A DNA stretch of 64,000 nt. Source: an uncultured Gammaproteobacteria bacterium (GTDB taxonomy: Bacteria; Patescibacteriota; Patescibacteriia; UBA11705). The notes beneath the pieces were generated by a model. The model did no database searches. It was not told where the DNA came from and saw nothing but the letters and a program-made list of their open reading frames with translations. The position numbers and the translations under genes were made by a program. Location of the stretch: contig CAZQEI010000007.1 of the NCBI GenBank assembly GCA_964592195.1, positions 5,082 to 69,081 on the forward strand. The letters are read 5' to 3'. Below are positions 1 through 64,000 of the stretch, piece after piece. Position 1 is the stretch's first letter. Each line of letters starts with the position of its first letter.

Positions 1-154
1 AGATTCTTCTTGTTCTTTACTAATTATATATGAACATCCGAGGTCTCTAAAGAGAACTTGGACAATCACTTTTTATTCAATTCTGATTAACAGAGAACTA
101 CTATATTATAACAAATTTTAAATAAATTGTCAATAGTGCTAATTTTGGCTAATT

Positions 155-463
155 TTATTTCTTTTCAGCCTTTTTAGCCGCAGCATCTTTTTTCTTCTTA
201 CTAATAGAGGACTTCTTTCTCTTGTCACCTTTGATTAACCCTTTGGTAATCATTAAGTTGTGTAAGGTGGCAGAAGGTTGAGCGCCGTGCTTCATCCAGT
301 ATTCGATGCGATCAGCTTTTAATTCAGCTTCTTTAGTGCGAGGATTGTAGTTACCAAGAATTTCGAGAGATTTACCCCACGGATCCTTTTGTTTATCAAC
401 GGCAATAATGCGGTAGTAGGGCATTTTTTTCTTGCCGGTACGACTGAAAATGAGTTTTACCAT
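155..463 (-). CDS. rpsP: 30S ribosomal protein S16 with Lys/Ala-rich C-terminal tail
   Basis: N-terminus MVKLIFSRTGKKKMPYYRIIAVD...YNP matches the S16 family. Tail is KKSSISKKKKDAAAKKAEKK. Confidence 0.85.
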   Translation of the reverse strand: MVKLIFSRTGKKKMPYYRIIAVDKQKDPWGKSLEILGNYNPRTKEAELKADRIEYWMKHGAQPSATLHNLMITKGLIKGDKRKKSSISKKKKDAAAKKAEKK

Positions 464-591
464 AGAAAATTAAATAGAATTGCTTACAAAAATTTATATA
501 GATATAATAATGGTTTTTTATTATTAAGTCAAGCGTTGACAATATTCTCGTTGTTTGCTAATCTGGAGTCACTTTGTTCATTGATCTATGG

Positions 592-620
592 TTGACAAAA
601 ATCAAAATTCGTGCTATAAT
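592..620 (+). promoter_or_regulatory. sigma70-like promoter TTGACA-N17-TATAAT
   Basis: TTGACA at 592-597 and TATAAT at 615-620 with a 17-nt spacer, upstream of the 742 gene. Confidence 0.4.
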
Positions 621-741
621 GATAAGTTCTAAGATGAATAATGAGTTGTAGGGTATTTAAGTATTTTGCTAAAATTAGATAAATTTATTCCTGAGTAGAA
701 TATTTTAGCTAAAATACAACGAATAACTGCAATTCACTTGT

Positions 742-1356
742 ATGACAGACAGTTTAAGTCTTTATCGAAAAGCTGAGTGGAGGGAAAAATTTGTGCTCGT
801 AGCCGCATTGGTGGTATTTTTGGCTAATGTTTTAGTGCCTACCCCAACATTCGCTGCTGATGAACCTATTTTGACCAAAGACGGCGAAGTGGCGGATGAA
901 TTGCTTATTAAAAGTGCAACTCAAACTGATATTTTAACCATTAAGATGGACGAGGCCAAAGAACGTTTGGTGCAAATTCCAAAGACAAAGGTTAAAATTG
1001 ATTATAAAAAGAAGCTTGAAAAAAATCAGATGTATGTGACTACCACCGCTTACTCAAGCGAGAAAGCACAAACTGATGATACTCCTTGTATCACAGCCAA
1101 TGGTTTCGATGTTTGTGAAAACGATATTGAAAACGTGGTAGCTGCTAACTTCTTGAAGTTTGGTACCAAGGTCAAAATTCCTGATTTATTCGGTGATCGT
1201 ATCTTTACTGTTCAAGATAGAATGAATAAACGATATACCAAGCGTATGGATCTTTGGATGACCTCCAAACAACGTGCGAAAAACTATGGTATTCGATATG
1301 TAAAGATTGAAATCGTCAAAGATGAAAAAGTTGAATTAGCCATGAAAACTAAATAA
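742..1356 (+). CDS. 3D-domain (MltA/YuiC-like) cell-wall-associated protein with N-terminal TM/signal
   Basis: Hydrophobic segment after Met. C-terminal TTTAYS...TANG...D...D motifs resemble a 3D domain. Confidence 0.55.
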   Translation: MTDSLSLYRKAEWREKFVLVAALVVFLANVLVPTPTFAADEPILTKDGEVADELLIKSATQTDILTIKMDEAKERLVQIPKTKVKIDYKKKLEKNQMYVTTTAYSSEKAQTDDTPCITANGFDVCENDIENVVAANFLKFGTKVKIPDLFGDRIFTVQDRMNKRYTKRMDLWMTSKQRAKNYGIRYVKIEIVKDEKVELAMKTK

Positions 1357-1382
1357 AGTTATTACAATTTGCGCAATACAAA

Positions 1383-1407
1383 GACCGCCTGAGGAGAGCG
1401 GTTTTTG
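1383..1407 (+). terminator. rho-independent terminator
   Basis: Hairpin ACCGCctgaggagaGCGGT followed by TTTTT. Confidence 0.6.
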
Positions 1408-1581
1408 ATTAGAGAAAAGGAGAGAATGAAGAGAAAATGAGAGACAGGTGAAACGGGGGTGACGGGAGAAACGAGTGATGGAATTATTTGTTTAAATAAA
1501 TATTTCCGATTTTAGAATTTATGATTTTGGATTCAGTGCTTTATTGTGATCAATTTTCCATGATCAATGTTCAATGTACTG

Positions 1582-1610
1582 TTGACATTAACTACATTAA
1601 ATAATAAGAT
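1582..1610 (+). promoter_or_regulatory. sigma70-like promoter TTGACA-N17-TAAGAT
   Basis: TTGACA 1582-1587 and TAAGAT 1605-1610. An AAGGAG RBS and ATG 1657 follow. Confidence 0.4.
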
Positions 1611-1656
1611 CCAAATACAAATTGTTCCTTTCAACCACCAACAAGGAGTTGCCACG

Positions 1657-2073
1657 ATGGCGACGGAAGACAGAGCGCGCATGTTTTTGCGAAAGCTTTA
1701 TAGTTTAGACAATGATGGTGAGACACGATCCATGGAAGAATTAACTAGGCGAATGTTTGCGTATTTGAAGGGCAATAAGAAAACTGTGGCGACATTCAAG
1801 AAAAAGGTTATGCAAGAATTGGTTGAAACTTCAAATACATTTTTCATTGAGCAAATGCTTGAGAAAGTTGTCGAGTCATTTACTGATGCAGACTTGGATT
1901 TTATGCAACAATTCTTCGAGTCACCGTTGATCAAGAAATTGGTTAGTTTGCAGGATGAAATGGACGAAAATGATCATTCTCTTATCCCGTATATGGATGA
2001 AGCCATTGACCGATATGTTGAAGAAGCTAGATCTCTCAAATTACTGCCTCAAGATTTTCAATTGACTTCGTAA
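1657..2073 (+). CDS. hypothetical protein (possibly DUF2059-like), paralog of the next gene
   Basis: Start chosen at ATG 1657 because AAGGAG lies 8 nt upstream. Shares an F-x-E-S/M-P-x-x-K-F/L motif with the 2092 ORF. Confidence 0.5.
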   Translation: MATEDRARMFLRKLYSLDNDGETRSMEELTRRMFAYLKGNKKTVATFKKKVMQELVETSNTFFIEQMLEKVVESFTDADLDFMQQFFESPLIKKLVSLQDEMDENDHSLIPYMDEAIDRYVEEARSLKLLPQDFQLTS

Positions 2074-2091
2074 AACAGAGGGAGACATATC

Positions 2092-2526
2092 ATGGCATCA
2101 CGCGAAAAAGCTTTGGCATTAATTGAAAAATCCGGAGCGCTGAAAGTCTACGATGTTGATTCTCCTGATATAATGGCTCTTCTTGGTACAATATTTCGAT
2201 CTTCTTTTGATCAATCGACTAGAGAATTTTTGATGGGAATAGGAAATAGATTGAGCGTTGCTTTGAAGACGAAAATGGCTGAATTGATGTTGCCTTGTTA
2301 CCTGGAACTGTATACAGATGATGAAATTGATGCGTTGTTGAAGTTCATGGAAATGCCAGAATGGGAGAAGTTCTTGACCACTACTCAAAAAACAAACAAA
2401 CTGGTGACACCTGAGTTTAATATCTATGTGGCTGGAATACGATCGGAATTTATTCGTGAAATAGCGGATTATTTTAAGCATAATGATGTGCTTGGGTTTG
2501 GGGGGAGAGAAGGGTTAATAAAGTAA
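2092..2526 (+). CDS. hypothetical protein, tandem paralog of 1657-2073
   Basis: GGAGA RBS. Shares the MEMPEWEKFL / FFESPLIKKL motif. Confidence 0.5.
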   Translation: MASREKALALIEKSGALKVYDVDSPDIMALLGTIFRSSFDQSTREFLMGIGNRLSVALKTKMAELMLPCYLELYTDDEIDALLKFMEMPEWEKFLTTTQKTNKLVTPEFNIYVAGIRSEFIREIADYFKHNDVLGFGGREGLIK

Positions 2527-2531
2527 ATATT

Positions 2532-2557
2532 GCCAACTAATAGGTTGGCTTTTTTGT
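2532..2557 (+). terminator. rho-independent terminator
   Basis: GCCAACtaatagGTTGGC followed by TTTTTT. Confidence 0.65.
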
Positions 2558-2736
2558 TCTACCAATAACAAATCGGCTACGCCATATCATTCGATATGGC
2601 TGTCATGTCGGATGACATGACGTATCTACGAATATGAATCATAATGATTATGAGATTATTGACAGAGAATTGATAATGTGTTATTGTATTTTGTTGTTCA
2701 TTTCATGACCGAAAACCCCAAACGCAGGAGGCGCTG

Positions 2737-3204
2737 ATGAGTCGATTTAATCTGTTGATGATGGTTGGTCTGTTGGTGGCGTGTCAGCAAGAGATTCCGC
2801 AAATGCCGGCAGTCAAGTCATGTCCGACTGACGTTTCCATTGCTGGTGTTAGCAATAACAACTCGAACACTTTGATTTTTATTCAAGGAGCGGTCACGCA
2901 ACTGGATGTTTTGTATAAAGAAGGAAAGATTTCTGAAGCAGTCTATAAGGATGGTATTAATTATTTTTCTAATCAATTGAGTCTTTTTCTTCCGGGTATT
3001 GCGAATGAATCTTGTCGATTGGAAATAATCAGAAATTTGGATCTGAAAGAGTTTTTGACAGATGGATTGTTGGGCCGAATTGATCACTGGGCGTGGTATT
3101 GGCAGCTTTTGTCAGTTCTTATGTTGATGGTAATTGGTGGTCTTGTTGGTTACTATATTTATTATAGGATTTTGATGAAAGCATTGTTGGGTGCATTTAA
3201 GTAA
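2737..3204 (+). CDS. putative lipoprotein with C-terminal TM helix
   Basis: LLVAC lipobox-like signal near the N-terminus. Hydrophobic C-terminus. Confidence 0.5.
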   Translation: MSRFNLLMMVGLLVACQQEIPQMPAVKSCPTDVSIAGVSNNNSNTLIFIQGAVTQLDVLYKEGKISEAVYKDGINYFSNQLSLFLPGIANESCRLEIIRNLDLKEFLTDGLLGRIDHWAWYWQLLSVLMLMVIGGLVGYYIYYRILMKALLGAFK

Positions 3205-3211
3205 AATATTG

Positions 3212-3236
3212 CTCGCTGAATTCAGCGAGTTTTTTG
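3212..3236 (+). terminator. rho-independent terminator
   Basis: Perfect palindrome CTCGCTGAATTCAGCGAG followed by TTTTTT. Confidence 0.7.
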
Positions 3237-3519
3237 TTCTACGGATCTACGAATCTGCTACAGATACTACGGATATGAAAGTAAAAAGTTTTCTTTACAA
3301 AATGATGTTTTTCCATTATAATCTTTTTGTTCGATGATCAATGATTCATGATCAATGATTTATGTTACGGCCAGATAGCCCCCTCTTCGCTTGTTCCTTC
3401 GCCAAGGCTACGGAACATAAAGAAGCTTCGAGGGGCAGGCAAGTGGTAAGGCAACGGTCCACGCCCAGACTCTCGAGAGAGGCTGAGTGCAAAACCGTTA
3501 TCACAATAAATTAAATCGA

Positions 3520-3594
3520 GGCCACGTAGCCAAGTGGTAAGGCAACGGTCTGCAAAACCGTCATACACCGGTTCAACCCCGGTCGTGGCCTCCA
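3520..3594 (+). tRNA. tRNA-Cys (anticodon GCA)
   Basis: Cloverleaf folded by hand: acceptor GGCCACG/CGTGGCC, anticodon stem ACGGT/ACCGT, loop CTGCAAA, T arm ACCGG-TTCAACC-CCGGT, encoded CCA. Confidence 0.8.
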
Positions 3595-3776
3595 AAATTC
3601 AATAAGGGTTCTCCCGCAGTGCGGGATCCGCCTTCGGCGGAGATTCCCGTTCTGGCCTCCAGTTTAACAAAGAGTATAAAGAGATAATGAGAATGAAGAG
3701 ATAAGAGAGATAATGGGGGAATGAAATTTTTTTACATAAACAAAAAACTCACCGGTTGGTGAGTGTTTATTTTATA

Positions 3777-4811
3777 TTAAGCCACGGCTTTGGCGAGCTT
3801 ATATTCACGCAGTTGTGTGAGTCGCTTGCGTAGTTTTTCAATTTCTTGTTTTACTAATTCATTTTCAATCATCGTGGCTTCGCTATTGCCGTCTTTCTCG
3901 AGATGGCATTCAGCGATTCTTAGAATTTCATTGAGAGATTCTTCAGAATAATTATTTTCTAACGAAGCTTCCAAGTTCTCGCGAACGGTTTTAACATGTG
4001 CGGAAGGTTTAAATTCTTTTTGAGAACGATCATTCAATGCCAGAATGGCAGGAATAATAGTCGTAGCCACAAAGTAATTTTCATCTCGAGTTGCACGACT
4101 GAGTTGATTTTCACACGCTTTAAGTTTACAAATCAATTCGTAGTTTTGGCGTGCGTTGTCAAGAGCAAACCCAAGAGTATTGTCGAGGTTTTCCTTGAAA
4201 TTCATCCTCAATAACAAAGAAGGGTAAACTGATTGAATTCCATTGCAGTCAATAACTAGTTTTTCAGCAATGCGATTGAATCGGAGGATTCTAAGAAGAG
4301 CCAGGCCAGATTGATAGAAATCATGTTCCATTTGAGGCACAACCACGATTGCCCCTTTGTGAAACAGCCCATAGACCGGCACACGGATATACCACATAAA
4401 AGTAAACATCTCAGGTTTGGAATTTTCCAGCGATCGATGAGAATGATCAATCCTGGGATCGAAATAAAAGTATTGACGTTCGGTTTCGTTCTTGGGTCTG
4501 TGGAGCAAGGGTTTTACTTTGTGCAAATGAACATTGCCTTCTTTGTCCATACAAAAGTAGGTATTTTTGTCGACAATGATTTTAATCATTTCGCGAGCGA
4601 AAAAGGTCAAGCATAGAAAAAAGAAAGTAAATACACCTGCTTTTACCGCCATTTCCTCTGTTTCAAGCATGTAAGTAAAGATGAAGAAAGCGAATCCTAA
4701 AACAAATACAATCGTCAAAATTAATCCAAGAAAGAGTAGACCAACTTCAGTAGGAAATGGTAATTTATGGGCATCTTCGCAATCTCGACACCATTTCAAC
4801 TGATTTTTCAT
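3777..4811 (-). CDS. hypothetical membrane protein with C-terminal coiled coil
   Basis: Start set at MKNQLKW, which has a GGGAGG RBS; the ORF track extends to 4907. Two TM helices and a C-terminal EIEKLRKRLTQLRE coiled-coil-like stretch. Confidence 0.5.
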   Translation of the reverse strand: MKNQLKWCRDCEDAHKLPFPTEVGLLFLGLILTIVFVLGFAFFIFTYMLETEEMAVKAGVFTFFFLCLTFFAREMIKIIVDKNTYFCMDKEGNVHLHKVKPLLHRPKNETERQYFYFDPRIDHSHRSLENSKPEMFTFMWYIRVPVYGLFHKGAIVVVPQMEHDFYQSGLALLRILRFNRIAEKLVIDCNGIQSVYPSLLLRMNFKENLDNTLGFALDNARQNYELICKLKACENQLSRATRDENYFVATTIIPAILALNDRSQKEFKPSAHVKTVRENLEASLENNYSEESLNEILRIAECHLEKDGNSEATMIENELVKQEIEKLRKRLTQLREYKLAKAVA

Positions 4812-4980
4812 CCCAAACCTCCCTTCTTGCCGATACCATGACCGGCCAAGAAAGTGCCTGCCATCGACCATCCCCGCACCTGCGAGGCATTTCGACTCAG
4901 GCGTCAATACCTAAATTGTTAAAGTTCGTGCTGGTGATCGGATTTAGTAGGTTAACATGCCGTTGATTGTTGGTCAAGTT

Positions 4981-5140
4981 TAGCGATTAGTAACCGGTAA
5001 CCAGTAACCAGTAACTTGTAATATGTAAATTGTAATAAGTAGCCTGTAACTGGTAACTAGTAAATAGTAATCGTTTCACGTTTTACGTATCACGTATACC
5101 GTATTACGCTTTACGAATATCGATTTACGAATCACGAATA
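4981..5140. repeat. degenerate 9-bp-period tandem array (GTAACCAGT-type then CGTATCACG/TTACGAAT-type units)
   Basis: Visible periodicity in gtaaccggtaaccagtaaccagtaac...cgtttcacgttttacgtatcacg...ttacgaatcacgaat. Confidence 0.7.
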
Positions 5141-5181
5141 ATGAAAAAAGAAAAAACCCTCGCAATGCGGGGGTGTGAAAT

Positions 5182-5583
5182 TTACGCGGCTTTGGGCTGT
5201 TTGGCACTTGAAATGAGAGTGACGAGCTTCCATTTGTTCGGTTCAGGGGTGTGTTGTGGAGGTAGAGGTGGTCGGCGACGTTCAGCTTCTTCTTCTCTCA
5301 TGACTTCAGTCTCAGTCGGACCAAAGGCCGGATGTTGTTCAGTCTGAGTGGTGGCAAGAACAGGAGGAGGTTCAACTTTTTCAACTTTGGTCACCAAGTC
5401 TCTCACAATTTTCAGATTTTTGTTTATCGTTGCATTCAGGTTTGATTTTACAACGTAGAAAATTACCAGAAGAATAATAATCCCAAAAGCATAAAGGAAA
5501 ATGTAAGTCTGATTGGTCTGGACATACTGAAGAAATTTTTCACCATAGATCGGAAGTGTATCAATGAATCCAGTTTCTTCCAT
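5182..5583 (-). CDS. small membrane protein, Pro-rich C-terminus
   Basis: One TM helix and a PPPV/RRRPPLPP tail. No homology recognised. Confidence 0.4.
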   Translation of the reverse strand: MEETGFIDTLPIYGEKFLQYVQTNQTYIFLYAFGIIILLVIFYVVKSNLNATINKNLKIVRDLVTKVEKVEPPPVLATTQTEQHPAFGPTETEVMREEEAERRRPPLPPQHTPEPNKWKLVTLISSAKQPKAA

Positions 5584-5601
5584 GATGTCCCTCCTGGTGT
5601 T

Positions 5602-5853
5602 TTAGGGTCTGCCGTTGTATTGGATGTCGGCAATATGAATGCCAGAGTCGGAATGGAAACCAGGCTTACTGACCCAATTGAGATAGACTTCTTTCGGTGG
5701 TTCTGCTGACTTGGGTGTATCGTGGCAATGACATTTGTCTGATCGGTTATAAATAGAAAGAATGGCATGGCATTGAGGGTGAGAGCAACGACGACCGCTT
5801 GGCATGGTGGCAACTTTTCTTCCGTTTACGATCTCGAATCCATCGGCTACCAT
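5602..5853 (-). CDS. small Cys/His zinc-ribbon-like protein, paralog of 6142-6366
   Basis: Start at MVADGF with an AAAGGAGG RBS. Contains motif CSHPQCH...LSIYNRSDKCHCH. Confidence 0.5.
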   Translation of the reverse strand: MVADGFEIVNGRKVATMPSGRRCSHPQCHAILSIYNRSDKCHCHDTPKSAEPPKEVYLNWVSKPGFHSDSGIHIADIQYNGRP

Positions 5854-6030
5854 GATTCCTCCTTTTTTATCCTCCATAGCTTAAGCGAAGGAGGATTCGG
5901 GCCTTTTGCCCATATTGTGGTTGAAAAGAACTGATTGCTAATTGTATTATACAAATAAAATTGGTTATATTCAAATCTTGAAATAACTTAGAAGTATAGG
6001 ATATTTTGGTAGCTTTGTCAATGATTTGAA

Positions 6031-6120
6031 ATTACGAATGTACGAATTTGTTGCGAATGTTTACGAATTATATCTTTAGTTATTCGCAAGAATTCGTATG
6101 TGATTCGTATATTCGTAATG
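6031..6120. repeat. ~90-bp imperfect palindrome built of TTACGAAT / ATTCGTAA units
   Basis: Four CGAAT units in the first half and four ATTCG units in the second half. Sits upstream of the 6142-6366 gene. Confidence 0.6.
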
Positions 6121-6141
6121 TAAAAATGAGGCTCGTTGGCC

Positions 6142-6366
6142 TCAATGTTTGACTTTGTCATATTTCCTTGTATATTCTTTGCGTTTTGCAGGTGGTGGGG
6201 CGTTAATTTTATCAGTTAATTCCTGCTGCAAACAAGCATAACATTTGTCGTTGGGATTGTACCGGGAAAGTTTTCTTTTACAATTCTTGCATTGACGATT
6301 GGCGGGGTGAACTCCATGTTCTAGTATGTCATACGTTGTCGGGTCATCCTTCAATCCTTTACGCAT
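6142..6366 (-). CDS. small Cys-rich zinc-ribbon-like protein, paralog of 5602-5853
   Basis: Contains CKNCKRKLSRYNPNDKCYAC and has a GGAGGG RBS. Confidence 0.5.
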   Translation of the reverse strand: MRKGLKDDPTTYDILEHGVHPANRQCKNCKRKLSRYNPNDKCYACLQQELTDKINAPPPAKRKEYTRKYDKVKH

Positions 6367-6446
6367 GATGGCCCTCCAGCGTTTTGTGTATTTTAATCAT
6401 ATCAAACCAACTTGAAATAGCAATTAGTCTTGCCCTGAATTGTTAA

Positions 6447-6477
6447 TTGACAAATGTTAAAAATAGGTTAAGATAAT
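6447..6477 (+). promoter_or_regulatory. sigma70-like promoter TTGACA-N16-TAAGAT
   Basis: Upstream of prs. A GGGGGAGGG RBS precedes ATG 6520. Confidence 0.4.
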
Positions 6478-6519
6478 CTTGTCCTTTGACATTTAAACAA
6501 CGGGGGAGGGTGCGAGTCA

Positions 6520-7550
6520 TGCCTCACGAGTTGAAGATTTTTGCAGGGAATTCGCATTTGGATTTTTCGCGTGGAGTTGCTAAAATCCTGAATCGACCAC
6601 TGCATGAACCGAGTATGGAAGATAGAAAAGGCAAGATGGTAACTTGGTTTAGCAACCAAAATGTATTGGTCGATATTAAGACGCATGTTCGTGGTGAACA
6701 TTGTTTCGTAATTCAAACTCAAGCACCAAATGTCAGTGAACATATTATTGAGTTGTTGTGGATGGTGAATGCATTACGAACATCAAAGGCCAAGTCTGTT
6801 ATCGCTGTTATGCCGTATATGCCCTACATTCGTTCTGATAAGAAAGATCATCCTCGAGCTTGTATTGGTGCCAAGTTGTTTGCACAGTTACTCGAAACAG
6901 CTGGCGTTACTGGTGTTTTGATTATGGATCCACACTTTGATCAAATTCATGGATTTTTCAACGAAATAAATACAAACGTCGATGTTCTTCGTTCAAAACC
7001 AATTTTTGCTCATTATATCAGAGCAAATTATGATTTGAGTAATGCGGTTGTCGTGGCTGCTGATGCTGGCGGAACGAAACGAGCCGCGTCTCAAGTGAAT
7101 TTGTTGGAATTGAGTATGGCGGTAATTGATAAAAAGCGCAAAGATGACTCTGAAGACCCGATTCCAAGTGGTATTGTTGGTGATGTTTCTGGTAAAGACG
7201 CCTTTATTTTTGAAGATGAGAGTGCTTCATTGAAAACAATTTTGAAATCAGCGGCTTACTTAAAAGAAGTTTGTGGAGTTAGAAGTGTTAGAGCCTGTGT
7301 TACTCATCCGGTTTTAAGTGTTTTGTCTGCGATCAAGAAAATGCACGAAGGAACTCATGTTGATCAGATGATCGTGTGTAATACAATTCCTGTCCCTCCA
7401 GAAAAACAGAATGACAAAATTGTAGTTATTCCCGTTGAAGAATATTTCGCCAGAGCAATTGATTTGATTTACCGTGGTGAATCGGTTGATGAGTACAAAC
7501 ACAACCTTTATCAAGGTCTGCCAAACACTGAATCAATCACAGTTTATTAA
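6520..7550 (+). CDS. prs: ribose-phosphate pyrophosphokinase-like (PRPP synthetase family), divergent PRPP loop
   Basis: DPHFDQIHGFF and VVVAADAGGTKRA motifs. The PRPP-binding loop reads FEDESASLKT rather than canonical DDMIDTGGT. Confidence 0.7.
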
Positions 7551-7558
7551 TTAACATT

Positions 7559-7584
7559 AGCAGTGAAAACACTGCTTTTTTTTA
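7559..7584 (+). terminator. rho-independent terminator
   Basis: AGCAGTGaaaaCACTGCT followed by T8. Confidence 0.65.
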
Positions 7585-7741
7585 TTGTTAAATTTTGATA
7601 TAATTAGAAGGCTATAAACGTAGCGAGTTTTTGTGTTTTGGTATACATGTAAAAGAGTAAAGTTTTAGAATAAAATAATTATTATGGTTTAATTTTGATA
7701 CTTAGAAACTTACCAACTTATAAACTGACAAACTTCAAGAT

Positions 7742-10585
7742 ATGACAGAAAAGAGAACGAAATTTATCATCATCGACGGGAATGCTTTGGCACATCGAGC
7801 ATGGCACGCTATTCCGCCGTTGAAAACCAAGGATGGACGCATTGTAAATGCGGCGTTTGGGTTTACTTCAATTTTATTGAGAGTATTGAAAGATTTAAAA
7901 CCAGAATATATTGCAGTAACTTTTGATTTGAAAGGTCCGACTTTTCGTCATGAAAAATTTGAAGACTACAAAGCGCAACGGGTGGCACAGGCGGATGAAT
8001 TCTACGAACAATTCCCAATTATAAAAGATATTGTCCGAGCTTTTAATATTCCCATTTACGAAGAACAAGGGTATGAAGCTGATGACGTGATCGGTACTTT
8101 GTGCAAACATCCGCAAGTGGATAAGAAAAATATTTTGTCAGTGATAGTGACTGGAGATAAGGATACCTTGCAATTAATTGATGACAATACTGAAGTATTT
8201 ACTTTGCGTAAAGGCATGAGTGATACAGTGACCTATGATACAAAAGCGGTGATTGAAAAATTCGAAGGGTTAACACCAGCTCAAATGATTGATTACAAAG
8301 CTTTGCGAGGTGATCCGTCTGATAATATTCCCGGTATTAAAGGCATTGGTGAGGTGACGGCGATTCAACTGTTAAATGAATTTGGAACATTGGAAAACCT
8401 TTACGAAGCTTTAGAAAAAAAATCAAAACAAGTCGAAACTATCAAAGAACGTATTCGCGGTTTGATTATTGATCAAAAAGAACAATGCTTGATGAGTAAA
8501 GATTTGGCAACGATTAGAACAAATGTGCCAATGAAATTTGAATTGGAAGATTGCGCGATTAAAAGTTTTAACAAAGATGAAGTCTATCGTTTGTTTTCTA
8601 GTTTGGAATTTCAAAGTTTGTTAGTTCGTTTACCGAGTGAAAGTATGGTGGTGGAGGAAGTGGAAGAGAGGAAGATGGAACAGGGTGGGTTGTTTGCAAG
8701 CGAGATAAGCAAGAATAGCGAGATAAGCGAGGTAATTAAAAAAGCAAAAAATCAAAAAAACAATAAAGCAACGGCAAACGAAATAAAGCAAGTTTACCAC
8801 CTGATTGATAATGAAGAAAAGTTTCAGGGGTTTATTAAAAAATTGGAAAAGCAAAAGATATTTGTTTTTGATACTGAGACAACTGGGTTGAATCCGCGGG
8901 TGGCGGAATTGTTGGGTGTCAGTTTTTCATGGCAGGCGGGGGAAGCCTATTATGTGGCTTTAAACGCAGAGGAGGCGAAGAAAAAAGAGTGGTTATTAAC
9001 CATGAAAAAGATATTTGAAAATGACAAAGTAAAAAAATGCGGGCAGAACATGAAATTTGATGCCATGATGTTGAAGATGAATGGCATTGAAATGGAAAAC
9101 TATTATTTCGACACCATGATTGCTTCCTATTTGTTAAATCCTGGAACCAGACAACATGGTTTAGATCATTTAGCGTTTACCTTATTTCAATATAAAAAAA
9201 TTGCGACCACCGAATTAATTGGCACAGGCAAAAAACAAATTACTATGGCCGAGGTGCCGATTGAAACTGTTTCTAATTATGCTTGTGAAGATGCAGACTT
9301 TACTTGGAGAATCTATGAAGTCTTGGAAAAAGAATTGGAAAAAGAAAATTTGAGAAAATTGTTTAATGAAATCGAAATGCCTTTGGTTCCAGTGCTAATT
9401 GAAATGGAATTTAACGGAGTAAAGATTGACGTTGATCGCATCAAAGAAATAAATCAAAAAGTTTCTCGCACCATTAAATCTTTAGAAAAGAAAATCTTTG
9501 AATTAGCCGGCGAAGAGTTTAATATCAGTTCGCCATTGCAATTGAAAGTTATTTTATTTGATAAATTGTTAATCCCAACTCAAGGATTAAAGAAAACTAA
9601 AACCGGAATTTCAACAGCGGCTCCGGAACTGGAAAAGTTAGCTGGTCAACATGAGATTATTGATTATTTATCTCAATATCGCGAGTTGACCAAGTTGAAA
9701 TCAACTTACTTGGATGCTTTACCAAAATTAATCGATAAAAAAACCGGTCGTGTTCATACCAGTTTCAATCAAACTGTGACTGCGACTGGAAGATTATCTT
9801 CCTCAGATCCAAATTTACAAAATATTCCTATTAGAAATGAGTGGGGCAAGGAAATGCGCAAAGTTTTCGTGGCTGATCATGGCAATCGTTTGATCGCGGC
9901 GGATTACTCACAGGTGGAATTGCGAGTGATTGCCTGTCTGGCCAAAGATGAAGTTATGATGGGCGTGTTTAAACGTGGCGAAGATATTCATCGAGCAACG
10001 GCAGCTAAAATTTTTGGTGTGGAACCAAAAGATGTGACCGATGATATGCGTCGCAAGGCGAAGGAAGTTAACTTCGGCGTTTTATATGGTATGGGCTCCA
10101 GTGGTTTATCCCAACGAACAGGAATTTCCCGCGTTGAAGCTAAAGAATTTATTCAAAAATATTTTGATACTTATAAACGAGTGAGAGAATACACTGAAGA
10201 GATGGTGGAACAAGCACACAAGAACGAAGTGGTAGAAACTTTATTTGGTCGTAAGCGATCGTTGACGGAAATAAACGCTAGTATGCCGATGTTGCGTGCG
10301 GCCGCAGAAAGAATGGCCGTGAACATGCCAATACAAGGCACAGCCGCTGATTTGATGAAAATTGCGATGATTGAAGTTTATAAAGAAGTGAAAAAAGTCA
10401 GTCCGAAAACCAGAATGTTACTTCAGGTTCACGATGAATTGGTGTTTGAAACTCCGTTGGCTGAAGTGGAAAAAGTAGCAAAAATCATTGATGATAAAAT
10501 GGAAAAAATTCATAAACTCGCGGTGCCGATTAAAGTGGAGACTGAGGTGGGGAAGAATTGGGATGAGATGTCTGTGGTGGCGTGA
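7742..10585 (+). CDS. polA: DNA polymerase I (5'-3' exo, 3'-5' exo-like, polymerase domains)
   Basis: 947 aa. Motifs KFIIIDGNALAHRAWHA, ADYSQVELRV, RRKAKEVNFGVLYGMG, VHDELVFE. Confidence 0.95.
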   Translation: MTEKRTKFIIIDGNALAHRAWHAIPPLKTKDGRIVNAAFGFTSILLRVLKDLKPEYIAVTFDLKGPTFRHEKFEDYKAQRVAQADEFYEQFPIIKDIVRAFNIPIYEEQGYEADDVIGTLCKHPQVDKKNILSVIVTGDKDTLQLIDDNTEVFTLRKGMSDTVTYDTKAVIEKFEGLTPAQMIDYKALRGDPSDNIPGIKGIGEVTAIQLLNEFGTLENLYEALEKKSKQVETIKERIRGLIIDQKEQCLMSKDLATIRTNVPMKFELEDCAIKSFNKDEVYRLFSSLEFQSLLVRLPSESMVVEEVEERKMEQGGLFASEISKNSEISEVIKKAKNQKNNKATANEIKQVYHLIDNEEKFQGFIKKLEKQKIFVFDTETTGLNPRVAELLGVSFSWQAGEAYYVALNAEEAKKKEWLLTMKKIFENDKVKKCGQNMKFDAMMLKMNGIEMENYYFDTMIASYLLNPGTRQHGLDHLAFTLFQYKKIATTELIGTGKKQITMAEVPIETVSNYACEDADFTWRIYEVLEKELEKENLRKLFNEIEMPLVPVLIEMEFNGVKIDVDRIKEINQKVSRTIKSLEKKIFELAGEEFNISSPLQLKVILFDKLLIPTQGLKKTKTGISTAAPELEKLAGQHEIIDYLSQYRELTKLKSTYLDALPKLIDKKTGRVHTSFNQTVTATGRLSSSDPNLQNIPIRNEWGKEMRKVFVADHGNRLIAADYSQVELRVIACLAKDEVMMGVFKRGEDIHRATAAKIFGVEPKDVTDDMRRKAKEVNFGVLYGMGSSGLSQRTGISRVEAKEFIQKYFDTYKRVREYTEEMVEQAHKNEVVETLFGRKRSLTEINASMPMLRAAAERMAVNMPIQGTAADLMKIAMIEVYKEVKKVSPKTRMLLQVHDELVFETPLAEVEKVAKIIDDKMEKIHKLAVPIKVETEVGKNWDEMSVVA

Positions 10586-10677
10586 GGAAGAAGTAACCGG
10601 TAACCCGTAATCGGTAACCAGTAAAAAGAAATTTGTTCTCGATAACTATAATCAAAAATCTAAAATCTTTAATCTTT

Positions 10678-11877
10678 GTGTCCACGCACGAAACAATTAA
10701 TCTCACCGGCACTGTTACTCCTGAAAATCAAGGGAGTTTAGTTGACGTTAACGAGGAATTGCATAAAACGAGTGAAGCGATTAAACAACAAGGGAGGACA
10801 CCGGAAAATGTGTTGAGGGCTTTAGCCTTGGTAACTAAAATGGGCGATATTGTTAAGCAAGAAAAACAGGAAATTAAAAAAATACATGTAGATTTTAGCA
10901 AGTTTGAAGAATTGGAAAGAATTGAAAATATAAGAGAGGGTGTTTCCAATATTAATTTTTTAGCGCCTGATAGTTTAATCTTTTCTCTAAAACATCTAAC
11001 TGATGATAAAGAGTTGTTGTATTCAATGAAATTGGATGATTCTCAGACGGTCGCACGTATGCTGAATCCTTCAGGTGGGGCGTTATCTGTCAGCCCCGGG
11101 TTGGATTTTATGGACGCTAGCCAATCTGAATTTTTGGTTTATGGTGGTTCTGATGGTTTGCGAGTTTTGGATTGTAGAAAAAAGGGTGAAGAAAATCTTG
11201 TCTATCTGCCACTGAATGGGATTGCATGTAAGTTTGCCATTTCTTTGGATGATGAAGAAGTTATAACTAATGATGAAGATGGCTTCCAGATTATCCATGG
11301 AGTCCATCCTTTTGTATCAAGAAAGTCGGTGCGTTCAAAAGATTTGATTACTGATTCAATTGGTAGAATTGAGTGTGGGGTTAAGTTAAAGAATGGCAAA
11401 ATAGCGTTTGGAACGGCAGAGGGTGGGTTAGTGGTGTATGATATTGGAAATAATAGTATGTTGAGGGTGCGGGTTGATAATATATTACCGAAATATTCAT
11501 TAATCAGTTTAGCGGAATATGATGATAATAAAGTCCGGGGTGTCTATTTGAGAGTGGGCACAACTACTGCCAAATTTGTAAATTTTGACACAGAAACTGG
11601 TGAGGCGATTCCTTGTGGAGATGCGTCGTTTACCGCCTCGACAATGATGCCATTAGAAAATGGTTTAATTGCTTTTGCTTCCGGTTATAACATATCAATT
11701 GTAAATGGAGAAACCAACAAGTTAGTAACACTTTTAAAGGGTAAAAAAAATGGTAGAAGTACTGGTAAAATTGATCAAAGAATAACTGGTATGACTCGTT
11801 TGCCTGATGGACGAATAGTAGTATGTCGTGAAGATGGAAATATTGTTTTTTATGGTGATCCAGATGTTAGCGAGTAG
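10678..11877 (+). CDS. paralog family member 1: conserved N-terminal about 45 aa and C-terminal RLPDGRIV..DG..FYGDPDV, variable repeat-rich core (beta-propeller-like by inference)
   Basis: GTG start gives MSTHETINLTGTVTPENQGSLVDVNEELHKTSEAIK. Repeated xNGxIAFGTxxGxLVVYD blade-like units. Confidence 0.6.
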   Translation: MSTHETINLTGTVTPENQGSLVDVNEELHKTSEAIKQQGRTPENVLRALALVTKMGDIVKQEKQEIKKIHVDFSKFEELERIENIREGVSNINFLAPDSLIFSLKHLTDDKELLYSMKLDDSQTVARMLNPSGGALSVSPGLDFMDASQSEFLVYGGSDGLRVLDCRKKGEENLVYLPLNGIACKFAISLDDEEVITNDEDGFQIIHGVHPFVSRKSVRSKDLITDSIGRIECGVKLKNGKIAFGTAEGGLVVYDIGNNSMLRVRVDNILPKYSLISLAEYDDNKVRGVYLRVGTTTAKFVNFDTETGEAIPCGDASFTASTMMPLENGLIAFASGYNISIVNGETNKLVTLLKGKKNGRSTGKIDQRITGMTRLPDGRIVVCREDGNIVFYGDPDVSE

Positions 11878-12027
11878 GTGCGAGGGATGAGGTATGAGGG
11901 ATGAGCTATGAGCGGTTAGCGTTAAGCGGTAAGCGGTTAGGGATTGGAATTAAGAATTAAGAATAAAAATATAATTGAATTCGTATCACGTTTAACGTAT
12001 CACGCTTTACGAATTACGAATAACGAA
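11878..12027. repeat. degenerate 9-bp tandem array (GAGCGGTTA / GAATTAAGA / CGTATCACG / TTACGAAT units) abutting the next start codon
   Basis: gatgagctatgagcggttagcg...gaattaagaattaagaa...cgtatcacgctttacgaattacgaataacgaa then ATG. Confidence 0.7.
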
Positions 12028-13236
12028 ATGTCATTTAACGAAACAATTAATCTCACCGGCACTGTTGCTCCTGAAAATAAAGGGAGCTTAGTTGACGTCA
12101 ATGAAAAACTGCATGAAACGAGCGAGGCGATTAAAAGACAAGGACCAACGTCGGGAAATGTGTTGCGAGCTTTGGCGTTGGTGGAGGAAATGAGTGGACT
12201 TGTTCGTGAAAATAGTTTTGGTAATTTTGAGCATAAAGATTTTGCCAAGTTCGAAGAGTTGGATCGGGTGGAATTGAGAATGACATGTTTGGAACAAGTT
12301 GATTTTTTACCTCCGCATTATGTTGTCGTCTCCGGCGTGAGTCAAGCCGTGCATGTTCTTGATTTAACCAAAATGGAAGATAGATCTTCTATCGAAGATA
12401 TTTTAGTCACGAAAAATACAAAAAGAGGAGATTTGAGTGAATTAGTCGCTGACGAGAGGGGTAAATTTGATGCTTTGATAAAACTGAATAGTAAGGCAAT
12501 CGTATATTTACAAGATTATACTTGGTATCGCAAAGAAAAATTCAGTCATAATAATAGATATCCCACTCCTTTGCGACCACGATTCATGCTAAATCTCGAA
12601 AATGGAAAGATGTTGACTAATGATACCGACGGATATCAAGTGTTGGATTTTTCAAGCGGCATTAGGGAAACATCAATGCGTTCAGGTTTCAATATACCCG
12701 ATCAAGAACTCGGACAGCTGACATGCGGGATTAGAATGAAAAATGGACGAGTGGCTCTGGGAAATGAATCTGGTGAATTAATGATTGTTGATCCCCATGA
12801 TAAGCAAGCTTTGAAATGGCGCAGTCGAATTACAGATGATACGGATCGTTATTCGGTACAAAACATTGTTGAATATGATGATAATAAATTATTACTTATA
12901 ATTAACGAAAAGAATAAACCGAATAGTGATAATTTGGTTTTGTCTATTGATTTTAATGCCTCTGCTCCTGATTTTGTTCATAAATTTCAATATCGAAATA
13001 CTGTAATGTTGGGCTTGGGAGGTGGTAAAATTGTTTTTCCTACAGGCTGGACATTGAATTTCGAAGATGCGGATAAGTCTTTGATTATTAATGTAATTTC
13101 TAATAAAAAAGATTTTGTGAACGATGGACCTAGTAATGAACATATTGTTTCCATGATGCGTTTGCCTGATGGCAGAATCGTGGCGGGAAGAATTGACGGG
13201 ACGGTGGTGTTTTATGGGGAAGCGAGAGAAGAATAA
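12028..13236 (+). CDS. paralog family member 2
   Basis: MSFNETINLTGTVAPENKGSLVDVNEKLHETSEAIK ... RLPDGRIVAGRIDGTVVFYGE. Confidence 0.6.
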   Translation: MSFNETINLTGTVAPENKGSLVDVNEKLHETSEAIKRQGPTSGNVLRALALVEEMSGLVRENSFGNFEHKDFAKFEELDRVELRMTCLEQVDFLPPHYVVVSGVSQAVHVLDLTKMEDRSSIEDILVTKNTKRGDLSELVADERGKFDALIKLNSKAIVYLQDYTWYRKEKFSHNNRYPTPLRPRFMLNLENGKMLTNDTDGYQVLDFSSGIRETSMRSGFNIPDQELGQLTCGIRMKNGRVALGNESGELMIVDPHDKQALKWRSRITDDTDRYSVQNIVEYDDNKLLLIINEKNKPNSDNLVLSIDFNASAPDFVHKFQYRNTVMLGLGGGKIVFPTGWTLNFEDADKSLIINVISNKKDFVNDGPSNEHIVSMMRLPDGRIVAGRIDGTVVFYGEAREE

Positions 13237-13466
13237 AGAATTAGGAAGTAAGGGATGAGCTATGAGCGGTTAGCGGTAAGCGGTAAGTGATTAGGGATTG
13301 GAATTAAGAATTAAGAAGTAAGGGATAAGGAATGAGCGATTAGCGATTGGCGGCAAGCGATTAGGAGTTAGAATTAAGAATTAAGAATTAAGAATAAAAA
13401 ATCTAATTGAATTCGTATTACGTTTAACGTTTAACGTATCACGCTTTACGAATTACGAATAACGAA
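13237..13466. repeat. degenerate 9-bp tandem array, same unit families
   Basis: gagcggttagcggtaagcg...gaattaagaa...cgtttaacgtatcacgctttacgaattacgaataacgaa then ATG. Confidence 0.7.
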
Positions 13467-14678
13467 ATGTCATTTAACGAAACAATTAATCTCACTGGCA
13501 CTGTTGCTCCTGATAAACAAGGGAGCATAGTTGACGTCAATGAAAAATTGCACGAAACGAGTGAGGCGATAAAAAAACATGGCCGAACGCCGGAAAATAT
13601 TCGGCGAGCTTTGGATTTAGTTCAAGAAATGTCTAGATTAATTCCGAGAGAGATAAATTTCAGAGAATTTAAACACAAAAACATTAAAAATTTTAAAGAA
13701 TTGGATCGGTTACACGATGTTGGTGTTGGTTTGTGCTCGGTGAACTATTTATCACCTGACAAACTAGTGGTGTCTTACGCCCAAGAAGCAAAACCGAAGG
13801 TTATTGATCTTAGTAAAATTGTAAACAGAGATTTTGAACAAGATGTTTTTGTTGAAGATATAAAAACTGATAAAAGAGTTAATATTGCAACTCGAGAATC
13901 GAATAAACAAGATTATTGGTGTGAGTTGAATGAAAATGATTTTGCTTATATAAACAAAGGAAGAATAACTTTTTGCGTTGATGGCGTTTCTAGGCAAATA
14001 TCTTATCCAAGAGGACATAAATTTTGTTTACCACTTGAAGACCATTTTGTATTGACAGACTCTGATTCAGGTTTTTTGGTGGTTGATTATAAAAATCCTG
14101 AGTACCCTATTGTTAAACGATCGGGTGAAATGATGCCTGATTTAACACTTGGAAAATTACACTCAGCAATTAAATTACAAAATGGTAATTTCGTTTTTGG
14201 TACTGATAACAATGAAATTGCGGTTGTAGATTTTAATAATCAAAATGCACCATTGGTTTGGCACGACGAAATGCCAGGTGGATTTGAATCAGATGTGATA
14301 AAAATTGTTGAATATGCTCCAAATAGATTATATGTCATTTCCAGGAGAAGAACTGGAGGAAATGATTTGATGCTGATTGCTGTTGATATTAATACGTATT
14401 CTATGAGATTGAAGGAATCTAGATTCCCCTCGCAGTATATGCTTCCGTTAGGTGATGGTTTTGTTTGTTACGCAGACGGTTACAGACTTTTTATAAAAGA
14501 CTTAAATACAAACAAAGATGGCAAAGTTATTTATGGAGAATTTGGGGAGCCTAGCGCAGGACCAAAAGAAAGCCAAATTACAGATTTGATTCGATTACCT
14601 GATGGGCGACTCGTGGTTAGTAGATTAGATGGGAAGGTAATATTTTATGGTGATCCCGATGTTGATAATGAGGTGTGA
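13467..14678 (+). CDS. paralog family member 3
   Basis: MSFNETINLTGTVAPDKQGSIVDVNEKLHETSEAIK ... RLPDGRLVVSRLDGKVIFYGDPDV. Confidence 0.6.
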   Translation: MSFNETINLTGTVAPDKQGSIVDVNEKLHETSEAIKKHGRTPENIRRALDLVQEMSRLIPREINFREFKHKNIKNFKELDRLHDVGVGLCSVNYLSPDKLVVSYAQEAKPKVIDLSKIVNRDFEQDVFVEDIKTDKRVNIATRESNKQDYWCELNENDFAYINKGRITFCVDGVSRQISYPRGHKFCLPLEDHFVLTDSDSGFLVVDYKNPEYPIVKRSGEMMPDLTLGKLHSAIKLQNGNFVFGTDNNEIAVVDFNNQNAPLVWHDEMPGGFESDVIKIVEYAPNRLYVISRRRTGGNDLMLIAVDINTYSMRLKESRFPSQYMLPLGDGFVCYADGYRLFIKDLNTNKDGKVIYGEFGEPSAGPKESQITDLIRLPDGRLVVSRLDGKVIFYGDPDVDNEV

Positions 14679-14679
14679 G

Positions 14680-14835
14680 GAAATAGTATTAAGAAGTAAG
14701 AAGTAAGGGATAAGGAGAAGGAGAAGGAGAAGGAGAAAGTAATAAGTAACCAGTAACCTGTAACCGGTAACCAGTAACCAGAAAAGGTACTCTGTAAGTA
14801 TAATCTCGTATTACGCTTTACGAATTACGAATACC
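14680..14835. repeat. degenerate tandem array (AAGGAGAAGGAG, GTAACCAGT, TTACGAAT units)
   Basis: aaggagaaggagaaggagaagg...gtaaccagtaacctgtaaccggtaaccagtaacc...cgctttacgaattacgaataccgag. Confidence 0.65.
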
Positions 14836-14902
14836 GAGTTCCCAATTGACATTAATCATGAATTAATTTAACATAACTAAGCTCTTCAAAAGGGGGGAAC
14901 AT

Positions 14903-15508
14903 ATGACAAAGCTATTAATAGGCTCGAATAATCCGGCGAAGTTGGCGACTTTTAAATTGTTGCTGGATGATTATGGTTTTGATGTTGTTTCTCCGAAGGA
15001 AATTGGAATTAACGAAGATGTGGAAGAAACGGGAAAAACTTTTGAAGAAAATGCTCTTTTGAAAGCTAAGTTTTATCATGAGAAATCAGGGTTACCAACT
15101 TTGGCTGATGATGGTGGTATTGAAATCGATGCGCTTGATGGCGCACCGGGTGTTTACTCTCATCGTTGGGCAGGGGAACCACCTGAAGGTGTGGACGTTG
15201 ATCAACATTTGCTCAATACCACCTTGGAAAAAATGAAAGACGTTCCAGCGGAAAAAAGAACGGCTCAGCTGGCTAGCACGTTATGTTTAATTTTACCGGG
15301 AAAAGAACCTGTCTTTGTTAATTCAGGGATAAAAGGCCACATCACTAGCGAACAACAAGCGCCGATTCGACATGGTTTTCCGTATCGTTCAATATTTGTT
15401 TCCGATGATATGGGCAAGTTGTTGGCTTTAGCAACGGAGGAAGACTTGAAACGATTTGATCACCGGAAGAACGCACTGAAGCAGTTGGATAAATATTTGA
15501 GAAGTTAA
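14903..15508 (+). CDS. rdgB: non-canonical purine NTP pyrophosphatase (RdgB/Ham1 family)
   Basis: LIGSNNPAKL N-terminus, about 200 aa, Ham1-like motifs. GGGGAA RBS. Confidence 0.7.
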   Translation: MTKLLIGSNNPAKLATFKLLLDDYGFDVVSPKEIGINEDVEETGKTFEENALLKAKFYHEKSGLPTLADDGGIEIDALDGAPGVYSHRWAGEPPEGVDVDQHLLNTTLEKMKDVPAEKRTAQLASTLCLILPGKEPVFVNSGIKGHITSEQQAPIRHGFPYRSIFVSDDMGKLLALATEEDLKRFDHRKNALKQLDKYLRS

Positions 15509-15515
15509 AAATAGA

Positions 15516-15538
15516 CCTCGCGATTGCGGGGTTTTTTT
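15516..15538 (+). terminator. rho-independent terminator, CCTCGCnnTGCGGGG hairpin family
   Basis: CCTCGCGATTGCGGGG followed by T7. Confidence 0.7.
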
Positions 15539-15830
15539 GTATTACCGATATACTGATTGATTACCGATTTTACAGATATTACGGATGTATTACTGATAAA
15601 GATTTATGAATTTACTACGGATAATATAAGAAAACACATTTTAAGAGATTGCTTCGTCGTCTAACTCCTCGCAAAATAGTAACCTATTCTGTCCCGAAGG
15701 GATCCCTTTGGGACGAGCCCCGAGATAATCGAGGGGCGTGGCAGTCTCAAAATCATTTTGCTATTTGTTACATGTTCTATGCTACATGTTACATGTTTTT
15801 GCTAATTTTATACAAAATGCTATGCTTTAA

Positions 15831-15859
15831 TTGACAGGCTCTGCCTGAGAAGATAAGAT
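15831..15859 (+). promoter_or_regulatory. sigma70-like promoter TTGACA-N17-TAAGAT
   Basis: Followed by AAGGAGG and ATG 15902. Confidence 0.45.
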
Positions 15860-15901
15860 GAAAAGTCGCTCATTGACAACAAAACACCCAAGGAGGACAT
15901 C

Positions 15902-18271
15902 ATGGCTATCAAGACTGCTACTCAGTTGGGCTTTGATGCCATCAATGGGATTGTGCAGGATCGGCGGTTGGCGCGACAAATTTTGTCTTTGACCGCTTTT
16001 CGTATTCAGTTCTCGGAAGGTTTTATTGAATTAATGGCGCCGAATATGAAGGAACGCGCGTTGTTGGAAAAGTTTGTGTTTCACGCTGATTTGAAAGATC
16101 TCGGTCATCGTTTGTTGCAGATTCATCTGGAAAAAATTATTCTGGGAATTATTCTGGACATTTATCAAACTGAGATTTTGAAGCAGTCGATTCCCAAGGA
16201 TAACTTCAAAGTGCTAGTTGATTGTTTGCATCTGGATTTGATGCTTCAAATTCAGCATGAAAAAACAGAATCGGATTCTTCATCTGTGAGTGATGATCAA
16301 TTTGTTATCATCGCGACTGAAGCTGAAGTGAATATTGAAGCTGGCGCTCTGATGGTCGCGCAACATGAACAGAAGATGCTTTCAATCCAGTCGCCAATGA
16401 ATTATTTAGCTTCACCGGAAGGTCAACAAAAATTCAAGGCGTTTATTGAAGAAAAGTTAATGCAGACAGTTCAAGATTTGGTTGATTTACCAAGAATCTC
16501 TGATCCAACCTTGTTCGCTGAAAAACTTCGTTCTGTCAGCTCTATGATGCGTAACAATCTTAAGCAAGATGATTTTATCCAAGCCGCAACTATGAACTTC
16601 GATGAACGTCCGCCCGAGTCACGTCGCGTGATCGCGGAAGTTTTGAAACATCATGGTTTGAATCCGACTCTGTTGGATAATGTCGCATTCCTGTGCTCAG
16701 ATCGTCCGGCAGCAGTGCAAATCGAGTCAATCAATGTGCTGGTTCGTTGTTTGGACAAGACTGTGGATCAAACTGAAACTGATTTAGCTGCGATTTCCTT
16801 GTTGAAAGTCTTTGCCGAAGGCGCAAAAGTGGAAGTGCAAGTGCACGCCCTTCGCGCTTTAGCGAATAACGCGCAGATCATTCTTCAACGTTTGCCAAAT
16901 TTTCTCGAACGCGGTCGCATTCTGGATACGGTTAAAACAGTTTTGCTGGAAAATCCCACGGCGTTTGTTGAAGATGCCAAACGATTGCTGTTGCATTTCG
17001 GTTTCTTCAAGCGTGACCTGGTAGTCAATTCACTCCTTGATGAACTGCAAAATGTTTCTGATTCAGATGTTATTTGCGTTTACCTGGACCTAGTTGAAGA
17101 TTTGGCTGATAATGATCATGATAAAATTCAAGCCTTCAGTAAGCGATGGAAACTGTTTGAAACTGTTCAAGTCACTCGGCCGGATTTGGCGGAAAAGATT
17201 GAAAAACAATTTCGAGCTCAAGTGCCTAATTCATTGTTGAATTTGTTTACTATTTTCCCTGAATTATCAGTTGAAATGAAAGTGTATTTTGTTGGTGTGC
17301 TTGATGACATCTTCGCGGCTAGAATTAAACAATCAGACTCTGATACTTGTCAATTGATTGCCAAAGAGTTTTATCGCTGGGCGGTTAAAGATCACGAAGA
17401 CGTGGCGCGAGCCATTCTTCTCGGTCATACTGTTTACTGTCTGCGGTTGGATAACAACTATTTGAGTCGGTATTGGCCTTGCATTCTTAGAACTTTGACT
17501 TGGTTGCAAACGCAAGAAAATTTTGAAACGCGTTTGTTGGAATCTGAACATTTGCATTGGATGGAAATGGTCGCTTTGTTGGAAAAAAGCCGTGGTTTGG
17601 AAATGAAAATGTGGTTGGCTAAGGTGGCTGTTCAAAAAGCTTGTAAATTGTCATTGACTTCCAGGACGGTAAGCGCGAATCTGGTCGAGTATCAAAAAAG
17701 TTTGACCAATTTGCTTTTGGCGATCAATAAAATGATTGTTGAAATGACGCTTAGTCATAGTGAATTAGTTACGGTGTTCAGATTCTGTCAGGAATTGGTT
17801 CGTTCTCCTTTGGCAAATGAAAAGTTTGTTAACACCATGATTTTGGAAGTTCAGCTGGCTATCTCTGGAAAGTCAGATAACTACAAGAAATTGTTAATCG
17901 TTCTCTTTACCAATCTGGCAGATAGTCCGTTGATTACCGCTAGAATGGTGACTGAATGTTTGCGTGTCTTTATTCTTACTGTGGAACAAGACATTCCACC
18001 GTTACCAGAAAGTGGACCACCAGCCGTACCGGCATCAGTGCCCGAACTGGTGGAAAAAGCTTTTGCTGGTATGGCGGCGATTATTAACGGTGGTCGTTTG
18101 CCAGATGTGGCAAAGTTCAGTCTGAATCGTAAGTTGCGAGAATGGCATAGTCAGCGTCCGAAGGTCATGACCGGTTATATTCCCGGTTGTCAAACAACAG
18201 AAGTGGAAGATGATTTTAAATCTCAATTGGCTCGGTTAATGGATCTGATCAAGGCTACGAATATTAGTTAA
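15902..18271 (+). CDS. large (789 aa) helical-repeat protein of unknown function
   Basis: Long ORF with a strong RBS, Leu-rich and alpha-helical with ARM/HEAT-like composition. No motif recognised. Confidence 0.6.
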   Translation: MAIKTATQLGFDAINGIVQDRRLARQILSLTAFRIQFSEGFIELMAPNMKERALLEKFVFHADLKDLGHRLLQIHLEKIILGIILDIYQTEILKQSIPKDNFKVLVDCLHLDLMLQIQHEKTESDSSSVSDDQFVIIATEAEVNIEAGALMVAQHEQKMLSIQSPMNYLASPEGQQKFKAFIEEKLMQTVQDLVDLPRISDPTLFAEKLRSVSSMMRNNLKQDDFIQAATMNFDERPPESRRVIAEVLKHHGLNPTLLDNVAFLCSDRPAAVQIESINVLVRCLDKTVDQTETDLAAISLLKVFAEGAKVEVQVHALRALANNAQIILQRLPNFLERGRILDTVKTVLLENPTAFVEDAKRLLLHFGFFKRDLVVNSLLDELQNVSDSDVICVYLDLVEDLADNDHDKIQAFSKRWKLFETVQVTRPDLAEKIEKQFRAQVPNSLLNLFTIFPELSVEMKVYFVGVLDDIFAARIKQSDSDTCQLIAKEFYRWAVKDHEDVARAILLGHTVYCLRLDNNYLSRYWPCILRTLTWLQTQENFETRLLESEHLHWMEMVALLEKSRGLEMKMWLAKVAVQKACKLSLTSRTVSANLVEYQKSLTNLLLAINKMIVEMTLSHSELVTVFRFCQELVRSPLANEKFVNTMILEVQLAISGKSDNYKKLLIVLFTNLADSPLITARMVTECLRVFILTVEQDIPPLPESGPPAVPASVPELVEKAFAGMAAIINGGRLPDVAKFSLNRKLREWHSQRPKVMTGYIPGCQTTEVEDDFKSQLARLMDLIKATNIS

Positions 18272-18279
18272 AAATAATA

Positions 18280-18302
18280 CCTCGCAAATGCGGGGTTTTT
18301 TG
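18280..18302 (+). terminator. rho-independent terminator, same hairpin family
   Basis: CCTCGCAAATGCGGGG followed by TTTTTTG. Confidence 0.7.
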
Positions 18303-18394
18303 TTTGTGAAAGAAAACAATAAAACAACAAAGCAAAAAAGCAATATTAAAACAAAAAACCCTGAATTCTCAGGGTGATTTAATTTTACAAAATA

Positions 18395-19225
18395 TTACTT
18401 TCTCGATTCCGCGTTCCAGGCGTTTACCAGACCAAACTTGGGTCGGTTGATGATCTCGTCGGGCACGCCGAGGTGAGCGGCCAACTGACGGAGGATGATC
18501 TTCCTTCCGGTCGAGTTGGCTCGTTGTGACATGGGAATTCTAACCAATCTATCGAAAGCCGCAAGATAGGGCAACGCTACCGAGACACCAAATTGCTTGG
18601 CATAATAATCAAGCATTGAGAGATGTCGGGTGTAAAGTTCTTCCCAGAATCTTTCAAATACTTCGCGACGAACATCCTCAATATCAGTATCAGGATCAGG
18701 ATGTGTTCCACAAGGAAGCTGATGTTGCCAGTATCCACCGAGAATTTCATCAATCGCATCACCACAAATAACTTGGTCAAAACCTTGCTCCTTCATCGTT
18801 TCAAATAGCACAGAATACATATCAATGGGTTTTTCTTTCATGTTTTTAATCACGACGATATGATTAAAGTCCATTTGATTGAATTCGAACACCTTTGCCA
18901 GAATATTTGCATGGATTAGATCAGGATGATCTTCATGTCCGACAAGTGTAATCGCAGTAAACTTTGCTTCTAATTCCGTAAGTTCTAGAGCTAACACAGA
19001 TGAGTCAACTCCTCCGCTAAAACCTAGAGCGATCGGGCGATTGGTATCAAATGCTTGAATACTGGATAAAAGTGCTTGCTGAAGTAAAAAATCAAGACCT
19101 ATCTTGTTCAGCGGTTTTTCATCTTCCATATTCACAAAGACACTACTAGTTCGAACAATCTTTTCCCAATCACTGGGATGAATGATTCCCGGCATGATGG
19201 TCTCCTGTTTGGGGTTAAAGGACAA
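18395..19225 (-). CDS. stand-alone asparagine-synthetase-like PP-loop (adenine nucleotide alpha-hydrolase) domain protein, no glutaminase domain
   Basis: SGGVDSS PP-loop at about residue 70. CGDAIDEILGGYW resembles the AsnB synthetase-domain motif. 276 aa. Confidence 0.5.
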   Translation of the reverse strand: MSFNPKQETIMPGIIHPSDWEKIVRTSSVFVNMEDEKPLNKIGLDFLLQQALLSSIQAFDTNRPIALGFSGGVDSSVLALELTELEAKFTAITLVGHEDHPDLIHANILAKVFEFNQMDFNHIVVIKNMKEKPIDMYSVLFETMKEQGFDQVICGDAIDEILGGYWQHQLPCGTHPDPDTDIEDVRREVFERFWEELYTRHLSMLDYYAKQFGVSVALPYLAAFDRLVRIPMSQRANSTGRKIILRQLAAHLGVPDEIINRPKFGLVNAWNAESRK

Positions 19226-19270
19226 ACTTGACGTATAACCATATCATGATAAGATAGAAATGTCAATGAT

Positions 19271-19786
19271 TTGACTAACAATATGGACTCAATTTTGTGC
19301 TTATTTCATCATATTTATCACGAAAATGACAAACATGGCGTACACCACGGCCATGAGCATTTTGAGTCTGATTACGAGATTACTCACTGTAAATGTGGTA
19401 AACATAGAATAGACAAAGCTCAGGCTATTGGTCATGATTTTGATGAAAATCAGCACTTAGTGGCTTTTGTTGAATTATGCCCAGAAGGTGGTTGGCATGT
19501 GGAGTCGGGTAAAATTATTTCTATTAATAAACAAGGCAATATCAACTATATTCTAAATTTCTTTCATCATATTCATCACGAAGAAAATGGTCACAAAGTG
19601 CATCATTGTGGTGGTGATCATGTTGGCTTTAATTATCGTATTGAACATTGTCAATGTAATAAACATCAGATTAACCAACCGGAAGCCATTGGTCATGATT
19701 TTGTTGAAAATGAACAACTAGTCACATTTACAGAACCTTGTCCTGAAGGTGGGTGGCATTTAGAGTCTGGAATCATTGATCATTGA
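19271..19786 (+). CDS. His/Cys-rich protein made of two tandem ~80-aa repeats (putative metal-binding)
   Basis: Repeat 1 HHIYHENDKHGVHHGHEHF..HCKCGKH..AIGHDF..CPEGGWHVESG. Repeat 2 HHIHHEENGHKVHHCGGDH..HCQCNKH..AIGHDF..CPEGGWHLESG. Confidence 0.55.
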   Translation: MTNNMDSILCLFHHIYHENDKHGVHHGHEHFESDYEITHCKCGKHRIDKAQAIGHDFDENQHLVAFVELCPEGGWHVESGKIISINKQGNINYILNFFHHIHHEENGHKVHHCGGDHVGFNYRIEHCQCNKHQINQPEAIGHDFVENEQLVTFTEPCPEGGWHLESGIIDH

Positions 19787-19854
19787 ACATTGATCAAGGA
19801 GCATTGACCCAGCTGCTCGCGAGCGGCTGGGTTGATCATTATGAAGAAGGAAAA

Positions 19855-19881
19855 AACTCGTCTTTTTGACGAGTGTTTTTT
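19855..19881 (+). terminator. rho-independent terminator
   Basis: ACTCGTCtttttGACGAGT followed by T6. Confidence 0.6.
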
Positions 19882-19944
19882 ATTAAAAAGTAATGCACAG
19901 TTTCATTTTTTACATAACATGCAACTTTGCTAAAATAGTAGTAT

Positions 19945-20556
19945 ATGAAGCACTTCATTGCAGTGGCGGGAAACATTGGAGCAGGGAAGACAACGTTGGC
20001 GAAAAAGCTGGCTAATCATTTTGGGTTTGAATTGTTTGAAGAGCCATTTGCCATGAATCCTTACTTGGAAAAGTTTTACGCAGATATGAAGACTTGGGCA
20101 TTTCGTTGTGAGTTGTCATTTCTAGGTCATCGTTTACAAAATCATCTTGCGATTGTTCAACGTGAAACATCCGTTATCCAAGATCGTTGCATTTACGAGG
20201 GAGCAGAAGTGTTTGCCAAGAATTTGTATTTGAATAATCATTTGAGTGAACATGACTGGCATACCTTTTGGCATTTGTATGAAAATTTAAAGTTATCATT
20301 ACCTAAACCAGATTTAGTTGTCTATCTAAAATCTTCCAGTCAACGTTGTTTCAATAATTTGCAAGCTAGACAAAGAGATATTGAATTAAATGTCACGCCT
20401 GATTACTTGGCATCATTACACAATTTATATGAACAATGGCGAGCGGAGTTTAATTTGTGTCCGATAGTCGTAGCCGATGCAGATATTTTTGATTTTAAGT
20501 ATGATAGTGAAGCATTTGGTTTATTAGCGGATAAAATAATGGAGTCCTACCAATAA
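19945..20556 (+). CDS. deoxynucleoside kinase (dAK/dGK/dCK family), paralog 1
   Basis: GNIGAGKTT P-loop, DR-x-IYE motif, about 200 aa. Confidence 0.8.
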   Translation: MKHFIAVAGNIGAGKTTLAKKLANHFGFELFEEPFAMNPYLEKFYADMKTWAFRCELSFLGHRLQNHLAIVQRETSVIQDRCIYEGAEVFAKNLYLNNHLSEHDWHTFWHLYENLKLSLPKPDLVVYLKSSSQRCFNNLQARQRDIELNVTPDYLASLHNLYEQWRAEFNLCPIVVADADIFDFKYDSEAFGLLADKIMESYQ

Positions 20557-20655
20557 CGAATCCGCTACGTATCTACGAATCGGAAAAGTATTATTTACAC
20601 ATAGGAGTTTTAATATTCGTAGTTTCGTAGCCAATATGTCATTCGTAGCAAAAAT

Positions 20656-21270
20656 ATGAAACATTTTATCGTTGTATCGGGAAATATAGGCTCAGGCAAA
20701 ACAACGCTAGCGAAAAAGTTGGCGAAACATTTTAATTTTGAAGTTTATCAAGAACCGTTTGAGTTAAATCCGTATTTGGAACAATTTTACAAGGACATGC
20801 GTCAGTGGGCGTTTCATTCTCAAATGGCATTCTTGGCGCATTCGCTCCGTGATCATTTGAATATTTGTAAAAATGAAGTTTCCACCATTCAAGATCGTTC
20901 TTTGTATGAAAATGTGGAAGTGTTCACTCGTAATTTATTTCAATCTCAATATATTAACGAAGAAGATTGGCAGACATTTAGTCATTTATATGAAAATATA
21001 AAAAAGAACTTACCGCCACCGGATTTAATGATCTTTGTAAAAGCTTCACCCGCGCATTGCCATAAAAATGTTATGAAACGTGGTCGGGAAATGGAGAAGA
21101 ATTTGGGATTGTCATATTTAGTAAATTTGGATGAATTGTATAATGCTTGGATTGAATCGTTTTCATTGTGTCCCGTGGTAATGGCTGATGCGGATTTGAA
21201 TGATTTTCGGGATAATGAAGAAAATTTCTCTAATTTAGCTGGCCAAATTGAATCGAGTTTGAATTTGTAG
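20656..21270 (+). CDS. deoxynucleoside kinase, paralog 2
   Basis: GNIGSGKTT and DRSLYE motifs. Roughly half identical to its neighbour. Confidence 0.8.
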   Translation: MKHFIVVSGNIGSGKTTLAKKLAKHFNFEVYQEPFELNPYLEQFYKDMRQWAFHSQMAFLAHSLRDHLNICKNEVSTIQDRSLYENVEVFTRNLFQSQYINEEDWQTFSHLYENIKKNLPPPDLMIFVKASPAHCHKNVMKRGREMEKNLGLSYLVNLDELYNAWIESFSLCPVVMADADLNDFRDNEENFSNLAGQIESSLNL

Positions 21271-21367
21271 ATAGATGAATTATTGACATTTAGATAAAAA
21301 TATGAGACTATCTTGTAACAAACGAACCTATAGAGAGGTTCATTCTTAATATCAATAAACAATCAAT

Positions 21368-22825
21368 ATGGCCGAGGAAGTAATTTTGCGATTTGATAAT
21401 GTCACTTATGAATATGCAGAAAGAAAACCGATTCTTGAAGAAGCGTGTTTTTCAGTTAGAAAAGGCGCAAAGTTAACTTTGATGGGTCAGAACGGAGCGG
21501 GTAAGAGTACTATTTTTAAGTTAATTACTAAAGAAATTAAGCCACTCGAAGGTATTGTTTCGGTTAACAATGAAGTCACTATTGGTACTGCGCAACAGAT
21601 GATTGATAAAAAGGATTTTAATTTAACGGTTGAACAATATTTCTCCAAAGCTTTTAACCCAGTTCCCGGTAACATCAAGAGTCAGATTAGTAAAGTAATG
21701 ACTGCGGTGAATTTAACTTCTCCCACCACGCTCGAAGTGGGTAAATTGTCCGGTGGTCAACAAGCTCGCATTTTGTTAGCTTATGCTTTGATTCAAAACC
21801 CTGATATTTTGTTACTCGATGAACCAACGAACAATCTTGATAAGGCTGGCATTGATTACTTATTGAACTTTTTAATCATGTATGAAAAGACAGTAATAGT
21901 TATTTCACATGATGCGGATTTTTTAAACTGTTTTACTGAAGGTGTTATTTATTTGGATGTATTTACCAAGAAAACAGAAATGTATGTGGGTGACTATTAC
22001 ACCGTGGTGGAAGATATTCAACGAAGAATTGAACGGGAAATCAAGAAGAACGCTCAATTAGAAAAAGAAATTCAAGATAATAAAGATAAAGTAAACTTCT
22101 TTGCTCACAAAGGTGGTAAGATGCGTAAGTTGGCGAGTAAGCTGAAGCAGGAAGTGGAAGAGCTTGAAGAAAATAAAGTTGACGTGCGACGAGAAGACAA
22201 AACGATTCGTGAATTTTCCATACCAGCCCAAGGAATTACCGGCAATGTCGTGACTATTAATCAAGTAAAAGTAATTAAAGATCATGAGCCAGTAGTTAAA
22301 GATGTAAATATTGTTTTACGTCAACGTGATCGTTTATATGTTTCTGGACCGAATGGTATTGGTAAGAGTACTTTGTTGAGAACATTGGTAAGTCCAGAAC
22401 ATGATGGTGCAGTTATTTTAAAAGATACTCGATTGGGTTATTACAGCCAAGACTTTGCCACATTAGATTATGAGAAAACGGTATTTGATACTTTGAAACA
22501 AGCACTTGAATTTGGTGGTAGCACGGATGTGCAAGAAATGCGATCCATTGCCGCCGGCTTCTTGTTAACAGGTGAATTAATGGGACACACTATCGCACAA
22601 TTGTCAGAAGGACAAAAAGGTCTGTTGGCATTCGCATGTTTAGTGTTAAATCGCCCAGGCTTATTAGTCCTTGACGAGCCAACCAATCATATTAATTTCC
22701 GCCATATTCCAGTCATTGCTGAAGCCATTAATAATTACGAAGGCGCGATTATTCTCATTAGCCATATGTCAGACTTTGTGAGTGAGATAAAGTTTGATCA
22801 GAGATTAGATTTAGGTCGTTTATAA
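21368..22825 (+). CDS. ABC-F family ATPase (two ABC domains, no TMD)
   Basis: Walker A GQNGAGKST and GPNGIGKST. Signatures LSGGQQAR and LSEGQKGL. Confidence 0.85.
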   Translation: MAEEVILRFDNVTYEYAERKPILEEACFSVRKGAKLTLMGQNGAGKSTIFKLITKEIKPLEGIVSVNNEVTIGTAQQMIDKKDFNLTVEQYFSKAFNPVPGNIKSQISKVMTAVNLTSPTTLEVGKLSGGQQARILLAYALIQNPDILLLDEPTNNLDKAGIDYLLNFLIMYEKTVIVISHDADFLNCFTEGVIYLDVFTKKTEMYVGDYYTVVEDIQRRIEREIKKNAQLEKEIQDNKDKVNFFAHKGGKMRKLASKLKQEVEELEENKVDVRREDKTIREFSIPAQGITGNVVTINQVKVIKDHEPVVKDVNIVLRQRDRLYVSGPNGIGKSTLLRTLVSPEHDGAVILKDTRLGYYSQDFATLDYEKTVFDTLKQALEFGGSTDVQEMRSIAAGFLLTGELMGHTIAQLSEGQKGLLAFACLVLNRPGLLVLDEPTNHINFRHIPVIAEAINNYEGAIILISHMSDFVSEIKFDQRLDLGRL

Positions 22826-22894
22826 GGCTACAGATGCTACGCCTGCCTGCCGGCAGGCAGGGATAATACACTACTGATGCTACAGATATAAAAA

Positions 22895-22927
22895 AGCTCC
22901 AGGGTTCTGGAGTCTTTTGATTTTTTA
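22895..22927. terminator. bidirectional rho-independent terminator
   Basis: GCTCCAGggttCTGGAGT flanked by A-run and T-run, between convergent genes. Confidence 0.6.
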
Positions 22928-22933
22928 ATATGT

Positions 22934-23287
22934 TTAATTAGGAAATGCCTGAATGGTTTTCATCGTAATTGATTTGTACCCAGTAGTGTGACGAATGAAA
23001 ACAATACTGAGAATAATACCAATTAATGTGGATAGGAGGATAAATAGGATGTTGGCAAAGGCACTGATCTTGATTGATATGATGTCAACCTCAATAATTC
23101 TCATGCAGTGAATTGCGAAAGAACCGCTATACACACTGAATGCTAGCGTGACAATCCACTCGAGGTTTGACTTAGTTGTAGCCGAAGCGTTCTGCTTTTC
23201 CAGTTTTTTTATGCGAAGATAATAGATAATACCATGATACACACAGGTGAAAAGCGAAAGAATGATCATGCTCAATGCAATTTCCAT
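22934..23287 (-). CDS. small integral membrane protein (3-4 TM)
   Basis: Hydrophobic 117-aa ORF. No motif recognised. Confidence 0.4.
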   Translation of the reverse strand: MEIALSMIILSLFTCVYHGIIYYLRIKKLEKQNASATTKSNLEWIVTLAFSVYSGSFAIHCMRIIEVDIISIKISAFANILFILLSTLIGIILSIVFIRHTTGYKSITMKTIQAFPN

Positions 23288-23793
23288 GGTTCCCCCTGGG
23301 GCGGTTTGTTTGTTTAAGAACGAAATAATAAAAAATTATATACTAAAAGAATACATTTGTCAATGATAAAGCAGGTTTTTTGTCTTATTTTCAATAAAAT
23401 GTTGATATTTCTTGGATTTTTCATTATTGTATGATATTATGAAAGCACAAGATTAAAAGCGTTTGACCTTGGTTATCGCCAGGGAACGCCCTTCTTCGCC
23501 TCCTTCTTCGTTAAAACTACGAAGGACAAGAAGGCTACGAAGGGCACGCTGCAGGAAGAATTTAGTAGAACCTGCCGGATTAGCCCGTTATCGCTAGAAT
23601 TAAGTGAAATACCGAGATGGTAACGCCCTTTGGGCTCTTGGACTGTGTCGGTTTTTTTATTTGCGTTGCCCTTATATCCCCGTTTACGGGGTATCGAAAG
23701 AATACCTACATGATTGAGGATTTAATTATAGGGTAAGACTTTTTTACCACCTGAAGGTGGATATAAGTGACTAGCCTTTAATTTAAATAGTTC

Positions 23794-24390
23794 ATGTTTA
23801 TGCCAATCCAACTATACTTCATTCGCCACGGCGAAAGTGAAAAAAACATCTTAAGACTTCATTCTTGCGCACGCGAGAAATATCCATTGACGGAAAATGG
23901 TCGTAAAGCAGTTGAAGCTTATGCGGAAGAATTTAATGAACCGATTGATATTATTCTGTCTTCTCCGTTATTGCGAGCCAAACAAACAGCGGAAATATTT
24001 AATCAAAGGTTAAAAGTTGAAATAGTGTTAGATGAATATTTGGCTGAAGTTGACAGAGGTGCCTGGGATGATATTGACAGAGAAAAATTAATGGCCGAAT
24101 CAGAGGAATATCGCCAATATCGGCAATTACCTCCGGCGGAAAAAATCAAAACCAAAGCCGGTGTTCATGGTGAATCGAGAGAAGATGTGCAAGCGAGAAC
24201 AAGATTGTTTTTAAGAGAGTTAAAGGAGAAATATCCGAATAAAAAAGTGTTTGTCGTCGCGCATGGTTGTACTTATGCCGCGTTAAGAAAATTATTACAC
24301 GGTTGTGAACCAGATGAATACTTTCAACATGAGAATATTGGACACAATGATATACAGAAGTTTGTGATCGAAGATAATTTTAAAATTTAA
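23794..24390 (+). CDS. histidine phosphatase (phosphoglycerate mutase family)
   Basis: RHGESE catalytic motif near the N-terminus and a C-terminal HG motif. Confidence 0.75.
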   Translation: MFMPIQLYFIRHGESEKNILRLHSCAREKYPLTENGRKAVEAYAEEFNEPIDIILSSPLLRAKQTAEIFNQRLKVEIVLDEYLAEVDRGAWDDIDREKLMAESEEYRQYRQLPPAEKIKTKAGVHGESREDVQARTRLFLRELKEKYPNKKVFVVAHGCTYAALRKLLHGCEPDEYFQHENIGHNDIQKFVIEDNFKI

Positions 24391-24563
24391 TTAGATTTAT
24401 TAGTCACTAAAAAACATGTTATTCTCTGTTCTGTAAGACTCTTACTCCTACCTTCCGCCGGAGGCGGACTAGAAGAAAGGTAGATGTAAAAAGAAACGTT
24501 TTTCTTTACATCCCCGTTTACGGGGGAGTGAAAGTTTAATCGTAGTAGGGAAAATAAAAACAT

Positions 24564-27467
24564 ATGTCGCAAGAAAAATCACAATTCGCTCAAAATGAAG
24601 AGGAAACTCTAAAATATTGGGAAGAAAAAAACATTTTTAAAAAAACTTTGGAAAAAGATTCACCCAAAGGCAATTTTGTGTTTTTTGAAGGCCCGCCAAC
24701 TGCCAATGGCCGCCCTGGTATTCACCACGTGTTAGCTCGCGCTTTTAAAGATGTCATTCCGCGTTTTAAAACTATGAAAGGTTTTCATGTGGAACGAAAA
24801 GCCGGCTGGGACACGCATGGATTACCGGTTGAATTACAAGTAGAAAAACAATTGAATATTTCCGGTAAACCGCAGATTGAAGAATATGGCATTGAAAAAT
24901 TTAATGAACAATGTAAAGCCAGTGTGTGGCAATATCAAGAGGAATGGGAACGCTTAACCAAACGCATAGCGTATTGGGTGGATTTGGAACATCCCTATGT
25001 TACTTATCACAATGAATATATTGAATCTTTGTGGTGGATTTTGGCACAAGCGGAAGCGAGAGGCTTATTATACAAAGGTCACAAAGTCGTGCCTCATTGC
25101 CCACGTTGCGGCACAGCTTTGTCATCACATGAAGTGGCGCAAGGTTATCAAACTGTGAAAGATACTTCTGTTTACGTTAAATTCAAAGTTAAAGATCAAG
25201 AAAATACTTACATTTTATCTTGGACCACCACGCCTTGGACTTTACCAGGTAATGTTGCGTTAGCTGTTGGAGAAGATATTGAATATGTGAAAGTAAAAGT
25301 TGGTGATGATATTTTAATTATTGGAAAACCATTGGTGTCTGTGGTTCTGGGGGAAGGCGTTGAAGTATTAGAAACTTTTAACGGAAAAGATTTAGTTGGT
25401 TTGGAATATGAACCATTATTCCCTGGAGCTGTTGATCCTAAAGGTAAAAAAGCCTGGTATGTTACCACTGCAAATTTCGTCACAACTTCCGATGGTACGG
25501 GCGTGGTTCATACCGCTGTTATGTATGGTGAAGATGACTATGCTTTGGGCGTGGAAAAAGATTTACCATTTGTTCATACTGTTGACGAAGCAGGAAAGTT
25601 TTTACCGTCGGTAACTAAATGGGCGGGTAAGTTTGTAAAAAGTAAAACAGTAGAAACTGAAATTATTGAAGATTTGAATAGCCGAGGTTTATTATTGAGA
25701 CCGGAGGAATACGAACATGAATATCCTTTCTGCTGGCGTTGTGATTCACCTTTGTTGTATTACGCCAAGGATTCTTGGTTTATCAAAATGTCAGCTTTGA
25801 AAAATGAATTAGTCAAAAACAATCAAGCAATTAATTGGGTGCCTGATCATATCAAAGAAGGTCGGTTTGGTGAATGGTTGGAAAATATTAAAGATTGGGC
25901 AATTTCTCGACAGAGATATTGGGGTACACCATTACCGATTTGGCAATGCGCGAAATGCGATAAATATCAGGTGGTCGGTAGCTACGCGGAACTGGAAAAA
26001 CTTTCCGGCTCATTACCAAAGAACAAAAATGGGGAAGTGGATGTTCATCGTCCGTTTGTTGACGAATTAAAATGGTCATGCGAATGCGGTGGGGAAATGA
26101 AACGAAGTCTCGATGTTTTTGATTGTTGGTTTGACTCTGGCGCCATGCCGTTTGCGCAACATCATTATCCATTTGAAAATAAAGATTTAGTTGATTCTGG
26201 TGTCCAATATCCGGCTGACTATATTTCAGAAGCAATTGATCAAACTCGAGGTTGGTTCTACACCTTGTTAGCTGTGGCAACTATTCTTGGAAAAGAAGCA
26301 CCATATAAAAATGTTATTTGTTTAGGCCATATTCGAGATAAGAATGGTAAGAAGATGAGTAAATCCAAAGGCAACGTTGTCGATCCTTGGATGATTACCG
26401 ATAAATACGGAGTGGACGCCTTGCGAATGCATTTGTATTCCATGAATCAACCAGGAGAACCAAAGAACTTTGATGAAAAAAACGTAGAAGAAGTTTTGCG
26501 TAAGACGGTAATGTTGCTGGGAAATGTGATTAACTTCTACGAAATGTACAAAGAGGGAGCGACTGATGTAAAAGTTGGTGAAAATGTTTTGGATCAATGG
26601 ATCTTGGCGAAATTAAATCAGTTTGTTAAAGAGTTAACAGAGGATTTAGATGCTTATCATTTGTTTGAAGCATCAAGACGAATCATGACTTTTATCGAAG
26701 AACTTTCCACTTGGTATGTCCGTCGCAGTCGTGATCGTTTTAAAGTTAATGGCCCGGATAAAGATCAAGCGACAGCAATATTGAAATTAGTTTTGGAAAC
26801 TTTGATTCGTGTTTCTGCTCCTTTTATGCCATTTACTGCCGAAAGATTTTATCAAAAAGTTTCCGGTGTTATGGAATCAGTACACTTAGAATCTTGGCCG
26901 TCATTTGATGAATCTTTAATTGATGAAAATGTTTTGGCTAGCATGACTCAAGCGCGGGCAATTGTTGAAACTGGTTTAGCAGCACGCGATGAAGTGGCGA
27001 TCAAAGTCCGTCAGCCTTTAGCTGAGTTATTTTACACTGGGAATGAACTATCATCTGAATATTCTTCAATTATGGCGGATGAATTGAATGTGTTGAAAGT
27101 CACTGCAGTAAAAGAATTACCATTTGCTGAGAATTTAATTCAAAAAGAACAACCAAACTTGAAAGTCGCTTTGGATATTGTCTTAACTCCCGAATTAAAG
27201 TTAGCCGGTCATTTACGTGAGTTGATTCGCAATGTTAACAATCTTCGTAAGAATGCCGGTTTAACTCCGGGCGATAAAGTGAAATTACATTGGGAAACAA
27301 CAGAGCAAGATTTGTTGACCATGTTCGCGGATGAAAAGTTGGTGGATGAATTGAAAGCCAATGTTATTGCCACAGAAGTAACTCAAGGAAAAGTGGAAGT
27401 TGCAGAAAATTTCTCAGTGGATATGAAAGTGAATGGGATGGATTTGTGGGTTGGGTTAGTAAAGTAA
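24564..27467 (+). CDS. ileS: isoleucyl-tRNA synthetase
   Basis: HIGH variant PPTANGRPGIHH, KMSKSKGN, WAISRQRYWGTPLPIW. 967 aa. Confidence 0.95.
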   Translation: MSQEKSQFAQNEEETLKYWEEKNIFKKTLEKDSPKGNFVFFEGPPTANGRPGIHHVLARAFKDVIPRFKTMKGFHVERKAGWDTHGLPVELQVEKQLNISGKPQIEEYGIEKFNEQCKASVWQYQEEWERLTKRIAYWVDLEHPYVTYHNEYIESLWWILAQAEARGLLYKGHKVVPHCPRCGTALSSHEVAQGYQTVKDTSVYVKFKVKDQENTYILSWTTTPWTLPGNVALAVGEDIEYVKVKVGDDILIIGKPLVSVVLGEGVEVLETFNGKDLVGLEYEPLFPGAVDPKGKKAWYVTTANFVTTSDGTGVVHTAVMYGEDDYALGVEKDLPFVHTVDEAGKFLPSVTKWAGKFVKSKTVETEIIEDLNSRGLLLRPEEYEHEYPFCWRCDSPLLYYAKDSWFIKMSALKNELVKNNQAINWVPDHIKEGRFGEWLENIKDWAISRQRYWGTPLPIWQCAKCDKYQVVGSYAELEKLSGSLPKNKNGEVDVHRPFVDELKWSCECGGEMKRSLDVFDCWFDSGAMPFAQHHYPFENKDLVDSGVQYPADYISEAIDQTRGWFYTLLAVATILGKEAPYKNVICLGHIRDKNGKKMSKSKGNVVDPWMITDKYGVDALRMHLYSMNQPGEPKNFDEKNVEEVLRKTVMLLGNVINFYEMYKEGATDVKVGENVLDQWILAKLNQFVKELTEDLDAYHLFEASRRIMTFIEELSTWYVRRSRDRFKVNGPDKDQATAILKLVLETLIRVSAPFMPFTAERFYQKVSGVMESVHLESWPSFDESLIDENVLASMTQARAIVETGLAARDEVAIKVRQPLAELFYTGNELSSEYSSIMADELNVLKVTAVKELPFAENLIQKEQPNLKVALDIVLTPELKLAGHLRELIRNVNNLRKNAGLTPGDKVKLHWETTEQDLLTMFADEKLVDELKANVIATEVTQGKVEVAENFSVDMKVNGMDLWVGLVK

Positions 27468-27560
27468 ATAATAAAGCAAAAAAACAAGAAAGCAATAAAG
27501 CAAATTTGGAATATTCTTTGTGCTTCATGCTTCATGTTCCATGTTACATGCATAATAACT

Positions 27561-28895
27561 ATGTCAAAAACTATAATCGTCGGCGCTGGTCCGGCTGGGA
27601 TGTTTGCTGCGTATGAATTAAAAAAACTTGATCCGCAAATGGAAGTGTTACTACTGGAAATGGGTCATTGTATTGCTGATCGTCAAAAGCAAGATATTAT
27701 GAGCGGTGTGGGAGGTGCCGGTACTTTTTCCGATGGTAAATTGCATTTTACTCCGGTATTAAGCCATGAAAAAACTTTGCATTTATACGAACCAGAAGAA
27801 TATCAGTTGATTCTAAATTACGTTGATGAAATCTATACCAAGTTTGGTGTGGATGCTCCGTATTATCCAAAAAGTATTGAAAAAACTTTGGAGTTAACTG
27901 ATCGCGCCAAGAAAAAGGGGATTAAATTGTTCGTAAGACGCACTCGCCACGTTGGCTCGGATAAATTGCCGCAAGTGATTGCTAATTTTGAAAAATTTAT
28001 TATTGATGCTGGGGTAGTCTTACGTGACAATTCAGAAGTGGTGGATTTTGTGATTGAAAATAACGAAGCCAAAGGTGTAGTTTTGAAAAATGGAGAAACA
28101 TTGTTAGCCGATAAAATCATTTGCGCGCCCGGTCGTATTCGTGCCAAGTGGATGCAAGATATTGCAGAGAAATATGATCTTGGTTATCACTATGACAAGG
28201 TTGAAGTTGGTGTTCGCGTTGAATTTTGGGAAGGAGTAATGCGTGAGTTTTCAGATGAATTGTATGAAACGGTTTTCATGATGAGAACTCCAACTTTTGA
28301 TGATGTAATCAGAACGTTCTGCCCCTGTCCCAAAGGTCATGTGGCAACGGAAACTTACGATGGTTTTGTATGTGTGAACGGACATTCGAATTCTGATCAT
28401 GATTCTGATAATTCAAATTTTGCATTTGTGGCTGAAGTGAAATTAACCGAGCCAGTTGAAAATACGATTGCTTATGCTAAATCAATTGCTCAATTAGCCT
28501 TTACCATTGGTGGAGGTAAACCGATTGTTCAACGTTTGGCAGATTTACGAAAAGGCCGCCGCAGTACTTGGGATAGAATTAAAATGAGTTTTGTAAAACC
28601 AACATTATTAGACGTTACCCCAGGAGATATTTCTATGGCTTTACCTCACAGAATTGTAACCAATATCATTGAAGGTTTAGATCAATTGGAAACAATCATG
28701 CCCGGTATTGCCAGCGGTCATACTTTGCTTTACGCGCCGGAAATTAAGTTACGTTCATCCAAGATTCAAACAGATAAACATTTGGAAACCAAAGTGAAGA
28801 ATTTTTATGTGGCTGGGGACGGCGCAGGTTTGTCGGGGAATATTATCGGCGCCGCGGCGAATGGTATTATCGCAGCGAGGGGAATAGTTGGATAA
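27561..28895 (+). CDS. FAD-dependent oxidoreductase (HI0933/COG2509-like flavoprotein)
   Basis: IIVGAGPAGMFAA dinucleotide-binding motif and GGAGTFSDGKL. Start chosen at ATG 27561. Confidence 0.6.
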   Translation: MSKTIIVGAGPAGMFAAYELKKLDPQMEVLLLEMGHCIADRQKQDIMSGVGGAGTFSDGKLHFTPVLSHEKTLHLYEPEEYQLILNYVDEIYTKFGVDAPYYPKSIEKTLELTDRAKKKGIKLFVRRTRHVGSDKLPQVIANFEKFIIDAGVVLRDNSEVVDFVIENNEAKGVVLKNGETLLADKIICAPGRIRAKWMQDIAEKYDLGYHYDKVEVGVRVEFWEGVMREFSDELYETVFMMRTPTFDDVIRTFCPCPKGHVATETYDGFVCVNGHSNSDHDSDNSNFAFVAEVKLTEPVENTIAYAKSIAQLAFTIGGGKPIVQRLADLRKGRRSTWDRIKMSFVKPTLLDVTPGDISMALPHRIVTNIIEGLDQLETIMPGIASGHTLLYAPEIKLRSSKIQTDKHLETKVKNFYVAGDGAGLSGNIIGAAANGIIAARGIVG

Positions 28896-29038
28896 ATATA
28901 CCCTTACATCCACCTTTAGGTGGGAGTGAGAATTTTCCCTAAAGTGAAGTTATATTAAATCGACCTTCATATTGCGTAAAGACTTTTACTCCCACCTAAA
29001 GGTGGATGTAATAGATTAACAAATTAAAAAATTTTAAA

Positions 29039-31375
29039 ATGACCAACTTAGCTAAAAAACTATTACTCGCCACGGTTTTCTACACCGGCGCGGTGGTGCT
29101 CATTGTCGAAGTTTTGGCAGTGCGGATTTTGGCGCCGTATTTTGGGAGCACGATGTATTCGGTGTCCAGTGTTTTGAGTGTGGTGTTGGCTGCGTTGTCA
29201 GTTGGCTATTATTTTGGCGGTAAATGGAGTGATTCTCATCCCAGCAAGAAATTATTTTTTGGAATTATATTTGTCAGTGGTATTTCGTTGATTGCAATGC
29301 AATTATTAACTCTATATGTTGTCCCGGATTGGAGTGAAAGCTTGTCAATGATCACTGGCCCATTGTGGGTTTCAATTATTTTATTTTTTATTCCCAGTTT
29401 TTTACTTGGCACGTTGTCTCCTTTGGTAATAAAATTGTTTAGCGTGGGAGAAACCATGGATACGATTGGCAGTTTAGCGGGAAAAGTTTTTTTCTGGTCA
29501 ACTCTTGGTAGTATTGTTGGGAGTTTACTGTCAGGTTTTGTGTTAATTCCCAGCTTTGGATTGAATAATATTGTTCGCGGTTTAGCCATCAGTTTATTAT
29601 TAATCGGAGCCATTGGTTTGTTTATTGATAATAAAAAGAAATTAATTGGTTCGTTGATATTGGTGATTGTTTTGTCTGGAGCTAGCTTGTTAATGGTGGA
29701 AAAAGTAGAAGCGTTGATTTCTTATGAAGGCATTTACCAACGCATTAGCGTGATTGATTCTGATTATAAAGGCACACCGGCCAGGCTATTGATGTTAGAC
29801 AAAAATCCCTCCTCTGCCGTAGATAAAACTGATAATTCTGTGATTTTTACCTATACCAAATATTATAAACTGTATAAATATTTTGCCCCGGAAATGAAAT
29901 CAGCGCTTGTTCTGGGTGGCGGAGCGTTCATTGTGCCGGAGGCTTTAGTGAATAGTTCACCAGAGGTAACCGTGGAGGCGGTGGAGATCGAGCCATCGCT
30001 TTTTAATTTGGGAAAAGAATATTTTGGTGTCAAAGACAGTGATCGTTTAATTGTGAGTAATGATGATGGTCGAGTATATTTAAAACAAACCAAGAAAAAA
30101 TATGATTTGATTTTCGGCGATGTGTTTCATTCACTTTATGGTGTGCCAGTGCAATTTACTACCAAAGAATTTTACGTCTTATCAAAAAGTAAATTGAATA
30201 ATAATGGGGTAATAATGGTCAATGCTATCGGTCAGCTTTCCAATCGCGCGCCTTCGTTTCTAATGTCGGAAATTAAAACTTTCCGTTCGGTTTACCCAAA
30301 TAGCTATTTCCTCGCTGTCTATTCACCATCTTCAAGCAAGTTACAAAATGTCATGATGATTGGTGTGAATGGTGATCAAGCTTTTGATTGGAATAGTATT
30401 AAAGAAAAAGAATTAATTGATTTAACCAAAAATAAATTAGTAGATTTGTCAGCTTATGATTGGGGCAACTACGAATTATTAACTGATGATTTTGCGCCTG
30501 TTGATTATTATAATGCTATAACTCTGCAAGAAGTGGAAAAAGCGAGACATAATTATATTAGCGGGGAAGAAGCCTTGGCTTCAGTGGCGAAACAAGTGTC
30601 TTTTGGCCAACGATATTTAGGTAGTGATGGGCATCAGGCAGAAGTTGAATACATAACAAAGCAATTGAATAAATTTACCCTCAATGTTCAACGTCAAGCA
30701 TGGGAGGAAACTTCCCCGGCGGGTGTGAAATATGAATTTCGCAATGTGCTGGCGCGTTTTTGGCCGGAGAATAAACAACGAATTATATTTGTGACACATT
30801 ATGATACCAAGAAAATTGATAGTGTGAATTTTGTCGGTGCCAATGATGGAGCCTCGGGTGTGGCAGTCATGTTGCAAATGGCGGAATTTTTAAATTTGGT
30901 GGATGAAGAACCAAATGTTGGTGTTGATTTGTTGTTTGTGGACGGTGAGGAAGGTTGGCCAGGTGAGGAACAGGCCACTATTGGAATTGGCGCTAAAAAG
31001 TTTGTAACAGATTTAAATAATTATTATATAGAAAAACCGGTTGAAGTGATTAATATAGATTTAGTGGGTGAGAAAGACGCACAATTTTTCCAAGAAAAAG
31101 ATTCTTTGCAATTTGATAAGAGCAAACATGAAAAGCTTTTTCAAGTTGGTAACGAATTATATGGTGATATGTTCATGGCAATGCCTAAATATCAGATATG
31201 GGATGATTTTACCGCTTTCAATCAACTTGGAATACCGGCGCAATTGTTAATCGATTTTGATTACAAGTATTTTCATACTGCCAAAGATAGTTTGAACAAA
31301 ATTGATTCAATGAGTTTAGCAAATACTGGTAATGTATTATTACGTTATCTCTATACTGAATATGGCAATCATTGA
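29039..31375 (+). CDS. fusion protein: polytopic membrane spermidine-synthase-like (aminopropyltransferase fold) N-terminal domain plus M28-family peptidase-like C-terminal domain
   Basis: About 7 TM helices, then LVLGGGAF...DLIFGDVFHS (methyltransferase/SpeE-like), then NDGASGVAVMLQ and FVDGEEGW (M28 motifs). Confidence 0.55.
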   Translation: MTNLAKKLLLATVFYTGAVVLIVEVLAVRILAPYFGSTMYSVSSVLSVVLAALSVGYYFGGKWSDSHPSKKLFFGIIFVSGISLIAMQLLTLYVVPDWSESLSMITGPLWVSIILFFIPSFLLGTLSPLVIKLFSVGETMDTIGSLAGKVFFWSTLGSIVGSLLSGFVLIPSFGLNNIVRGLAISLLLIGAIGLFIDNKKKLIGSLILVIVLSGASLLMVEKVEALISYEGIYQRISVIDSDYKGTPARLLMLDKNPSSAVDKTDNSVIFTYTKYYKLYKYFAPEMKSALVLGGGAFIVPEALVNSSPEVTVEAVEIEPSLFNLGKEYFGVKDSDRLIVSNDDGRVYLKQTKKKYDLIFGDVFHSLYGVPVQFTTKEFYVLSKSKLNNNGVIMVNAIGQLSNRAPSFLMSEIKTFRSVYPNSYFLAVYSPSSSKLQNVMMIGVNGDQAFDWNSIKEKELIDLTKNKLVDLSAYDWGNYELLTDDFAPVDYYNAITLQEVEKARHNYISGEEALASVAKQVSFGQRYLGSDGHQAEVEYITKQLNKFTLNVQRQAWEETSPAGVKYEFRNVLARFWPENKQRIIFVTHYDTKKIDSVNFVGANDGASGVAVMLQMAEFLNLVDEEPNVGVDLLFVDGEEGWPGEEQATIGIGAKKFVTDLNNYYIEKPVEVINIDLVGEKDAQFFQEKDSLQFDKSKHEKLFQVGNELYGDMFMAMPKYQIWDDFTAFNQLGIPAQLLIDFDYKYFHTAKDSLNKIDSMSLANTGNVLLRYLYTEYGNH

Positions 31376-31991
31376 AAAAGGTGGAAAATTTCATGGCCCA
31401 GTTAATAAATTTTTGCGACGAGCAATCAAGTTTGTTTTGATTGTATTATTTTTGTTAATATTAATAGTTGGTAAAGTACAAAATAAATATAAAGATCAAA
31501 TCTTTACCGTTGAAAACACGCCAAGTGGTTATGATTCAGCCGTGGTGTTTGGTGCTGGATTGCGAAGTAAAGGCACTCCCGGACTAATCCTGGCTGATCG
31601 GGTATATAAAAGTATTGAACTGTATCGTGATGGAAAAGTGAAAAATATTTTGATGAGTGGAGACAATCAAAGTCCCAATCACAATGAAGTACAAGCCATG
31701 AAAAATGCGGCATTAAATGAAGGCGTGCCGGAAAATATTATTTTGATGGATCATGCTGGTCTAAGTACCATTCAAAGTTGTTTGAATTTGAAAAATGAAT
31801 TACATTTGCAAAAAGTAGTCTTAGTTACTCAAGCCTATCATTTACCCCGTGCGTTATATGATTGTAATGAGATTGGAGTAGAAGCCATTGGTGTGGCGGC
31901 AGATGAAAAGCCCTACCCCGGTGCTTTTTCCAGAAAAGTTCGTGAATGGTTTGCTAGTGTGAGGGATTGGGTGGTGGTGAAGTTTAATTGA
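31362..31991 (+). CDS. DUF218 / YdcF-SanA family protein
   Basis: VVFGAGL...ILMSGD...HL.RA resembles DUF218. N-terminal TM helix. Overlaps the preceding stop (ATGGCAATCATTGA). Confidence 0.6.
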   Translation: MAIIEKGGKFHGPVNKFLRRAIKFVLIVLFLLILIVGKVQNKYKDQIFTVENTPSGYDSAVVFGAGLRSKGTPGLILADRVYKSIELYRDGKVKNILMSGDNQSPNHNEVQAMKNAALNEGVPENIILMDHAGLSTIQSCLNLKNELHLQKVVLVTQAYHLPRALYDCNEIGVEAIGVAADEKPYPGAFSRKVREWFASVRDWVVVKFN

Positions 31992-31999
31992 GAAATGAG

Positions 32000-32162
32000 G
32001 GAAGAGGAAAAAGTAATAAGTAACCGGTAACCAGTAATCAGTAACCAGTAATATGTAATAAATAACCTGTAACCGGTAATCTGTAAATTGTAGTCGTTTA
32101 ACGTATCTCGTATGACGTTTCACGATTTACCCTTCACGTATCACGAATACCGAATTACGAAT
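32000..32162. repeat. degenerate 9-bp tandem array (GTAACCAGT then CGTATCACG/TTACGAAT units)
   Basis: gtaaccggtaaccagtaatcagtaaccagtaatatg...cgtttaacgtatctcg...cacgaataccgaattacgaattacc. Confidence 0.7.
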
Positions 32163-32236
32163 TACCCCGCGATGCGGGGCAGGCGATTCACGAAAAGACA
32201 GCGCTAACGCTGTTTTTATTATAAATAAGCCATTTG

Positions 32237-32265
32237 TTGACAGTCTGAGTAATACTTGGTAACAT
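32237..32265 (+). promoter_or_regulatory. sigma70-like promoter TTGACA-N17-TAACAT
   Basis: Followed by an AGGAGAGG RBS and ATG 32315. Confidence 0.4.
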
Positions 32266-32314
32266 GAAGCATTGCTGTTTGACAATTTTAACCGACCACC
32301 AACAGGAGAGGTCC

Positions 32315-32806
32315 ATGCCGCATAATCACAGCGTGGGTGTCATTATTACAGATGGTAAACGTTTTTTGCTGCAACAAAAAGATATTACGCATCCGATTGA
32401 AAGTTGGAGAAATAAGTTCTGTCTGTTTGGCGGAGGAGTGGATGGGAAAGAATCAGTTCAACGAGCTATGCGTAGAGAAATGCAGGAAGAATTCAAACCT
32501 CAACACGTTGCCATGAGAATTGTTCGCGCAGCTCAGTTATTGTGGACGTTTGAATTGCCGATGTTTGATGAGAAGAATTATACGCTCACTGTTTTTGTTA
32601 GCTTAATGCGACCGGATGATATGGATATTCTGATCAAAGCTGTCGCGGAAGAAGAGGCAGTCCAAGAAGGTCGTGGTGTTTTGTTGAATGAAGATACGGT
32701 CAAATGTTTGATGAATCAGCCGGCGGTGAATTTCGTGGCCAGTCATGATCGAGCGTTGGCGGAATATTTTGAAGATAATAACCTTCACCAGGAAACGGAG
32801 GCTTGA
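32315..32806 (+). CDS. NUDIX hydrolase
   Basis: Nudix box GGGVDGKESVQRAMRREMQEEF. Confidence 0.7.
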   Translation: MPHNHSVGVIITDGKRFLLQQKDITHPIESWRNKFCLFGGGVDGKESVQRAMRREMQEEFKPQHVAMRIVRAAQLLWTFELPMFDEKNYTLTVFVSLMRPDDMDILIKAVAEEEAVQEGRGVLLNEDTVKCLMNQPAVNFVASHDRALAEYFEDNNLHQETEA

Positions 32807-33247
32807 ATGAAGAAAATGCTAGTCATTGCCGGAGCGTTTTTCGATGGGTGGGTACTTGAAGGTTGTTTGGTGGATGTTACCAAATTTTTTGGCACAATTG
32901 GATATAATGAGGCCGGCAAAAGAACTGGGTTTATGACTGATGTCTTGGGAACTGCGACTTTGTCACGGATTGTTATTACTAAAAATGAGTTCAGATTCAG
33001 GAAAGAATATACATTACCGCCTTGTACGCCTAAAGTAAAATGGTCAGAAATTGATTTCAAGTTCACTCGTCAAGGTGATCATTGGGTAGGCACTTATCAT
33101 GGCAAGAAGTATGAAAGAGTTTATACAGGCTTGGATTCAGTGGTCGTAGGGAGAGGAACATTTTCTGGCAAAGCTAAGTGTTCGTTGTTCGAGGCACCGG
33201 ATGGATTGTTTGAAAAGGAAGAAGGAAGCCAAGATGGCCAAGGGTAA
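32807..33247 (+). CDS. hypothetical small protein (1 of 3 in tandem)
   Basis: Start overlaps the Nudix stop (TGAATGA). No homology recognised. Confidence 0.4.
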   Translation: MKKMLVIAGAFFDGWVLEGCLVDVTKFFGTIGYNEAGKRTGFMTDVLGTATLSRIVITKNEFRFRKEYTLPPCTPKVKWSEIDFKFTRQGDHWVGTYHGKKYERVYTGLDSVVVGRGTFSGKAKCSLFEAPDGLFEKEEGSQDGQG

Positions 33248-33629
33248 AGATCTGTGGATTCAAGGTGTCTTCTTTTCTTGGCCAAATTTTCAAGTAGCGG
33301 TGATTTATCGTACAACCTTCTCTGCTATTTTTCGACCAACTAAGAAAGCCAATTGTTATTCTGGTGAAATTGAATTGGACTCCGGTGAGTTTACTGTCTC
33401 GGAGATTATTTTCGGTGGAGAAAGATTACGCTTTCGTCTGGTGAATGAAGAAAAGATGATATCTGCGGATGTTGATCTCAGACGTTTGGGCAGTGATCAA
33501 GAGGGATATTACTTCGAAGGTCAGTGTGCTGGTGTTAAAAAGTGGGAGGGGATGAAAGATATGAAATTCAAGAGCAAAGTAAGGTGTGTGATAAATCAAA
33601 TGCCGGCCACTTTTTGGGATAAGGAATAA
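33231..33629 (+). CDS. hypothetical small protein (2 of 3)
   Basis: Starts MAKGKDLW with a GGAAGGAAG RBS. Confidence 0.4.
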   Translation, partial: KMAKGKDLWIQGVFFSWPNFQVAVIYRTTFSAIFRPTKKANCYSGEIELDSGEFTVSEIIFGGERLRFRLVNEEKMISADVDLRRLGSDQEGYYFEGQCAGVKKWEGMKDMKFKSKVRCVINQMPATFWDKE

Positions 33630-33648
33630 ACAAAAAAGGAGAAATGCT

Positions 33649-34017
33649 ATGGAAAGCAAAATGATACATTTCAGTGGAACTATCCTAGGATTGTTTGATT
33701 TTGCAACTCAGGTACATAGAGAAGAAGTGTCGTTCAAAGGAGAATTTGATTGTAAAAAAAAGACTGGGTCTTTGAAAATAGATACACAATCATTGACGAT
33801 TATTGGTTTTAGAGAGATTAGGTCAGGGCAATATTCTTTTCAGGTATCATCTAATGCGAATAATCTAAATATTTCCGGTTCGTTGTTAATGAACGTTGGC
33901 AATCATTCAACCAGTCGTATTGGTGAATATCACTTTAATTCACGTAAGCAAGGTGGTAGAGACTTTAGTTGTAGTGGCAAGATCATCAGATGCCAAGTTG
34001 AAAATAGACAATCGTAA
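33649..34017 (+). CDS. hypothetical small protein (3 of 3)
   Basis: AAGGAG RBS. Beta-rich composition. Confidence 0.4.
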   Translation: MESKMIHFSGTILGLFDFATQVHREEVSFKGEFDCKKKTGSLKIDTQSLTIIGFREIRSGQYSFQVSSNANNLNISGSLLMNVGNHSTSRIGEYHFNSRKQGGRDFSCSGKIIRCQVENRQS

Positions 34018-34056
34018 TCATGACTTCCATTCGTTGGAATATTAAGAATAATAAAT

Positions 34057-34083
34057 ACTCAAGCAAATGCTTGGGTTTTTTTG
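34057..34083 (+). terminator. rho-independent terminator
   Basis: ACTCAAGCAaaTGCTTGGGT followed by T7. Confidence 0.6.
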
Positions 34084-34412
34084 TTTACTACGGATGCTAC
34101 TGATTGGAAAATTTAGTCATTATGAGCTACGGATACTACGCCCTGTCATCCGACAGGGCAGTCATGTCGAATGACATGACGGATACGCAAATGACAAGGG
34201 AAGTATTTATTTGACCACACCTTTCGCAGCGTCCCGCCTCAGGTGGAAGTTGGGGAGGGAGTTTTATCTAACTATCTATTTCACCACGCCTTCAGGCGGG
34301 GAGGAAAGCTTTGTTCCCTCCGTAAACGGAGGGTGAATAATTGTCTATTTCACCACGACTTTTTTATAATCCGTCTTTGGCGGAAGGCGGGGAGGAAGAC
34401 TTTATTCCCTCC

Positions 34413-35708
34413 CTAAAGGGAGGGGGAACTAGTTGTGGAAGTATTGATTTTTTCCAAAATAATTAAACTCTCAATATGCGGAGTTCGAGGGAAGAAGTTA
34501 TAGAGTTTAGCAAACTTAATTTTGTATTGCGGTAATAGTTTAGCAATATCTCGAGCTTGAGTAGCGAGATCGCAAGAGAGATAAATAATTTGCGGCGGTT
34601 TAACTTCCAAAATTTTACTCACCACATCATCATGCATACCAGCACGAGGTGGATCCACAATTAAAAGTTTATCAGATGTAATAACATCCGTAGCTTTTTC
34701 CGCTGGTTTAAGAATGGCTTCGCAGTTCTTGAGTTTATTTAAGTTAATATTATCGTTGGCGTAATTAACAGCTTCGTCGTTTATTTCAACTAGTGTTGTT
34801 GGACGTTTTAATGGTAAAGAGATTGAACCTACACCAGAGTATAAGTCAATCAAATCTAAATTTTTTGGTAGGTGTTCTTCAATGTCGTTTAAGGCGGCGG
34901 TGAAGATTGGAGCGTTCACTTGGAAAAAACTTAAAAGTCCGTATTTTAAGTTTACGCCTTTAATGTTTTCAATTAAATAATCTTGCCCCTCAGAATAAAG
35001 TAATTTGTCCGGGCGAGATGCTGGGCATCTTGGATCAGAATAATATATTTGTAAACCAACGAAGTTGCCAGTTAACTTTGGCGGTGCAATAATTTCAATT
35101 TCATCTTTGATAAACAAGGCCGCGACTGTTTCACCAGCCTGATTAGAACGAACGACTACGGTTTTAAATATTCTTTGGGGCAATTTTGATTGGTTAATCC
35201 AGTCGAGAATTATTTGAGTAGTTTCGTTAATTTCTTTTGAGGCTAATTGACATGGTTCAATGGGATTACGGTAATGACCACCGCGATCATAAAAAGCCGG
35301 GTGAGTAACGCCATCTACTTCCCAGAAACTATATTCAATCTTGTTACGATAATGATAAATATTTTCATCGCTGGTAATTTGAATATCATCCGGCAATGAA
35401 AAGCCGCCAATTTTTTGGAAAACTTCTTTGGCTACGTTAATTTTTTCGTGATTTTCCGCTTCAGCTGTCATGATTTGCCAAGGGGAACAGGATAAATAGT
35501 GTGATTCCGTGGCGGGAATGCGATCTGGGCTGGCTTTAATAATGTTAGTGGCAGTAGCTTCTATAAAGTTTTTCTTTTTCTTAATAATTTCCACTTCCAC
35601 TTCTTCACCAGGTAAAGCATTCCAAATAAAAATCTTGCGACCATCTTCCATTGTGCCGAGGGCTTGACCGCCGAAGACCAGCTTTTCGATTTTGATTATT
35701 TGGGACAT
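34413..35708 (-). CDS. RNA (uracil-C5)-methyltransferase, TrmA/RlmD family with N-terminal TRAM domain
   Basis: TRAM-like N-terminus (KLVFGGQALG...EEVEVEI). SAM motif LIDLYSGVGSISLPL. C-terminal LSCD. Confidence 0.75.
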   Translation of the reverse strand: MSQIIKIEKLVFGGQALGTMEDGRKIFIWNALPGEEVEVEIIKKKKNFIEATATNIIKASPDRIPATESHYLSCSPWQIMTAEAENHEKINVAKEVFQKIGGFSLPDDIQITSDENIYHYRNKIEYSFWEVDGVTHPAFYDRGGHYRNPIEPCQLASKEINETTQIILDWINQSKLPQRIFKTVVVRSNQAGETVAALFIKDEIEIIAPPKLTGNFVGLQIYYSDPRCPASRPDKLLYSEGQDYLIENIKGVNLKYGLLSFFQVNAPIFTAALNDIEEHLPKNLDLIDLYSGVGSISLPLKRPTTLVEINDEAVNYANDNINLNKLKNCEAILKPAEKATDVITSDKLLIVDPPRAGMHDDVVSKILEVKPPQIIYLSCDLATQARDIAKLLPQYKIKFAKLYNFFPRTPHIESLIILEKINTSTTSSPSL

Positions 35709-35868
35709 AATTATCTAATTTTTTATAATCAATTTAATTAGTATCTATTTTTGTCTTGACACTAAAGTGTCAGATAAGGGAAATGGAATGTAAATATTTA
35801 TCTTGGACTTTAGTCCAAAGTCCGCATACTTATTTTCTAAATTAAATTGTATATTTATTATAATAATT

Positions 35869-36864
35869 TTAACAATTCTTCAACGCCAACTGCCCGCACG
35901 CCGCGTGAATGTCTTGACCAAAGCGATAGCGTTCGATGACTTGAATATTATGTTTGATTAAAATATTTACAAATTGCTTAACGCGTTCCATAGGCGGTGC
36001 TTGAAACTTATCCGTGGAATTGTAAACGATAATATTTACCATTAATAATTTATTTTTTAATAATTGAGCCAGTTGTTCTGCTTGTTCGGCTGAATCATTA
36101 ACCCCGTCAATTAGCAAATATTCAATCATGACTTTTCGGTTTTTGTCTTGCAAGTATTCATCAATAACTGAAATTAATTTTTTAAGCGGATAATTTTTTG
36201 CCGCAGGAATTATCGTTTCTCTGAGCTTTTGTTCTGGCGCATGTAAAGAGATGGCCAAATTGAAGTCTTCTTTTTCAGTTGAAAATTTTTCAATACCATC
36301 GACAATACCAATCGTTGAAATAGAAATTTTCCTGGCGCTGATACCGAATAGTCGAGGGTGATTTAATAATCGCGCCGCAGCCATAACATTATCATAATTT
36401 AAAAACGGTTCACCCATTCCCATGAAAACAACATTAGTCACGCGTTCTTCTGTTGTTTGCAATTGACGATTGAAAAGTAGCACTTGCTCGGCAATTTCTT
36501 CAGCGGTTAAATTTCTTTTCAAACCTAAAGTCCCGGTCGCACAAAAAACGCAACCAAGCGGGCAGCCGACTTGACTGGATACACACACTGTTAATCGGCC
36601 TTCATGTCTCATCAAAACAGTTTCAATTTTCAAACCATCCATTAAAGTTACCAACGCTTTGGTTGTTCGACCATCAGCGGAATTAAAAAACTGAGCTGGT
36701 AAATTTAAATCAACTTCCTGTTTTAGTTTTTCTCGTAAAGGTTTTGACAAATTACTTGCCTGATCCCAATCAGTGATATTGTGATGAAAAATCGCCTCCA
36801 TGACCTGGTCACGGCGGAATTTTGGTTCATCTTTTATTAAGCTATTGATAATATTCCAGTTCAT
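35869..36864 (-). CDS. rlmN: radical SAM 23S rRNA/tRNA A-C2 methyltransferase RlmN
   Basis: CxxxCxxC (GCPLGCVFCATG) and MGMGEPFLNYDNV. Confidence 0.85.
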   Translation of the reverse strand: MNWNIINSLIKDEPKFRRDQVMEAIFHHNITDWDQASNLSKPLREKLKQEVDLNLPAQFFNSADGRTTKALVTLMDGLKIETVLMRHEGRLTVCVSSQVGCPLGCVFCATGTLGLKRNLTAEEIAEQVLLFNRQLQTTEERVTNVVFMGMGEPFLNYDNVMAAARLLNHPRLFGISARKISISTIGIVDGIEKFSTEKEDFNLAISLHAPEQKLRETIIPAAKNYPLKKLISVIDEYLQDKNRKVMIEYLLIDGVNDSAEQAEQLAQLLKNKLLMVNIIVYNSTDKFQAPPMERVKQFVNILIKHNIQVIERYRFGQDIHAACGQLALKNC

Positions 36865-36887
36865 ATATAGTCATTGACCATTGATCA

Positions 36888-36933
36888 TTTCCGCCGAAGG
36901 TCGGATCAGCCTCCGGCTGAGAACATTGATCAA
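36888..36933. repeat. 46-bp element, copy 1 of an inverted pair (partner at 55606-55651, 1 mismatch)
   Basis: tttccgccgaaggtcggatcagcctccggctgagaacattgatcaa. The reverse complement matches 55606-55651 at 45 of 46 positions. Confidence 0.7.
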
Positions 36934-37029
36934 CGATAAACAAAGTATGACACTTTTTAATTAATTAATCAAGTTTTTATGTAAAATTAAGCAAAATTAC
37001 AGATAAGTGTAACTCTTTCCCATCTGGCT

Positions 37030-37268
37030 CGTCCTATATAATGTAGGGTGTAGTGCAAATATGAAATACCCATTTTGCACTATCCTTCAAGATAAATTTA
37101 TGAAACGTTGTCAACAACAACCTAACCGTTCTATCGAAACCATGGTGACATTGGTCTCTGGTTTTGCTTATGATACGAATCAGGTCGGTTGTGGTTGGCG
37201 TATAGCGTCTGCATAAGGCGTAATACAATCAATAGGTGTACCCATCCGGCTTGGTAAGGCCGGTTTTT
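37030..37268 (+). ncRNA. candidate structured leader or small RNA ending in an intrinsic terminator, upstream of the MFS transporter (class not identified)
   Basis: No credible ORF. Hairpins include TAGTGCAAAtatgaaatacccaTTTTGCACTA. Ends with CCGGCTTGGTAAGGCCGG followed by T7. Confidence 0.25.
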
Positions 37269-37273
37269 TTGAC

Positions 37274-37366
37274 ATTACGAATTTTCGAATCTGTTACGAA
37301 TGTGTTCGAATAATCTCATTGCTAATCATTCGTAAAAATTCGAAATTAATTCGTATATTCGTAATG
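37274..37366. repeat. ~90-bp TTACGAAT/ATTCGTAA imperfect palindrome
   Basis: First half ttacgaattttcgaatctgttacgaatgtgttcgaat. Second half cattcgtaaaaattcgaaattaattcgtatattcgtaatg. Confidence 0.6.
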
Positions 37367-37415
37367 CTCTTTACAACTGAACGGTCAACCACCAACTCCT
37401 TGAAAGGGGGGAATC

Positions 37416-38612
37416 ATGGACGCGAAAAGAGTGGAGAAAATTTATTACGCGATTTCATTTTTTTACATGTTTCCGATGGCATTGTTTTTCATTGGATATG
37501 TATTGTTCTTAGCTGAGAATGGCATGAGTGATTCGAATATTGGTATTATTAACGGAATGTTTATGCTGGGAGTGTGTTTATTGGAAATTCCAACTGGTGT
37601 CATTGCCGACGCCTTTGGTAGAAAACTGTCGGTTATCCTTGGTTTGTTTGCCTATGCCTTAAGTTATTTTGTCTATTATTTAGGGCATACTTTAGGGGGA
37701 TTTATTTTAGCTGAATTGATATCGTCTTTTGGTTATTGTTTTATGAGCGGTGCTTTGGATGCTTGGTTGAAAGATTCACACGCTTTCTATCATGGTAAAA
37801 AATATTATGGCAAAATCATGACAAATGGTTTCTACTGGAAAAGAGTTGGTATGATGCTGGGCGGATTGACTGGCGCTGTTCTGATGATCAGCGGGAAACG
37901 CTGGGTTTGGTTGATATCATCGATAGTGCAATTAGCAGCGGCTTTAGTCTTTTGTAAATTGATGACTGAAGAATATTTTGTGAAGAGTAAATTCACTTTC
38001 AAATTAGCCAAAGAAAAAGTCAAATTGATTGTGCATAATAGTTTCCACTTTACGTGGAACACACTAATCATTCGCAAGTTAGCGATCCTTTCTGGTATCA
38101 GTTTCTTTGCTTGCCAGGCTTTGAATATGCAATGGACTAAATTGTTCTCTTCTATCTGGGGAGAAAGTTATTTGTGGATTGGTTACTTTTCTTTTAACGT
38201 TTGTATGCTGGGCGCTATCTTAATTGCGAAAAATTTTGTGAAACCGGAAAAAGAAAGATTGATGCTGACTGTCGGAGCATTGATTAGTGGCGTGTTTTTG
38301 TCTGCGTTGTTAATAAATCAGTCCATACCAATGATTGTTGTTGCCTTCTTGGCTTATGAAGTTGGTAGAGGAATTTTTCAGCCAGTGTACAGCGCATATT
38401 TACAACATCATGTTCCTTCCGACATCCGAGCTACCGTTACTTCTGCCACCTCCATTGTTGAACATCTTGGTATGGGCATGGGTTGGTGGTTGTCCGGTGT
38501 GGTGGTGTCGAGTTGGGGGATTGTAAATGTGTGGATGGTTTCCGGCTTGATATTCATGATAACTTTTGTAATGACATTCTGGATCCCGAAAAATCATATT
38601 GTGAAAGAATAA
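37416..38612 (+). CDS. MFS transporter
   Basis: 12 predicted TM segments. GVIADAFGRK resembles the MFS loop 2-3 motif. Confidence 0.75.
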   Translation: MDAKRVEKIYYAISFFYMFPMALFFIGYVLFLAENGMSDSNIGIINGMFMLGVCLLEIPTGVIADAFGRKLSVILGLFAYALSYFVYYLGHTLGGFILAELISSFGYCFMSGALDAWLKDSHAFYHGKKYYGKIMTNGFYWKRVGMMLGGLTGAVLMISGKRWVWLISSIVQLAAALVFCKLMTEEYFVKSKFTFKLAKEKVKLIVHNSFHFTWNTLIIRKLAILSGISFFACQALNMQWTKLFSSIWGESYLWIGYFSFNVCMLGAILIAKNFVKPEKERLMLTVGALISGVFLSALLINQSIPMIVVAFLAYEVGRGIFQPVYSAYLQHHVPSDIRATVTSATSIVEHLGMGMGWWLSGVVVSSWGIVNVWMVSGLIFMITFVMTFWIPKNHIVKE

Positions 38613-38753
38613 AAAAGAACAGCTCAAACGGGCTGTTTTTTTAATTTATTAATTGTGCTATAATTAAAATATAAAAATAAATGTATTGAATGGAGGGTTT
38701 TTGAATTTTGATCTTATGGTCAATGTTCATTGATCAATGTTCAATGAAAAAGT

Positions 38754-39521
38754 ATGGACAAAAATGTTTCGCGTTGGGATGTCTCCACGCGCTTGTTTGT
38801 TCTCTTGGTGATCTTGGCCGTGTTTGTAGTCGGCGCCTTTATTTCAACTGTGGTGAAGGTGGTGATTGACTTCTACAACATGCCAGGCAATTATCCACGA
38901 GAAATTTCTGTGTCTGCAGATGGCAAAGTTTATGCCAAGCCAGACATTGCGAAGATTAACATTGGAACCACATCCGAAGGTTTAGATATCAAAGTGGTGG
39001 TGGATGACAATGCCAAGAAGATGAATGCGATTACCGCGAAGTTGAAGACTTTGGGTGTTGAAGATCGTGATATTCAAACGATTTCTTACAACTTGTATCC
39101 TAATTATGATTGGCCAAACAATGTAAAAACATTGACCAATTACACTTTGGACAATCAGATTGAAGTAAAAGTTCGTGATTTTACCAAGGTGAGTGAAGTG
39201 ATTGCGCAGGCTACCACCTTAGGAGCAAATAATATCAATAATGTTCAATTTACTTTTGAAAATTTTGATAAAGTGAAAGAAGCGGCTCGGGCCAAGGCGA
39301 TTGAAAATGCCAAGGCCAAAGCTGTGTCTTTGACTAAACAAAGTGGTTTGAAATTGGGTAAGTTAGTAAATGTCTGGGACAATGATCAATCTGGTGTTTA
39401 CTATGATTACAAGGCTAGTCCAGCTGGTATGGGTGCTGGTGGTTTAATGGAATCACCTACAGTTGAATCTGGAGAACAGGAAATCGTAGTGAATGTTTCG
39501 TTGACTTATAAGTTGAAATAG
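38754..39521 (+). CDS. SIMPL-domain (DUF541, YggE-like) protein with N-terminal TM anchor
   Basis: DNAKKMNAITAKLKTLGVEDRDIQTISYNLYPNYDW matches the SIMPL family. Confidence 0.7.
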   Translation: MDKNVSRWDVSTRLFVLLVILAVFVVGAFISTVVKVVIDFYNMPGNYPREISVSADGKVYAKPDIAKINIGTTSEGLDIKVVVDDNAKKMNAITAKLKTLGVEDRDIQTISYNLYPNYDWPNNVKTLTNYTLDNQIEVKVRDFTKVSEVIAQATTLGANNINNVQFTFENFDKVKEAARAKAIENAKAKAVSLTKQSGLKLGKLVNVWDNDQSGVYYDYKASPAGMGAGGLMESPTVESGEQEIVVNVSLTYKLK

Positions 39522-39535
39522 GTAGATATAAAAAA

Positions 39536-39562
39536 TTCTCCGGTGATCGGGGAGTTTTTTTA
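39536..39562. terminator. bidirectional rho-independent terminator
   Basis: CTCCGgtgatCGGGGAG flanked by A-run and T-run, between convergent genes. Confidence 0.6.
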
Positions 39563-39592
39563 TTTGGTGAATATTTTAACTACTGGAAAAAT

Positions 39593-40897
39593 CTACTTAA
39601 CTACGGATATTTTTCCAGTTACCATTCCCATCCAGCAACTGAATGAATAAGTTCCAGTTTTTGTGGCCGTAAATTCTTTAACAATAGTTTTTCCGCGTTG
39701 AAGGGCTAAAGTTTCGCTGAATAAACTCTTTGCCACCAAGCGATTAGTGCAACCGCTGGTGCCAGTGTCAGTAATTTCCCAACGAACTGGAATGCCGGCT
39801 TTGACTGTGAATGAATTGGGAGAATAACCGCTGGCGGATGCATCCATATAGATAGTTTGAGTATTTTGATTTGTTAACGTGGAATCAATAGTCGGTTGAT
39901 TATTACTAAAGACGGTTTGCGGAAATATTAAGTTAATTTGATTACGAAGATTGAATAATGCAAAGATTATAATTAATAAACCAGCCGCCAAGGTTAAAGT
40001 TTTTTGATATTTATTCGGTTGCCAGAGTTTTGTTGAAAAATAGCCAATGATTAACAATGGAATGGTGGATCCTAAAGCAAAACTGGCCATGATTAACCCG
40101 CTGTGTAATGGTGAAGCGGCGATTAAACTGGCGCCCTGAGCAGTCAAAGCAAAACCACAAGGTAAGAAGAATGTGGCGACGCCGATTAGAACTGGATGGT
40201 CTATTTTATGTTTGAATTTTTCAAACAAGTTACCGCCATGAAATAGCTTTTTGATTTTTACACCGGCTAAACGTAAACCGATAATTAACATCCAAATTGA
40301 AATAATAATAATTAACCATGGGAAAAATGATTGACTTAAAGTTAAGTTTTTTCCTATCAATCCCAGAATAGTACCAAGAAGAAAGAATCCTCCAATTCTA
40401 CCAAAGTTAAATTGCAAATGTGGCCAAATAGGGGATTTGTCGTTTTTCCATTGTTGTCCCAGTGAAATTACAATACCGCCAATGAGTGCCGCGCAAGTTG
40501 ACACACCGGCGATCAAACCAAGTCCGGCGAATAAACCGAGCGAAGTTGAGCCTTCAATGTTAAAGTATTTATCCAATTGTAGTTTACTGATAAGAAAATA
40601 TATAACAAATACTCCAATCAGCAAACCAAAAGCCAACCACCAGTTGATTCTGTTATTTTGAGTGGTGGAAAATCTATATGGCGAATCTTTGAACAGGCGA
40701 TTGAGATCGTTTTCTGAAAGTTCTTTGTCTTTAAATAAAATTTCCACACGGTCGGGGTTGTGTTTGACTTCCGCTTTTTTGACCACCTCGTGGTCGTTCA
40801 AAGTTTCGGCAATAATTTTACTGCATGCTGGGCAGTGCATTCCGGATATAAAGTATGATTTGGTCATTTTTTTCATGGAGCATGGAACATTGAACAT
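39593..40897 (-). CDS. membrane protein: N-terminal heavy-metal-associated (HMA, CxxC) domain, polytopic TM core, C-terminal cupredoxin-like beta domain
   Basis: GMHCPACSKIIAETL, about 8 TM helices, C-terminal ...FSCWMGM.... Confidence 0.5.
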   Translation of the reverse strand: MFNVPCSMKKMTKSYFISGMHCPACSKIIAETLNDHEVVKKAEVKHNPDRVEILFKDKELSENDLNRLFKDSPYRFSTTQNNRINWWLAFGLLIGVFVIYFLISKLQLDKYFNIEGSTSLGLFAGLGLIAGVSTCAALIGGIVISLGQQWKNDKSPIWPHLQFNFGRIGGFFLLGTILGLIGKNLTLSQSFFPWLIIIISIWMLIIGLRLAGVKIKKLFHGGNLFEKFKHKIDHPVLIGVATFFLPCGFALTAQGASLIAASPLHSGLIMASFALGSTIPLLIIGYFSTKLWQPNKYQKTLTLAAGLLIIIFALFNLRNQINLIFPQTVFSNNQPTIDSTLTNQNTQTIYMDASASGYSPNSFTVKAGIPVRWEITDTGTSGCTNRLVAKSLFSETLALQRGKTIVKEFTATKTGTYSFSCWMGMVTGKISVVK

Positions 40898-41203
40898 GGA
40901 GCAACGAAATGTGCTGTGTTACATGTTATGTGTTACGTGCTGCGTGCTATGTGTTACATGATGTCATTTGTTAGCAAACTTGGAAACAGTGAGGATTTTA
41001 CTGATCATCGATTAATGAGTCTTGATCAATGAAAGACCCATACACTAGGTATAGGTTAAGTTTATCGCAAATGTCAATTATATCAAATTATGGAAGTTTG
41101 TTGAGGTGTTGATAACTTTGGTAAATAGCTTTGTTTGAATCATGTATTTAGGGTATAATAATAAGGTAATGAAATTAACAGTTTGACTAATTAACTGGAT
41201 CAT

Positions 41204-41569
41204 ATGCCCAGTAAAATTTTAATCGCAGAAGATGAAAAACCAATGGCTCGGGCTTTGGTTTTGAAATTAACCAAAGAAGGCTTTGATGCTCAGAGTGCTG
41301 GAGATGGCGAAGAAGCTTTGCAAATCTTAGAAAAAGGTGGAATCGATCTTATGCTTTTGGATTTAGTTATGCCAAAGTTGGATGGCTTCGGAGTGTTGAA
41401 GGCAGTAAAAGAAAGAAAAATTAAAGTTAAAATAATTGTTAGTTCCAATCTTAGCCAGACTGAAGATTTTAACAAGGCAAAAGAATTGGGAGCGTTGGAT
41501 TTTATGGTGAAGTCAAATGTTTCACTCAGCGAAATCGTAGAAAAAGTAAAAAAATATCTAAACGAATAA
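41204..41569 (+). CDS. stand-alone response-regulator receiver (CheY-like)
   Basis: ILIAEDE...D54-equivalent in LLDLVMPKLDG...K. Confidence 0.8.
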   Translation: MPSKILIAEDEKPMARALVLKLTKEGFDAQSAGDGEEALQILEKGGIDLMLLDLVMPKLDGFGVLKAVKERKIKVKIIVSSNLSQTEDFNKAKELGALDFMVKSNVSLSEIVEKVKKYLNE

Positions 41570-41590
41570 AAAGCTTAACAAGCCAAACAT

Positions 41591-43384
41591 ATGGCTAATA
41601 GGAAGGGGACTACTGAGGTCAAGGCCAAAGTAGAAAAAAACAAATCAAATAAAGGTAATCTCGAAGGTCAAACCAAAGCCAAGGTTATAACGCAGGAAGT
41701 GAAACCCGAGGCAGCGGCCAAGAAGTTGACTGACGAAAGTTTGGGAAAGGTATTGCTCGAGCAGAGTTACATCTCGGCTGATGATTTGAAGGCAGCGGAA
41801 AATTATACAAAGTCCGGGCGCGGTAAGCTCACGGAGTTTTTATTATCCAATGGAATTTTGAATAAAGATTTATTGGGCCAAGCTGTAGCTGAGTATTACA
41901 AGGTTCCTTATGCTGATTTAAATACTAATACTCCAAAGCGCGATCAAGTTTTAAAAATTCCAGAATCCTTGGCCATGCAATATCGGGCAGTCTTATATCG
42001 TGAAGATGCGAAAACTGCAGTTATTACCACTGATGCTTTGGTGGAAATGCCACCACTATCAGGTTTTCAACCTTTATTCCCAGGGAAAAAGGTGGTTTTG
42101 GCATATTCAATTTCTGATGATATTGATTTTGTCCTCGGTTACTACAAAAAGTCTCTCGAAACGCAATTCTCAAAGATTATCGAAAACCAAGCTAGGATTG
42201 CGCCTGAGTTGTTGGAAGTTATTTTCAAGGACGCTTTGGCACAAAAAGCATCAGATATTCACTTTGAACCAAACGAAAAAGATGTCTTAGTCCGCTTCAG
42301 AGTTGATGGTCTTTTGTATGCCGCTGGTCATTTACCGGTCAAATTTTATCAAAACATTTTAAATCGCGTCAAAGTTTTGAGCAATATGCGCATTGATGAG
42401 CACTATGCAGCTCAGGATGGTGCTATTCGTTTCTTTGATGATAATCACGAGAAGGTAGATATGCGTGTGTCAGTCAGCCCTACTATCGAAGGTGAAAAGA
42501 TTGTTATTCGTTTGCTCAGTCATTATATCCAAAACTTTTCTTTGGCAGATTTAGGTTTGTCTGATGCTCATCGTGAAATGGTGGCCAAGGCTGCGGCGAA
42601 ACCTTTTGGTATGATTCTCGTTACCGGTCCGACTGGATCAGGCAAGACTACAACTTTGTATTCATTGTTGAAACTGTTAAATAGCTCGGATGTTAATATT
42701 ACTACTATTGAAGACCCGGTAGAATATCGATTGGCCGGTGTCAATCAGATTCAGGTAAATGCTGCTACAAATTTAACTTTTGCGAAAGGTTTGCGTTCTA
42801 TTGTGCGTCAAGATCCGGATATTATTTTGGTGGGCGAAGTTCGTGATACGGAAACTGCTGAAATTAGTGTGAATGCGGCTTTGACCGGACATTTATTATT
42901 ATCAACTTTCCATGCCAACGATGCAGCCTCAGCTATCCCTCGTTTGTTGGATATGGGTGTAGAACCATTCTTGATTTCTTCTACCTTGGAAATAATTGTG
43001 GCACAGCGTTTAGTTCGTCATATTTGTGATAATTGTAGAGTTAGTATGATTATGACGAAGAAGCAAGTGGAGGATAAATTTACCGGCGCCAGTAAGTATT
43101 TTACTGAAGAGCAAAATACGGTTTATGAAGGCAAGGGTTGTCATTTATGTAATAATACTGGCTATCGCGGACGTACTGCTATTTTTGAAGTTATTACCAT
43201 TACTCCAGAAATGGAAGAGTTAATTGTTAAAAGTCCATCGACCAAAGAAATTTGGGATTTGGCCAAAAAACAAGGTGCCAGCTCAGTCTTTGAAGATGGT
43301 ATTTTGAAAATTCGGGAGGGAATTACCACGATTGATGAATTGTTGCGTGTAGCTGAACCGCCAGTTGAACAAGTTGTTAGTTAA
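41591..43384 (+). CDS. pilB: type IV pilus / T2SS assembly ATPase (PilB/GspE family) with Lys-rich N-terminal extension
   Basis: T2SSE_N-like domain, Walker A GPTGSGKTT, Asp and His boxes, tetra-Cys CDNC...CHLC. Confidence 0.9.
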   Translation: MANRKGTTEVKAKVEKNKSNKGNLEGQTKAKVITQEVKPEAAAKKLTDESLGKVLLEQSYISADDLKAAENYTKSGRGKLTEFLLSNGILNKDLLGQAVAEYYKVPYADLNTNTPKRDQVLKIPESLAMQYRAVLYREDAKTAVITTDALVEMPPLSGFQPLFPGKKVVLAYSISDDIDFVLGYYKKSLETQFSKIIENQARIAPELLEVIFKDALAQKASDIHFEPNEKDVLVRFRVDGLLYAAGHLPVKFYQNILNRVKVLSNMRIDEHYAAQDGAIRFFDDNHEKVDMRVSVSPTIEGEKIVIRLLSHYIQNFSLADLGLSDAHREMVAKAAAKPFGMILVTGPTGSGKTTTLYSLLKLLNSSDVNITTIEDPVEYRLAGVNQIQVNAATNLTFAKGLRSIVRQDPDIILVGEVRDTETAEISVNAALTGHLLLSTFHANDAASAIPRLLDMGVEPFLISSTLEIIVAQRLVRHICDNCRVSMIMTKKQVEDKFTGASKYFTEEQNTVYEGKGCHLCNNTGYRGRTAIFEVITITPEMEELIVKSPSTKEIWDLAKKQGASSVFEDGILKIREGITTIDELLRVAEPPVEQVVS

Positions 43385-43398
43385 AAAAAAGGGGGAAT

Positions 43399-44562
43399 AT
43401 GGGAAAACAAGAAAACAAAAAAACAATAAAACAAAAAAGCAAAGAGAATAATAATATAAATAGCAAAAAGTTTGATTTTGCTGAGTTTTGGCGTAAATAT
43501 TTTGTGCGCTATTTTGGTTGGAGCTGGAGAAAAGAGAAAGAATATTTAGTTGAGAACTTGGCTATGTTGTTAACTTCAGGTATGGATATTACTTTGGCCT
43601 TGAAGGCTATCCAATCTGAAATGAAAAGTGCTTTTTTAAAAAAGGTTTTACAAGAAGTCAACGATGATATTACCAATGGTTCCCCGATTTGGGAAGCGAT
43701 GCGCAAGAGTCAGCTTTTTCCAGAGTATGTGATTGCCTTGATTCGCGTTGGTGAAGAGTCTGGTCAGCTAAATGAAAAATTGAAAGTGGTATCAGAGCAA
43801 GAAAAAAGACAAAGAGTTTTAAAATCTCGAATCACTGCGGCTTTGAGTTATCCAGTGTTAATAATATTGTTAACCTTAGTCGTGGGTGTGGCGATCAGCA
43901 CCTTTGTTTTGCCCCGTTTTGTTATGTTGTTTGGTCAAATTGATAAAGAATTGCCGGTAGCCACTAAAGGTTTGATTTGGTTAAGTTCATTTCTAGTAAA
44001 TAATGGTGTTTGGGCTGTGCCAATGTTCTTTGTGTTACTCGCGTTAACGGTATTTTTTGTCTTCATGTTTCCCAAAACCAAATTTATGGGTCAGTGGTTG
44101 TTTTTTCATCTGCCGGTAACAAAAAATTTGGTGCAAGAAATTGAAATTGCGCGTTTTGGTTCCAACTTGGGAACTTTATTAAAAGCTGGTTTGCCAGTGG
44201 GAGATGCTTTGGAAGCCTTGATTCGCTCGGTGAGTTTTTATAATTATAAAAAATTCTATTCATTTATAAAATCGCACGTCATGGATGGTGATACTTTTTT
44301 GCAAGCATTCAATAGCTATCCTCGTAGCCATAAACTGTTACCATTGTCTATCCAGCAAATGATCGGTTCGAGTGAACAATCTTCTTTCTTAGCGGAAAGT
44401 TTGATGGGGCTGGCGGAGGTTTACGAAGTGAAAACTGATATTACTGCCAAAAATTTAACGACCCTTTTAGAGCCAGTTTTGTTGATCTTTATCGGATTAG
44501 CAGTCTTGGGTGTGGCACTGGCTATTATTTTGCCGATTTATGGCTTGATAAATAATTTGTAA
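43399..44562 (+). CDS. pilC: type IV pilus platform protein (PilC/GspF family)
   Basis: Two GspF repeats, 3 TM helices, conserved ALSYP / LLEPVLLIFIG motifs. Confidence 0.85.
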   Translation: MGKQENKKTIKQKSKENNNINSKKFDFAEFWRKYFVRYFGWSWRKEKEYLVENLAMLLTSGMDITLALKAIQSEMKSAFLKKVLQEVNDDITNGSPIWEAMRKSQLFPEYVIALIRVGEESGQLNEKLKVVSEQEKRQRVLKSRITAALSYPVLIILLTLVVGVAISTFVLPRFVMLFGQIDKELPVATKGLIWLSSFLVNNGVWAVPMFFVLLALTVFFVFMFPKTKFMGQWLFFHLPVTKNLVQEIEIARFGSNLGTLLKAGLPVGDALEALIRSVSFYNYKKFYSFIKSHVMDGDTFLQAFNSYPRSHKLLPLSIQQMIGSSEQSSFLAESLMGLAEVYEVKTDITAKNLTTLLEPVLLIFIGLAVLGVALAIILPIYGLINNL

Positions 44563-44567
44563 TAAAC

Positions 44568-45002
44568 ATGAAAAGATCGGGCTTCAGTCTTTTAGAAATG
44601 TTAATCGTGATTACTCTATTGGGACTGCTAGCGGCATTGTCCTTTCCTTTTTATAATCCTCTAGTGGCTCGTCATAATATCGCTAGTGCACGCGATACAG
44701 TAGTCCGTAGTTTGCATCGTACCCAGCTGTTATCCATGGCAATGGCTAATGATACGACTTGGGGTATTCATTTTGAAGCGGGGAAGGTAGTGATTTTCAA
44801 AGGTGCAACCTATATCGGACGTGATGCTGCTTATGATCAGGTAAATACTCTTGCCAGTAATATAACTTTTTCAGGCTTAAATGATTTTATTTTTACTAAG
44901 TTTGACGGTTACCCCGCCAGCACCGGAACAATTACCATTACCGGAGGGAATAGCGAAACAAAAACCATTACCTTGAATGCGAAGGGGATGGTTAGCTATT
45001 AA
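44568..45002 (+). CDS. prepilin-type (class III signal) pilin/pseudopilin
   Basis: MKRSG|FSLLEMLIVITLLGLLAA, with G at -1 and E at +5. Confidence 0.8.
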   Translation: MKRSGFSLLEMLIVITLLGLLAALSFPFYNPLVARHNIASARDTVVRSLHRTQLLSMAMANDTTWGIHFEAGKVVIFKGATYIGRDAAYDQVNTLASNITFSGLNDFIFTKFDGYPASTGTITITGGNSETKTITLNAKGMVSY

Positions 45003-45066
45003 GATAATAAATCGCTACGAATGACATATTTGCTACGAAACTACGAATAATATTTCCAATACGTAG

Positions 45067-46845
45067 ATTTGTAGCCGATTCGTTATTAGTAGTAAATATC
45101 TGCTTACAGAGAATAAACAAAAAACAGGTTACAGTCTCGTCGAAGCGTTGCTTGCCATCGCTTTGTTTGCGTTAATTGCATCTGGATTAGCGGGTAGTTT
45201 GATTTATGGATATTTCTCAACCTCATTGGCTGGCACTAGAGAACGAGCGGCTTTCATTGGGGAAGAAGGTTTAGATGCTAGTCATAATATTCGGGATGCG
45301 GCTTATACAAACTTGGTAAATGGAACTACTGGGGTGTCCGTGGCTAGCAATGTTTGGACTTTTTCTGGAGCTTCGGATACTACCAATGGAATTACTCGCG
45401 CAATAACAATTGCGGACGCTGGTTCCAATCGTAAGCAATTAACTGAAGCGGTGACTTGGACGCAAATGACAGGTCGCGCCGGTAGTTTTAATTTGGTGAC
45501 ATATTTAACTAATTGGAGAAGAGTGGGTGTGGCTTTGTATAATGCATTATTAATATATGGTGATGGTACAACCAGTCCGAAATATAGAACCTATAATAAT
45601 ACTACTAACGTTTTTAGTACAGAAACAACCACTGTTACAAATGCGGTCTCTCCGACATTTATAATGAGAACCTCTCCAACAAAATCAGAAGCAATCGCTG
45701 CTTTTTATAATTCTTCCGGAGATATGTATGTCATGTGTTTTGATGGTACAACATGGACCGATGAGTGGAATGTAAGTGTTGGCGGTACTGGTGCTGGGAG
45801 AAGAGTCGATGTAGCTTATGAAACAGCGTCAGGCGATGTAATGGTCTTATATAGTACTAATACCGCGACAACAAACGAGTTAAACTATCGGACTAAGGCA
45901 GGAAGCGCAGGCTGCGGCACTGTGAATTGGTCGGCCGCTCAAAATCTTAACCCTGTTAGAACTGCGAATATCATTAATTATATCCGTTTGGCTTGGGATC
46001 GTCGCGCCGGACAAAATTTAATTGCTGCAACCTGGGTGGATATCAGTGATGACTTGTCGAGCGCCATTTGGACAGGATCAGCCTGGACGAATGAACCAGC
46101 GACAGTTTCAGATACCAATGTTGAAAGGGTGTCAGTTGGGCATGATCTAGAAAATATGGATATTGAATATGAGTCATTGTCTGGAGATGTCATGATGGTT
46201 TGGGGTACCACCGTTGGTAATAATGCGAATGGTGTCCGATATCGAACTTGTAATGGCGGCACATCATCTTGCACTTGGAGCGCTGTGACGACTCCCCCAA
46301 CATTTAATGATGACGCTACCAACCTTGATTTATCTGCGAATCCAAATACCGACCAAATGGTTTTTGCCTCTATTGGAGAGAATCAGCGCGATTTACAAAT
46401 AGGCTATTGGAGTGGGACTACTTGGACGAATACAGCAAACGTAGATACTTCATGCAATACTCCTTTTGCTGGTTCCAAGTTGGTTTCGACGGGATGGTTG
46501 ATAAATGGTGCCACGACAAGGTCGGTAGTCCTTTATGAAGATCAGAATTCGAACAGCCTTAATTGGTATGTTGGAAATGTTGGTGTTTTTACTGTTCAGG
46601 GGGACTTCGTTGTTTTTCCTGCTCCTGTCAATCCAAATGGTTATTATGATATTCAAATGAATCCGCTTAGCAAAGATCAGCTGATGTTTTGTTTCTCAGA
46701 TAATAATAATGATTTATTCTGTAAACGTTTAGCTATGTCAGCCGTGCCGGCTTTTACATGGACAAATTCCGATGGTGCTGTTTTAGAAACAACTTTACCT
46801 CAAAAGATAACTAGCCCATTTGCGTTTGCGTATTGGAGACAATGA
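45067..46845 (+). CDS. large pilin-like protein with prepilin N-terminus (start codon uncertain)
   Basis: KQKTG|YSLVEALLAIALFALIASG prepilin motif at 45118-45190. No ATG/GTG/TTG upstream in frame back to the stop at 45064. Thr/Ser/Asn-rich body. Confidence 0.55.
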   Translation: MCSRFVISSKYLLTENKQKTGYSLVEALLAIALFALIASGLAGSLIYGYFSTSLAGTRERAAFIGEEGLDASHNIRDAAYTNLVNGTTGVSVASNVWTFSGASDTTNGITRAITIADAGSNRKQLTEAVTWTQMTGRAGSFNLVTYLTNWRRVGVALYNALLIYGDGTTSPKYRTYNNTTNVFSTETTTVTNAVSPTFIMRTSPTKSEAIAAFYNSSGDMYVMCFDGTTWTDEWNVSVGGTGAGRRVDVAYETASGDVMVLYSTNTATTNELNYRTKAGSAGCGTVNWSAAQNLNPVRTANIINYIRLAWDRRAGQNLIAATWVDISDDLSSAIWTGSAWTNEPATVSDTNVERVSVGHDLENMDIEYESLSGDVMMVWGTTVGNNANGVRYRTCNGGTSSCTWSAVTTPPTFNDDATNLDLSANPNTDQMVFASIGENQRDLQIGYWSGTTWTNTANVDTSCNTPFAGSKLVSTGWLINGATTRSVVLYEDQNSNSLNWYVGNVGVFTVQGDFVVFPAPVNPNGYYDIQMNPLSKDQLMFCFSDNNNDLFCKRLAMSAVPAFTWTNSDGAVLETTLPQKITSPFAFAYWRQ

Positions 46846-46970
46846 TTTCATTGAACATCGATCAAGGATCATTGATCATTGAACGTGAAGCAGCAAAGAA
46901 TAATTTAAAATTTTTCTAATCGTTGCACGTTTAACGCTTAACGAATTACGCTTTACGAATATCGAAAAAA

Positions 46971-47504
46971 ATGGCAAATATTATCACAACCAAATTTCAA
47001 ACAAACAAACGAGGTTTTACTCTCGTGGAATTTGTGATTTATGTTGGCATTGTGGCTCTGATGATAACCAGTTTAAGTTCATTTTTAATCATGGCAGTAT
47101 CGGCAAGAACTAAAGCAGAAGCAGTGGCGAATGTGGAAGAGCAGGGTATTGCGGCCATGCAAAGAATTACACAAACGATAAGAAACGCAACTAGTATTAC
47201 CGCTCCTAGTATTGGCACCAGTAGTGCAACTGGAGCGACCGTGGTTGTCCCAACCGGTGCGTTAAGTCCGACTTTGTTTAATTTATCATCAGGTGTTCTT
47301 CAAATGAAAGAAGGGGCTGGCGCGTATGTTGATTTAACTTCCAGTCAAGTAGTCGTTTCAGGTTTAACTTTTTATAATGTATCGAGACCGAGTACTTCTG
47401 GATCAATGAAAATACAATTTACAGTTTCAACACCAGCTACAAGTGTCGCTCCGCATTTTACCTATTCAAAAACTTTTAATGGAACCGCTACTTTAAGACC
47501 ATAA
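46971..47504 (+). CDS. minor pilin (prepilin-type N-terminus)
   Basis: KRG|FTLVEFVIYVGIVALMITS. Confidence 0.7.
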   Translation: MANIITTKFQTNKRGFTLVEFVIYVGIVALMITSLSSFLIMAVSARTKAEAVANVEEQGIAAMQRITQTIRNATSITAPSIGTSSATGATVVVPTGALSPTLFNLSSGVLQMKEGAGAYVDLTSSQVVVSGLTFYNVSRPSTSGSMKIQFTVSTPATSVAPHFTYSKTFNGTATLRP

Positions 47505-47508
47505 TAAA

Positions 47509-47910
47509 ATGAAGAAATTGATTCACAACAAAACCGGATTTGCCTTGATTGTTATGGTTTTGGTTATGGGAGCGGTGGCTCTGACTGTGGTGACAGTAGT
47601 TTTTGCCTTGGGAATTGGCTCCACTATGACTAGTACCGAGTTCGTGGCTTCTCATCAAGCCAAGGCTTTGGCAAACGCTTGTGCTGAGGAAGCTTTGGAG
47701 CAAGTCCGAGCGAGTACGGCCTACACTGGTACTGGAAGTCTAAGTTTGAGTACTGGCAGTTGTTCCTATACGGTTAGCAATACTGGTGGAGAAACGCGAT
47801 CTATTACTACTAACGCTACGGTTAGAAATATGACTCGTCGGGTGGCGATCACGGTGACTGCGATTAATCCATATATTACTATTTCTTCATGGCAGGAAGT
47901 GGCGAATTAG
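47509..47910 (+). CDS. minor pilin, PilX-like
   Basis: KTG|FALIVMVLVMGAVALTVV. No Glu at +5. Confidence 0.6.
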   Translation: MKKLIHNKTGFALIVMVLVMGAVALTVVTVVFALGIGSTMTSTEFVASHQAKALANACAEEALEQVRASTAYTGTGSLSLSTGSCSYTVSNTGGETRSITTNATVRNMTRRVAITVTAINPYITISSWQEVAN

Positions 47911-48135
47911 ATTTGAGCGATTAGCGGTTGGCGAAGAGCGATTAGGGATATGAATTATGAATTAAGGGAATAGGAACCGGTAACCCGTAACCAGTAACTA
48001 GTAATCAGTAATCGGTAACCCGTAACCAGTAATAAGTAATACGTAATATGCAACTAAAATCTATAATCTTTTAACGTTTATCGTATCACGAATAACGCTT
48101 TACGAATTACGAATATCGTTTAACGAATAACGAAC
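47911..48135. repeat. degenerate 9-bp tandem array (GAGCGATTA, GTAACCAGT, CGTATCACG/TTACGAAT units) ending at the sensor kinase start
   Basis: ttgagcgattagcggttggcg...gtaacccgtaaccagtaactagtaatcag...cgtatcacgaataacgctttacgaattacgaatatcg. Confidence 0.7.
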
Positions 48136-48149
48136 TAAAACTCAGGGGT

Positions 48150-50978
48150 ATGAAACTATTTAGCAGTTTGAAAAACAAAATATCCTTCCTGATATCAGGC
48201 TTAATTTTAATTACCGGTTTGGCGGTGGTATTTTTAGTCTTCTTTTTGACCTCTAGTTTTTTCATTCAAGAAAAAAAGGCTGATTTTGTTGCTACTATTT
48301 CAGAGCAAGTGCATGAATCGTCTCGGGTTTTTGCCGAGGCACAGCGGACTGTTCAAGCGTTGAGTGCTCATGAGATGATAGTGAAATATTTTTCTGAAAA
48401 TATCCCAGCTTATCAGGATGCGGCAGTTTTGAACGAGCTAAATAGCATGAATATTGGTCTACAATATAGCGCAATATATTTGTTGAATTTGGATGGCCTG
48501 GCTTTGGTTTCCACTGATCCTCGTTTTGTCAATCAGGATTATGCTTTTCGAGAATATTTTCAAGTGGCTAAAGCTGGGAAACTGGGAGTTATGATGGCAG
48601 TAGGCGTGACCAGTAATGATCCAGGCTATTATTTTTCCGCTCCAGTTTTTAACCAAGATAAACAAGTGATTGGAATCGCAGTAATGAAATTAGATCCAAA
48701 AATTTTAAAGATTACTTTGGAACAAAGTGTTTTGTCGCGTTCGGGAAAATTAATGCTAGTAGATAAATCAGGCGTTATCTTATATTCAAATACTGAGGGT
48801 CGATTATTCAAAAGCTTGGGGGCCTTGTCTGCTCGAGAAATGGAAGTCATTATTACTGAACAAAGATTCTATAATATTGAAATATTACCTCTCCAATATG
48901 AATTAGTTCAAGAAAGGTTACGAAAACCAGTTAATAGTGTAGAATCATTTGAATTTTATGATTCAGAAGACGCTGAAAATGAGTTAATAGTTATCGCGCC
49001 TATTGAAAATGCTCCATTTTTCATAGTTTTGGAAGTAGATATGGATCAAGTCAATATGATTGCTTTTCAGATAGCTGGCTTGTTGGGGGTTTTTGTGCTA
49101 TTTTTGATAATCATTTCCGTAATAGCCAGTATTTTTGGTGTGGCTAGATTATTAAAACCTTTAATCTACTTGAAGAAGAACATTGAAGCTATTGGGCGGG
49201 GTGAAACTGTCAGTGTCAATCAAATTAAAACTAAAGATGAATTACAAACTATTGGTGAATCAGTAGTCTCAGCCTCAAAATTATTGCAGTCCAGTTATAA
49301 AGAGTTGGAAGATCGTGTAGCGGAAAGAACTGAAGCCTTGCAGGCATCTTTGAAGAAAGTTGATGTGACAAAGTCGGCTATTTTAAACGTATTGGATGAT
49401 GTGAATAAGGAACGGGATCGCACGAAACAGTTGGCTGATGATTTAGTTAAATTTAAACAAGCGGTGGAAAATGCCTCTGATCATATTGTGATTACCGACG
49501 CGAACGGTATCATACTGCATGCCAATCAAGCAGTAGAGAAAATTACCGGTTTCAAGATAAAAGATGTCTTGGGTAAAAAAGCTGGTAGTAAAGAGCTCTG
49601 GGGTGGTTATATGGATGAGGAATTTTATAAAAAGTTTTGGGATACTATAAAAAACAAGAAAAAAGTGTTTGTTGGAGAAATTACCAATAAACGTAAAAAT
49701 GGTGAAAAGTATCAAGCTGAAGCAGCGGTGTCTCCCATTTTAGATGATAATGGCGAGGTGAAGTTTTTCCTGGGTATTGAACGAGATATTAGTGAACGTA
49801 AAGATGCGGAAGAGCAGGTACGAAAGGTTTTGAATGATTTACAAGAGAAGAGTTATGTCTTAGCTCAGGAGAAGTCCAAAGACGAAGCTTTGTTAGCCGG
49901 TATCGGAGACGGTATCATCTCTACTGATCAAGATGGTGTCGTGAATATTATCAATCGTTCGGCTGTAGATATGCTTGGTTACTCAGAAAAAGATGTGATG
50001 GGTAAGTCCTTTATTGATACAGTAAAAATTGTTGATAGCAAGGATAATGAAATATCAATGACCGAACATCCATTGGTCTTGGCGTTATCAAACGTAGAAA
50101 AAACCACCACCCCGATTGGAAAGACTAATTATTTCAAGCGTCATGACGGTACTAAATTCGCCGCTGGTATCACCGCTTCTCCGTTTGTGTTGAATGGTAG
50201 AATTGTGGGCGTCATCTTAGTCTTCCGTGATGTTAGTCGTGAAAAAGAGGTTGATATGGCGAAGACTGAGTTTGTGTCTTTGGCCTCACATCAATTGCGC
50301 ACGCCGTTGTCCACTATCAATTGGTACGCAGAAATGCTTTTAGCTGGAGATGCTGGAAAAATTACTGGCGAACAAAAAGAGTATGTAAGTGAAATTTACA
50401 AGGGCAATCAGCGTATGGTGGAATTGGTGAATGCTTTGTTGAATGTCTCGAGAATCGAATTAGGCACTTTCTCGGTAGAGCCGGAAGATACAGATTTGAA
50501 AGAATTGGCGGAAAGCGTATTTGATGAATTGAAGCCTCAGTTATTAACCAAGAAAATGAAGGTGACTAAGAAGTACGATGAAAAATTAAAGCATTTATTT
50601 GTGGACAAGAAACTGATTCGTATCGTTTTCCAAAATTTGTTGACCAATGCTTTGAAATATACCCCAGAAAAGGGCAAAATTGATTTGAATATTCAAAAAC
50701 GCAAGAGTGATATCTTGGTAAGTGTGACTGATACTGGTGCTGGTATTCCCAAGAAGGATCAACAAAACATATTCCAAAAATTGTTCCGTTCTGACAATGT
50801 TAAAGCTCTCGATACCAATGGAACTGGGTTAGGTTTGTATATAGTTAGATCTATTGTTGAGCAATCTGCCAAGGGTAAAATTTGGTTTGAGTCTGAAGAG
50901 GGGAAAGGGACTACCTTCTATGTTTCTCTGCCTTTGACCGGTATGAAGGCCAAAGAGGGGACTAGAGCACTCACCTAA
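48150..50978 (+). CDS. sensor histidine kinase: TM, dCache-like extracytoplasmic domain, TM, coiled-coil/HAMP, two PAS domains, HisKA, HATPase_c
   Basis: H-box SHQLRTPLSTI, N-box, G-box GTGLGLYIVRSIV. PAS segments at about residues 430-660. Confidence 0.85.
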   Translation: MKLFSSLKNKISFLISGLILITGLAVVFLVFFLTSSFFIQEKKADFVATISEQVHESSRVFAEAQRTVQALSAHEMIVKYFSENIPAYQDAAVLNELNSMNIGLQYSAIYLLNLDGLALVSTDPRFVNQDYAFREYFQVAKAGKLGVMMAVGVTSNDPGYYFSAPVFNQDKQVIGIAVMKLDPKILKITLEQSVLSRSGKLMLVDKSGVILYSNTEGRLFKSLGALSAREMEVIITEQRFYNIEILPLQYELVQERLRKPVNSVESFEFYDSEDAENELIVIAPIENAPFFIVLEVDMDQVNMIAFQIAGLLGVFVLFLIIISVIASIFGVARLLKPLIYLKKNIEAIGRGETVSVNQIKTKDELQTIGESVVSASKLLQSSYKELEDRVAERTEALQASLKKVDVTKSAILNVLDDVNKERDRTKQLADDLVKFKQAVENASDHIVITDANGIILHANQAVEKITGFKIKDVLGKKAGSKELWGGYMDEEFYKKFWDTIKNKKKVFVGEITNKRKNGEKYQAEAAVSPILDDNGEVKFFLGIERDISERKDAEEQVRKVLNDLQEKSYVLAQEKSKDEALLAGIGDGIISTDQDGVVNIINRSAVDMLGYSEKDVMGKSFIDTVKIVDSKDNEISMTEHPLVLALSNVEKTTTPIGKTNYFKRHDGTKFAAGITASPFVLNGRIVGVILVFRDVSREKEVDMAKTEFVSLASHQLRTPLSTINWYAEMLLAGDAGKITGEQKEYVSEIYKGNQRMVELVNALLNVSRIELGTFSVEPEDTDLKELAESVFDELKPQLLTKKMKVTKKYDEKLKHLFVDKKLIRIVFQNLLTNALKYTPEKGKIDLNIQKRKSDILVSVTDTGAGIPKKDQQNIFQKLFRSDNVKALDTNGTGLGLYIVRSIVEQSAKGKIWFESEEGKGTTFYVSLPLTGMKAKEGTRALT

Positions 50979-51023
50979 TGTTAATAAGTTTTTATATAAA
51001 TATGCTACAATAATAATGGCTAA

Positions 51024-51407
51024 ATGCCGAAGTTTTGTAGTTTAATTAAAAAAAAATCCTTCTTCGCACGATCAAAAAAACATGAAAGAAAAGAGCCAGT
51101 GGATTTCGAGCCAGGGAATGATAGCGGTAAATATGCTGATGAAGCGATTGACAATTTGATCTTGGGAATTACTAGAAACGGAGGTGCAAAGAAAAATTTA
51201 ATTGCCAAGTTGGTCGGCGGAGCCGCCATGTTCCAAAAATTGATTAATACGGAAAATGGTATTGGTCATCAAAATATTGAAGCGGCGAGAGAACGATTGA
51301 CTGAATTAGGGATTAGAATTGATAAAGAAGATACTGGTGGTAATACGGGGAAATTGGTAGAATTTGATTTACGCAATGGACTGGTGACGGTTCAAACAAG
51401 TTTGTAA
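51024..51407 (+). CDS. CheD-like protein truncated to the C-terminal half (catalytic Cys/His region absent); possible remnant or pseudogene
   Basis: KYADEAIDNLI...AKLVGGAAMFQ...IGHQNIEAARERL...EDTGGNTGKLVEFDLRNGLVTV aligns with the CheD C-terminus. An in-frame stop lies immediately upstream of the ATG. Confidence 0.55.
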   Translation: MPKFCSLIKKKSFFARSKKHERKEPVDFEPGNDSGKYADEAIDNLILGITRNGGAKKNLIAKLVGGAAMFQKLINTENGIGHQNIEAARERLTELGIRIDKEDTGGNTGKLVEFDLRNGLVTVQTSL

Positions 51408-51503
51408 CATTACGAATATACGAATTTCTTAAGAATATTTTCGAATTATTGTTAAAGAGATAATTCGTAACAATTCGAAACTGATTCGTAAATTCGAAAT
51501 TCA
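51408..51503. repeat. ~90-bp TTACGAAT/ATTCGTAA imperfect palindrome
   Basis: acattacgaatatacgaatttc...ttttcgaatt...taattcgtaacaattcgaaactgattcgtaaattcgaa. Ends 3 nt before the CheY-like start. Confidence 0.6.
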
Positions 51504-51505
51504 AT

Positions 51506-51874
51506 ATGAAGAAAACAATTTTATTAGTCGAGGACGAAGAATCTTTGCGACACGCATTGAAAATTAAGTTAGTGAATGCTGGGTATGAAGTGATAGAGGC
51601 AGAGAACGGTAAGGTGGGGTTGGATATGGCTTTGAGACATCAGCCAGATTTAATTCTCCTCGATATTGTTATGCCGGTAATGGATGGGGTGACTATGTTG
51701 GAAAAATTGCGTGCCGATGATAAGGGTGCCAATTTAGATGTTATAATGTTAACTAACTTAAATGATACCGGTAAAGTGGAATCAGCTGAGAAATCGGATG
51801 TTTCAGATTATTTGATTAAAACTGATTGGACTTTGCAAGATTTATTAAAGTTAATTGAGAAAAAAATTGGTTAA
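51506..51874 (+). CDS. stand-alone response-regulator receiver (CheY-like)
   Basis: ILLVEDEESLRHAL...LLDIVMPVMDG...K. Confidence 0.85.
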   Translation: MKKTILLVEDEESLRHALKIKLVNAGYEVIEAENGKVGLDMALRHQPDLILLDIVMPVMDGVTMLEKLRADDKGANLDVIMLTNLNDTGKVESAEKSDVSDYLIKTDWTLQDLLKLIEKKIG

Positions 51875-51885
51875 AAGGGATAATA

Positions 51886-51916
51886 AAAAATAGCTCGTTT
51901 TCACGAGCTATTTTTG
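51886..51916. terminator. bidirectional rho-independent terminator
   Basis: TAGCTCGttttcACGAGCTA flanked by A-run and T-run, between convergent genes. Confidence 0.7.
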
Positions 51917-51923
51917 TTTTGAA

Positions 51924-52397
51924 TTATCTAGTAACTTCGATTTCATCAGCTTGTTCTGGGTTGCAGGCTCCAACAGTTAAGGCACCTGAAACATCTCTTT
52001 TAATATAGTAATCAGTAACAGTTGAGTCACCTGATGATGGATCGACTGGGACTTTGGGTAGATATTTTGCGTCAATCAAATCTTCTATGTCCGCACAACT
52101 GGGAGAAGTAGTGTGAGCCGTACATCCGATATCACCACCCACTGAGCAAGTGCCAATCATATAGTATGTGTCAACTAGTAAACTACCTATTGAGGTTGGG
52201 AAGTTACCATTGTTGTCAACTTGCCGATATTTAGCGGCATCGAGGACTGCTGTGACATCTGACCAGCGATTCGCATCGCGGGCTTGTTCAAACCGAGTGA
52301 GTGGGTCGAGCATGACGAAAATAATTATCGCCAAGATAGCGATGATCCCAATCACAATTAAAAGTTCAATTAAAGTGAACCCTTTTTTGTTTTTCAT
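51924..52397 (-). CDS. type IV pilin (prepilin class III), 157 aa, copy 1
   Basis: MKNKKG|FTLIELLIVIGIIAILA. Four Cys in the C-terminal half. Confidence 0.8.
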   Translation of the reverse strand: MKNKKGFTLIELLIVIGIIAILAIIIFVMLDPLTRFEQARDANRWSDVTAVLDAAKYRQVDNNGNFPTSIGSLLVDTYYMIGTCSVGGDIGCTAHTTSPSCADIEDLIDAKYLPKVPVDPSSGDSTVTDYYIKRDVSGALTVGACNPEQADEIEVTR

Positions 52398-52532
52398 AGT
52401 AAGTAATTATATTAATGATCGTTATGTAAATATTATACCAGATTTTTGTGAATGAGTATACTGGGGTGTTTATAAATTCGTAAATCGCCTGCCCCGCATC
52501 GCGGGGTAAAGCGTTATTTGTAAATGAAATAT

Positions 52533-52566
52533 AAAAAACACTCGCTTCTTTCGAAACGAGTGTTTG
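52533..52566 (-). terminator. rho-independent terminator for pilin copy 2
   Basis: ACACTCGcttctttcgaaaCGAGTGT flanked by A/T runs. Confidence 0.6.
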
Positions 52567-52573
52567 ATTGATA

Positions 52574-53047
52574 TTAACGACTAACAGTGATGGCCGCGCC
52601 ACCTTCAGGATCGCACGCACCGACGGTTAAAACACCGGTGGAGGCTCTCATGATGTAGTAATCGGTTTCAACAGCAGTGCCGGTCGAGGGATCTAGTGGT
52701 ACTGCGGATAAATGGCCGGAGGTAACTAGACCGGTCAAATTCGCACATGCGGCTTGGGTGGTTTGAGCAGTACAACCAGAATCACCACCGGTGGCACAAG
52801 TGCCGATAGTGTAATAATTACCGGCAGTTAATCCGCTTATGGTGGCAATATATGAACCGCCATTGTCAACTTGGTTGAGTTTAGCGGCATCTAGTACTGC
52901 TCCGATATCAGCCCAACGCGTTGCGTCTCGAGCATCTTGGAAGCGGGATAACGGATCGAGCGCTACGAATACGATAACTGCCAAAATAGCAATAATCGCA
53001 ATTACGATGAGCAATTCGATCAAGGTAAAACCTTTTTGTTTTCTCAT
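52574..53047 (-). CDS. type IV pilin, 157 aa, copy 2
   Basis: MRKQKG|FTLIELLIVIAIIAILA. Near-identical to copy 3. Confidence 0.8.
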   Translation of the reverse strand: MRKQKGFTLIELLIVIAIIAILAVIVFVALDPLSRFQDARDATRWADIGAVLDAAKLNQVDNGGSYIATISGLTAGNYYTIGTCATGGDSGCTAQTTQAACANLTGLVTSGHLSAVPLDPSTGTAVETDYYIMRASTGVLTVGACDPEGGAAITVSR

Positions 53048-53130
53048 AGTTATTTTATTTATTAATGATCAAGTATATTATACCATATCCTAAGAGAGTA
53101 GCATATGTAGGTGTGAATAATGATGAATAT

Positions 53131-53167
53131 AAAAAACACTCGCCTATTGCTAAGAGAGTGTTTTGTG
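53131..53167 (-). terminator. rho-independent terminator for pilin copy 3
   Basis: ACACTCgcctattgctaagaGAGTGT flanked by A/T runs. Confidence 0.6.
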
Positions 53168-53172
53168 TCTTT

Positions 53173-53646
53173 TTAACGGCTAACAGTAATGGCTGCGCCA
53201 CCTTCAGGATCGCACGCACCGACGGTTAAAACGCCTGTAGATGCTCTCATGACATAATAATCGGTTTTAGAGGCTGTACCGGTGGAAGGATCCAATGGCA
53301 CGGCTGACAAATGTCCAGAAGTGACCAAACCGGTCAAGTCTGCGCAAGCGGCAACAGTAGTTTGAGCTGTACAGCCTGTATTTCCACCAGTTACACAAGT
53401 GCCAACGGTGTAATAAGTACCGGCAGTTAATCCGCTTATAGCGGCAATGTAGGAACCACCATTATCAACTTGGTTGAGTTTAGCGGCATCTAATACTGCT
53501 CCGATATCAGCCCAACGCGTTGCGTCTCGAGCATCTTGGAAACGAGATAAGGGATCGAGTGCCACGAACACGATGACCGCCAAGATAGCGATGATCGCAA
53601 TCACGATGAGCAACTCAATCAATGTAAAGCCTTTTTGTTTTCTCAT
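53173..53646 (-). CDS. type IV pilin, 157 aa, copy 3
   Basis: Identical N-terminal 80 aa to copy 2. Substitutions cluster in the C-terminal half (AAISGLTAGTYYTVGTCVTGGNTG vs ATISGLTAGNYYTIGTCATGGDSG). Confidence 0.8.
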   Translation of the reverse strand: MRKQKGFTLIELLIVIAIIAILAVIVFVALDPLSRFQDARDATRWADIGAVLDAAKLNQVDNGGSYIAAISGLTAGTYYTVGTCVTGGNTGCTAQTTVAACADLTGLVTSGHLSAVPLDPSTGTASKTDYYVMRASTGVLTVGACDPEGGAAITVSR

Positions 53647-53864
53647 ATGTTATTTATTTGTTATTTGTTTGTTAAATATCAAAATAAGTGTTTGTTTAAC
53701 TGATAAAATTATAGCATTATTGTGTTTAACCAGCAATTTGAGGTGTTGATAAGGGTTAGGGATGAGGTATGAGCGTTAAGCGGTTAGCGATTAGCGACTA
53801 ATAACTATAATCTATAATTTTTAATCGTTTCACGTATACCGCTTTACGTTTATCGAATACCGAA

Positions 53865-54614
53865 TTACGCATTTTTTCCAACTTCCCAAAAATAATCAAA
53901 TACACTTTCCCAACTCTTAATAATTTCTGGATGAGAAATGGCCGTTATAAATGGTGGATGACCGGAGAAGAATACTATTTTATCTGGTAATACCCAGAAA
54001 GATGAAGTGAACTCAACCCCCTTAGGCAAGAATCTAACTTCAATCGGTTGGCGTTTTATTTTGTTCGGATTGATTTCACGTTCAGTGTCAACGCTGATTA
54101 AAGTTCGAGTTTGCAAGTTATTTTTTGTTTTTTGATCCAGTAAAATAAACTCGGTGTCATCAGAAAGTATTTTTGTGTAATCGCCACGGTGGGGTGAATC
54201 AAAAGTTTTAATGACTGTTCCGCGGGGGAGTGATGATATGGTGTTTTTTATGAAATTTTTAATACTTTCTTTTGTGTCATAAACTTGGGCGGTGGGAAAA
54301 GCATTTTCGTGTCGGTAAAGATCTCTTAACTGATCCTTCAAGCTTGTTGCCAGTTGGGCTTGGCTAAGAAAATGTCCCTCAAGTGCTTGCGGACTTTCCA
54401 CCCAATAATATTTTGCACCGCGGTGAGTATTACAAGACACAAAACCGCGTTCAGTTAACAAATTTAAAATGCTGATCACAGTGGTTCGCGGTAAGTTAAC
54501 TTTTTTGGCTACGCGAGAAGCTACAGCTTCGCCGAGTAAAGTTAAGCCGAGATAGACTTTAATTTCGTTGGTTTTGAAACCAAGTTCTTTGAGCGTGGAT
54601 TGGATTTGATTCAT
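53865..54614 (-). CDS. TrmB-family-like HTH transcriptional regulator
   Basis: N-terminus LKELGFKTNEIKVYLGLTLLGEAVASRVAKKVNLPRTTVISILNLLTERGFV resembles a TrmB wHTH. C-terminal domain is unassigned. Confidence 0.5.
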   Translation of the reverse strand: MNQIQSTLKELGFKTNEIKVYLGLTLLGEAVASRVAKKVNLPRTTVISILNLLTERGFVSCNTHRGAKYYWVESPQALEGHFLSQAQLATSLKDQLRDLYRHENAFPTAQVYDTKESIKNFIKNTISSLPRGTVIKTFDSPHRGDYTKILSDDTEFILLDQKTKNNLQTRTLISVDTEREINPNKIKRQPIEVRFLPKGVEFTSSFWVLPDKIVFFSGHPPFITAISHPEIIKSWESVFDYFWEVGKNA

Positions 54615-54619
54615 AGCAT

Positions 54620-54716
54620 TTCGAATTTGCGAATCAGTTACGAATATTTACGAATTATTTCCATAGCCAATAATTCGAACACATTCGAACAAAATTCGTA
54701 CATTCGTAGTTAATTA
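54620..54716. repeat. ~95-bp TTACGAAT/ATTCGTAA imperfect palindrome directly upstream of the TrmB-like gene
   Basis: tcgaatttgcgaatcagttacgaatatttacgaatt...taattcgaacacattcgaacaaaattcgtacattcgtag. Confidence 0.6.
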
Positions 54717-54933
54717 CGATTGCTGTCGAAATAGTTCGACAATATTACCTATAAATTTTAGCTTAAATTAAACAATTATGCAAGTGTGCGTTTTTAGTAT
54801 GGCTAAAGTTACAGAAAAATTAGTTGTTTAGCGATATGATGTTAATGATCAATGATCCTTGATCAATGGTCCACCCCGCTCTTCGCGAGTGGCGGGGTCA
54901 ATGTTCATTACAACTTAACAAGGGGAGACCATT

Positions 54934-55227
54934 ATGGCCCTTACTCGCAAGAACTTTCAAAAGAAAAGAAAGTTATTGGAAGAAAAATTTAAAACTCTTG
55001 AAAATCAGAAGGTTCAATTGCAGTTGGAATGGGAAGAGTTAATGGAAAAAGGGCAGAAGTTTGTTTATGACGAGGAAAGAAAAGAACAGAACGAAAGACG
55101 AATGACTGCGTTAGAAAAGTTCATTGACACTGGCAGGTATGAACAGTCTGCGTCGGTAACGGAAAGATTTTTAAGCTCTCTTCACCCAACAAAGCTGGGA
55201 GGTAAAAATGTTAAAGGATCTTATTGA
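54934..55227 (+). CDS. small coiled-coil protein (97 aa)
   Basis: GGGGAG RBS. Heptad-rich, KKRKLLEEKFKTLENQKVQLQLEWEEL. Confidence 0.45.
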   Translation: MALTRKNFQKKRKLLEEKFKTLENQKVQLQLEWEELMEKGQKFVYDEERKEQNERRMTALEKFIDTGRYEQSASVTERFLSSLHPTKLGGKNVKGSY

Positions 55228-55600
55228 AGTAAAACAAAAGAAATACAAAGAAAAAATTGATGAAATTGATAAGAAAATACAATCTTTAGAACAAAAGAGA
55301 AAGTTATTGGAAGAAAAGTATAAGAAGAGTTTTTGGAAGGTCATTGATAAGCTAAAGGAGTGTTGTTTGGGTGTGGTAGAGCCAAAAGAGTCTTCTGCTA
55401 ATAAGAGTTGTCCAATGTATTGTCCATTCTTGGAAGTAATTACTGAGTATCGTAGTGATGATGATGTTTGGATCGATTCCATTAACTCTTCATCATGGGA
55501 AGAAATTATCGGGCATAAATGTCATTTTCCTAAACGTTATGCTGATGTGAAACGAGAACTCGAAGCAAAATATAAACGTACAAATCGCTTCGGCGATTGA
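55208..55600 (+). CDS. small protein: coiled-coil N-terminus paralogous to the previous ORF plus Cys/His-rich C-terminal domain
   Basis: QKRKLLEEKYKK...CCLG...CPMYCP...HKCH. Overlaps the upstream gene by 20 nt. Confidence 0.45.
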   Translation: MLKDLIEVKQKKYKEKIDEIDKKIQSLEQKRKLLEEKYKKSFWKVIDKLKECCLGVVEPKESSANKSCPMYCPFLEVITEYRSDDDVWIDSINSSSWEEIIGHKCHFPKRYADVKRELEAKYKRTNRFGD

Positions 55601-55605
55601 TTCTT

Positions 55606-55651
55606 TTGATCAATGTTCTCAGCCGGAGGCTGATCCGTCCTTCGGCGGAAA
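55606..55651. repeat. 46-bp element, copy 2 (inverted) of the pair with 36888-36933
   Basis: ttgatcaatgttctcagccggaggctgatccgtccttcggcggaaa. Confidence 0.7.
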
Positions 55652-55670
55652 TGACCAACAGGAGGCTCCC

Positions 55671-56696
55671 ATGAACGCCAAGGTGATCTTCCCCGGTACG
55701 TTCTGTCCGCCGACCTATGGGCACGTCGAGATCGTGAAGCGCGCGGCTGAACTTTTTCCCGAGCTGATCGTGCTGTGCTCGGTCAATCCGGAGAAGAATC
55801 ACAATTGGTTCACTCCGGACGAGTGCGTCGACCTGTGGGCGGCCTATGAACTACCCGTGGGTGTGACGGTTACGACTCTGGAAAAGTTCTTGGTCAATGA
55901 TTGGCACGGTGAAAAGCTGATCATGGTTCGCGGTGTGCGTGATGATAAAGATTTTGAACATGAGAAGTCGGTCATCAAGAGCAACTTTGAAGCGTTTGGT
56001 GTTTCGGATTACTATTTCATCCTGACTGGTAGTGAGTTTACCAATATTTCTTCGTCGCGCGCTAGAGCTTTGGCTGAGGAATTTGACATTGAACACTTGC
56101 CTGAAGTTGTGGCTCCACTGATTGTGACTAAACTGTTGGAAAAAGTAATGGAAGCCAAGAACGTGATCATGGTAGTTGGTCGTCCGGGATGTGGCAAAAC
56201 GACATTTTTGAAAGAGTTGGCGAAAGATTCGAATAATCATGTTATCTTCACCGACGACTTCAATCATCATTTGGCAAAAATTATCAGAGAACATTATCCG
56301 CATGAAAGTTTGTTTGATGCCGGAATGAATCATGAGTTTGAAGTTCAGCGTTTGCTGGCTCCTCATTGGTTCTTCTTGCTGAAGATGTATCTCAAGACCG
56401 CTCCCAAGGGGAAGAACATTTTTATTGAAATCGCCTACGGTTTGTCGCCTCGTTATAGCTTGTTCCGTTATGTTGGTGGTAAGATTTTGCGAGTTTATTG
56501 CTCGGAAAAGATTGAATTGGAAAGATTAGATGCGCGTGGTACGCCAGAACATAGGCGTTTCCTTGAGCGTCTGCCGTCTGAAAATGAAGTTTATGAGATT
56601 GTGAAGGCTAATCACTTGAAAATGAATGAAATTGAGAATAATGGTGATCTCGATTCTTTGGTCTCAAAGGCGCGTGAATTCAAATGGAGGGAATGA
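55671..56696 (+). CDS. two-domain protein: N-terminal phosphopantetheine adenylyltransferase (CoaD/PPAT)-like nucleotidyltransferase fused to a C-terminal P-loop kinase (dephospho-CoA-kinase-like by inference)
   Basis: N-domain IFPGTFCPPTYGHVEIV (T/HxGH), VRGVRDDKDFEHE (PPAT RGxR), ISSSRARAL. C-domain Walker A VVGRPGCGKTT. The first ~230 nt are markedly GC-rich, unlike the rest of the window. Confidence 0.65.
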   Translation: MNAKVIFPGTFCPPTYGHVEIVKRAAELFPELIVLCSVNPEKNHNWFTPDECVDLWAAYELPVGVTVTTLEKFLVNDWHGEKLIMVRGVRDDKDFEHEKSVIKSNFEAFGVSDYYFILTGSEFTNISSSRARALAEEFDIEHLPEVVAPLIVTKLLEKVMEAKNVIMVVGRPGCGKTTFLKELAKDSNNHVIFTDDFNHHLAKIIREHYPHESLFDAGMNHEFEVQRLLAPHWFFLLKMYLKTAPKGKNIFIEIAYGLSPRYSLFRYVGGKILRVYCSEKIELERLDARGTPEHRRFLERLPSENEVYEIVKANHLKMNEIENNGDLDSLVSKAREFKWRE

Positions 56697-56698
56697 TC

Positions 56699-56872
56699 AT
56701 GAAAACGCTGGTAAGTCACATGGTGAAGCTGTTGGCCACTATGATCAGTAACATTTATTTCGAGTTGGTGAAACTCGATGTTGAACTGGCCAGATTAGTT
56801 CTGAGAAGTTTAATTGCCTATTTGGAAGACTTTATTGGTAGTGTGAATTATTTGCTGCTTGGTAATGACTAA
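56699..56872 (+). CDS. small helical protein (58 aa), start overlaps the upstream stop
   Basis: TGATCATGA overlap. Amphipathic sequence. No homology recognised. Confidence 0.35.
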   Translation: MKTLVSHMVKLLATMISNIYFELVKLDVELARLVLRSLIAYLEDFIGSVNYLLLGND

Positions 56873-56956
56873 TTTTAGTGAACAAGAAGGCCCGCCTCTG
56901 CAGAGCAGAGTCGAGGCAGGCCACGTACCGTATGGTAGCGTGGCAGGGAGGTAATT

Positions 56957-57358
56957 ATGCTAAACTTATTCATCAATTTGATTTTCGGACATCTGGTAGG
57001 CGATTATCTGCTTCAGTCAAAGAGTATGGCACTGAAAAAGGGTTTGCCTGGTTGGATCGGCTGGAAGTGGTGTTTGTTTCATTGCTTGGTCTACACTTTT
57101 GCAGTGTGCGCTTTCTTGAAGACTGTAAATCCTCTGGCAATCGCAATTGTATTTCTCAGCCATGTCGCCATTGATCGTTGGTCTCTGGCAGATAAATGGT
57201 TGAAGCTGATTCGTGGTCGAACTTTCTTGGCTGCGTATGCCAGCACTGAACCGACTCGAGAATTCGATATTGCCTTCACTTCAATCGTTTACACGGTAGT
57301 TGATAATACTTGGCATATTTTGATCATGTATTACGGCTTGCTGTTCTTGGTAAAATAA
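56957..57358 (+). CDS. small integral membrane protein (4 TM)
   Basis: GGGAGG RBS. Hydrophobic segments with His/Asp in the loops (FGHLVGDYLLQ, SHVAIDRW). Confidence 0.5.
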   Translation: MLNLFINLIFGHLVGDYLLQSKSMALKKGLPGWIGWKWCLFHCLVYTFAVCAFLKTVNPLAIAIVFLSHVAIDRWSLADKWLKLIRGRTFLAAYASTEPTREFDIAFTSIVYTVVDNTWHILIMYYGLLFLVK

Positions 57359-57361
57359 TAA

Positions 57362-57388
57362 TAACTCGGTTAAAAAGCCGAGTTTTAT
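57362..57388 (+). terminator. rho-independent terminator
   Basis: AACTCGGttaaaaagCCGAGTT followed by TTTA. A second hairpin ACAGCatacGCTGT followed by T6 lies at 57399-57425. Confidence 0.6.
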
Positions 57389-57464
57389 AATAAACAAAAA
57401 ACAGCATACGCTGTTACTTTTTTACTTAGCACTTATTTTACTTATAAACTTACGGACTTGCAAT

Positions 57465-57541
57465 TGGTCGGGGTGAGGGGACTTGAACCTCCGACCTCAC
57501 GCACCCGAAGCGTGCGCTCTAGCCAACTGAGCTACACCCCG
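57465..57541 (-). tRNA. tRNA-Pro (anticodon CGG)
   Basis: Hand fold of the minus strand: C1-G72 acceptor CGGGGTG/CACCCCG, D arm GCTC-AGTTGGCTA-GAGC, anticodon stem CACGC/GCGTG, loop TTCGGGT, T-loop TTCAAGT, A73-CCA encoded. Confidence 0.8.
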
Positions 57542-57665
57542 ACGATAATTTAATTGATAATGGCGGTGCTATGCATCGGATACATGGCGTGCCATCCGTA
57601 GCGCAGGCTTTATCTTGCCCTTCTTCGCATAAAGCTACGAAGGGCATCCTTCGCTGCGCGAAGGA

Positions 57666-57753
57666 TGGTGGGCGGGGAGAGATTTGAACTCTCATGAGGT
57701 TGCCCCCACTGCGCTCTGAACGCAGCGCGTCTACCAGTTTCGCCACTCGCCCA
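57666..57753 (-). tRNA. tRNA-Leu (anticodon CAG), long variable arm
   Basis: GGGCGAG-TG-GCGAAACTGGTAGACGC, anticodon stem CTGCG/CGCAG, loop TTCAGAG, variable arm 17 nt, T arm GAGAG-TTCAAAT-CTCTC, ACCA. One A-C mismatch in the acceptor stem. Confidence 0.75.
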
Positions 57754-57906
57754 TGCAATTTTAAATTCTAAGCACTAAATTTGAAATTCTAAAAAATATG
57801 TGGAGTGCCATTCGTAGCTCGCGTCATTGTTATTGTCACGAACTACTATATTGGTCCTCCTTCGCTGAAGCTACGGAGGACATTCTTCGCTCTAGCGAGC
57901 GAAGAA

Positions 57907-57984
57907 TGGTGGACCTGAGGGGAGTCGAACCCCTGACCTCTGCAATGCGAATGCAGCGCTCTAGCCAAACTGAGCTACAGGCCC
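57907..57984 (-). tRNA. tRNA-Ala (anticodon CGC) with G3-U70
   Basis: Acceptor GGGCCTG/CAGGTCC includes G3:U70. Anticodon stem CTGCA/TGCAG, loop TTCGCAT, T arm AGGGG-TTCGACT-CCCCT, ACCA. Confidence 0.8.
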
Positions 57985-58127
57985 ATGATTTATTGTAACG
58001 TAGCGAAGGTGCTGGGCAAACTGCTTGTCCCGCAGAAACGAAGTGTATGCGGGAAGCTACAGGCCAATGATGTTTGTTAATGGTCGGGCTGATCCCGCTG
58101 AGCGGGACGGCCTCATTTATCTCATGT

Positions 58128-58204
58128 TGGTCGGGCTGACTGGACTTGAACCAGCGGCCTCATGCACCCCATGCATGCGCTCTAGCCAACTGAGCTACAA
58201 CCCG
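58128..58204 (-). tRNA. tRNA-Pro (anticodon GGG)
   Basis: C1-G72 acceptor CGGGTTG/CAGCCCG, anticodon stem CATGC/GCATG, loop ATGGGGT, T arm GCTGG-TTCAAGT-CCAGT, ACCA. Confidence 0.8.
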
Positions 58205-58516
58205 ACGATTGTTATTTGTAGCGAAGGAATGTCCAACCCCGAAGGGGCCCCTTCGGGGCTGCGGAGTCCTCCGAAGCTTTAGCGAAGGAGGAAGCTACAA
58301 CCCGCCGATTCATTAAGTTAATACTAAATTAACAGTATCCAGATTATAAAACAAATAATGATTTTTTTCAAGTGCAGTTAATGTTGTATGTAATATGACA
58401 AGTAAGGTTAGTGACACAGATGTTTTTGATATTTATTGATTTTTTGGGGATGAATAATTTGGTTTGTTATCGACAAAAATGGTATAATAATAACAACTAA
58501 AGATTAATGATTTAAT

Positions 58517-60202
58517 ATGCGTTTACCGGATGAAAAAATCTTGGGAGTTTTGAACAAAAATAAAGTTATTACCAATAAAGAAGGCGAAGATTTAATCGCC
58601 AAAGCCGATGAACAAAAAGTTTCATTGTTTGATTATGTAATTGGTAAAGATTTAATTGATCGAGATAAGCTCGGTCGCATGGTAGCCAAGGATTTTGGTG
58701 TGAATTATATTGATTTATCTAAAACAACGGTTGACCCGGAGGTTTTGAAATTGATGCCTGAGATTGTGGCGAAGAAAAGTGTGGCTGTGGTTTTCGGTCA
58801 TGATAAGAACGGTGTTCATTTGGCCGTCAATGATCCAGAAGATAAAGATTTTATAAAAAACTTTTCCAAACGAGTGGATGATGAAGTGGTTGTGTATTTC
58901 GCTGATATGGAATCTTTGGGTCATGTTTTGAATCAATTCGCCGCACAGGTTGGAGATGAAGACTTGGAGAAATTAATTCGGGGTGCAGGTGAAGGCGAGG
59001 GCAGCCAGGGAAAAGATTTACCGGTAATTAAAATTGTCGACCGTATTTTAGCTTTGAGTTACAATAACAAAGCCTCAGATATTCACATTGAACCATTTGA
59101 TGAAGTCACCTATATTCGTTTTCGCATTGATGGTATCTTGCATGATATTATTTCCATCCCAAAAAACCTGGAAGATTTGATAGTTACTCGTATTAAAATA
59201 TTAGCCAGGTTGAGAACCGATGAACATCGAGCCGCACAAGATGGTCGTTTACGCTTTGTCGTAGATGGTGCAAAGGTAGATGTCCGTGTTTCTATCGTGC
59301 CAGTGATTCACGGAGAAAAGATTGTTATGCGGTTATTGTCTGAACGTTCTCGACAATATGATCTGGAAAATTTAGGATTCAGTCCGGCGGATTTGAAAAA
59401 GATTCAAAATAATATTGATAAGCCGTGGGGCATGATTCTGGCCACCGGACCAACCGGTTCGGGTAAAACCACTACCTTGTATGCCATTTTAAAAAAACTG
59501 TATAGTCGTGAAGTAAACATCTCGACGATTGAAGATCCGGTGGAATACGACATGGAGGGGATCAATCAAATTCAAGTAAATGCTGCCACCAATCTAACTT
59601 TTTCTGATGGTTTACGAGCCATTGTTCGTCAAGATCCCGATATTATCATGGTGGGAGAAATTCGTGATCAGGAAACTGCTAGTATAGCCATTAACTCCGC
59701 TATGACCGGACATTTAGTTCTATCAACATTGCATACTAATGATGCTCCTACCACCTTACCGCGATTGTTAGATATGGGAATCAAATCATTTTTAGTGGCG
59801 TCAACTGTTAATATTGTAGTTGGGCAACGTTTAGTGCGTAAAATTTGTACCGAATGTAAATATCAGACGCATGCGAGTCCTGAAACTATAAAATATATTG
59901 AGAAACAACTATCATCAGACATTATAAAAAAATTCAAGCTCTTGGATAAAAGTACCCAGTTCTCCTATGGTAAAGGTTGTGCTAATTGTCAAAATACCGG
60001 CTTTAAGGGGCGTCAAGGTATTTATGAGATCATGGATATGACCGAGGAATTAAAAGCTTTAATTATGGAACGCGCTAACGCTTCTATCATTCGCGCCAAA
60101 GCGATTGAGCAAGGCATGACTACCATGGTGGAGGATGGCATCCGAAAACTTTTAGAAGGCATCACCACGGTAGAAGAAGTGTTGCGTGTGACAAGAGAGT
60201 AA
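58517..60202 (+). CDS. pilB: second PilB/GspE-family assembly ATPase
   Basis: T2SSE_N-like N-terminus, Walker A GPTGSGKTT, tetra-Cys CTEC...CANC. Paralog of the 41591 gene. Confidence 0.9.
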   Translation: MRLPDEKILGVLNKNKVITNKEGEDLIAKADEQKVSLFDYVIGKDLIDRDKLGRMVAKDFGVNYIDLSKTTVDPEVLKLMPEIVAKKSVAVVFGHDKNGVHLAVNDPEDKDFIKNFSKRVDDEVVVYFADMESLGHVLNQFAAQVGDEDLEKLIRGAGEGEGSQGKDLPVIKIVDRILALSYNNKASDIHIEPFDEVTYIRFRIDGILHDIISIPKNLEDLIVTRIKILARLRTDEHRAAQDGRLRFVVDGAKVDVRVSIVPVIHGEKIVMRLLSERSRQYDLENLGFSPADLKKIQNNIDKPWGMILATGPTGSGKTTTLYAILKKLYSREVNISTIEDPVEYDMEGINQIQVNAATNLTFSDGLRAIVRQDPDIIMVGEIRDQETASIAINSAMTGHLVLSTLHTNDAPTTLPRLLDMGIKSFLVASTVNIVVGQRLVRKICTECKYQTHASPETIKYIEKQLSSDIIKKFKLLDKSTQFSYGKGCANCQNTGFKGRQGIYEIMDMTEELKALIMERANASIIRAKAIEQGMTTMVEDGIRKLLEGITTVEEVLRVTRE

Positions 60203-60203
60203 T

Positions 60204-61478
60204 ATGGTCAAAAAAACAATAAAACAAGAAAACCCGCCAGAGGCGGATCAGCCTCCGGCTGACAAGAAAGCAATAAAGCAAGAAAATAAAGAATTGAAAA
60301 AGCGTAAAGAATCAAAAATAACTTTTGAAGAACCGCCAGTGGATCTCGATAAGGTTGAAGAAAAGGTTGTTAAAAAAATCAAGGTGGAGAAGCCTTCGGT
60401 TGAGGATGTGGTTAAAAAAGCCAAACAACCGATTTATCTTGGTGGTGTGTCGCGCAAGACGATTTTGTATTTTACTAAGAACTTGTCAATTTTATTGAGA
60501 ACTGGGTCCACGGTTTCAGAATCATTGGAAGTACTCAATGTGGAAGTCAAAGATCAGTTTCATAAGATTTTACAGCAAATTATTGATGATGTGCAACGAG
60601 GGGTGTCTCTTAGTGACGCTCTGGCTGAGCATCCCAAAGTGTTTGCTGAGTTGTATGTAAATATTGTAAAAATTGGCGAGGAATCTGGTAATCTTGAAAA
60701 GAACTTGGAATATCTTGCGCAACAATTGAACAGCTCATATCAACTGAGAAAGAAAATCGTGGGTGCCATGATTTATCCAATTATTATTCTTTCTGGTATT
60801 TTTTTCCTAGGGACAGGTTTGGCTATTTATATCTTGCCCAAGATTAGTCAACTGTTTCGCAGTTTCAAGATCAAACTACCGTGGACAACTAATATGTTAA
60901 TTAGTTTGTCTGATTTTATGCAAAAGCATGGTTTTGCGACATTGATGATTATTATCGCGACCTTTATTGCAGTGGTAGTCATTAGAAGAATAAAAGTGAT
61001 TAAACCATTTTTACATTCCATAGTCCTGAAAACACCGGTAGTCGGGCGTATTTCAAGACATTTCAACTTGTCCATGTTTTATCGTAGTCTTTCCATCTTA
61101 TTGAAAAGTGGAGTGACGATTGATGAGGCATTGAAGGTGGTAAGCAAGACAACTACCAACATGGTTTATCGCAATTTTATTTTAGCCACTTGTACCAGTA
61201 TTAAATCAGGTGAAAGCTTGTATGATATTTTGCATCGTAATAGCAAGCTGATTCCCCCGACAGATTCACAGATCATCAATGTGGGGGAGGCCTCTGGCAC
61301 CATGTCAGATTCATTGTCATATATCGCGGAAATACACGAGGAAGAGTTAAATGATATCACTCGCAACTTATCCAGTATCATTGAACCGGTATTATTCATT
61401 TTCTTGGGTGTGGTGGTGGCGATTTTGGCTATGTCAATTATTACTCCAATTTATTCTATTACCGGTCAATTTAAATAA
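60204..61478 (+). CDS. pilC: second PilC/GspF-family platform protein with about 70-aa Lys/Glu-rich N-terminal extension
   Basis: Two GspF repeats, 3 TM helices. Start overlaps the pilB2 stop (TAATATG). Confidence 0.85.
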   Translation: MVKKTIKQENPPEADQPPADKKAIKQENKELKKRKESKITFEEPPVDLDKVEEKVVKKIKVEKPSVEDVVKKAKQPIYLGGVSRKTILYFTKNLSILLRTGSTVSESLEVLNVEVKDQFHKILQQIIDDVQRGVSLSDALAEHPKVFAELYVNIVKIGEESGNLEKNLEYLAQQLNSSYQLRKKIVGAMIYPIIILSGIFFLGTGLAIYILPKISQLFRSFKIKLPWTTNMLISLSDFMQKHGFATLMIIIATFIAVVVIRRIKVIKPFLHSIVLKTPVVGRISRHFNLSMFYRSLSILLKSGVTIDEALKVVSKTTTNMVYRNFILATCTSIKSGESLYDILHRNSKLIPPTDSQIINVGEASGTMSDSLSYIAEIHEEELNDITRNLSSIIEPVLFIFLGVVVAILAMSIITPIYSITGQFK

Positions 61479-61480
61479 TT

Positions 61481-61909
61481 ATGCATAAAGGTTTTACATT
61501 GTTAGAGATGATGGTGGCGCTGGGAATTATTATCCTCTTGGCCGCTGTGACTGTGCCTTTTTATAACCAAATTTCTTTCTCGCGCACGACTGAATCAGCC
61601 AGAGGAGAATTAACGTCTGTATTACGTTTAGCGGCCAGCCAAGCCTCGGCCAGCCAGAATGATAGCGCTTTTGGTGTCTATATTTTATCCAATCATTATA
61701 TTTTATTCCGAGGCAATAGTTATGCCAGCCGGATAGCAGTAGAAGATCGTAGTTTTGATTTACCTGCGGGAATTACTTTGTCTGGTTTGAATGAAGTGGT
61801 TTTTGCCAAACAAACTGGATTACCCAATGTTACGGGAACGATTAGTTTAATTAATCAATTGGGACAAACCATGACGGTTTCTATAAATTCACAAGGCTTG
61901 ATATATTAA
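61481..61909 (+). CDS. prepilin-type pilin/pseudopilin
   Basis: MHKG|FTLLEMMVALGIIILLA. Confidence 0.8.
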   Translation: MHKGFTLLEMMVALGIIILLAAVTVPFYNQISFSRTTESARGELTSVLRLAASQASASQNDSAFGVYILSNHYILFRGNSYASRIAVEDRSFDLPAGITLSGLNEVVFAKQTGLPNVTGTISLINQLGQTMTVSINSQGLIY

Positions 61910-61910
61910 C

Positions 61911-62795
61911 ATGAAAAAAAATAGTGGTTATAATTTGTTGGAAGTAGTGTTGGCCCTAGGTCTTTTTTTTGTATTAATGACAGGTGTTGCTTTGTTGGCT
62001 TCACGCTATGTCGGGGCTTTGACTCGTGCCGTCGAATTGCAGGATGTGTCACTTATCGCCAGTGAAACGCAGGAAGCTTTGGACAAATTAGCCTCGTCGA
62101 GTTGGGCCAGTTTGACCGATGGTCCACATGGTTTGACTACGTTGGGGAGTGATTGGCAATTGTCAGGTAGTTCTGATTTGATTAATAGTAAATACACACG
62201 GCAGATAACTGTGGCTTCGGTAAATCGCGACAGTAGTTGCAATTTAGTTACCTCGGGCGGTACGGCTGATCCAGATACGAAAACAGTTGTGACCCAGCTT
62301 AGTTGGACAGAGAGAGGTCAGAATTTATCGAAATCTTTTTATTCATATGTAACAAATTGGAGAAGCCCAAGTTCCTCATGTCTGATCGTTGGCCAAGCTG
62401 GTGGTTTGGGATTGAATACTGGTACGGCGACTCGTAATGAATATTTTGATTGGATTAATTTTTTGGTCACAATAGACAATGTTCGGATTACCAATAATTA
62501 TTCTGGGAGCGTGACGATTGACAAAGTTCAAGTATATTTTGATAAACCGGGAATGAAGATTACCAATTTTAAAATCAATGGATCAACTCGCTGGGGATGG
62601 TTAGGTCCTGGCTCTCCGGGAGGCATGCAATCATCGGATGCCATTTTGGATATTTCAAACTATACTTTTACTCAAGGTCAAACTGTTACCGTGAAAATGC
62701 AATTTACCACCAGTTCCTCTGGTCCGATAAATTTTCATATTAAATTCATTATGACTGATTTGAGTGAAGTGGAAACTAATGGTTTTACATTATAA
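61911..62795 (+). CDS. large pilin-like protein (prepilin N-terminus)
   Basis: KKNSG|YNLLEVVLALGLFFVLM. Confidence 0.65.
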   Translation: MKKNSGYNLLEVVLALGLFFVLMTGVALLASRYVGALTRAVELQDVSLIASETQEALDKLASSSWASLTDGPHGLTTLGSDWQLSGSSDLINSKYTRQITVASVNRDSSCNLVTSGGTADPDTKTVVTQLSWTERGQNLSKSFYSYVTNWRSPSSSCLIVGQAGGLGLNTGTATRNEYFDWINFLVTIDNVRITNNYSGSVTIDKVQVYFDKPGMKITNFKINGSTRWGWLGPGSPGGMQSSDAILDISNYTFTQGQTVTVKMQFTTSSSGPINFHIKFIMTDLSEVETNGFTL

Positions 62796-63335
62796 TTGAT
62801 TAAATTTGTGAAAAAAATAGGCATTACATTGATAGAATTGCTAATATACATAGGATTGTCTGCGATAATACTATCTGCGTTGGTTTATGTGACCTTTAAT
62901 TTGCTTGGTGACAATGTTCGTGCTGATGTTATGGCTCGATTAAACGATGAAACCAGCTTGGTAAAAGAACGAATAACTTATTATGTCAATCGAGCTGATA
63001 GTCTGGATGCAGGAAGTATTTATGCTATTAATCCGAGTACTTTGATTGTTAATGATGGAGGGATCTTAAATCGATTTGAAATATATACAAAAACAGTGAC
63101 TATTAATGGCAATGCTATTGATATAAAAAAATTGCGATTTAAATCAGGCAGTGGCGACTACGTTGATCTAACCAGTGACACGGTCACGGTTGACCGATTT
63201 ATTGTGACGGATATGTCAAACAGTTCCATCGGTAGTGTTCGCGTGGATTGGCAAGTGCGCTCTCGCAATGCCGCCGGAGGAAAATATTATAATTCACTTT
63301 ATGCCAATACCTTCTCAGCCACCATCAAAAAGTAA
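62796..63335 (+). CDS. minor pilin
   Basis: KKIG|ITLIELLIYIGLSAIILSA. Confidence 0.65.
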   Translation: MIKFVKKIGITLIELLIYIGLSAIILSALVYVTFNLLGDNVRADVMARLNDETSLVKERITYYVNRADSLDAGSIYAINPSTLIVNDGGILNRFEIYTKTVTINGNAIDIKKLRFKSGSGDYVDLTSDTVTVDRFIVTDMSNSSIGSVRVDWQVRSRNAAGGKYYNSLYANTFSATIKK

Positions 63336-63690
63336 AGGTTTTGTTATGATCGCTTTGGTAATTTTACTGGGTGCGATTATGGCTGTGGTCAGCGTGAGGA
63401 CCGCACTTTTCAGTTTGACCGAGTTAGATGTTTCAACAAAACGACTCGCTACCGAGCAAATTAAACAACAAGCCCAAGGTTGTTTGTCTGAAGCAATTTT
63501 ACATCTACGCAAAAATAGTAGTTTTACCACATCCACGGTAAACATTGGCGGTGGTTCCTGTACCACAACTGTTACCGGCGGCGGTAATGACAGAGTGATA
63601 ACTGTCGTGGCGGTTCAAGGTGTTTACAATTACACATTACATGCGACCGTTACTATTTCTCCCTTTGTGGTGAGTGAGTGGGGAAATTAG
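63301..63690 (+). CDS. minor pilin, PilX-like (start uncertain: ATG 63301 or 63346)
   Basis: SKSKG|FVMIALVILLGAIMAVVSV. Overlaps the upstream gene if 63301 is used. Confidence 0.5.
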   Translation: MPIPSQPPSKSKGFVMIALVILLGAIMAVVSVRTALFSLTELDVSTKRLATEQIKQQAQGCLSEAILHLRKNSSFTTSTVNIGGGSCTTTVTGGGNDRVITVVAVQGVYNYTLHATVTISPFVVSEWGN

Positions 63691-63743
63691 CAGGTAGACA
63701 CGCAAGATTTTGCGTGTCCACGGGTTCCCCACCAAAATAAAAA

Positions 63744-63777
63744 AAGCCTCTGTTTTCACAGGGCTTTTCTGTTTTTT
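63744..63777. terminator. bidirectional rho-independent terminator
   Basis: AGCCTCTGttttcaCAGGGCT between an A-run and a T-run. The stop of the minus-strand gene is at 63776-63778. Confidence 0.6.
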
Positions 63778-64000
63778 ATTGAGCTATAGTACCATTTAAA
63801 TCAGTATCGTAGAGAATTCTTTCTGAAACGTGTCGGTAATTGACGATTTCGTCTGGGGTGAACCAAAGATTGATTTCGCGTTCCGCTTCTTCCACTTTGT
63901 CTGAGCAGTGAATCAAGTTTCGAACTGCGCGTTCGTCATAACTAGCTAAATCATACGAGTCAAGCGTTAAATCACCGCGAATAGTTCCGACATCAGAAGT
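63776..64000 (-). CDS. 3' end of a minus-strand gene (partial, product unknown)
   Basis: Open frame to the window edge; C-terminus ...LWFTPDEIVNYRHVSERILYDTDLNGTIAQ then stop. Confidence 0.4.
   Translation of the reverse strand, partial: TSDVGTIRGDLTLDSYDLASYDERAVRNLIHCSDKVEEAEREINLWFTPDEIVNYRHVSERILYDTDLNGTIAQ

Follow-up and report, generated by a model that had tools for sequence, protein, structure and literature searches.

Degenerate heptanucleotide repeat tracts in the intergenic spacers of a Patescibacteria genome

The window, that is, the whole 64,000-nucleotide stretch of DNA analysed here, belongs to a Patescibacteria (CPR) genome close to Falkowbacteria and carries, among others, polA, a tRNA-Cys gene and genes for IleRS, Ham1, dNK, NUDIX, histidine kinase and pilin-like proteins. 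Using TRF and autocorrelation, we found 19–21 tracts of period 7 in its spacers, amounting to approximately 2.1 kb, or 18% of the intergenic DNA (Table 1). Tracts are present in 17 of the 43 intergenic gaps, mostly between co-oriented genes; nine gaps consist of tract over at least 50% of their length, and four over 94–100%. The degenerate tandem arrays that the initial annotation had reported from many spacers were recovered at essentially all the places it named, far above chance.

Table 1. Heptamer tracts and CTACGRAT-family elements of the window (window coordinates)
Position	Strand	Feature	Method or z
1499..1587	+	Two short period-7 tracts, TTTAGAA-like then CATGATC/AATGTTC, into start codon of gene 1567	
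3237..3290	+	Direct CTACGGAT/CTACGAAT/CTACAGAT words, 8–11 nt apart; no heptamer tract	
3323..3369	+	ATGATCA/ATGATTC heptamer tract, spacer of gene 2737-3204 and tRNA-Cys (3520)	TRF
4974..5162	+	Composite: 11 GTAAC-type units, TAGTAAT, ~10 CGTWTMA/CGAATWA units; end overlaps terminator-like hairpin for gene 5182-5583(-)	
10582..10677	+	Spacer from polA stop to paralogue 1, 100% tract: GTAACC units, CTATAATC, AAAATCT units; probable GTG start of paralogue 1 at 10678	
11868..12036	+	Composite filling entire spacer up to ATG 12028: GAGGGAT/GAGCGGT/AAGCGGT, TAGGGAT, AAGAATT, ATATAAT, CGTATCA/CGCTTTA/CGAATTA, ATG	
13229..13475	+	Longest composite, ~35 units, paralogous to 11868-12036, ends at ATG 13467	TRF period 70/77
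14669..14854	+	Composite: TAAGAAG/GGAGAA, GTAACC x6, GTATAATCT, CGTATTA/CGCTTTA/CGAATTA	
15754..15801	+	TTACATG/CTACATG heptamer tract upstream of gene 15902	
19756..19811	+	CATTGAT/CATTGAA (TTGAnC-containing) heptamer tract upstream of dNK gene 19945	
20545..20652	.	CTACGAAT-word element, 108-nt imperfect hairpin between two dNK genes; no heptamer tract	z=-3.9
27502..27561	+	CTTCATG/TTCCATG/TTACATG tract, IleRS stop to gene 27534, overlapping its start codon	
31984..32170	+	Composite: 10 GTAAYMN units, TTGTAGT, CGTTTAA...CGAATTA units	
38711..38755	+	ATGGTCA/ATGTTCA/TTGATCA tract ending at start codon of gene 38754	
40866..40964	.	CATGGAR and TGTGTTA/CATGTTA tracts, divergent spacer; CATGGAR overlaps start of gene 39593-40897(-), sense for that gene (TTCCATG)	
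45003..45105	.	CTACGAA(A)CTACGAAT ... ATACGTAGATTTGTAGC hairpin element right after stop codon; no heptamer tract	z=-4.8
46845..46968	+	TGATCAT/TGAACAT tract, TTCTAATCG, ACG-type tract (CGTTTAA, CGCTTAA, CGAATTA, CGCTTTA, CGAATAT) that stops 2 nt short of ATG 46971 (pilin-like gene)	
47914..48138	+	32-unit composite, 94% of spacer: AGCGA/AGCGG, TAGGGA, TATGAAT, GTAAC x10, CTATAATCT, ACG-type x9; stops 11 nt short of ATG 48150 (histidine kinase)	
53632..53684	.	Tract of T-rich heptamers where pilin-like gene 53173-53646(-) starts	
53747..53874	+	Composite: AGGGTT/AGGGAT, AGCGNTT, ACTATAATCTATAAT, ACG-type; flanks minus-strand	
54839..54876	+	TGATCAA/TGATCCT heptamer tract, divergent spacer	

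The repeat unit is 7 bp long. When 11.1 kb of intergenic sequence was autocorrelated and compared with 200 dinucleotide shuffles, lag 7 reached z = 16.2 with harmonics at lags 14, 21 and 28 (z = 7.5–8.5), whereas lag 9 was at background (z = 0.9). The periodicity proposed initially is therefore real and well above shuffled sequence, but lies at lag 7 instead of the 9 bp then assigned. Lag 7 was also the best lag in all 26 intervals listed for five tandem families, and period-7 tracts sum to 2112 bp versus 86–441 bp for periods 5, 6 and 8–11. The 9-mers described earlier consist of a heptamer plus the first two nucleotides of the following unit, e.g., GTAACCAGT is GTAACCA followed by GT. A spacing of 8–9 nt is seen only in the CTACGAAT family, loosely in the window, and a genuine period-9 array, made of CTACGAATA, was found only outside it, in a relative with 77% identical PolA (L081). 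With these lag values, and with heptamer repeats already in the literature, the idea of an undescribed class with a 9-bp period has a negligible probability.

Five of the six repeat families distinguished at the outset are tandem heptamers; the sixth, CTACGGAT/CTACGAAT (2575, 3237, 15541, 20557, 34085 and 45003), is not tandem in the window, where it gives only weak best lags of 8–12 when treated as an array. This family (CTACGRAT) comprises dispersed words in direct and inverted orientation, spaced by 8–11 nt and partly hairpin-forming. Two of its loci fold as hairpins of approximately 100 nt, and loose clusters resembling that at 3237..3290 also occur at 2575-2640, 15541-15640 and 34085-34140.

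Each heptamer tract forms a single continuous 7-nt lattice, in which adjacent units differ by one or two bases, so that the unit changes gradually along the tract. Neighbouring units have a Hamming distance of 2.5, which grows to approximately 4.8 at a separation of eight or more units. Each core keeps one phase per tract (e.g., GTAA in 11/11 and ACG in 7/7 units of 4974-5162); the GTAA-to-ACG phase offset is identical in three of four loci, and the AGCG-to-GGGA offset in four of four. Composite tracts follow a common order, namely AGCGGT/GGGAT, AAGAATT or GTAACC, a TATAAT-like box, ACGnWTY and ATG, and contain a conserved aCTATAATCt box. An exact twin in another tract exists for 61% of units, compared with approximately 8% by chance. 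The tracts all run in the same direction, with an excess of purines on the + strand (58% purines, GC skew +0.22). Triple GTAA-N3 runs occur 28 times on the + strand and once on the - strand, and AGCG runs five times and not at all, respectively. Two composite tracts (4974-5162 and 53747-53874) keep the + orientation although they are flanked by minus-strand genes.

The tracts lengthen and shorten by whole units or unit blocks, as judged from paralogous spacers in the window and from Fervidibacter-like loci of another phylum. Paralogous spacers differ by indels of 7, 7(+1) and approximately 70 nt; for example, 13229-13475 has an extra 70-nt block of ten units, one ACGTTTA and one TAAGAAT unit relative to 11868-12036. 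Among 11 loci of the Fervidibacter-like population, 4, 11, 13 or 14 ACG units in 7-nt register precede the same anchor gene. These length differences, together with the decay of unit similarity with distance, bear out the earlier suggestion of slippage-prone, spacer-generating repeats. In-register slipped-strand mispairing or unequal recombination would account for the birth and resizing of tracts, and the unit length may reflect a general bacterial bias for 7-nt units. Entire composite blocks were presumably copied or homogenised between loci, since the order of units is colinear in the eight ACG blocks aligned, which lie beside unrelated genes.

The closest PolA among database sequences is 77% identical to that of the window, and no strain-level sibling was found. 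Among close relatives, heptamer tracts are patchy: they are absent from L081 and L084-86, and are built of other units in L001, L082, L083 and L035. The position orthologous to the 10582..10677 spacer is occupied by a 120-bp ACTAGGA array in L082 and by the CTACGAATA array in L081, and in tract-free relatives the spacers orthologous to those of the window are merely shorter. Across 84 unbiased loci, period 7 exceeds other non-triplet periods approximately threefold, the densest loci being those of CPR relatives. ACGnWTY tracts were also found in Armatimonadota, Bacteroidota, Acidobacteriota and Desulfobacterota/Thermodesulfobacteriota, with a preference for the sense orientation beside start codons; these metagenome loci were picked by the ACG-type pattern and are not a basis for cross-phylum conservation of unit order. 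The suggestion that the arrays are lineage-specific thus holds for most unit sequences, whereas heptamer tracts as such, and also the ACGnWTY unit type, are shared by several phyla.

Tracts abut start codons at 12028, 13467, 46971, 48150, 38754, 27534 and 1567, in agreement with the initial annotation. The genes at 12028, 13467, 46971 and 48150 have weak or no SD sequences, whereas strong ones are used elsewhere in the genome. Outside the window (n = 35), a forward start lies within 15 nt of the tract at 12 loci versus 4 on the mirrored side, and in L125 the tract directly adjoins the EF-G start codon. Many of these outside ACG tracts stand before a normal SD; hence they are no simple SD replacement. 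A generic promoter scan gave no excess over shuffles. Two promoter-like sites, TTGACA-N17-TAACAT for Ham1 (14846-14874) and TTGACA-N17-TAACAT(G) adjoining the NUDIX gene 32264 (~32236), lie downstream of tracts 14669..14854 and 31984..32170, which places the ACG block there outside the mRNA leader. Neither is the + orientation of 4974-5162 and 53747-53874 predicted by a gene-linked leader function. Transcription probably extends through the tracts between co-oriented genes and would give leader or intercistronic RNA that is unstructured. The tracts may have a regulatory role: the start-proximal ACGnWTY block could provide a leader or a platform for translation initiation or, alternatively, a binding platform for a single-strand-binding protein whose footprint covers approximately 7 nt, by analogy with the proposal made for TAACTGA repeats (PMC4679880), and changes in unit number would tune expression. 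We put this function forward tentatively, at somewhat less than even odds.

The tracts may instead be a neutral or selfish by-product, i.e., slippage junk piling up in unconstrained spacers, their position and orientation reflecting only the places that tolerate unstructured, non-coding, non-toxic sequence. The patchy distribution, the shorter orthologous spacers and the lack of functional bias among flanking genes agree with this, as does the lack of RNA structure beyond shuffles (mean z = -0.23 versus -2.48 in other intergenic segments). We nevertheless regard it as rather unlikely, considering that unit families recur in one order at 8–9 loci, that ACGnWTY tracts span at least five phyla including genomes of 60–68% GC, which do not compositionally favour an AT-rich unit, and that they show the sense and start-proximal bias described above. 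The word TACGAAT also argues against neutrality: it occurs 48 times versus 10.2±3.4 expected (4.7-fold), with most copies outside coding DNA and both strands represented, and is kept in L081 at a different period and spacing. The same observations would suit a protein, either a transcription factor or a nucleoid-associated one, that binds DNA specifically at the sequence TACGAAT and for which heptamer tracts, 8–9-nt CTACGAAT arrays and 10–11-nt dyad clusters would be three layouts of one putative operator. Dyad clusters with roughly helical spacing do precede the genes for a TrmB-like regulator and a response regulator, and in the V. cholerae ctx promoter heptad repeats are described as sites for a regulator (bioRxiv 10.1101/2021.05.14.444153). 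This reading is unlikely, as it covers the ACG family and leaves the GTAACC, AGCGGT, AAGAATT and TGATCAA tracts on the same lattice unexplained; moreover, a 7-bp spacing puts consecutive sites on different helix faces, and strict single-strand orientation is unexpected for a double-stranded operator.

A small non-autonomous mobile cassette (MITE- or REP-like), inserting a promoter and leader at gene boundaries, would explain composite blocks that are colinear beside unrelated genes, face no gene at two loci, share the aCTATAATCt box and often terminate in ATG. It is nonetheless improbable: neither terminal inverted repeats nor target-site duplications can be seen, no transposase occurs among the approximately 30 window proteins scanned, block edges fade into other heptamer families, and lengths differ by whole-unit indels and not by element presence or absence. 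The source is a metagenome-assembled contig, in which repeat length is open to mis-assembly, but heptamer tracts recur across dozens of independent assemblies covering several phyla, and the degeneracy of their units permits unique assembly. An assembly or synthetic artefact is thus extremely improbable, and so are hidden structured RNAs or terminators, given the absent structure signal and the lack of any Rfam match to the tracts.

Intergenic heptanucleotide SSRs, which the initial annotation did not recognise as a described repeat class, have been reported as Mazel's STRR, as the long SSRs of Mrazek 2007 (as presented in PMC4679880 and PMC4692102), as TAACTGA (PMC4679880) and GGGAATC/GGGGAYT repeats (PMC4692102), and as the Nostoc heptamers TTTTGAA/GACYAAT (bioRxiv 10.1101/2022.06.06.494920), and PMC12721329 also bears on their generality. 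The tracts belong to this known class, a kind of bacterial microsatellite that is still unexplained. As an account of the whole, heptanucleotide simple-sequence-repeat tracts of the STRR or long SSR kind in a Patescibacteria chromosome are, in our judgement, the likely explanation. The heptamer repeat class is thus known, and what is new is its host lineage, hitherto undescribed.

The arrays filling intergenic spacers of the window are real, but their period is 7 nt rather than the 9 nt assigned in the initial annotation. On the basis of a rough map of 56 ORFs (82% coding), we compared the base autocorrelation of 11.1 kb of intergenic DNA with that of 200 dinucleotide-preserving shuffles. The periodicity stands above this background at lag 7 (z = 16.2) and at lags 14, 21 and 28 (z = 8.5, 7.7 and 7.5), whereas lag 9 gives z = 0.9; the coding DNA carries a triplet signal only. 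TRF reported period 7 or its multiples 14, 21, 28, 35, 70 and 77 for nearly all annotated arrays, and in five of the six annotated families the best lag was 7 in 26 of 26 intervals (identity 0.50-0.79). A sliding detector delineated 21 period-7 tracts, i.e., runs of tandem heptamers, with a sum of 2112 bp, of which 1733 bp are non-coding (outside ORFs of at least 100 aa), compared with 86-441 bp for periods 5, 6 and 8-11. Tracts are present in 17 of the 43 intergenic gaps, occupy at least 50% of nine gaps and nearly the whole of some (see the table), and constitute 17.8% of gap DNA overall. The head-to-tail 7-nt unit, the over-chance length and the mostly non-coding location were all found, and the feature is genuine and striking, yet of an already known kind, the intergenic heptamer repeats.

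When set in 7-nt register, the long tracts form continuous lattices of 15-35 units with a gradually changing unit, for example GAGGGAT, GAGCTAT, GAGCGGT, TAGCGGT, AAGCGGT, TAGGGAT, TGGAATT, AAGAATT and, further along, CGTATCA, CGCTTTA and CGAATTA. Core words hold one phase per tract (in the tract at 4974-5162, GTAA in 11/11 and ACG in 7/7 cases), the Hamming distance between units grows from 2.5 for neighbours to ~4.8 at eight or more units apart, and for 61% of units an identical copy exists in another tract (~8% by chance). Nine composite tracts, in which several families share one lattice, have a common order on the + strand, with the upstream stop codon first and the start codon last. The stop codon is followed by purine-rich AGCGGT/GGGAT/AAGAATT and/or GTAACC units, then by a TATAAT-like box (often aCTATAATCt), and finally by 7-10 ACG-type units with the consensus ACGnWTY. 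Eight of the ACG blocks are colinear on alignment, keeping the order of variants with gaps of mostly 7 nt; the phase offset from GTAA to ACG is equal in three of four loci, and that from AGCG to GGGA in four of four.

The tracts are strongly oriented. Three GTAA cores at 7-nt spacing occur 28 times on the + strand and once on the - strand, and AGCG cores 5 versus 0 times; apparent reverse-oriented ACG tracts proved to be forward CGT-type units. The + strand of the tracts is 58% purine with a GC skew of +0.22, compared with 52% and +0.10 for other non-coding DNA. The whole window has a positive GC skew and mostly + genes, and therefore the directions of replication and transcription are confounded. 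The composites at 4974-5162 and 53747-53874 point in the + direction though they lie between minus-strand genes, which speaks against orientation being set by the genes alone in this genome. On a Fervidibacter-like contig outside the window (L188), the stop-proximal AGCGA family flips with the gene strand. The orientation rule may thus differ by lineage, or the two composites may be dead or ectopic copies.

At four genes, a sense ACG tract ends a few nucleotides 5' of the start codon, usually without a Shine-Dalgarno sequence (SD), while strong SDs are used by genes elsewhere in the genome; four other tracts are exceptions to this arrangement. A generic sigma-70 scan of the window gave 45 matches versus 34+-6 in shuffles, not an excess, and is unable to locate promoters inside tracts. 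TTGACA-N17-TAACAT sites occur 3' of the tracts preceding the Ham1 and NUDIX genes, so that the tract there lies upstream of the promoter and not in the leader. The ATGATCA/ATGTTCA/TTGATCA and YTYCATG families are located on or beside start codons and track gene orientation on both strands. Since 7 mod 3 = 1, three units put ATG in every reading frame. Gene callers are misled by such tracts: ORF 11944 and several MF(N/H)V N-termini begin inside them, and the ORF-finder starts at 10633 and 11944 are probably wrong, GTG 10678 and ATG 12028 being likelier.

Three paralogous genes in tandem, 33-35% identical and without a Pfam domain, record how tracts change. The spacers preceding the second and third paralogues are identical over the 60 nt adjoining the ATG, and their remaining differences are one ACGTTTA unit, one TAAGAAT(+A) unit and a ~70-nt (10-unit) block. 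The 100% identity of these 60 nt and of the first codons suggests gene conversion. The initial annotation had proposed a search for copy-number variation among orthologous spacers, and such variation was indeed seen, but in a Fervidibacter-like lineage: in eleven metagenomic loci, the anchor GAGGTGACCAAAAATGACGCC is preceded by 4, 11, 13 or 14 ACG units, always in register. With whole-unit length changes found both in the paralogous spacers of the window and at this orthologous site, there is good support for in-register slippage or recombination as the origin of the tracts. In a polysaccharide-biosynthesis cluster of the Fervidibacter-like loci (L188, L171 and related), nearly all spacers are heptamer tracts built of AGCGAGT/GGCGAGT, GGGACAG and TTACGCN, with inverted AGCGA/TCGCT pairs and strain-to-strain variation in unit number.

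Coordinates of tracts, associated genes and other elements (window positions unless a comparison locus is named)
Feature	Position	Observation
Gaps 94-100% tract	10586-10677; 11878-12027; 13237-13466; 47911-48149	
Genes with a sense ACG tract ending a few nt 5' of the start	12028; 13467; 46971; 48150	No SD directly behind the ACG block at 12028, 13467, 46971; weak SD at 48150
Exceptions to the sense, start-proximal arrangement	4974-5162; 53747-53874; 14669-14854; 31984-32170	
TTGACA-N17-TAACAT sites	14846; ~32236	Before Ham1 (scan); before NUDIX (by eye)
ATGATCA- and YTYCATG-type families	1567+; 27534+; 38754+; 40897-; 36864-	ATG-bearing heptamers (ATGTTCA, TTCCATG, TCAATGN) overlap the starts of 1567, 27534, 38754 (+) and 40897 (-), giving unrelated proteins a common predicted N-terminus, MF(N/H)V
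Tandem paralogous genes	10678-11877; 12028-13236; 13467-14678	Common N-terminus MSFNETINLTGTV
CTACGRAT-word elements directly after stop codons	20545-20652; 45003-45105; 2575-2640; 3237-3290; 15541-15640; 34085-34140	First two: long imperfect hairpins, z = -3.9 and -4.8
Dyad-symmetric clusters TTACGAAT/TTCGAAT ... ATTCGAA/ATTCGTAA	6030-6117; 37270-37365; 51408-51500; 54615-54708	Spacing ~10-11 nt; ~100-nt hairpins, z ~-4; two directly upstream of regulators, a response-regulator gene (51506) and a TrmB-like regulator (54614-)
Conserved GC-rich ~45-nt element CTCAGCCGGAGGCTGATCCGnCCTTCGGCGGAAATGA, flanked by TGATCAATGTTC	36865-36940 (-); 55598-55670 (+)	Upstream of an RlmN-like radical-SAM gene and a cytidylyltransferase/AAA gene
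Small GC-rich hairpins GGCGGGGAGGAA...CCCTCCGTAAACGGAGGG, CCCCGTTTACGGGG, CCACCTGAAGGTGG	34200-34420; also ~23680, 24590, 23740, 28990	Repeated, in otherwise AT-rich spacers
ORF-free 500-nt stretch	23288-23793	Contains the long hairpin CTTCTTCG...CTACGAAGGACAAGAAGGCTACGAAGG; Rfam gives no match
Three tandem pilin-like genes	51924-53646 (-)	157 aa each, N_methyl motif; TGGTATAATAT extended -10-like box before each
Tandem 106-bp unit after polA, L081	5100-5398	At least 2.1 copies; unit = CTACGAAT-array leader, SD, ATG and first ~14 codons
PF05635 (23S rRNA intervening-sequence protein) gene, L082	12894-13447	Between a 120-bp (ACTAGGA/ATTAGGA/ACTGGGA)n array and an inverted (TCCTAGT)n array, which could pair as a long stem around it

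In gene content, the window is an unremarkable piece of chromosome, encoding PolA, IleRS, PRPP synthetase, two dNK genes, Ham1, NUDIX, a histidine kinase, pilin-like genes and tRNAs. The nearest species representatives of its PolA belong to Candidatus Falkowbacteria, Buchananbacteria and Parcubacteria (49-56% identity), and in a larger protein database the next relatives stand at 77% and then ~66%, Falkowbacteria RIFOXYC2_FULL_36_12 being among those at ~66%. These neighbours place the host in the Patescibacteria/CPR, near Falkowbacteria and without a sequenced close sibling, as judged from protein similarity. They also rule out our first guess, a cyanobacterial origin with STRR membership, which was made from the GC content and the heptamers.

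Among known heptamer repeats, those named STRR were reportedly described in Calothrix and Nostoc by Mazel et al. in 1990. The tracts resemble these cyanobacterial repeats in that one genome has multiple heptamer families, all of them spread over many intergenic loci, and in a core likeness of TAGGGAT/GAGGGAT to Nostoc GGGGAYT. The STRR2 unit, presumably TTGGTCA, resembles ATGGTCA/TTGATCA of the window. STRR sensu stricto comprises the STRR1-3 units of heterocystous cyanobacteria, from which the tracts differ in both phylum and units. The existence of the Calothrix/Nostoc heptamers is mentioned in two later papers (PMC4692102, PMC5088731). The class was therefore not undescribed, as the initial annotation had supposed, since intergenic heptamer repeats have already been reported (PMC4679880, PMC4692102). 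As summarised in PMC4679880 and PMC4692102, heptamers are the commonest class of long SSRs in many bacteria, and a polymerase-slippage bias has been proposed (Mrazek, Guo & Shah 2007). Those SSRs (5-11-nt units) share with our tracts the 7-nt tandem unit, the mostly intergenic location, the patchy phylogeny and the proposed slippage origin; however, in these accounts they are near-perfect, whereas the tracts are very degenerate composites with several families per lattice, and the survey as relayed there does not cover CPR/Patescibacteria.

The closest parallel in position is found in the TAACTGA repeats of Beggiatoaceae, Cyanobacteria and Bacteroidetes, which are mostly forward, end ~1 nt before start codons where SDs are rare, and have other heptamers mixed in; S1, Csp and CsrA were proposed as their readers (MacGregor 2015, PMC4679880). 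Likewise, start-proximal tracts of the window run forward, end 0-11 nt before starts, usually lack an SD and include related heptamers, and the two systems also share a cross-phylum spread and relatives without a tract at the same site. Stop-stop copies in Microcystis hold one chromosomal orientation, a further likeness (PMC4679880). In contrast to TAACTGA, the unit here is ACGnWTY (TTACGAA, CGTATCA, CGCTTTA), accompanied by GTAACCN and AGCGGTN; its runs comprise 7-10 units within 25-35-unit composites rather than mostly 2-6, and there are additional stop-proximal families. Heterogeneous intergenic tracts are also represented by (GGGANTN)n/GGGAATC in Xanthomonas and GGGGAYT in Nostoc, which differ in length and sequence at the same site between related species (Rehm et al. 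2015, PMC4692102). GGGAT-type units also occur in the window, but only 2-3 per tract, as one segment of a composite; because they are so few, a G-quadruplex is unlikely.

Readings that involve RNA structure fit the tracts poorly. Their predicted folding is close to that of shuffled sequence (mean z = -0.23 on the + strand, -0.98 on the - strand), compared with -2.48 for 33 other intergenic segments. Selection for below-chance structure was considered and rejected, since z ~-0.2 equals the shuffles; it is only in comparison with other spacers that the tracts have far less structure. The sole heptamer SSR with a dissected mechanism, (ATCTTTC)n of H. influenzae hmw, is transcribed between promoter and start and tunes expression by unit number through a long hairpin with a G-rich arm and RNase III cleavage (PMC12721329); it concerns one virulence locus, whereas the tracts occupy many loci and form no such hairpin. 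In Nostoc, TTTTGAA and GACYAAT repeats affect recF/recO expression, the partner being unknown (bioRxiv 10.1101/2022.06.06.494920). G-quadruplex, CRISPR and coding-repeat readings were rejected from the anatomy of the tracts; a CRISPR array has 24-48-nt repeats and unique spacers, whereas the units here are 7 nt and contiguous. Rfam at gathering thresholds detected only tRNAs in the whole window.

The CTACGRAT words, counted in the initial annotation as a sixth array family (CTACGGAT/CTACGAAT), give only weak best lags of 8-12 in six intervals; they do not form tandem arrays and are elements of another kind than the heptamer tracts. For hairpins at 20545-20652, 45003-45105, 37268-37368 and 51405-51505, z ranges from -3.9 to -4.8, and the other CTACGAAT-family copies are direct only. 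A comparison with REP/BIME may apply to this family and the dyad clusters alone, which include dispersed, gene-end-proximal imperfect hairpins with GTAG/CTAC, whereas the tracts are unstructured direct repeats. No RAYT (Y1 transposase) was found among the ~30 of ~56 window ORFs scanned against Pfam. The dyad clusters are candidate operator arrays or REP-like elements. The CTCAGCCGGAGGCTGATCCGnCCTTCGGCGGAAATGA element had no match in an Rfam E-value search (best E = 0.47) and may be a novel cis-regulatory RNA; the ORF-free stretch could represent an RNA gene missing from the annotation.

Period 7 exceeds periods 4, 5, 8, 10 and 11 ~3-fold in a set of 84 PolA-anchored control loci drawn from many phyla, and its density in the window is ~8-fold over their mean; the ten densest control loci all belong to CPR relatives. 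Unit sets differ among these relatives, e.g., TTTTGAA, TAAATTC and TAGAATC in L001, ACTAGGA/ATTAGGA/ACTGGGA directly after the polA stop in L082, and GTCAAAA, CGACAGA, AAAATCT, TAAGAAT and AGTAATT in others; at several loci the tracts form inverted pairs. Heptamer tracts are absent from the locus of the closest relative (L081, 77% PolA identity) and near-absent from a three-strain Falkowbacteria set (L084-86). L081 has a true period-9 CTACGAATA/CTACTAATA array after polA, running into CAGGAGTGTGGTTATG, and a period-8 TTACGAAT array. The word TACGAAT has 48 copies in the window against an expectation of 10.2+-3.4, a 4.7-fold excess; the word and its start-proximal site are kept between the window and L081, whereas the period differs.

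We further scanned metagenomes with ACGCTTTACGAATWWCGA, obtaining 108 single matches, about the number expected by chance; only the 49 that fall inside period-7 tracts, on contigs of 32-68% GC, are informative. Placeable contigs belong to Fervidibacter-like Armatimonadota, Flavobacterium, Ca. Acidoferrales, Thermodesulfobacteriota and Desulfobacteraceae. Among 35 distinct loci, the ACG tract ends within 15 nt of a sense start codon in 12 cases, versus 4 on the mirrored side, and at one locus (L125) it adjoins the EF-G start codon. ACG units follow AGCGA and then GGGAC in Fervidibacter-like loci, GTAAT in L173 and L146, and AGARTTA in L125, and inverted (AATTCGT)n ... (ACGAATT)n layouts occur at many outside loci. 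Because the loci were selected by the ACG-type pattern, the set cannot prove a conserved unit order, and our claim, drawn from sequence comparison, is limited to the recurrence of the ACGnWTY unit type and its position across phyla.

Intergenic heptamers, on record since 1990 and the subject of surveys from 2007 onwards, still lack a mechanistic explanation. Our literature search revealed no paper tying CPR/Patescibacteria to heptamer repeats and none on these exact arrays; what is new here is the host phylum and the unit families. The ordered composite lattices copied between loci and the cross-phylum, start-proximal ACGnWTY family are possibly under-appreciated properties of such repeats. 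It is surprising that a streamlined CPR bacterium with an ultra-small genome spends ~18% of its scarce intergenic DNA on heptamers, some stop-to-start spacers being wholly one 7-nt lattice, and the tracts are likely hotspots for assembly breaks and strain variation. ACGnWTY is found beside start codons, that of the EF-G gene among them, in Patescibacteria, Armatimonadota, Bacteroidota, Acidobacteriota and Desulfobacterota/Thermodesulfobacteriota, GC-rich genomes included, and offers a concrete, searchable motif for seeking a binding partner.

Any regulatory or translational function of the tracts is so far putative. A bolder reading, which we consider unlikely, is that the ACGnWTY tract, or more generally the ordered composite in which stop-proximal purine-rich heptamers precede start-proximal ACG heptamers, is a conserved cis-element across at least six bacterial phyla, read by a widely conserved factor that binds single-stranded nucleic acid with a 7-nt footprint. 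Proteins of the cold-shock-domain or S1-like type would be candidate readers, as would the ribosome. Such an element would set the spacing between cistrons and promote translation initiation, either independently of an SD or in support of one, and the unit number would serve as a heritable, fast-mutating expression dial. If the cis-element reading were true, the 35-year-old puzzle of the 7-nt preference would receive a functional, and not only a mutational, answer.

What the first reader, a model, noticed from the sequence alone, without database searches (positions are those of the whole stretch)
10586..14835. Tandem triplet of paralogs with conserved termini, divergent cores and repeat-array upstream regions
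Three consecutive about 400-aa ORFs (10678-11877, 12028-13236, 13467-14678) share an almost identical, non-hydrophobic N-terminal module (M-S-x-x-E-T-I-N-L-T-G-T-V-A/T-P-E/D-N-K/Q-G-S-L/I-V-D-V-N-E-K/E-L-H-E/K-T-S-E-A-I-K). Nucleotide identity over the first roughly 140 nt is about 85 percent. They also share a C-terminal module R-L-P-D-G-R-I/L-V-x-x-R-x-D-G-x-V/I-V/I-F-Y-G-D/E. The about 300-aa middles are strongly divergent but retain blade-like repeats (N-D-x-D-G-F/Y-Q, C-G-I/V-x-x-K/Q-N-G-x-x-A-x-G-x-x-x-G-x-L-x-V-V-D, E-Y-D-D-N-K), which suggests a beta-propeller scaffold. There is no Sec signal peptide or TM segment. Each gene is preceded by a degenerate 9-bp tandem array that runs directly into the start codon with no Shine-Dalgarno, while most other genes here have clear GGAGG-type RBSs. 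This pattern fits a diversifying effector, adhesin or toxin-like family whose conserved N-terminal domain could be a targeting or export module, or a recombination-cassette system. I cannot match it to a described family.
Basis: partly seen in the sequence, partly recalled or inferred. Interest (0 to 1): 0.8.

Follow-up and report, generated by a model that had tools for sequence, protein, structure and literature searches.

The report
Tandem WD40-like paralogs, novel N-terminal module
Three neighbouring genes encode old, strongly diverged copies of a seven-bladed WD40-type propeller protein. All three carry the same undescribed 60-residue N-terminal module, in a very rare lineage-specific family of unknown role. 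The repeat arrays in front of them are a genome-wide spacer feature, not something special to these genes.

Summary

The N-module matches no Pfam, NCBIfam, PHROG, PADLOC or PDB family. An exhaustive HMM search found it on only four other proteins, from two other NCBI contigs. There it is fused to LRR or other domains, so it is a portable N-terminal handle.

The duplicates are ancient: synonymous sites are saturated in the core and the C-terminal blade. The first ~20-40 codons are also conserved at synonymous sites, and g2 and g3 share a 69-nt exact repeat. This points to 5'-end gene conversion or selection on the mRNA.

The upstream arrays have period 7, not 9. They belong to a modular spacer element, seen on the + strand only, at about 13 loci in the window. 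Only about a quarter of genes here have a Shine-Dalgarno sequence.

Verdict: a new lineage-specific variant of a known fold, with unknown function. The best guess is a family of adaptors with a shared docking handle. Interest is moderate.

The parts
10586..10677 (+). Spacer polA-g1. Made of heptamer arrays (GTAACCn x4, then AATCnnn x4) that run from the polA stop codon to the GTG start of g1.
   Evidence: TRF period 7 at 10593-10624 and 10646-10668. In-phase print-out.
10678..11877 (+). g1, 399 aa. N-module aa 1-63 (10678-10866). 7-bladed WD40-like propeller from about aa 75-395. Last blade about 11782-11853.
11878..12027 (+). Spacer g1-g2, made entirely of in-phase heptamers: GAGGGAT > GAGCGGT > AAGAATT > CGTATCA/CGCTTTA/CGAATTA. 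It ends at the ATG. No SD, no terminator.
12028..13236 (+). g2, 402 aa. N-module 12028-12216. Propeller. Last blade about 13144-13221.
13237..13466 (+). Spacer g2-g3, homologous to spacer g1-g2 but with a 70-nt (10-heptamer) internal duplication at 13230-13392.
   Evidence: TRF period 70, score 221. Alignment A5.
13467..14678 (+). g3, 403 aa. N-module 13467-13655. Propeller. Last blade about 14586-14657.
14679..14835 (+). Heptamer/hexamer array element directly after the g3 stop codon (AAGAAGT, GGAGAA x5, AGTAACC x5, ACGAATT). It lies upstream of the promoter-like site and SD of the Ham1 gene.
11988..12056 (+). Copy 1 of a 69-nt exact direct repeat, at -40..+29 relative to the g2 ATG.
13427..13495 (+). 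Copy 2 of the 69-nt exact repeat, at -40..+29 relative to the g3 ATG. It is the junction of Logan contig L001, which lacks gene 2.

Best explanation
Shown by the data:
- The locus holds three ancient tandem duplicates of one gene.
- The protein has a strictly N-terminal module of about 60 aa. This is a conserved extended peptide, LTGxxxPxxxGSL(V/L)DVNExLH, running into a helix-loop-helix hairpin.
- Behind it sits a 7-bladed, highly degenerate WD40-type beta-propeller. Its closing blade alone keeps the ancestral LPDGRIV-x-R-x-DG-x-V-x-FYG consensus.
- The N-module is portable. Elsewhere it is fused to LRR and other domains.

Inferred function:
- These are soluble proteins not exported by Sec, acting as adaptors or receptors.
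- The shared N-module docks each paralog onto one common partner or assembly.
- The diverged propeller gives each paralog its own binding specificity. This is the logic of families that join a helical handle to a WD40 or LRR domain.

Evolution and surroundings:
- The propeller bodies diverged to saturation under protein-level constraint.
- The 5' ends, about 60-110 nt and in g2/g3 also the last 40 nt of leader, are kept alike at nucleotide level. The cause is gene conversion and/or selection on an mRNA start region without an SD.
- The heptamer arrays are the genome's generic spacer element. Here they provide A/U-rich, unstructured, SD-less leaders. They are not a device specific to this family.
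For: Fold:
- AF2 models have pLDDT 52 and 59 overall, with the C-terminal half at 70-86. They show helices at 21-38 and 42-63, then about 7 x 4 strands.
- Foldseek against PDB gives 876 hits at E<=1e-3; all 50 listed are beta-propellers, nearly all WD40.
- The exhaustive HMM search hits WD40 proteins through the last blade, down to E 3e-11.
- A blade HMM built from those hits recognises only the last blade.

Portable N-module:
- P0023, P0046, P0047 (LRR by Pfam) and P0025 match only profile positions about 1-80 (P0046 up to 167), at E 2e-5 to 8e-4.
- hhalign of A1 against P0025 gives 96.6% probability, with 49% identity over 57 aa.
- The module starts at residue 1-2 in all seven proteins.

Age and selection:
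- Core pS is 0.65-0.70 and C-terminal blade pS is 0.58-0.81. Blade pN is about 0.2, against 0.51-0.56 in the core.
- Third-position identity is 0.74-0.89 in codons 1-19, against 0.32-0.40 in the core and 0.35-0.52 in the C-terminal blade.
- g2 and g3 share a 69-nt exact repeat.

No export signal.

Arrays are genome-wide. Their RNA is no more structured than shuffled sequence, z -0.7 to +1.0.

Precedent for heptamer repeats abutting SD-less start codons: PMC4679880.
Against: - No partner is known, and nothing in the neighbourhood (polA, Ham1, an unknown 789-aa protein) suggests one.
- The docking role of the N-module is inferred from architecture only.
- The models are of moderate confidence, because the alignment has only three sequences.
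- The organism and its lifestyle are unknown, so a cytoplasmic location is only inferred from the lack of a signal peptide.
- dS is saturated, so neither positive nor relaxed selection on the propeller surface can be shown.
- The 5' synonymous conservation could equally reflect recombination with no role in translation.
Confidence: 0.45

Rival explanations
1. The proteins are effectors or adhesins exported by a non-classical route. The conserved, strictly N-terminal module is the export or targeting signal. The variable WD40, LRR or other domain acts on or binds a host or partner cell.
For: - The module is strictly N-terminal and shared by proteins with unrelated interaction domains.
- WD40 and LRR domains are typical effector scaffolds (general knowledge).
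- The window is rich in type IV pilus genes: two PilB/PilC pairs and several pilins.
- The family is multi-copy in at least two genomes.
Against: - No secretion system other than type IV pili appears in the window.
- There is no match to LXG, WXG, MIX or other known N-terminal trafficking domains in Pfam or NCBIfam.
- There is no toxin or enzymatic domain.
- The locus sits between housekeeping genes, with native base composition.
Confidence: 0.2
2. The locus is a recombination or copy-number-variation system. The homogenised 5' ends and repeat-array spacers act as recombination substrates that delete, duplicate or shuffle propeller bodies. The population then varies in which paralogs it carries or expresses.
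For: - Synonymous-site conservation is confined to the 5' end.
- A 69-nt exact repeat flanks gene 2. Logan contig L001 from SRR12261223 is 100% identical on both sides but lacks exactly gene 2, 1,439 bp.
- The g2-g3 spacer carries a 70-nt array expansion.
Against: - L001 may be an assembler shortcut through a 69-nt repeat.
- All three copies are intact, each with its own start codon.
- There are no silent or truncated cassettes in the window.
- The bodies show no mosaicism and are saturated at synonymous sites.
- The proteins lack surface-protein features.
Confidence: 0.15
3. The N-module mimics a eukaryotic docking motif, either an F-box-like motif or the GGA/TOM1 GAT helix-loop-helix hook. 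On this reading the family manipulates a eukaryotic host.
For: - The architecture parallels F-box and DCAF receptors, which join a helical handle to a WD40 or LRR domain (general knowledge).
- The A2 profile's best PDB hit is the GGA1 GAT N-terminal region, E 0.016.
- hhalign against that GGA1 fragment gives 74% probability.
Against: - The F-box is rejected: no Pfam hit, and hhalign gives 0.1% probability against four F-boxes.
- The model has two long helices, not the three-helix F-box.
- The GAT hit is not significant for single sequences, E >= 0.55.
- No Pfam GAT hit was found.
- The ARF-binding Asn of GGA1 aligns with Arg/Ala (compared from memory).
Confidence: 0.05
4. The N-terminal similarity is an assembly or duplication artefact.
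For: g2 and g3 share a 69-nt exact repeat.
Against: - The bodies are only 33-37% identical, with saturated dS.
- An independent Logan assembly reproduces the end of g1, the spacer, g3 and Ham1 exactly.
- The same module occurs in other genomes at 35-49% identity.
Confidence: 0.01

Closest known systems
Bacterial and eukaryotic WD40-repeat beta-propellers (Pfam clan Beta_propeller; PF00400)
   Same: - The last blade carries the LPDGRIVSGSxDGTIxIW-like consensus.
- Remote HMM hits are WD40 proteins.
   Different: - No Pfam WD40 hit at E<=1.
- There is no GH/WD dipeptide signature.
- Six of the seven blades are unrecognisable by sequence.
- A novel N-terminal module is attached.
Substrate-receptor families that join a helical handle to a WD40 or LRR domain (F-box FBXW/FBXL; DCAF/DDB2/CSA with an N-terminal helix-loop-helix)
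   Same: - A short N-terminal helical module is shared by proteins whose C-terminal part is WD40, LRR or another domain.
- DCAF8, DDB2, CSA and COP1 are among the top structural matches of the propeller.
   Different: - There is no sequence relationship.
- The module is a two-helix hairpin, not a three-helix F-box.
- The setting is bacterial, with no known Skp1- or DDB1-like partner.
- The resemblance is one of design logic only.
GGA1 GAT domain N-terminal hook (PDB 1J2J, 1OXZ)
   Same: A helix-loop-helix with an LAxxLKxxxPEDxxxAxxL pattern. It is the best PDB sequence match of the module profile (E 0.016; hhalign 74%).
   Different: - The match is below significance and is not reproduced by single sequences.
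- There is no Pfam GAT match.
- The conserved N-terminal peptide (LTGxxxPxxxGSLxDVNE) has no counterpart in GGA1.
Intergenic heptamer direct repeats next to start codons (TAACTGA repeats of Beggiatoaceae, Cyanobacteria and Bacteroidetes, MacGregor 2015, PMC4679880; long simple sequence repeats, Mrazek 2007 as cited there)
   Same: 7-nt tandem units lie directly upstream of start codons. Canonical SD sequences are rare in such spacers. The feature is genome-wide and independent of gene function.
   Different: - The units here are different and degenerate: GAGCGGT, AAGAATT, AGTAACC, AATCTnn, ACGAATT.
- They are arranged in a fixed module order that morphs stepwise.
- They start at the upstream stop codon.
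- The four motif families tested occur on the + strand only.
Families with conserved 5' ends and divergent bodies kept alike by gene conversion (for example type IV pilin paralogs)
   Same: The 5' end is conserved, including at synonymous sites, and the paralogs are in tandem. The same window has a tandem pilin triplet.
   Different: - These are not pilins: there is no N-methylation motif and no hydrophobic helix.
- No silent cassettes are present.

Membership tests
WD40 beta-propeller (structural class) | Closed propeller of about 7 blades, each a 4-stranded antiparallel sheet | tested here: met
   [not shown]
WD40 repeat family (Pfam PF00400) | Repeats scoring above the Pfam gathering threshold, with the GH...WD signature | tested here: not met
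   No WD40 hit at E<=1 for any of the three proteins. The blades end in VVD, FYG or similar, not WD.
WD40 repeat family (remote homology) | Profile similarity to bona fide WD40 proteins | tested here: met
   The A1 profile hits multi-repeat proteins that Pfam calls WD40: P0006 at 3e-11, P0007 at 2e-10 and P0009 at 8e-8. The match is almost only through the last blade.
F-box proteins | An approximately 45-aa three-helix F-box (LPxE...W) detectable by Pfam F-box or F-box-like models | tested here: not met
   No F-box family at E<=10 in any of seven N-modules. The model shows two long helices.
F-box proteins | Binding to Skp1 | not testable with these tools
   No partner data are available.
GAT domain (GGA/TOM1) | Significant sequence or profile match to the GAT domain | tested here: inconclusive
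   The profile against PDB gives E 0.016 to GGA1 only. hhalign gives 74% probability. Single sequences give E>=0.55. No Pfam GAT hit.
Sec- or TM-targeted surface proteins | N-terminal hydrophobic signal peptide or TM helix | tested here: not met
   The mean Kyte-Doolittle value of the first 30 aa is -0.43 to -0.63. The maximum 19-residue window is 0.94-1.11.
Phage or defence-system proteins | Match to PHROGs or PADLOC models, or to phage or plasmid records | tested here: not met
   and the viral contig scan.
Start-codon-proximal heptamer repeats (TAACTGA type, PMC4679880) | Tandem 7-nt units within a few nt of the start codon, in spacers lacking an SD | tested here: met
   TRF gives period 7, ending at 12027 and 13466, one nt before each ATG. 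No SD is present.
Start-codon-proximal heptamer repeats (TAACTGA type, PMC4679880) | Repeat unit TAACTGA | tested here: not met
   The units are CGTATCA, CGCTTTA, CGAATTA, AGTAACC, AGCGGTT and AAGAATT.
Silent-cassette antigenic variation systems | Promoterless or truncated donor copies plus an expression site | tested here: not met
   A six-frame HMM search of the window finds only the three intact genes. The rest of the genome was not available.

The most novel reading that the evidence does not exclude
The 60-aa N-module would be a new portable docking or targeting domain of an uncultivated lineage. It would define a bacterial receptor family built like F-box or DCAF proteins, with one handle joined to interchangeable WD40, LRR or other binding domains. 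Alternatively it would mark the cargo of an unrecognised export route. In either case, the homogenised 5' ends and heptamer-array spacers would drive copy-number switching of the paralogs, as the Logan contig lacking gene 2 hints.
Probability: 0.15. Interest if true: 0.7.

Novelty: new variant of a known kind. Interest (0 to 1): 0.4.

Why it matters
- If the N-module is a true docking or targeting handle, it defines a new domain family. Only seven proteins carry it among about 15 billion searched.
- Such a family would be a small, tractable example of modular receptor design in an uncultivated bacterium.
- The locus also shows cleanly how protein-level constraint differs from nucleotide-level homogenisation. 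The C-terminal blade shows the first, and the 5' end shows the second.
- The locus shows that the genome's strand-polar, modular heptamer-array spacers can serve as SD-less leaders.
- As it stands, this is a lineage-specific WD40-like paralog cluster of unknown function. It is of interest mainly to people annotating such genomes.

Tried and rejected
Family and structure searches with no usable result:
- Pfam, NCBIfam, PHROGs, PADLOC and PDB sequence searches of the full proteins gave nothing significant.
- tblastn against phage and plasmid records gave no match.
- The afdb50 fold library was unavailable.

Homology searches:
- The word-indexed search with g2 found only the three proteins themselves.
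- The same tool, given the N-module alignment and a 76-aa N-module, returned nothing, not even the query proteins themselves. Those two negatives are therefore uninformative.
- Pattern scans of genome contigs (twice), metagenome contigs and viral contigs found pattern matches at about the chance rate, and no confirmed relative.
- Exact look-ups of g1, g2, g3, Ham1, P0025, P0046 and P0047 were not on record. The contexts and taxonomy of the relatives therefore could not be read.

Hypotheses rejected or left open:
- The F-box hypothesis was rejected.
- GAT similarity was left as an unproven lead.
- Promoter and terminator scans of the region were at chance level.
- The spacer RNAs are not more structured than shuffles.
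- Rfam found only tRNAs.
- dN/dS for positive selection is not interpretable, because dS is saturated.
- The organism could not be identified. A CPR/Patescibacteria-like origin is only an impression, based on many type IV pilus genes, 38% GC, strong GC skew and one-strand gene order.

Full report
**Observation**

The window holds three consecutive + strand ORFs: 10678(GTG)-11877, 12028-13236 and 13467-14678. Their products are 399, 402 and 403 aa long and align end to end with 33-37% identity. In 20-column blocks, pairwise identity is 0.80, 0.78 and 0.57 over the first 60 columns. It is 0.07-0.41 through the middle and 0.66 in the block containing RLPDGR(I/L)V..R.DG.(V/I)(V/I)FYG. The first 140 nt are 78-86% identical. 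The proteins are acidic (pI 5.2-5.5) and hydrophilic at the N-terminus, and have no TM-like segment. This part of the finding is correct.

**Fold**

Two AlphaFold2 runs on the three-sequence alignment gave moderate models, with mean pLDDT 52 and 59. The C-terminal half reached 70-86 and the N-terminal helices 62-77. Both show a disordered first ~20 residues and helices at 21-38 and 42-63. About seven groups of four beta-strands follow.

An exhaustive HMMER search of 1.84 billion cluster representatives, using the three-sequence profile, found 46 proteins at E<=1e-3. Apart from the three query proteins, most are multi-repeat proteins matched through profile positions ~365-398. Those I scanned are WD40 proteins by Pfam. 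A blade HMM built from four such hits recognises only the last blade of g1-g3, with i-E 6e-8 to 1.5e-6. Pfam WD40 itself does not hit the three proteins.

It is not a separate domain.

**The N-terminal module**

Four proteins in the same search matched the N-terminal part of the profile only (positions ~1-80; P0046 to 167):
- P0023 (243 aa)
- P0046 (233 aa)
- P0047 (243 aa, whose C-terminal half is LRR by Pfam)
- P0025 (398 aa, with a different beta-rich repeat region)

hhalign of the triplet profile against P0025 gives 96.6% probability and 49% identity over 57 residues, confined to the N-module. P0023 and P0046 are 33% identical to each other over 203 aa.

P0023, P0046 and P0047 each come from an NCBI contig of 54,336 bp, very probably the same one. 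P0025 comes from a contig of 86,512 bp. In all seven proteins the module starts at residue 1-2, and L9, T10, P15, G19, D23-V-N-E26, L28, H29, A48, L51 and V52 are invariant.

The module has no significant match in Pfam or in PDB sequences. The best PDB hit is the helix-loop-helix hook of the GGA1 GAT domain, at E 0.016 for the profile, 74% by hhalign and E>=0.55 for single sequences. I treat this as an unproven lead.

An F-box relationship was suggested by the "handle + WD40/LRR/other" architecture. It is rejected: there is no Pfam hit, hhalign gives 0.1% probability, and the helix topology is wrong.

No further copy of the module or the propeller exists in the six-frame translation of the window. 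There is also no relative in phage or plasmid records, viral contigs, JGI metagenome contigs or GTDB species representatives. Two word-indexed searches with the N-module returned nothing, not even the query proteins themselves, so they carry no weight.

**Age and mode of evolution**

Nei-Gojobori counts show synonymous saturation in the propeller core (pS 0.65-0.70, pN 0.51-0.56). The conserved C-terminal blade is also saturated (pS 0.58-0.81, pN ~0.2). That motif is therefore held by protein-level purifying selection in old duplicates.

The 5' end behaves differently. Third-codon-position identity is 0.74-0.89 in codons 1-19, 0.58-0.79 in codons 20-38 and 0.39-0.67 in codons 39-56. This compares with 0.32-0.40 in the core and 0.35-0.52 in the C-terminal blade. 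g2 and g3 also share a 69-nt exact repeat spanning -40..+29. The g1 upstream region is unrelated to theirs.

The 5' ~60-110 nt are thus kept alike at nucleotide level. The cause is gene conversion between the tandem copies and/or selection on the start region of the mRNA.

A 2,066-bp Logan contig from SRR12261223 is 100% identical to window 11797-12056 joined to 13427-15301. It lacks exactly gene 2 (1,439 bp), with the 69-nt repeat at the junction. This is either a real deletion variant or an assembler shortcut, and I cannot tell which.

**The repeat arrays**

Tandem Repeats Finder gives periods of 7 and 14 for every array around the three genes, plus a 70-nt duplication in the g2-g3 spacer. 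It never gives 9. Printed in phase, the four spacers consist almost wholly of heptamers that change stepwise in a fixed order: GAGGGAT/GAGCGGT, then AAGAATT, AGTAACC, AATCTnn and CGTATCA/CGCTTTA/CGAATTA. They begin at the upstream stop codon and, for g1-g3, end at the start codon.

The same element with the same module order fills spacers at 4975-5145, 31992-32170, 46846-46970, 47911-48149 and 53740-53870. ACGCTTTACGAATTACGAATA occurs exactly four times, where none is expected by chance.

A period-7 scan marks 19 overlapping windows at about 13 loci, 1,934 nt in total, against none in five shuffles. The four motif families I tested occur on the + strand only (30:2, 24:0, 8:0, 5:0), even beside minus-strand genes.

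Only 9 of 54 working ORFs have four or more bases of AGGAGGT at -17..-4, plus about five with G-runs. The lack of an SD is therefore common here. The spacer RNAs fold no better than shuffles (z -0.7 to +1.0), and promoter- and terminator-like sites in the region are at chance level.

Start-codon-proximal heptamer repeats in SD-poor spacers have a published precedent. These are the TAACTGA repeats of Beggiatoaceae, Cyanobacteria and Bacteroidetes (PMC4679880). The arrays are thus a genome-wide property, although four of the ~13 loci bracket this triplet.

**Context**

The triplet sits between polA (7742-10585) and a Ham1/RdgB-type gene (14903-15508). Ribose-phosphate pyrophosphokinase, IleRS, an ABC-F protein, a PAS/Cache histidine kinase, two PilB/PilC pairs and several type IV pilin genes lie elsewhere in the window. 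GC content is ~38%, with strongly positive GC skew throughout. The organism could not be named.

**Interpretation**

Shown:
- These are ancient tandem paralogs.
- The fold is a 7-bladed WD40-type propeller.
- The N-terminal module is portable, undescribed and strictly N-terminal.
- The closing blade is under protein-level constraint.
- The 5' ends are homogenised at nucleotide level.
- The spacers are built from a generic heptamer element.

Inferred, at about 45% confidence: the N-module is a docking handle that ties differently specific binding domains (propeller, LRR, others) to one partner. This is the design logic of F-box or DCAF receptors, without any membership in those families.

Rivals:
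- A non-classical export or targeting signal on effectors (about 20%).
- A recombination or copy-number switching locus (about 15%).
- Mimicry of a eukaryotic motif (about 5%).
- An artefact (about 1%).

**Novelty and verdict**

The fold is known. The N-module and the family are undescribed and extremely rare, with seven proteins found. I rate this a new variant of a known kind, of moderate interest (0.4). It is wrong on the array period, on the arrays being gene-specific and on the SD contrast.

Noticed in passing
window 4975-5145, 10586-10677, 11878-12027, 13237-13466, 14679-14835, 31992-32170, 46846-46970, 47911-48149, 53740-53870: A dispersed intergenic element built of in-phase heptamer arrays that morph stepwise in a fixed module order: GAGCGGT, then AAGAATT, AGTAACC, AATCTnn and ACGAATT. 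It usually starts right at a stop codon. All four motif families tested lie on the + strand only (30:2, 24:0, 8:0, 5:0), even next to minus-strand genes. This suggests polarity relative to replication rather than to genes.
   Followed up: partly
L001 (Logan SRR12261223_255944) vs window 11797-12056 + 13427-15301: An independent assembly is 100% identical on both sides but lacks gene 2 (1,439 bp). The junction falls in the 69-nt exact repeat shared by the g2 and g3 start regions. This is either a real deletion variant or an assembly shortcut.
   Followed up: partly
window 51924-52397, 52574-53047, 53173-53646 (- strand): A second tandem triplet: three 157-aa type IV pilin paralogs with an N_methyl motif. 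They are 58% identical to the first copy, and two of the three are nearly identical to each other. More pilin-like ORFs lie at 46971-47910.
   Followed up: partly
window 41591-44562 and 58517-61478: Two separate PilB (T2SSE) and PilC (T2SSF) gene pairs lie within 64 kb, so the region is rich in type IV pilus genes.
   Followed up: no
window 15902-18271: A 789-aa ORF just downstream of Ham1 has no Pfam, PHROG or PADLOC match. Its function is unknown, and it was not examined as a possible partner.
   Followed up: no
L002 (Ga0247727_10037593) 2515-2555: An unrelated, higher-GC metagenome contig carries a short array of the same kind (TTTACGT TTTACGC TTTACGA ATTACGA ATAA) in an intergenic spacer. 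ACGAATT-type heptamer arrays are therefore not confined to this genome.
   Followed up: no
window 1547-1577, 3334-3364, 38716-38747, 46848-46882, 54844-54872: Another heptamer family (ATGATCA / TGTTCAA / TCATTGA) forms short arrays. Some lie directly before start codons (1567, 38754), and one lies directly after a stop codon (46846).
   Followed up: no
window 29039-31375: A 778-aa ORF combines a spermine/spermidine-synthase-like domain with a C-terminal M28 peptidase domain, an unusual fusion.
   Followed up: no

Follow-up and report, generated by a model that had tools for sequence, protein, structure and literature searches.

A gene for an asparagine synthetase-like protein and a gene for a small protein rich in histidine and cysteine lie back to back in the 64,000-nucleotide stretch of DNA analysed here (the window). 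Their products almost certainly work together, since the same two-gene unit recurs in bacteria of the CPR, in DPANN archaea and in certain of their phages. The reading that we favor, with a probability of roughly 40%, is that of a dedicated two-protein system, composed of an AsnB-type ligase and a metal-binding adaptor or specificity subunit. A large part of microbial diversity belongs to CPR and DPANN, and the majority of the genes specific to these lineages still await a functional assignment. The pair is a compact and experimentally tractable unit, which joins a well-understood enzyme chemistry (carboxylate adenylation, then amidation) to a new, ligand-dense domain.

The gene pair in the window

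The locus contains the following features:

18358..18375, minus strand: terminator-like hairpin and T-run after the AsnB-like gene
18395..19195, minus strand: AsnB-superfamily synthetase-domain gene, 266 aa from the ATG at 19195; 100% identity to P0060
18395..19225, minus strand: open reading frame of the AsnB-like gene, 276 aa, counted from the upstream TTG at 19225
18731..18763, minus strand: GDAIDEILGGY motif, from the sequence, an HMM alignment to ASNS and a conservation table
19001..19018, minus strand: PP-loop SGGVDS, residues 60-65 of the 266-aa protein, read from the sequence
19228..19266, both strands: back-to-back divergent promoter-like elements, TTGACA-17-TATGGT on the minus strand and TTGACG-16-TAAGAT on the plus strand, with TG before each -10
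19271..19786, plus strand: open reading frame of the small gene, 171 aa, counted from an upstream TTG
19283..19786, plus strand: His/Cys-rich gene, a tandem duplication of an undescribed ~80-aa domain, 167 aa; 100% identity to P0001
19283..19537, plus strand: repeat 1 (degenerate), with HHIYH for consensus HHIHH and the VHHCGG Cys lost, from alignment A1 and family-wide ligand counts
19538..19783, plus strand: repeat 2 (full consensus), FHHIHH..H.VHHCGG.H..Y.I.HC.C.KH..GH..F.E.CPEGGWH.ESG
19856..19874, plus strand: terminator-like hairpin and T-run after the small gene

The minus-strand frame of 276 aa and the plus-strand frame of 171 aa reported in the initial annotation were both recovered at their coordinates, each counted from an upstream TTG. 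The ATG at 19195 is almost certainly the real start of the AsnB-like gene, because an AGGAG Shine-Dalgarno sequence lies 7 nt upstream of it and the database protein P0060 (266 aa) matches from there with 100% identity and coverage. The same degree of certainty applies to the ATG at 19283 as the start of the small gene, given the database protein P0001 (167 aa), also with 100% identity and coverage.

The two ATGs are separated by 87 nt, and the hexamer TGTCAA (the minus-strand TTGACA) is invariant in all four of the four loci with the divergent arrangement. A metal-responsive operator in this intergenic region was considered and discarded: no inverted repeat was found, and the -35 hexamer and the Shine-Dalgarno sequence were the only conserved elements.

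An AsnB-type synthetase domain without a glutaminase

As judged from sequence profiles and a predicted structure, the 266-aa protein is a true synthetase domain of the AsnB superfamily that lacks the glutaminase domain. The PP-loop and GDxxDEILGGY motifs read earlier from the sequence are accompanied by a match to the Pfam Asn_synthase family (PF00733; E-value 6.7e-16, 59.3 bits against a cut-off of 21), while no GATase domain was detected in Pfam and NCBIfam family searches. The synthetase domain begins at about residue 50 of the 266 aa, and there is no N-terminal Ntn glutaminase domain (Cys2). When a profile of the clade was compared with the PDB, the strongest matches were human ASNS (1.3e-24), E. 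coli AsnB (3.8e-18) and CarA (5.2e-14), followed more weakly by TsnB9 (7ylz, 3.5e-9) and beta-lactam synthetase (1.9e-7), with NadE at only 2e-6. The AlphaFold2 model of the enzyme (pLDDT 94) had as its best Foldseek match the C-terminal domain of AsnB (1ct9; E-value 9e-9, TMq 0.65-0.68), against TMq values of 0.3-0.4 for NadE, TtuA and TilS.

The likeness to the C-terminal domains of AsnB and human ASNS (1ct9, 6gq3), the best match in both sequence and structure, includes the fold, the PP-loop, an acidic cluster and the catalytic lysine. The PP-loop residues S60, G62, D64 and S65 are invariant in sets of 30 and 58 homologues. In an HMM alignment D146, D149 and E150 correspond to E364, D367 and E368 of human ASNS, and K253 corresponds to its catalytic lysine K466; these residues and the SGGxDS motif are conserved in about 51 clade members. 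In ASNS, the four positions E364, D367, E368 and K466 are essential or bind the substrate amine (PMC6748925).

The enzyme clade differs from AsnB and ASNS, according to the alignments, in the residues that hold aspartate. These have been described as D400 and R403 in human ASNS (PMC6748925) and as T322, T323 and R325 of the TTxR loop in E. coli AsnB (PMC5775275). The position of D400 is occupied by a clade-specific His in 50 of 51 members, and by D or M in the outgroups; the position of R403 is variable, and the TTxR loop is missing. The clade, whose members range from 224 to 290 aa, is well delimited, with a sharp fall in score from 146 to 110 bits beyond it. Free L-aspartate is probably not the substrate of this enzyme.

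Several known enzyme families were examined as candidates and rejected. A glutamine-hydrolysing asparagine synthetase was discarded by its score (TIGR01536, 49.6 bits against a cut-off of 267.1), by the missing Ntn domain and by the replaced aspartate-binding residues. NadE and TilS, the housekeeping alternatives that the initial annotation had named, fell far below their cut-offs (TIGR00552, 25 against 63.65 bits; TIGR02432, 15.1 against 93.6 bits). NadE shares with the enzyme a similar size, a single domain, an ammonia-dependent logic and a PP-loop, but its match is restricted to residues 64-130, in the PP-loop region, and its TMq is 0.34-0.39; the N-domain of TilS likewise matches in the PP-loop only. 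For LarE, QueC and MnmA, the PP-loop region alone matches and the scores are far under the cut-offs. The only PHROG matches were to an unannotated AsnB-like family and, weakly and in the PP-loop region, to PAPS reductase and NAD synthetase.

The lasso or beta-lactam type of enzyme, suggested earlier as an analogy, did not hold up as a family assignment: the lasso peptide (macrolactam) cyclase model scored 16.1 against 300 (NF033561), and no biosynthetic cluster surrounds the pair. Beta-lactam synthetase, the carbapenam synthetase CarA and the hydroxyamidotransferase TsnB9 belong to the same superfamily, with the same adenylation chemistry re-purposed for carboxylates other than aspartate. However, they keep an N-terminal domain of ~200 aa (degenerate or active) and sit in antibiotic clusters, unlike the members of this short clade.

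A new His/Cys-rich domain

The small protein contains 26 His and 8 Cys in 167 aa (15.6% His), whereas the median His content is 1.9% among the window ORFs that reach 150 aa or more (n = 41). The description of two His-rich repeats with conserved Cys was accurate: the halves are 57% identical (E-value 5e-31) and carry HCKCGKH, HCQCNKH and two copies of CPEGGWH. Relatives have one domain where the window protein has two, so the tandem repeat is peculiar to this genome. The AlphaFold2 model of repeat 2 reached a pLDDT of 79, with low values (53-59) for the N-terminal motif of the domain in the monomer model.

The domain defines a conserved family (59 matches, with E-values down to 1e-25), and this conservation lies far beyond chance. 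About 12 His and 4 Cys, 16 positions in all, are conserved when some 135-140 instances are aligned; at one of these positions Cys is swapped for His in 18 of 137. The Glu of ESG is invariant and that of F.E.C nearly so. No match was found among Pfam, NCBIfam or PDB sequences, nor among PDB or BFVD folds, in agreement with the earlier statement that this protein falls outside any characterised family; the proposed comparison of its repeats with known metal-binding domains gave no significant hit in sequence or fold. Literature searches returned nothing relevant on the motif or on the AsnB-like and His-rich pairing in CPR and DPANN. By sequence and predicted structure this is, then, a new and undescribed family. 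The pattern of conserved residues suggests that the protein binds metal, most likely Zn.

The pair H54-C55 is among the most constant elements, with H54 in 139 of 139 domain instances and C55 in 131 of 139. It is also kept in all three types of divergent partner (loci L041, L053 and L056), in which nothing but the N-terminal motif is retained. A thiol at this point could capture the acyl-adenylate, following the logic of a carrier protein, or donate or relay sulfur in the manner of LarE and TtuA, and the product would then be a thioester, thiocarboxylate or thioamide instead of an amide. Many PP-loop enzymes carry out sulfur chemistry, LarE, TtuA and NcsA are weak relatives of the enzyme in structure and sequence, and in L051 the pair is followed by co-directional genes for a cysteine desulfurase and NifU. 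We nevertheless regard this explanation as highly improbable: the desulfurase is a neighbour in that locus only, the Cys is lost from repeat 1 of the window protein, and a Cys amid so many probable metal ligands is more simply seen as a Zn ligand. We also know of no sulfur chemistry in the AsnB family proper.

Linkage of the two genes and possible roles of the pair

An AsnB-like gene directly adjoins the small gene in 30 of the 40 loci found through the small protein, and all eight enzyme-anchored look-ups (8/8) had the His-rich partner next to the enzyme, which answers positively the question of whether the pair is conserved in related genomes. Three gene arrangements were observed. The order is small gene, then enzyme gene, in the archaeal (DPANN-labelled) loci, all of which show an overlap of the two (8-11 nt in most); most CPR loci have the reverse order, with the enzyme gene first, and the genes of the window clade (L035, L047, L049) are divergent. 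The pairwise distances of the two proteins are correlated (Mantel r 0.47, reached in 0 of 5000 permutations), and both families are about equally rare, with about 60 clusters each. A natural fusion of the enzyme with the small domain was not found. Nor is a third gene conserved around the pair: the neighbours proved heterogeneous when ORFs within 6 kb in the 40 loci were clustered all against all, when a census of Pfam families was taken over 141 flanking genes, and when 10 operon-coupled neighbours were searched with Pfam.

This pattern bears on whether the two genes are simply neighbours, one for a housekeeping ammonia-dependent synthetase of asparagine or NAD and the other, divergently transcribed, for a generic His-rich metal buffer. 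A weak Pfam NAD_synthase match over the PP-loop region of the enzyme (E-value 3.7e-5) and a NadR-like salvage gene in this reduced genome can be cited in its favor. The idea is scarcely credible, being already contradicted by an adjacency that persists, in three arrangements, among bacteria and archaea and on phage-like contigs, and by the co-inheritance of the two families, as well as by the NadE, AsnB and TilS equivalog scores and the replaced aspartate-binding residues. Moreover, the family is much too rare to have a housekeeping function: 39 loci were counted in 185,579 species genomes, and the small domain has 82 representatives among 1.84 billion proteins.

The main alternative to the reading that we favor is that the small protein is a substrate or scaffold, in which a Glu or Asp side chain or the C-terminus would be adenylated and then amidated or cross-linked (lactam or isopeptide), to give either a metalloprotein that matures post-translationally or a product that is RiPP-like or borne on a scaffold. 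Recent precedents of AS-like enzymes that act on small ribosomal peptides encoded next to them favor this alternative. As in the systems for lasso peptides, nitrilobacillins and fosfazinomycin, the gene of the enzyme adjoins that of a small ribosomal product, and the acidic pocket, where an amino group is bound beside the activated carboxylate, is retained in the enzyme; the two conserved Glu residues of the domain could be modified. PesC (nitrilobacillin) acts on a peptide C-terminus ending in R(V/T)DN, and FzmA (fosfazinomycin) acts on the C-terminus of FzmZ, followed by a methyltransferase. A DPANN subclade of the small protein ends in a conserved ...IKNDN, and in L031 and P0057 the enzyme is replaced by a methyltransferase, either adjacent or fused.

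Other observations make a substrate role unlikely. The tails after ESG are short but differ widely, and the 115 members have no final residue in common (those of the window clade end in IIDH, EMK or QVVIVE), and a C-terminal scaffold of the PesC, FzmA or TsrC type was rejected because only the DPANN subclade shares an ending. The conserved Glu residues are missing from the partners in L041, L053 and L056, although the pairing with the enzyme persists there. In contrast with the variable cores of RiPPs such as lasso peptides, the small protein is a folded domain conserved over its whole length, and more so than the enzyme (55% against 35% mean identity). No leader protease or RRE was present among the 25 families listed in the Pfam census, each common to at least two of the 141 flanking genes (families found once are not in this list); no exporter is conserved, ABC exporters being limited to 4 of the 40 loci. 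The domain is also found without the enzyme, in 10 loci and two phage-like contigs, and inside multidomain enzymes, a further difference from the lasso cyclases, TsrC, PesC and FzmA.

In the favored two-protein system, the enzyme would be an active PP-loop ATP-pyrophosphatase that adenylates a carboxylate and then joins to it ammonia or an amine, which would come from solution or from a bound partner, since there is no glutaminase domain. The small protein would be its metal-loaded, obligate partner, acting as an adaptor or as the subunit that confers specificity. The N-terminal segment of the small protein (HHxHH...HHC), which is conserved best, may dock on or near the synthetase active site with the clade-specific His, while the C-terminal beta-rich zinc module could bind the target, either a macromolecule or a ligand. 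LysW is an amino-group carrier that works with the LysX ligase, an ATP-grasp and not a PP-loop enzyme, and Trm112 is an activator of several methyltransferases. The small protein shows no detected similarity to them in sequence or fold and lacks a conserved acidic C-terminal tail like that of LysW; the analogy would lie in a small conserved metal-binding protein, genetically coupled to an enzyme and able to serve enzymes of different types (here AsnB-like or methyltransferase).

The target of the zinc module may be related to DNA or nucleotide metabolism, although the hints are weak. Fusions of the small domain include SET plus TopoIB, TopoIB alone, LigD PE plus ligase, zf-MYND and methyltransferase, and in L044 the small gene overlaps a primase-like gene (with a Toprim-like motif, from sequence alone). 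The pair is found on phage-like or IMG/VR contigs (L040=L046, L053, L056), near N6/N4 DNA methyltransferases, dCMP deaminase, UDG and PhageMetallopep. Elsewhere, neighbours include two dNK genes and Ham1 (window), NT5C, HD and dCMP deaminase (L041), a dNMP-kinase-like gene (L004) and AlkD-like genes (L031, L049). With its patchy distribution over two domains of life, between which identity exceeds 50%, the pair could be a mobile CPR, DPANN and phage module that acts on DNA, RNA or the nucleotide pool, with nucleic-acid binding provided by the zinc domain and, for example, amidation of a carboxylated base or nucleotide as the reaction. This possibility is doubtful: the census of 141 flanking genes showed no enriched neighbour family, the window pair sits among ordinary chromosomal genes, and the PADLOC defence-system models matched neither protein (0 families), so that a defence system was also rejected. 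To our knowledge, AsnB-family enzymes do not act on nucleic acids.

A slightly more doubtful proposal still is that of an AsnB-family enzyme whose target has shifted away from free amino acids, to a macromolecule or a nucleotide, by means of a multi-zinc His/Cys domain that circulates among CPR, DPANN and phages. If this is true, no earlier member of the asparagine synthetase family would have been directed at nucleic acids or chromatin, and the zinc-binding fold would also be new. If the substrate were found, the reaction scope of the superfamily would be extended and a new metal-binding domain, employed by DNA enzymes of both phages and cells, would be defined; a trait that passes between ultra-small bacteria, ultra-small archaea and their viruses could also come to light.

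The DNA and nucleotide theme itself consists of scattered items (the fusions, the primase-like gene, DnaX, AlkD-like genes, the dNMP kinase, LOG and the dNK neighbours), and is not statistically established, since such genes abound in CPR genomes. The acidic cluster conserved in the enzyme, which binds an alpha-amino group in ASNS, would also fit an amino-acid-like or peptide substrate.

Linkage of the AsnB-like gene to a His/Cys-rich gene

The divergent gene pair described by the initial annotation at 18395-19786 was borne out in the sequence in all its details, and the region contains the following features.

Gene pair and its signals in the window
18395-19225, minus strand: AsnB-like ORF, 276 aa counted from an upstream TTG
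19271-19786, plus strand: His/Cys-rich ORF, 171 aa counted from an upstream TTG
19228-19266, both strands: back-to-back promoter-like elements within the 87-nt spacer of the pair
18358-18375, minus strand: terminator-like hairpin closing the unit on the enzyme side
19856-19874, plus strand: terminator-like hairpin closing the unit on the small-gene side

The real starts are almost certainly ATG 19195 for the enzyme, which is preceded by AGGAG, and ATG 19283 for the small gene; P0060 (266 aa) and P0001 (167 aa), the corresponding database entries, agree exactly with them. All four divergently arranged loci share an unchanged minus-strand -35 hexamer, TTGACA.

Conservation of the pair in other genomes, proposed earlier as a check, was found from both sides. 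Together with the window, the 39 genome loci retrieved via the small protein gave 40 loci, in 30 of which the AsnB-like gene directly adjoins the small gene; reverse anchoring on the enzyme showed a His-rich small gene next to all eight further clade members examined. The difference is telling: no enzyme gene is without a partner, whereas some partner genes have no enzyme gene close by. Three arrangements were observed. In the first, the small gene precedes the enzyme gene, with an overlap in every DPANN-labelled locus (8-11 nt in most) and, for three bacterial loci, a spacing of 18-27 nt. The second, found in most CPR loci, has the enzyme gene first and a gap of mostly 40-100 nt, and the third, divergent, is that of the window and of L035, L047 and L049, which are most closely related to it.

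The enzyme clade comprises ~60 clusters, being as small as the partner family, and is parted from ordinary archaeal asparagine synthases by a sharp score drop from 146 to 110 bits. Pairwise distances in one family track those in the other (Mantel r 0.47, 0/5000 permutations), and the partner is the more conserved, with a mean identity of 55% vs 35% for the enzyme. No third gene family common to the pair loci was found. A reading of the two as housekeeping genes with no connection to each other can effectively be discarded.

The AsnB-like enzyme

An AsnB-type synthetase domain lacking the glutaminase, as initially annotated, is supported. The 266-aa enzyme matched Pfam Asn_synthase (E 6.7e-16), and a profile of 30 orthologues retrieved human asparagine synthetase (ASNS, 1.3e-24), E. 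coli AsnB (3.8e-18), CarA (5.2e-14), the hydroxyamidotransferase 7ylz (3.5e-9) and beta-lactam synthetase (1.9e-7), with NadE at only 2e-6. For the AlphaFold model (pLDDT 94), the best superposition was with the C-terminal domain of AsnB (TMq 0.65-0.68, vs 0.3-0.4 for NadE, TtuA and TilS). A housekeeping identity such as NadE or TilS, the counter-reading named in the initial annotation, was rejected along with MnmA, the resemblance to NAD synthase, TilS and MnmA being weak and restricted to the PP-loop region, and every NCBIfam equivalog score far under its cut-off.

The clade conserves the PP-loop, D146, D149, E150 and K253; these four residues correspond to ASNS E364, D367, E368 and K466, which are essential or bind the substrate amino group (PMC6748925). 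We conclude that the enzyme should be catalytically competent for adenylation. Unlike ASNS and AsnB, however, it lacks the glutaminase domain, so its nitrogen nucleophile must come from free ammonia, an amine or the partner. The Asp400 position of ASNS is occupied by His in 50 of 51 clade members (D or M in outgroups), the Arg403 column is unconserved, and the clade is missing the TTxR loop, to which a role in forming beta-aspartyl-AMP has been ascribed (PMC5775275). This residue replacement suggests that free aspartate would not be used as AsnB uses it.

The partner domain within and outside the pair

Of the 167 residues of the small protein, 26 are His and 8 are Cys (15.6% His vs a window-ORF median of 1.9%), and its halves are 57% identical (E 5e-31), in agreement with the two internal His-rich repeats annotated initially. 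It had been left without a characterised family, and none was matched in Pfam, NCBIfam families or PDB sequences. Related proteins carry one copy of the domain and span 80-130 aa, a hydrophobic anchor being present at the N-terminus of some, and the tandem duplication seems specific to the window genome. In repeat 1, two otherwise near-invariant ligands are gone: HHIHH has Tyr for one His, and HHCGG lacks its Cys. All relatives whose source names an organism belong to Patescibacteria/CPR or to the DPANN archaea. Members are very few, an exhaustive profile search having yielded 82 representatives in 1.84 billion proteins.

The domain consensus is LFHHIHH..H.VHHCGG.H...Y.I.HC.C.KH.I....GH......F.E.CPEGGWH.ESG. 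Conserved positions number 12 for His and 4 for Cys in ~135-140 aligned instances; H54 and H78 occur in 139/139, and at one Cys position 18/137 instances have His instead, a typical ligand swap. Both the conservation and the swap suggest that the domain binds several metal ions. It is also possible that the invariant His-Cys of the partner acts as a thiol carrier or in sulfur relay.

The domain also occurs without the standard pair.

Partner domain in other contexts
L044, 5989-7060 (including the overlapped downstream gene): free-standing domain, 435-kb contig
L045, 6001-6243: free-standing domain, 229-kb contig
P0204 (L055, 6001-7401, phage-like contig): fused to SET and topoisomerase IB
P0224: fused to topoisomerase IB
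P0252: degenerate copy fused to LigD phosphoesterase and ATP-dependent ligase
P0203, P0214, P0254, P0055: fused to MYND fingers
P0057: fused to a methyltransferase
L041 3585-4714, L053 4537-5720, L056 2585-3705: divergent pair subfamily, phage-like contigs

The free-standing copies (80-86 aa, without an AsnB-like gene) are in two large phage-like IMG/VR contigs; one lies among phage structural genes (L045) and the other has a 23-nt overlap with a downstream gene, which appears primase-like from a Toprim-like motif (L044). In L031 the overlapped downstream gene carries a class I methyltransferase motif, suggestive of that function. A nucleic-acid- or nucleotide-directed function of the pair is possible. 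The P0204 contig has small co-directional genes.

In the divergent subfamily the partner gene still precedes the enzyme gene, and its product keeps the N-terminal W.YL.HH.H...HHC segment, with an unrelated C-terminal part; another degenerate variant precedes P0106. Since only this segment is kept, all enzyme partners appear to share the N-terminal His motif, and the predicted zinc module at the C-terminus appears separable. At GGY position 153 the enzymes of this subfamily carry C in place of G, and their neighbours include N6/N4 DNA methyltransferases, dCMP deaminase, UDG, PhageMetallopep, NT5C and HD.

Models for the pair and surrounding genes

In the best-supported model, the two proteins would make up a heteromeric adenylating amidoligase: ATP chemistry would fall to the AsnB-like subunit, and specificity, targeting or nucleophile delivery to the small, putatively metal-binding protein. 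The latter probably docks near the clade-specific His191, by way of the His-rich segment at its N-terminus. The chief rival, with the small protein as substrate or scaffold, has real precedents in PesC and FzmA, AS-like enzymes that modify ribosomal peptides from neighbouring genes; here, however, the small-protein C-termini are unconserved, the divergent partners lack the conserved Glu residues, the domain is more conserved than the enzyme and exists independently in phages and fusion proteins, and there is no conserved protease or exporter. The enzyme belongs to a known superfamily, while its partner domain and their obligate pairing seem to be undescribed: there are no curated models for the clade or the domain, and searches of an article library found no description of the pair or motif.

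The window gene set is bacterial, reduced and CPR-like (Pol I, IleRS, PRPP synthetase, two dNK, Ham1, NadR-like, type IV pilus and many orphan proteins), and the nine window proteins found in the protein collection were all singletons at 90% identity.

Other window features
19945-20556 and 20656-21270, plus strand: tandem deoxynucleoside kinase (dNK) paralogues directly following the small gene, both matching Pfam dNK at E ~1e-54
14903-15508: Ham1/ITPase
15902-18271, 13467-14678, 11944-13236 and 10633-11877, plus strand: orphan ORFs of 789, 403, 430 and 414 aa
29039-31375, plus strand: 778-aa protein with spermidine-synthase-like and M28 peptidase domains
51924-52397, 52574-53047 and 53173-53646, minus strand: three tandem 157-aa paralogues, putative type IV pilins
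58517-61478: T2SSE and T2SSF genes
41591-43384: second T2SSE
57465-58204, minus strand: four-tRNA cluster (Pro-CGG, Leu-CAG, Ala-CGC, Pro-GGG)

The dNK and Ham1 genes may be part of a nucleotide-salvage neighbourhood, any tie to the pair being hypothetical. The four orphan ORFs had no Pfam match and are lineage-specific, and the prepilin methylation motif was N-terminal in both of the 157-aa paralogues scanned.

Among other pair-carrying contigs, L057 has the pair inside a sugar-modification cluster (DegT, two methyltransferases, GT), with a 42-aa ORF ending CKQCSSCHGCR (1159-1287), which may be a chance ORF, between the degenerate small-domain gene and the AsnB-like gene. Intein-type insertions (LAGLIDADG) were observed in a GDP-mannose-dehydratase-like gene (L040, 420-2564) and in NifU (L051, 7391-9133). 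The archaeal-looking L051 also encodes, at 1-500 and 4.5 kb from the pair, a 698-aa product matching asparagine synthase (GATase + Asn_synthase) and diphthamide synthase (Diphthami_syn_2).
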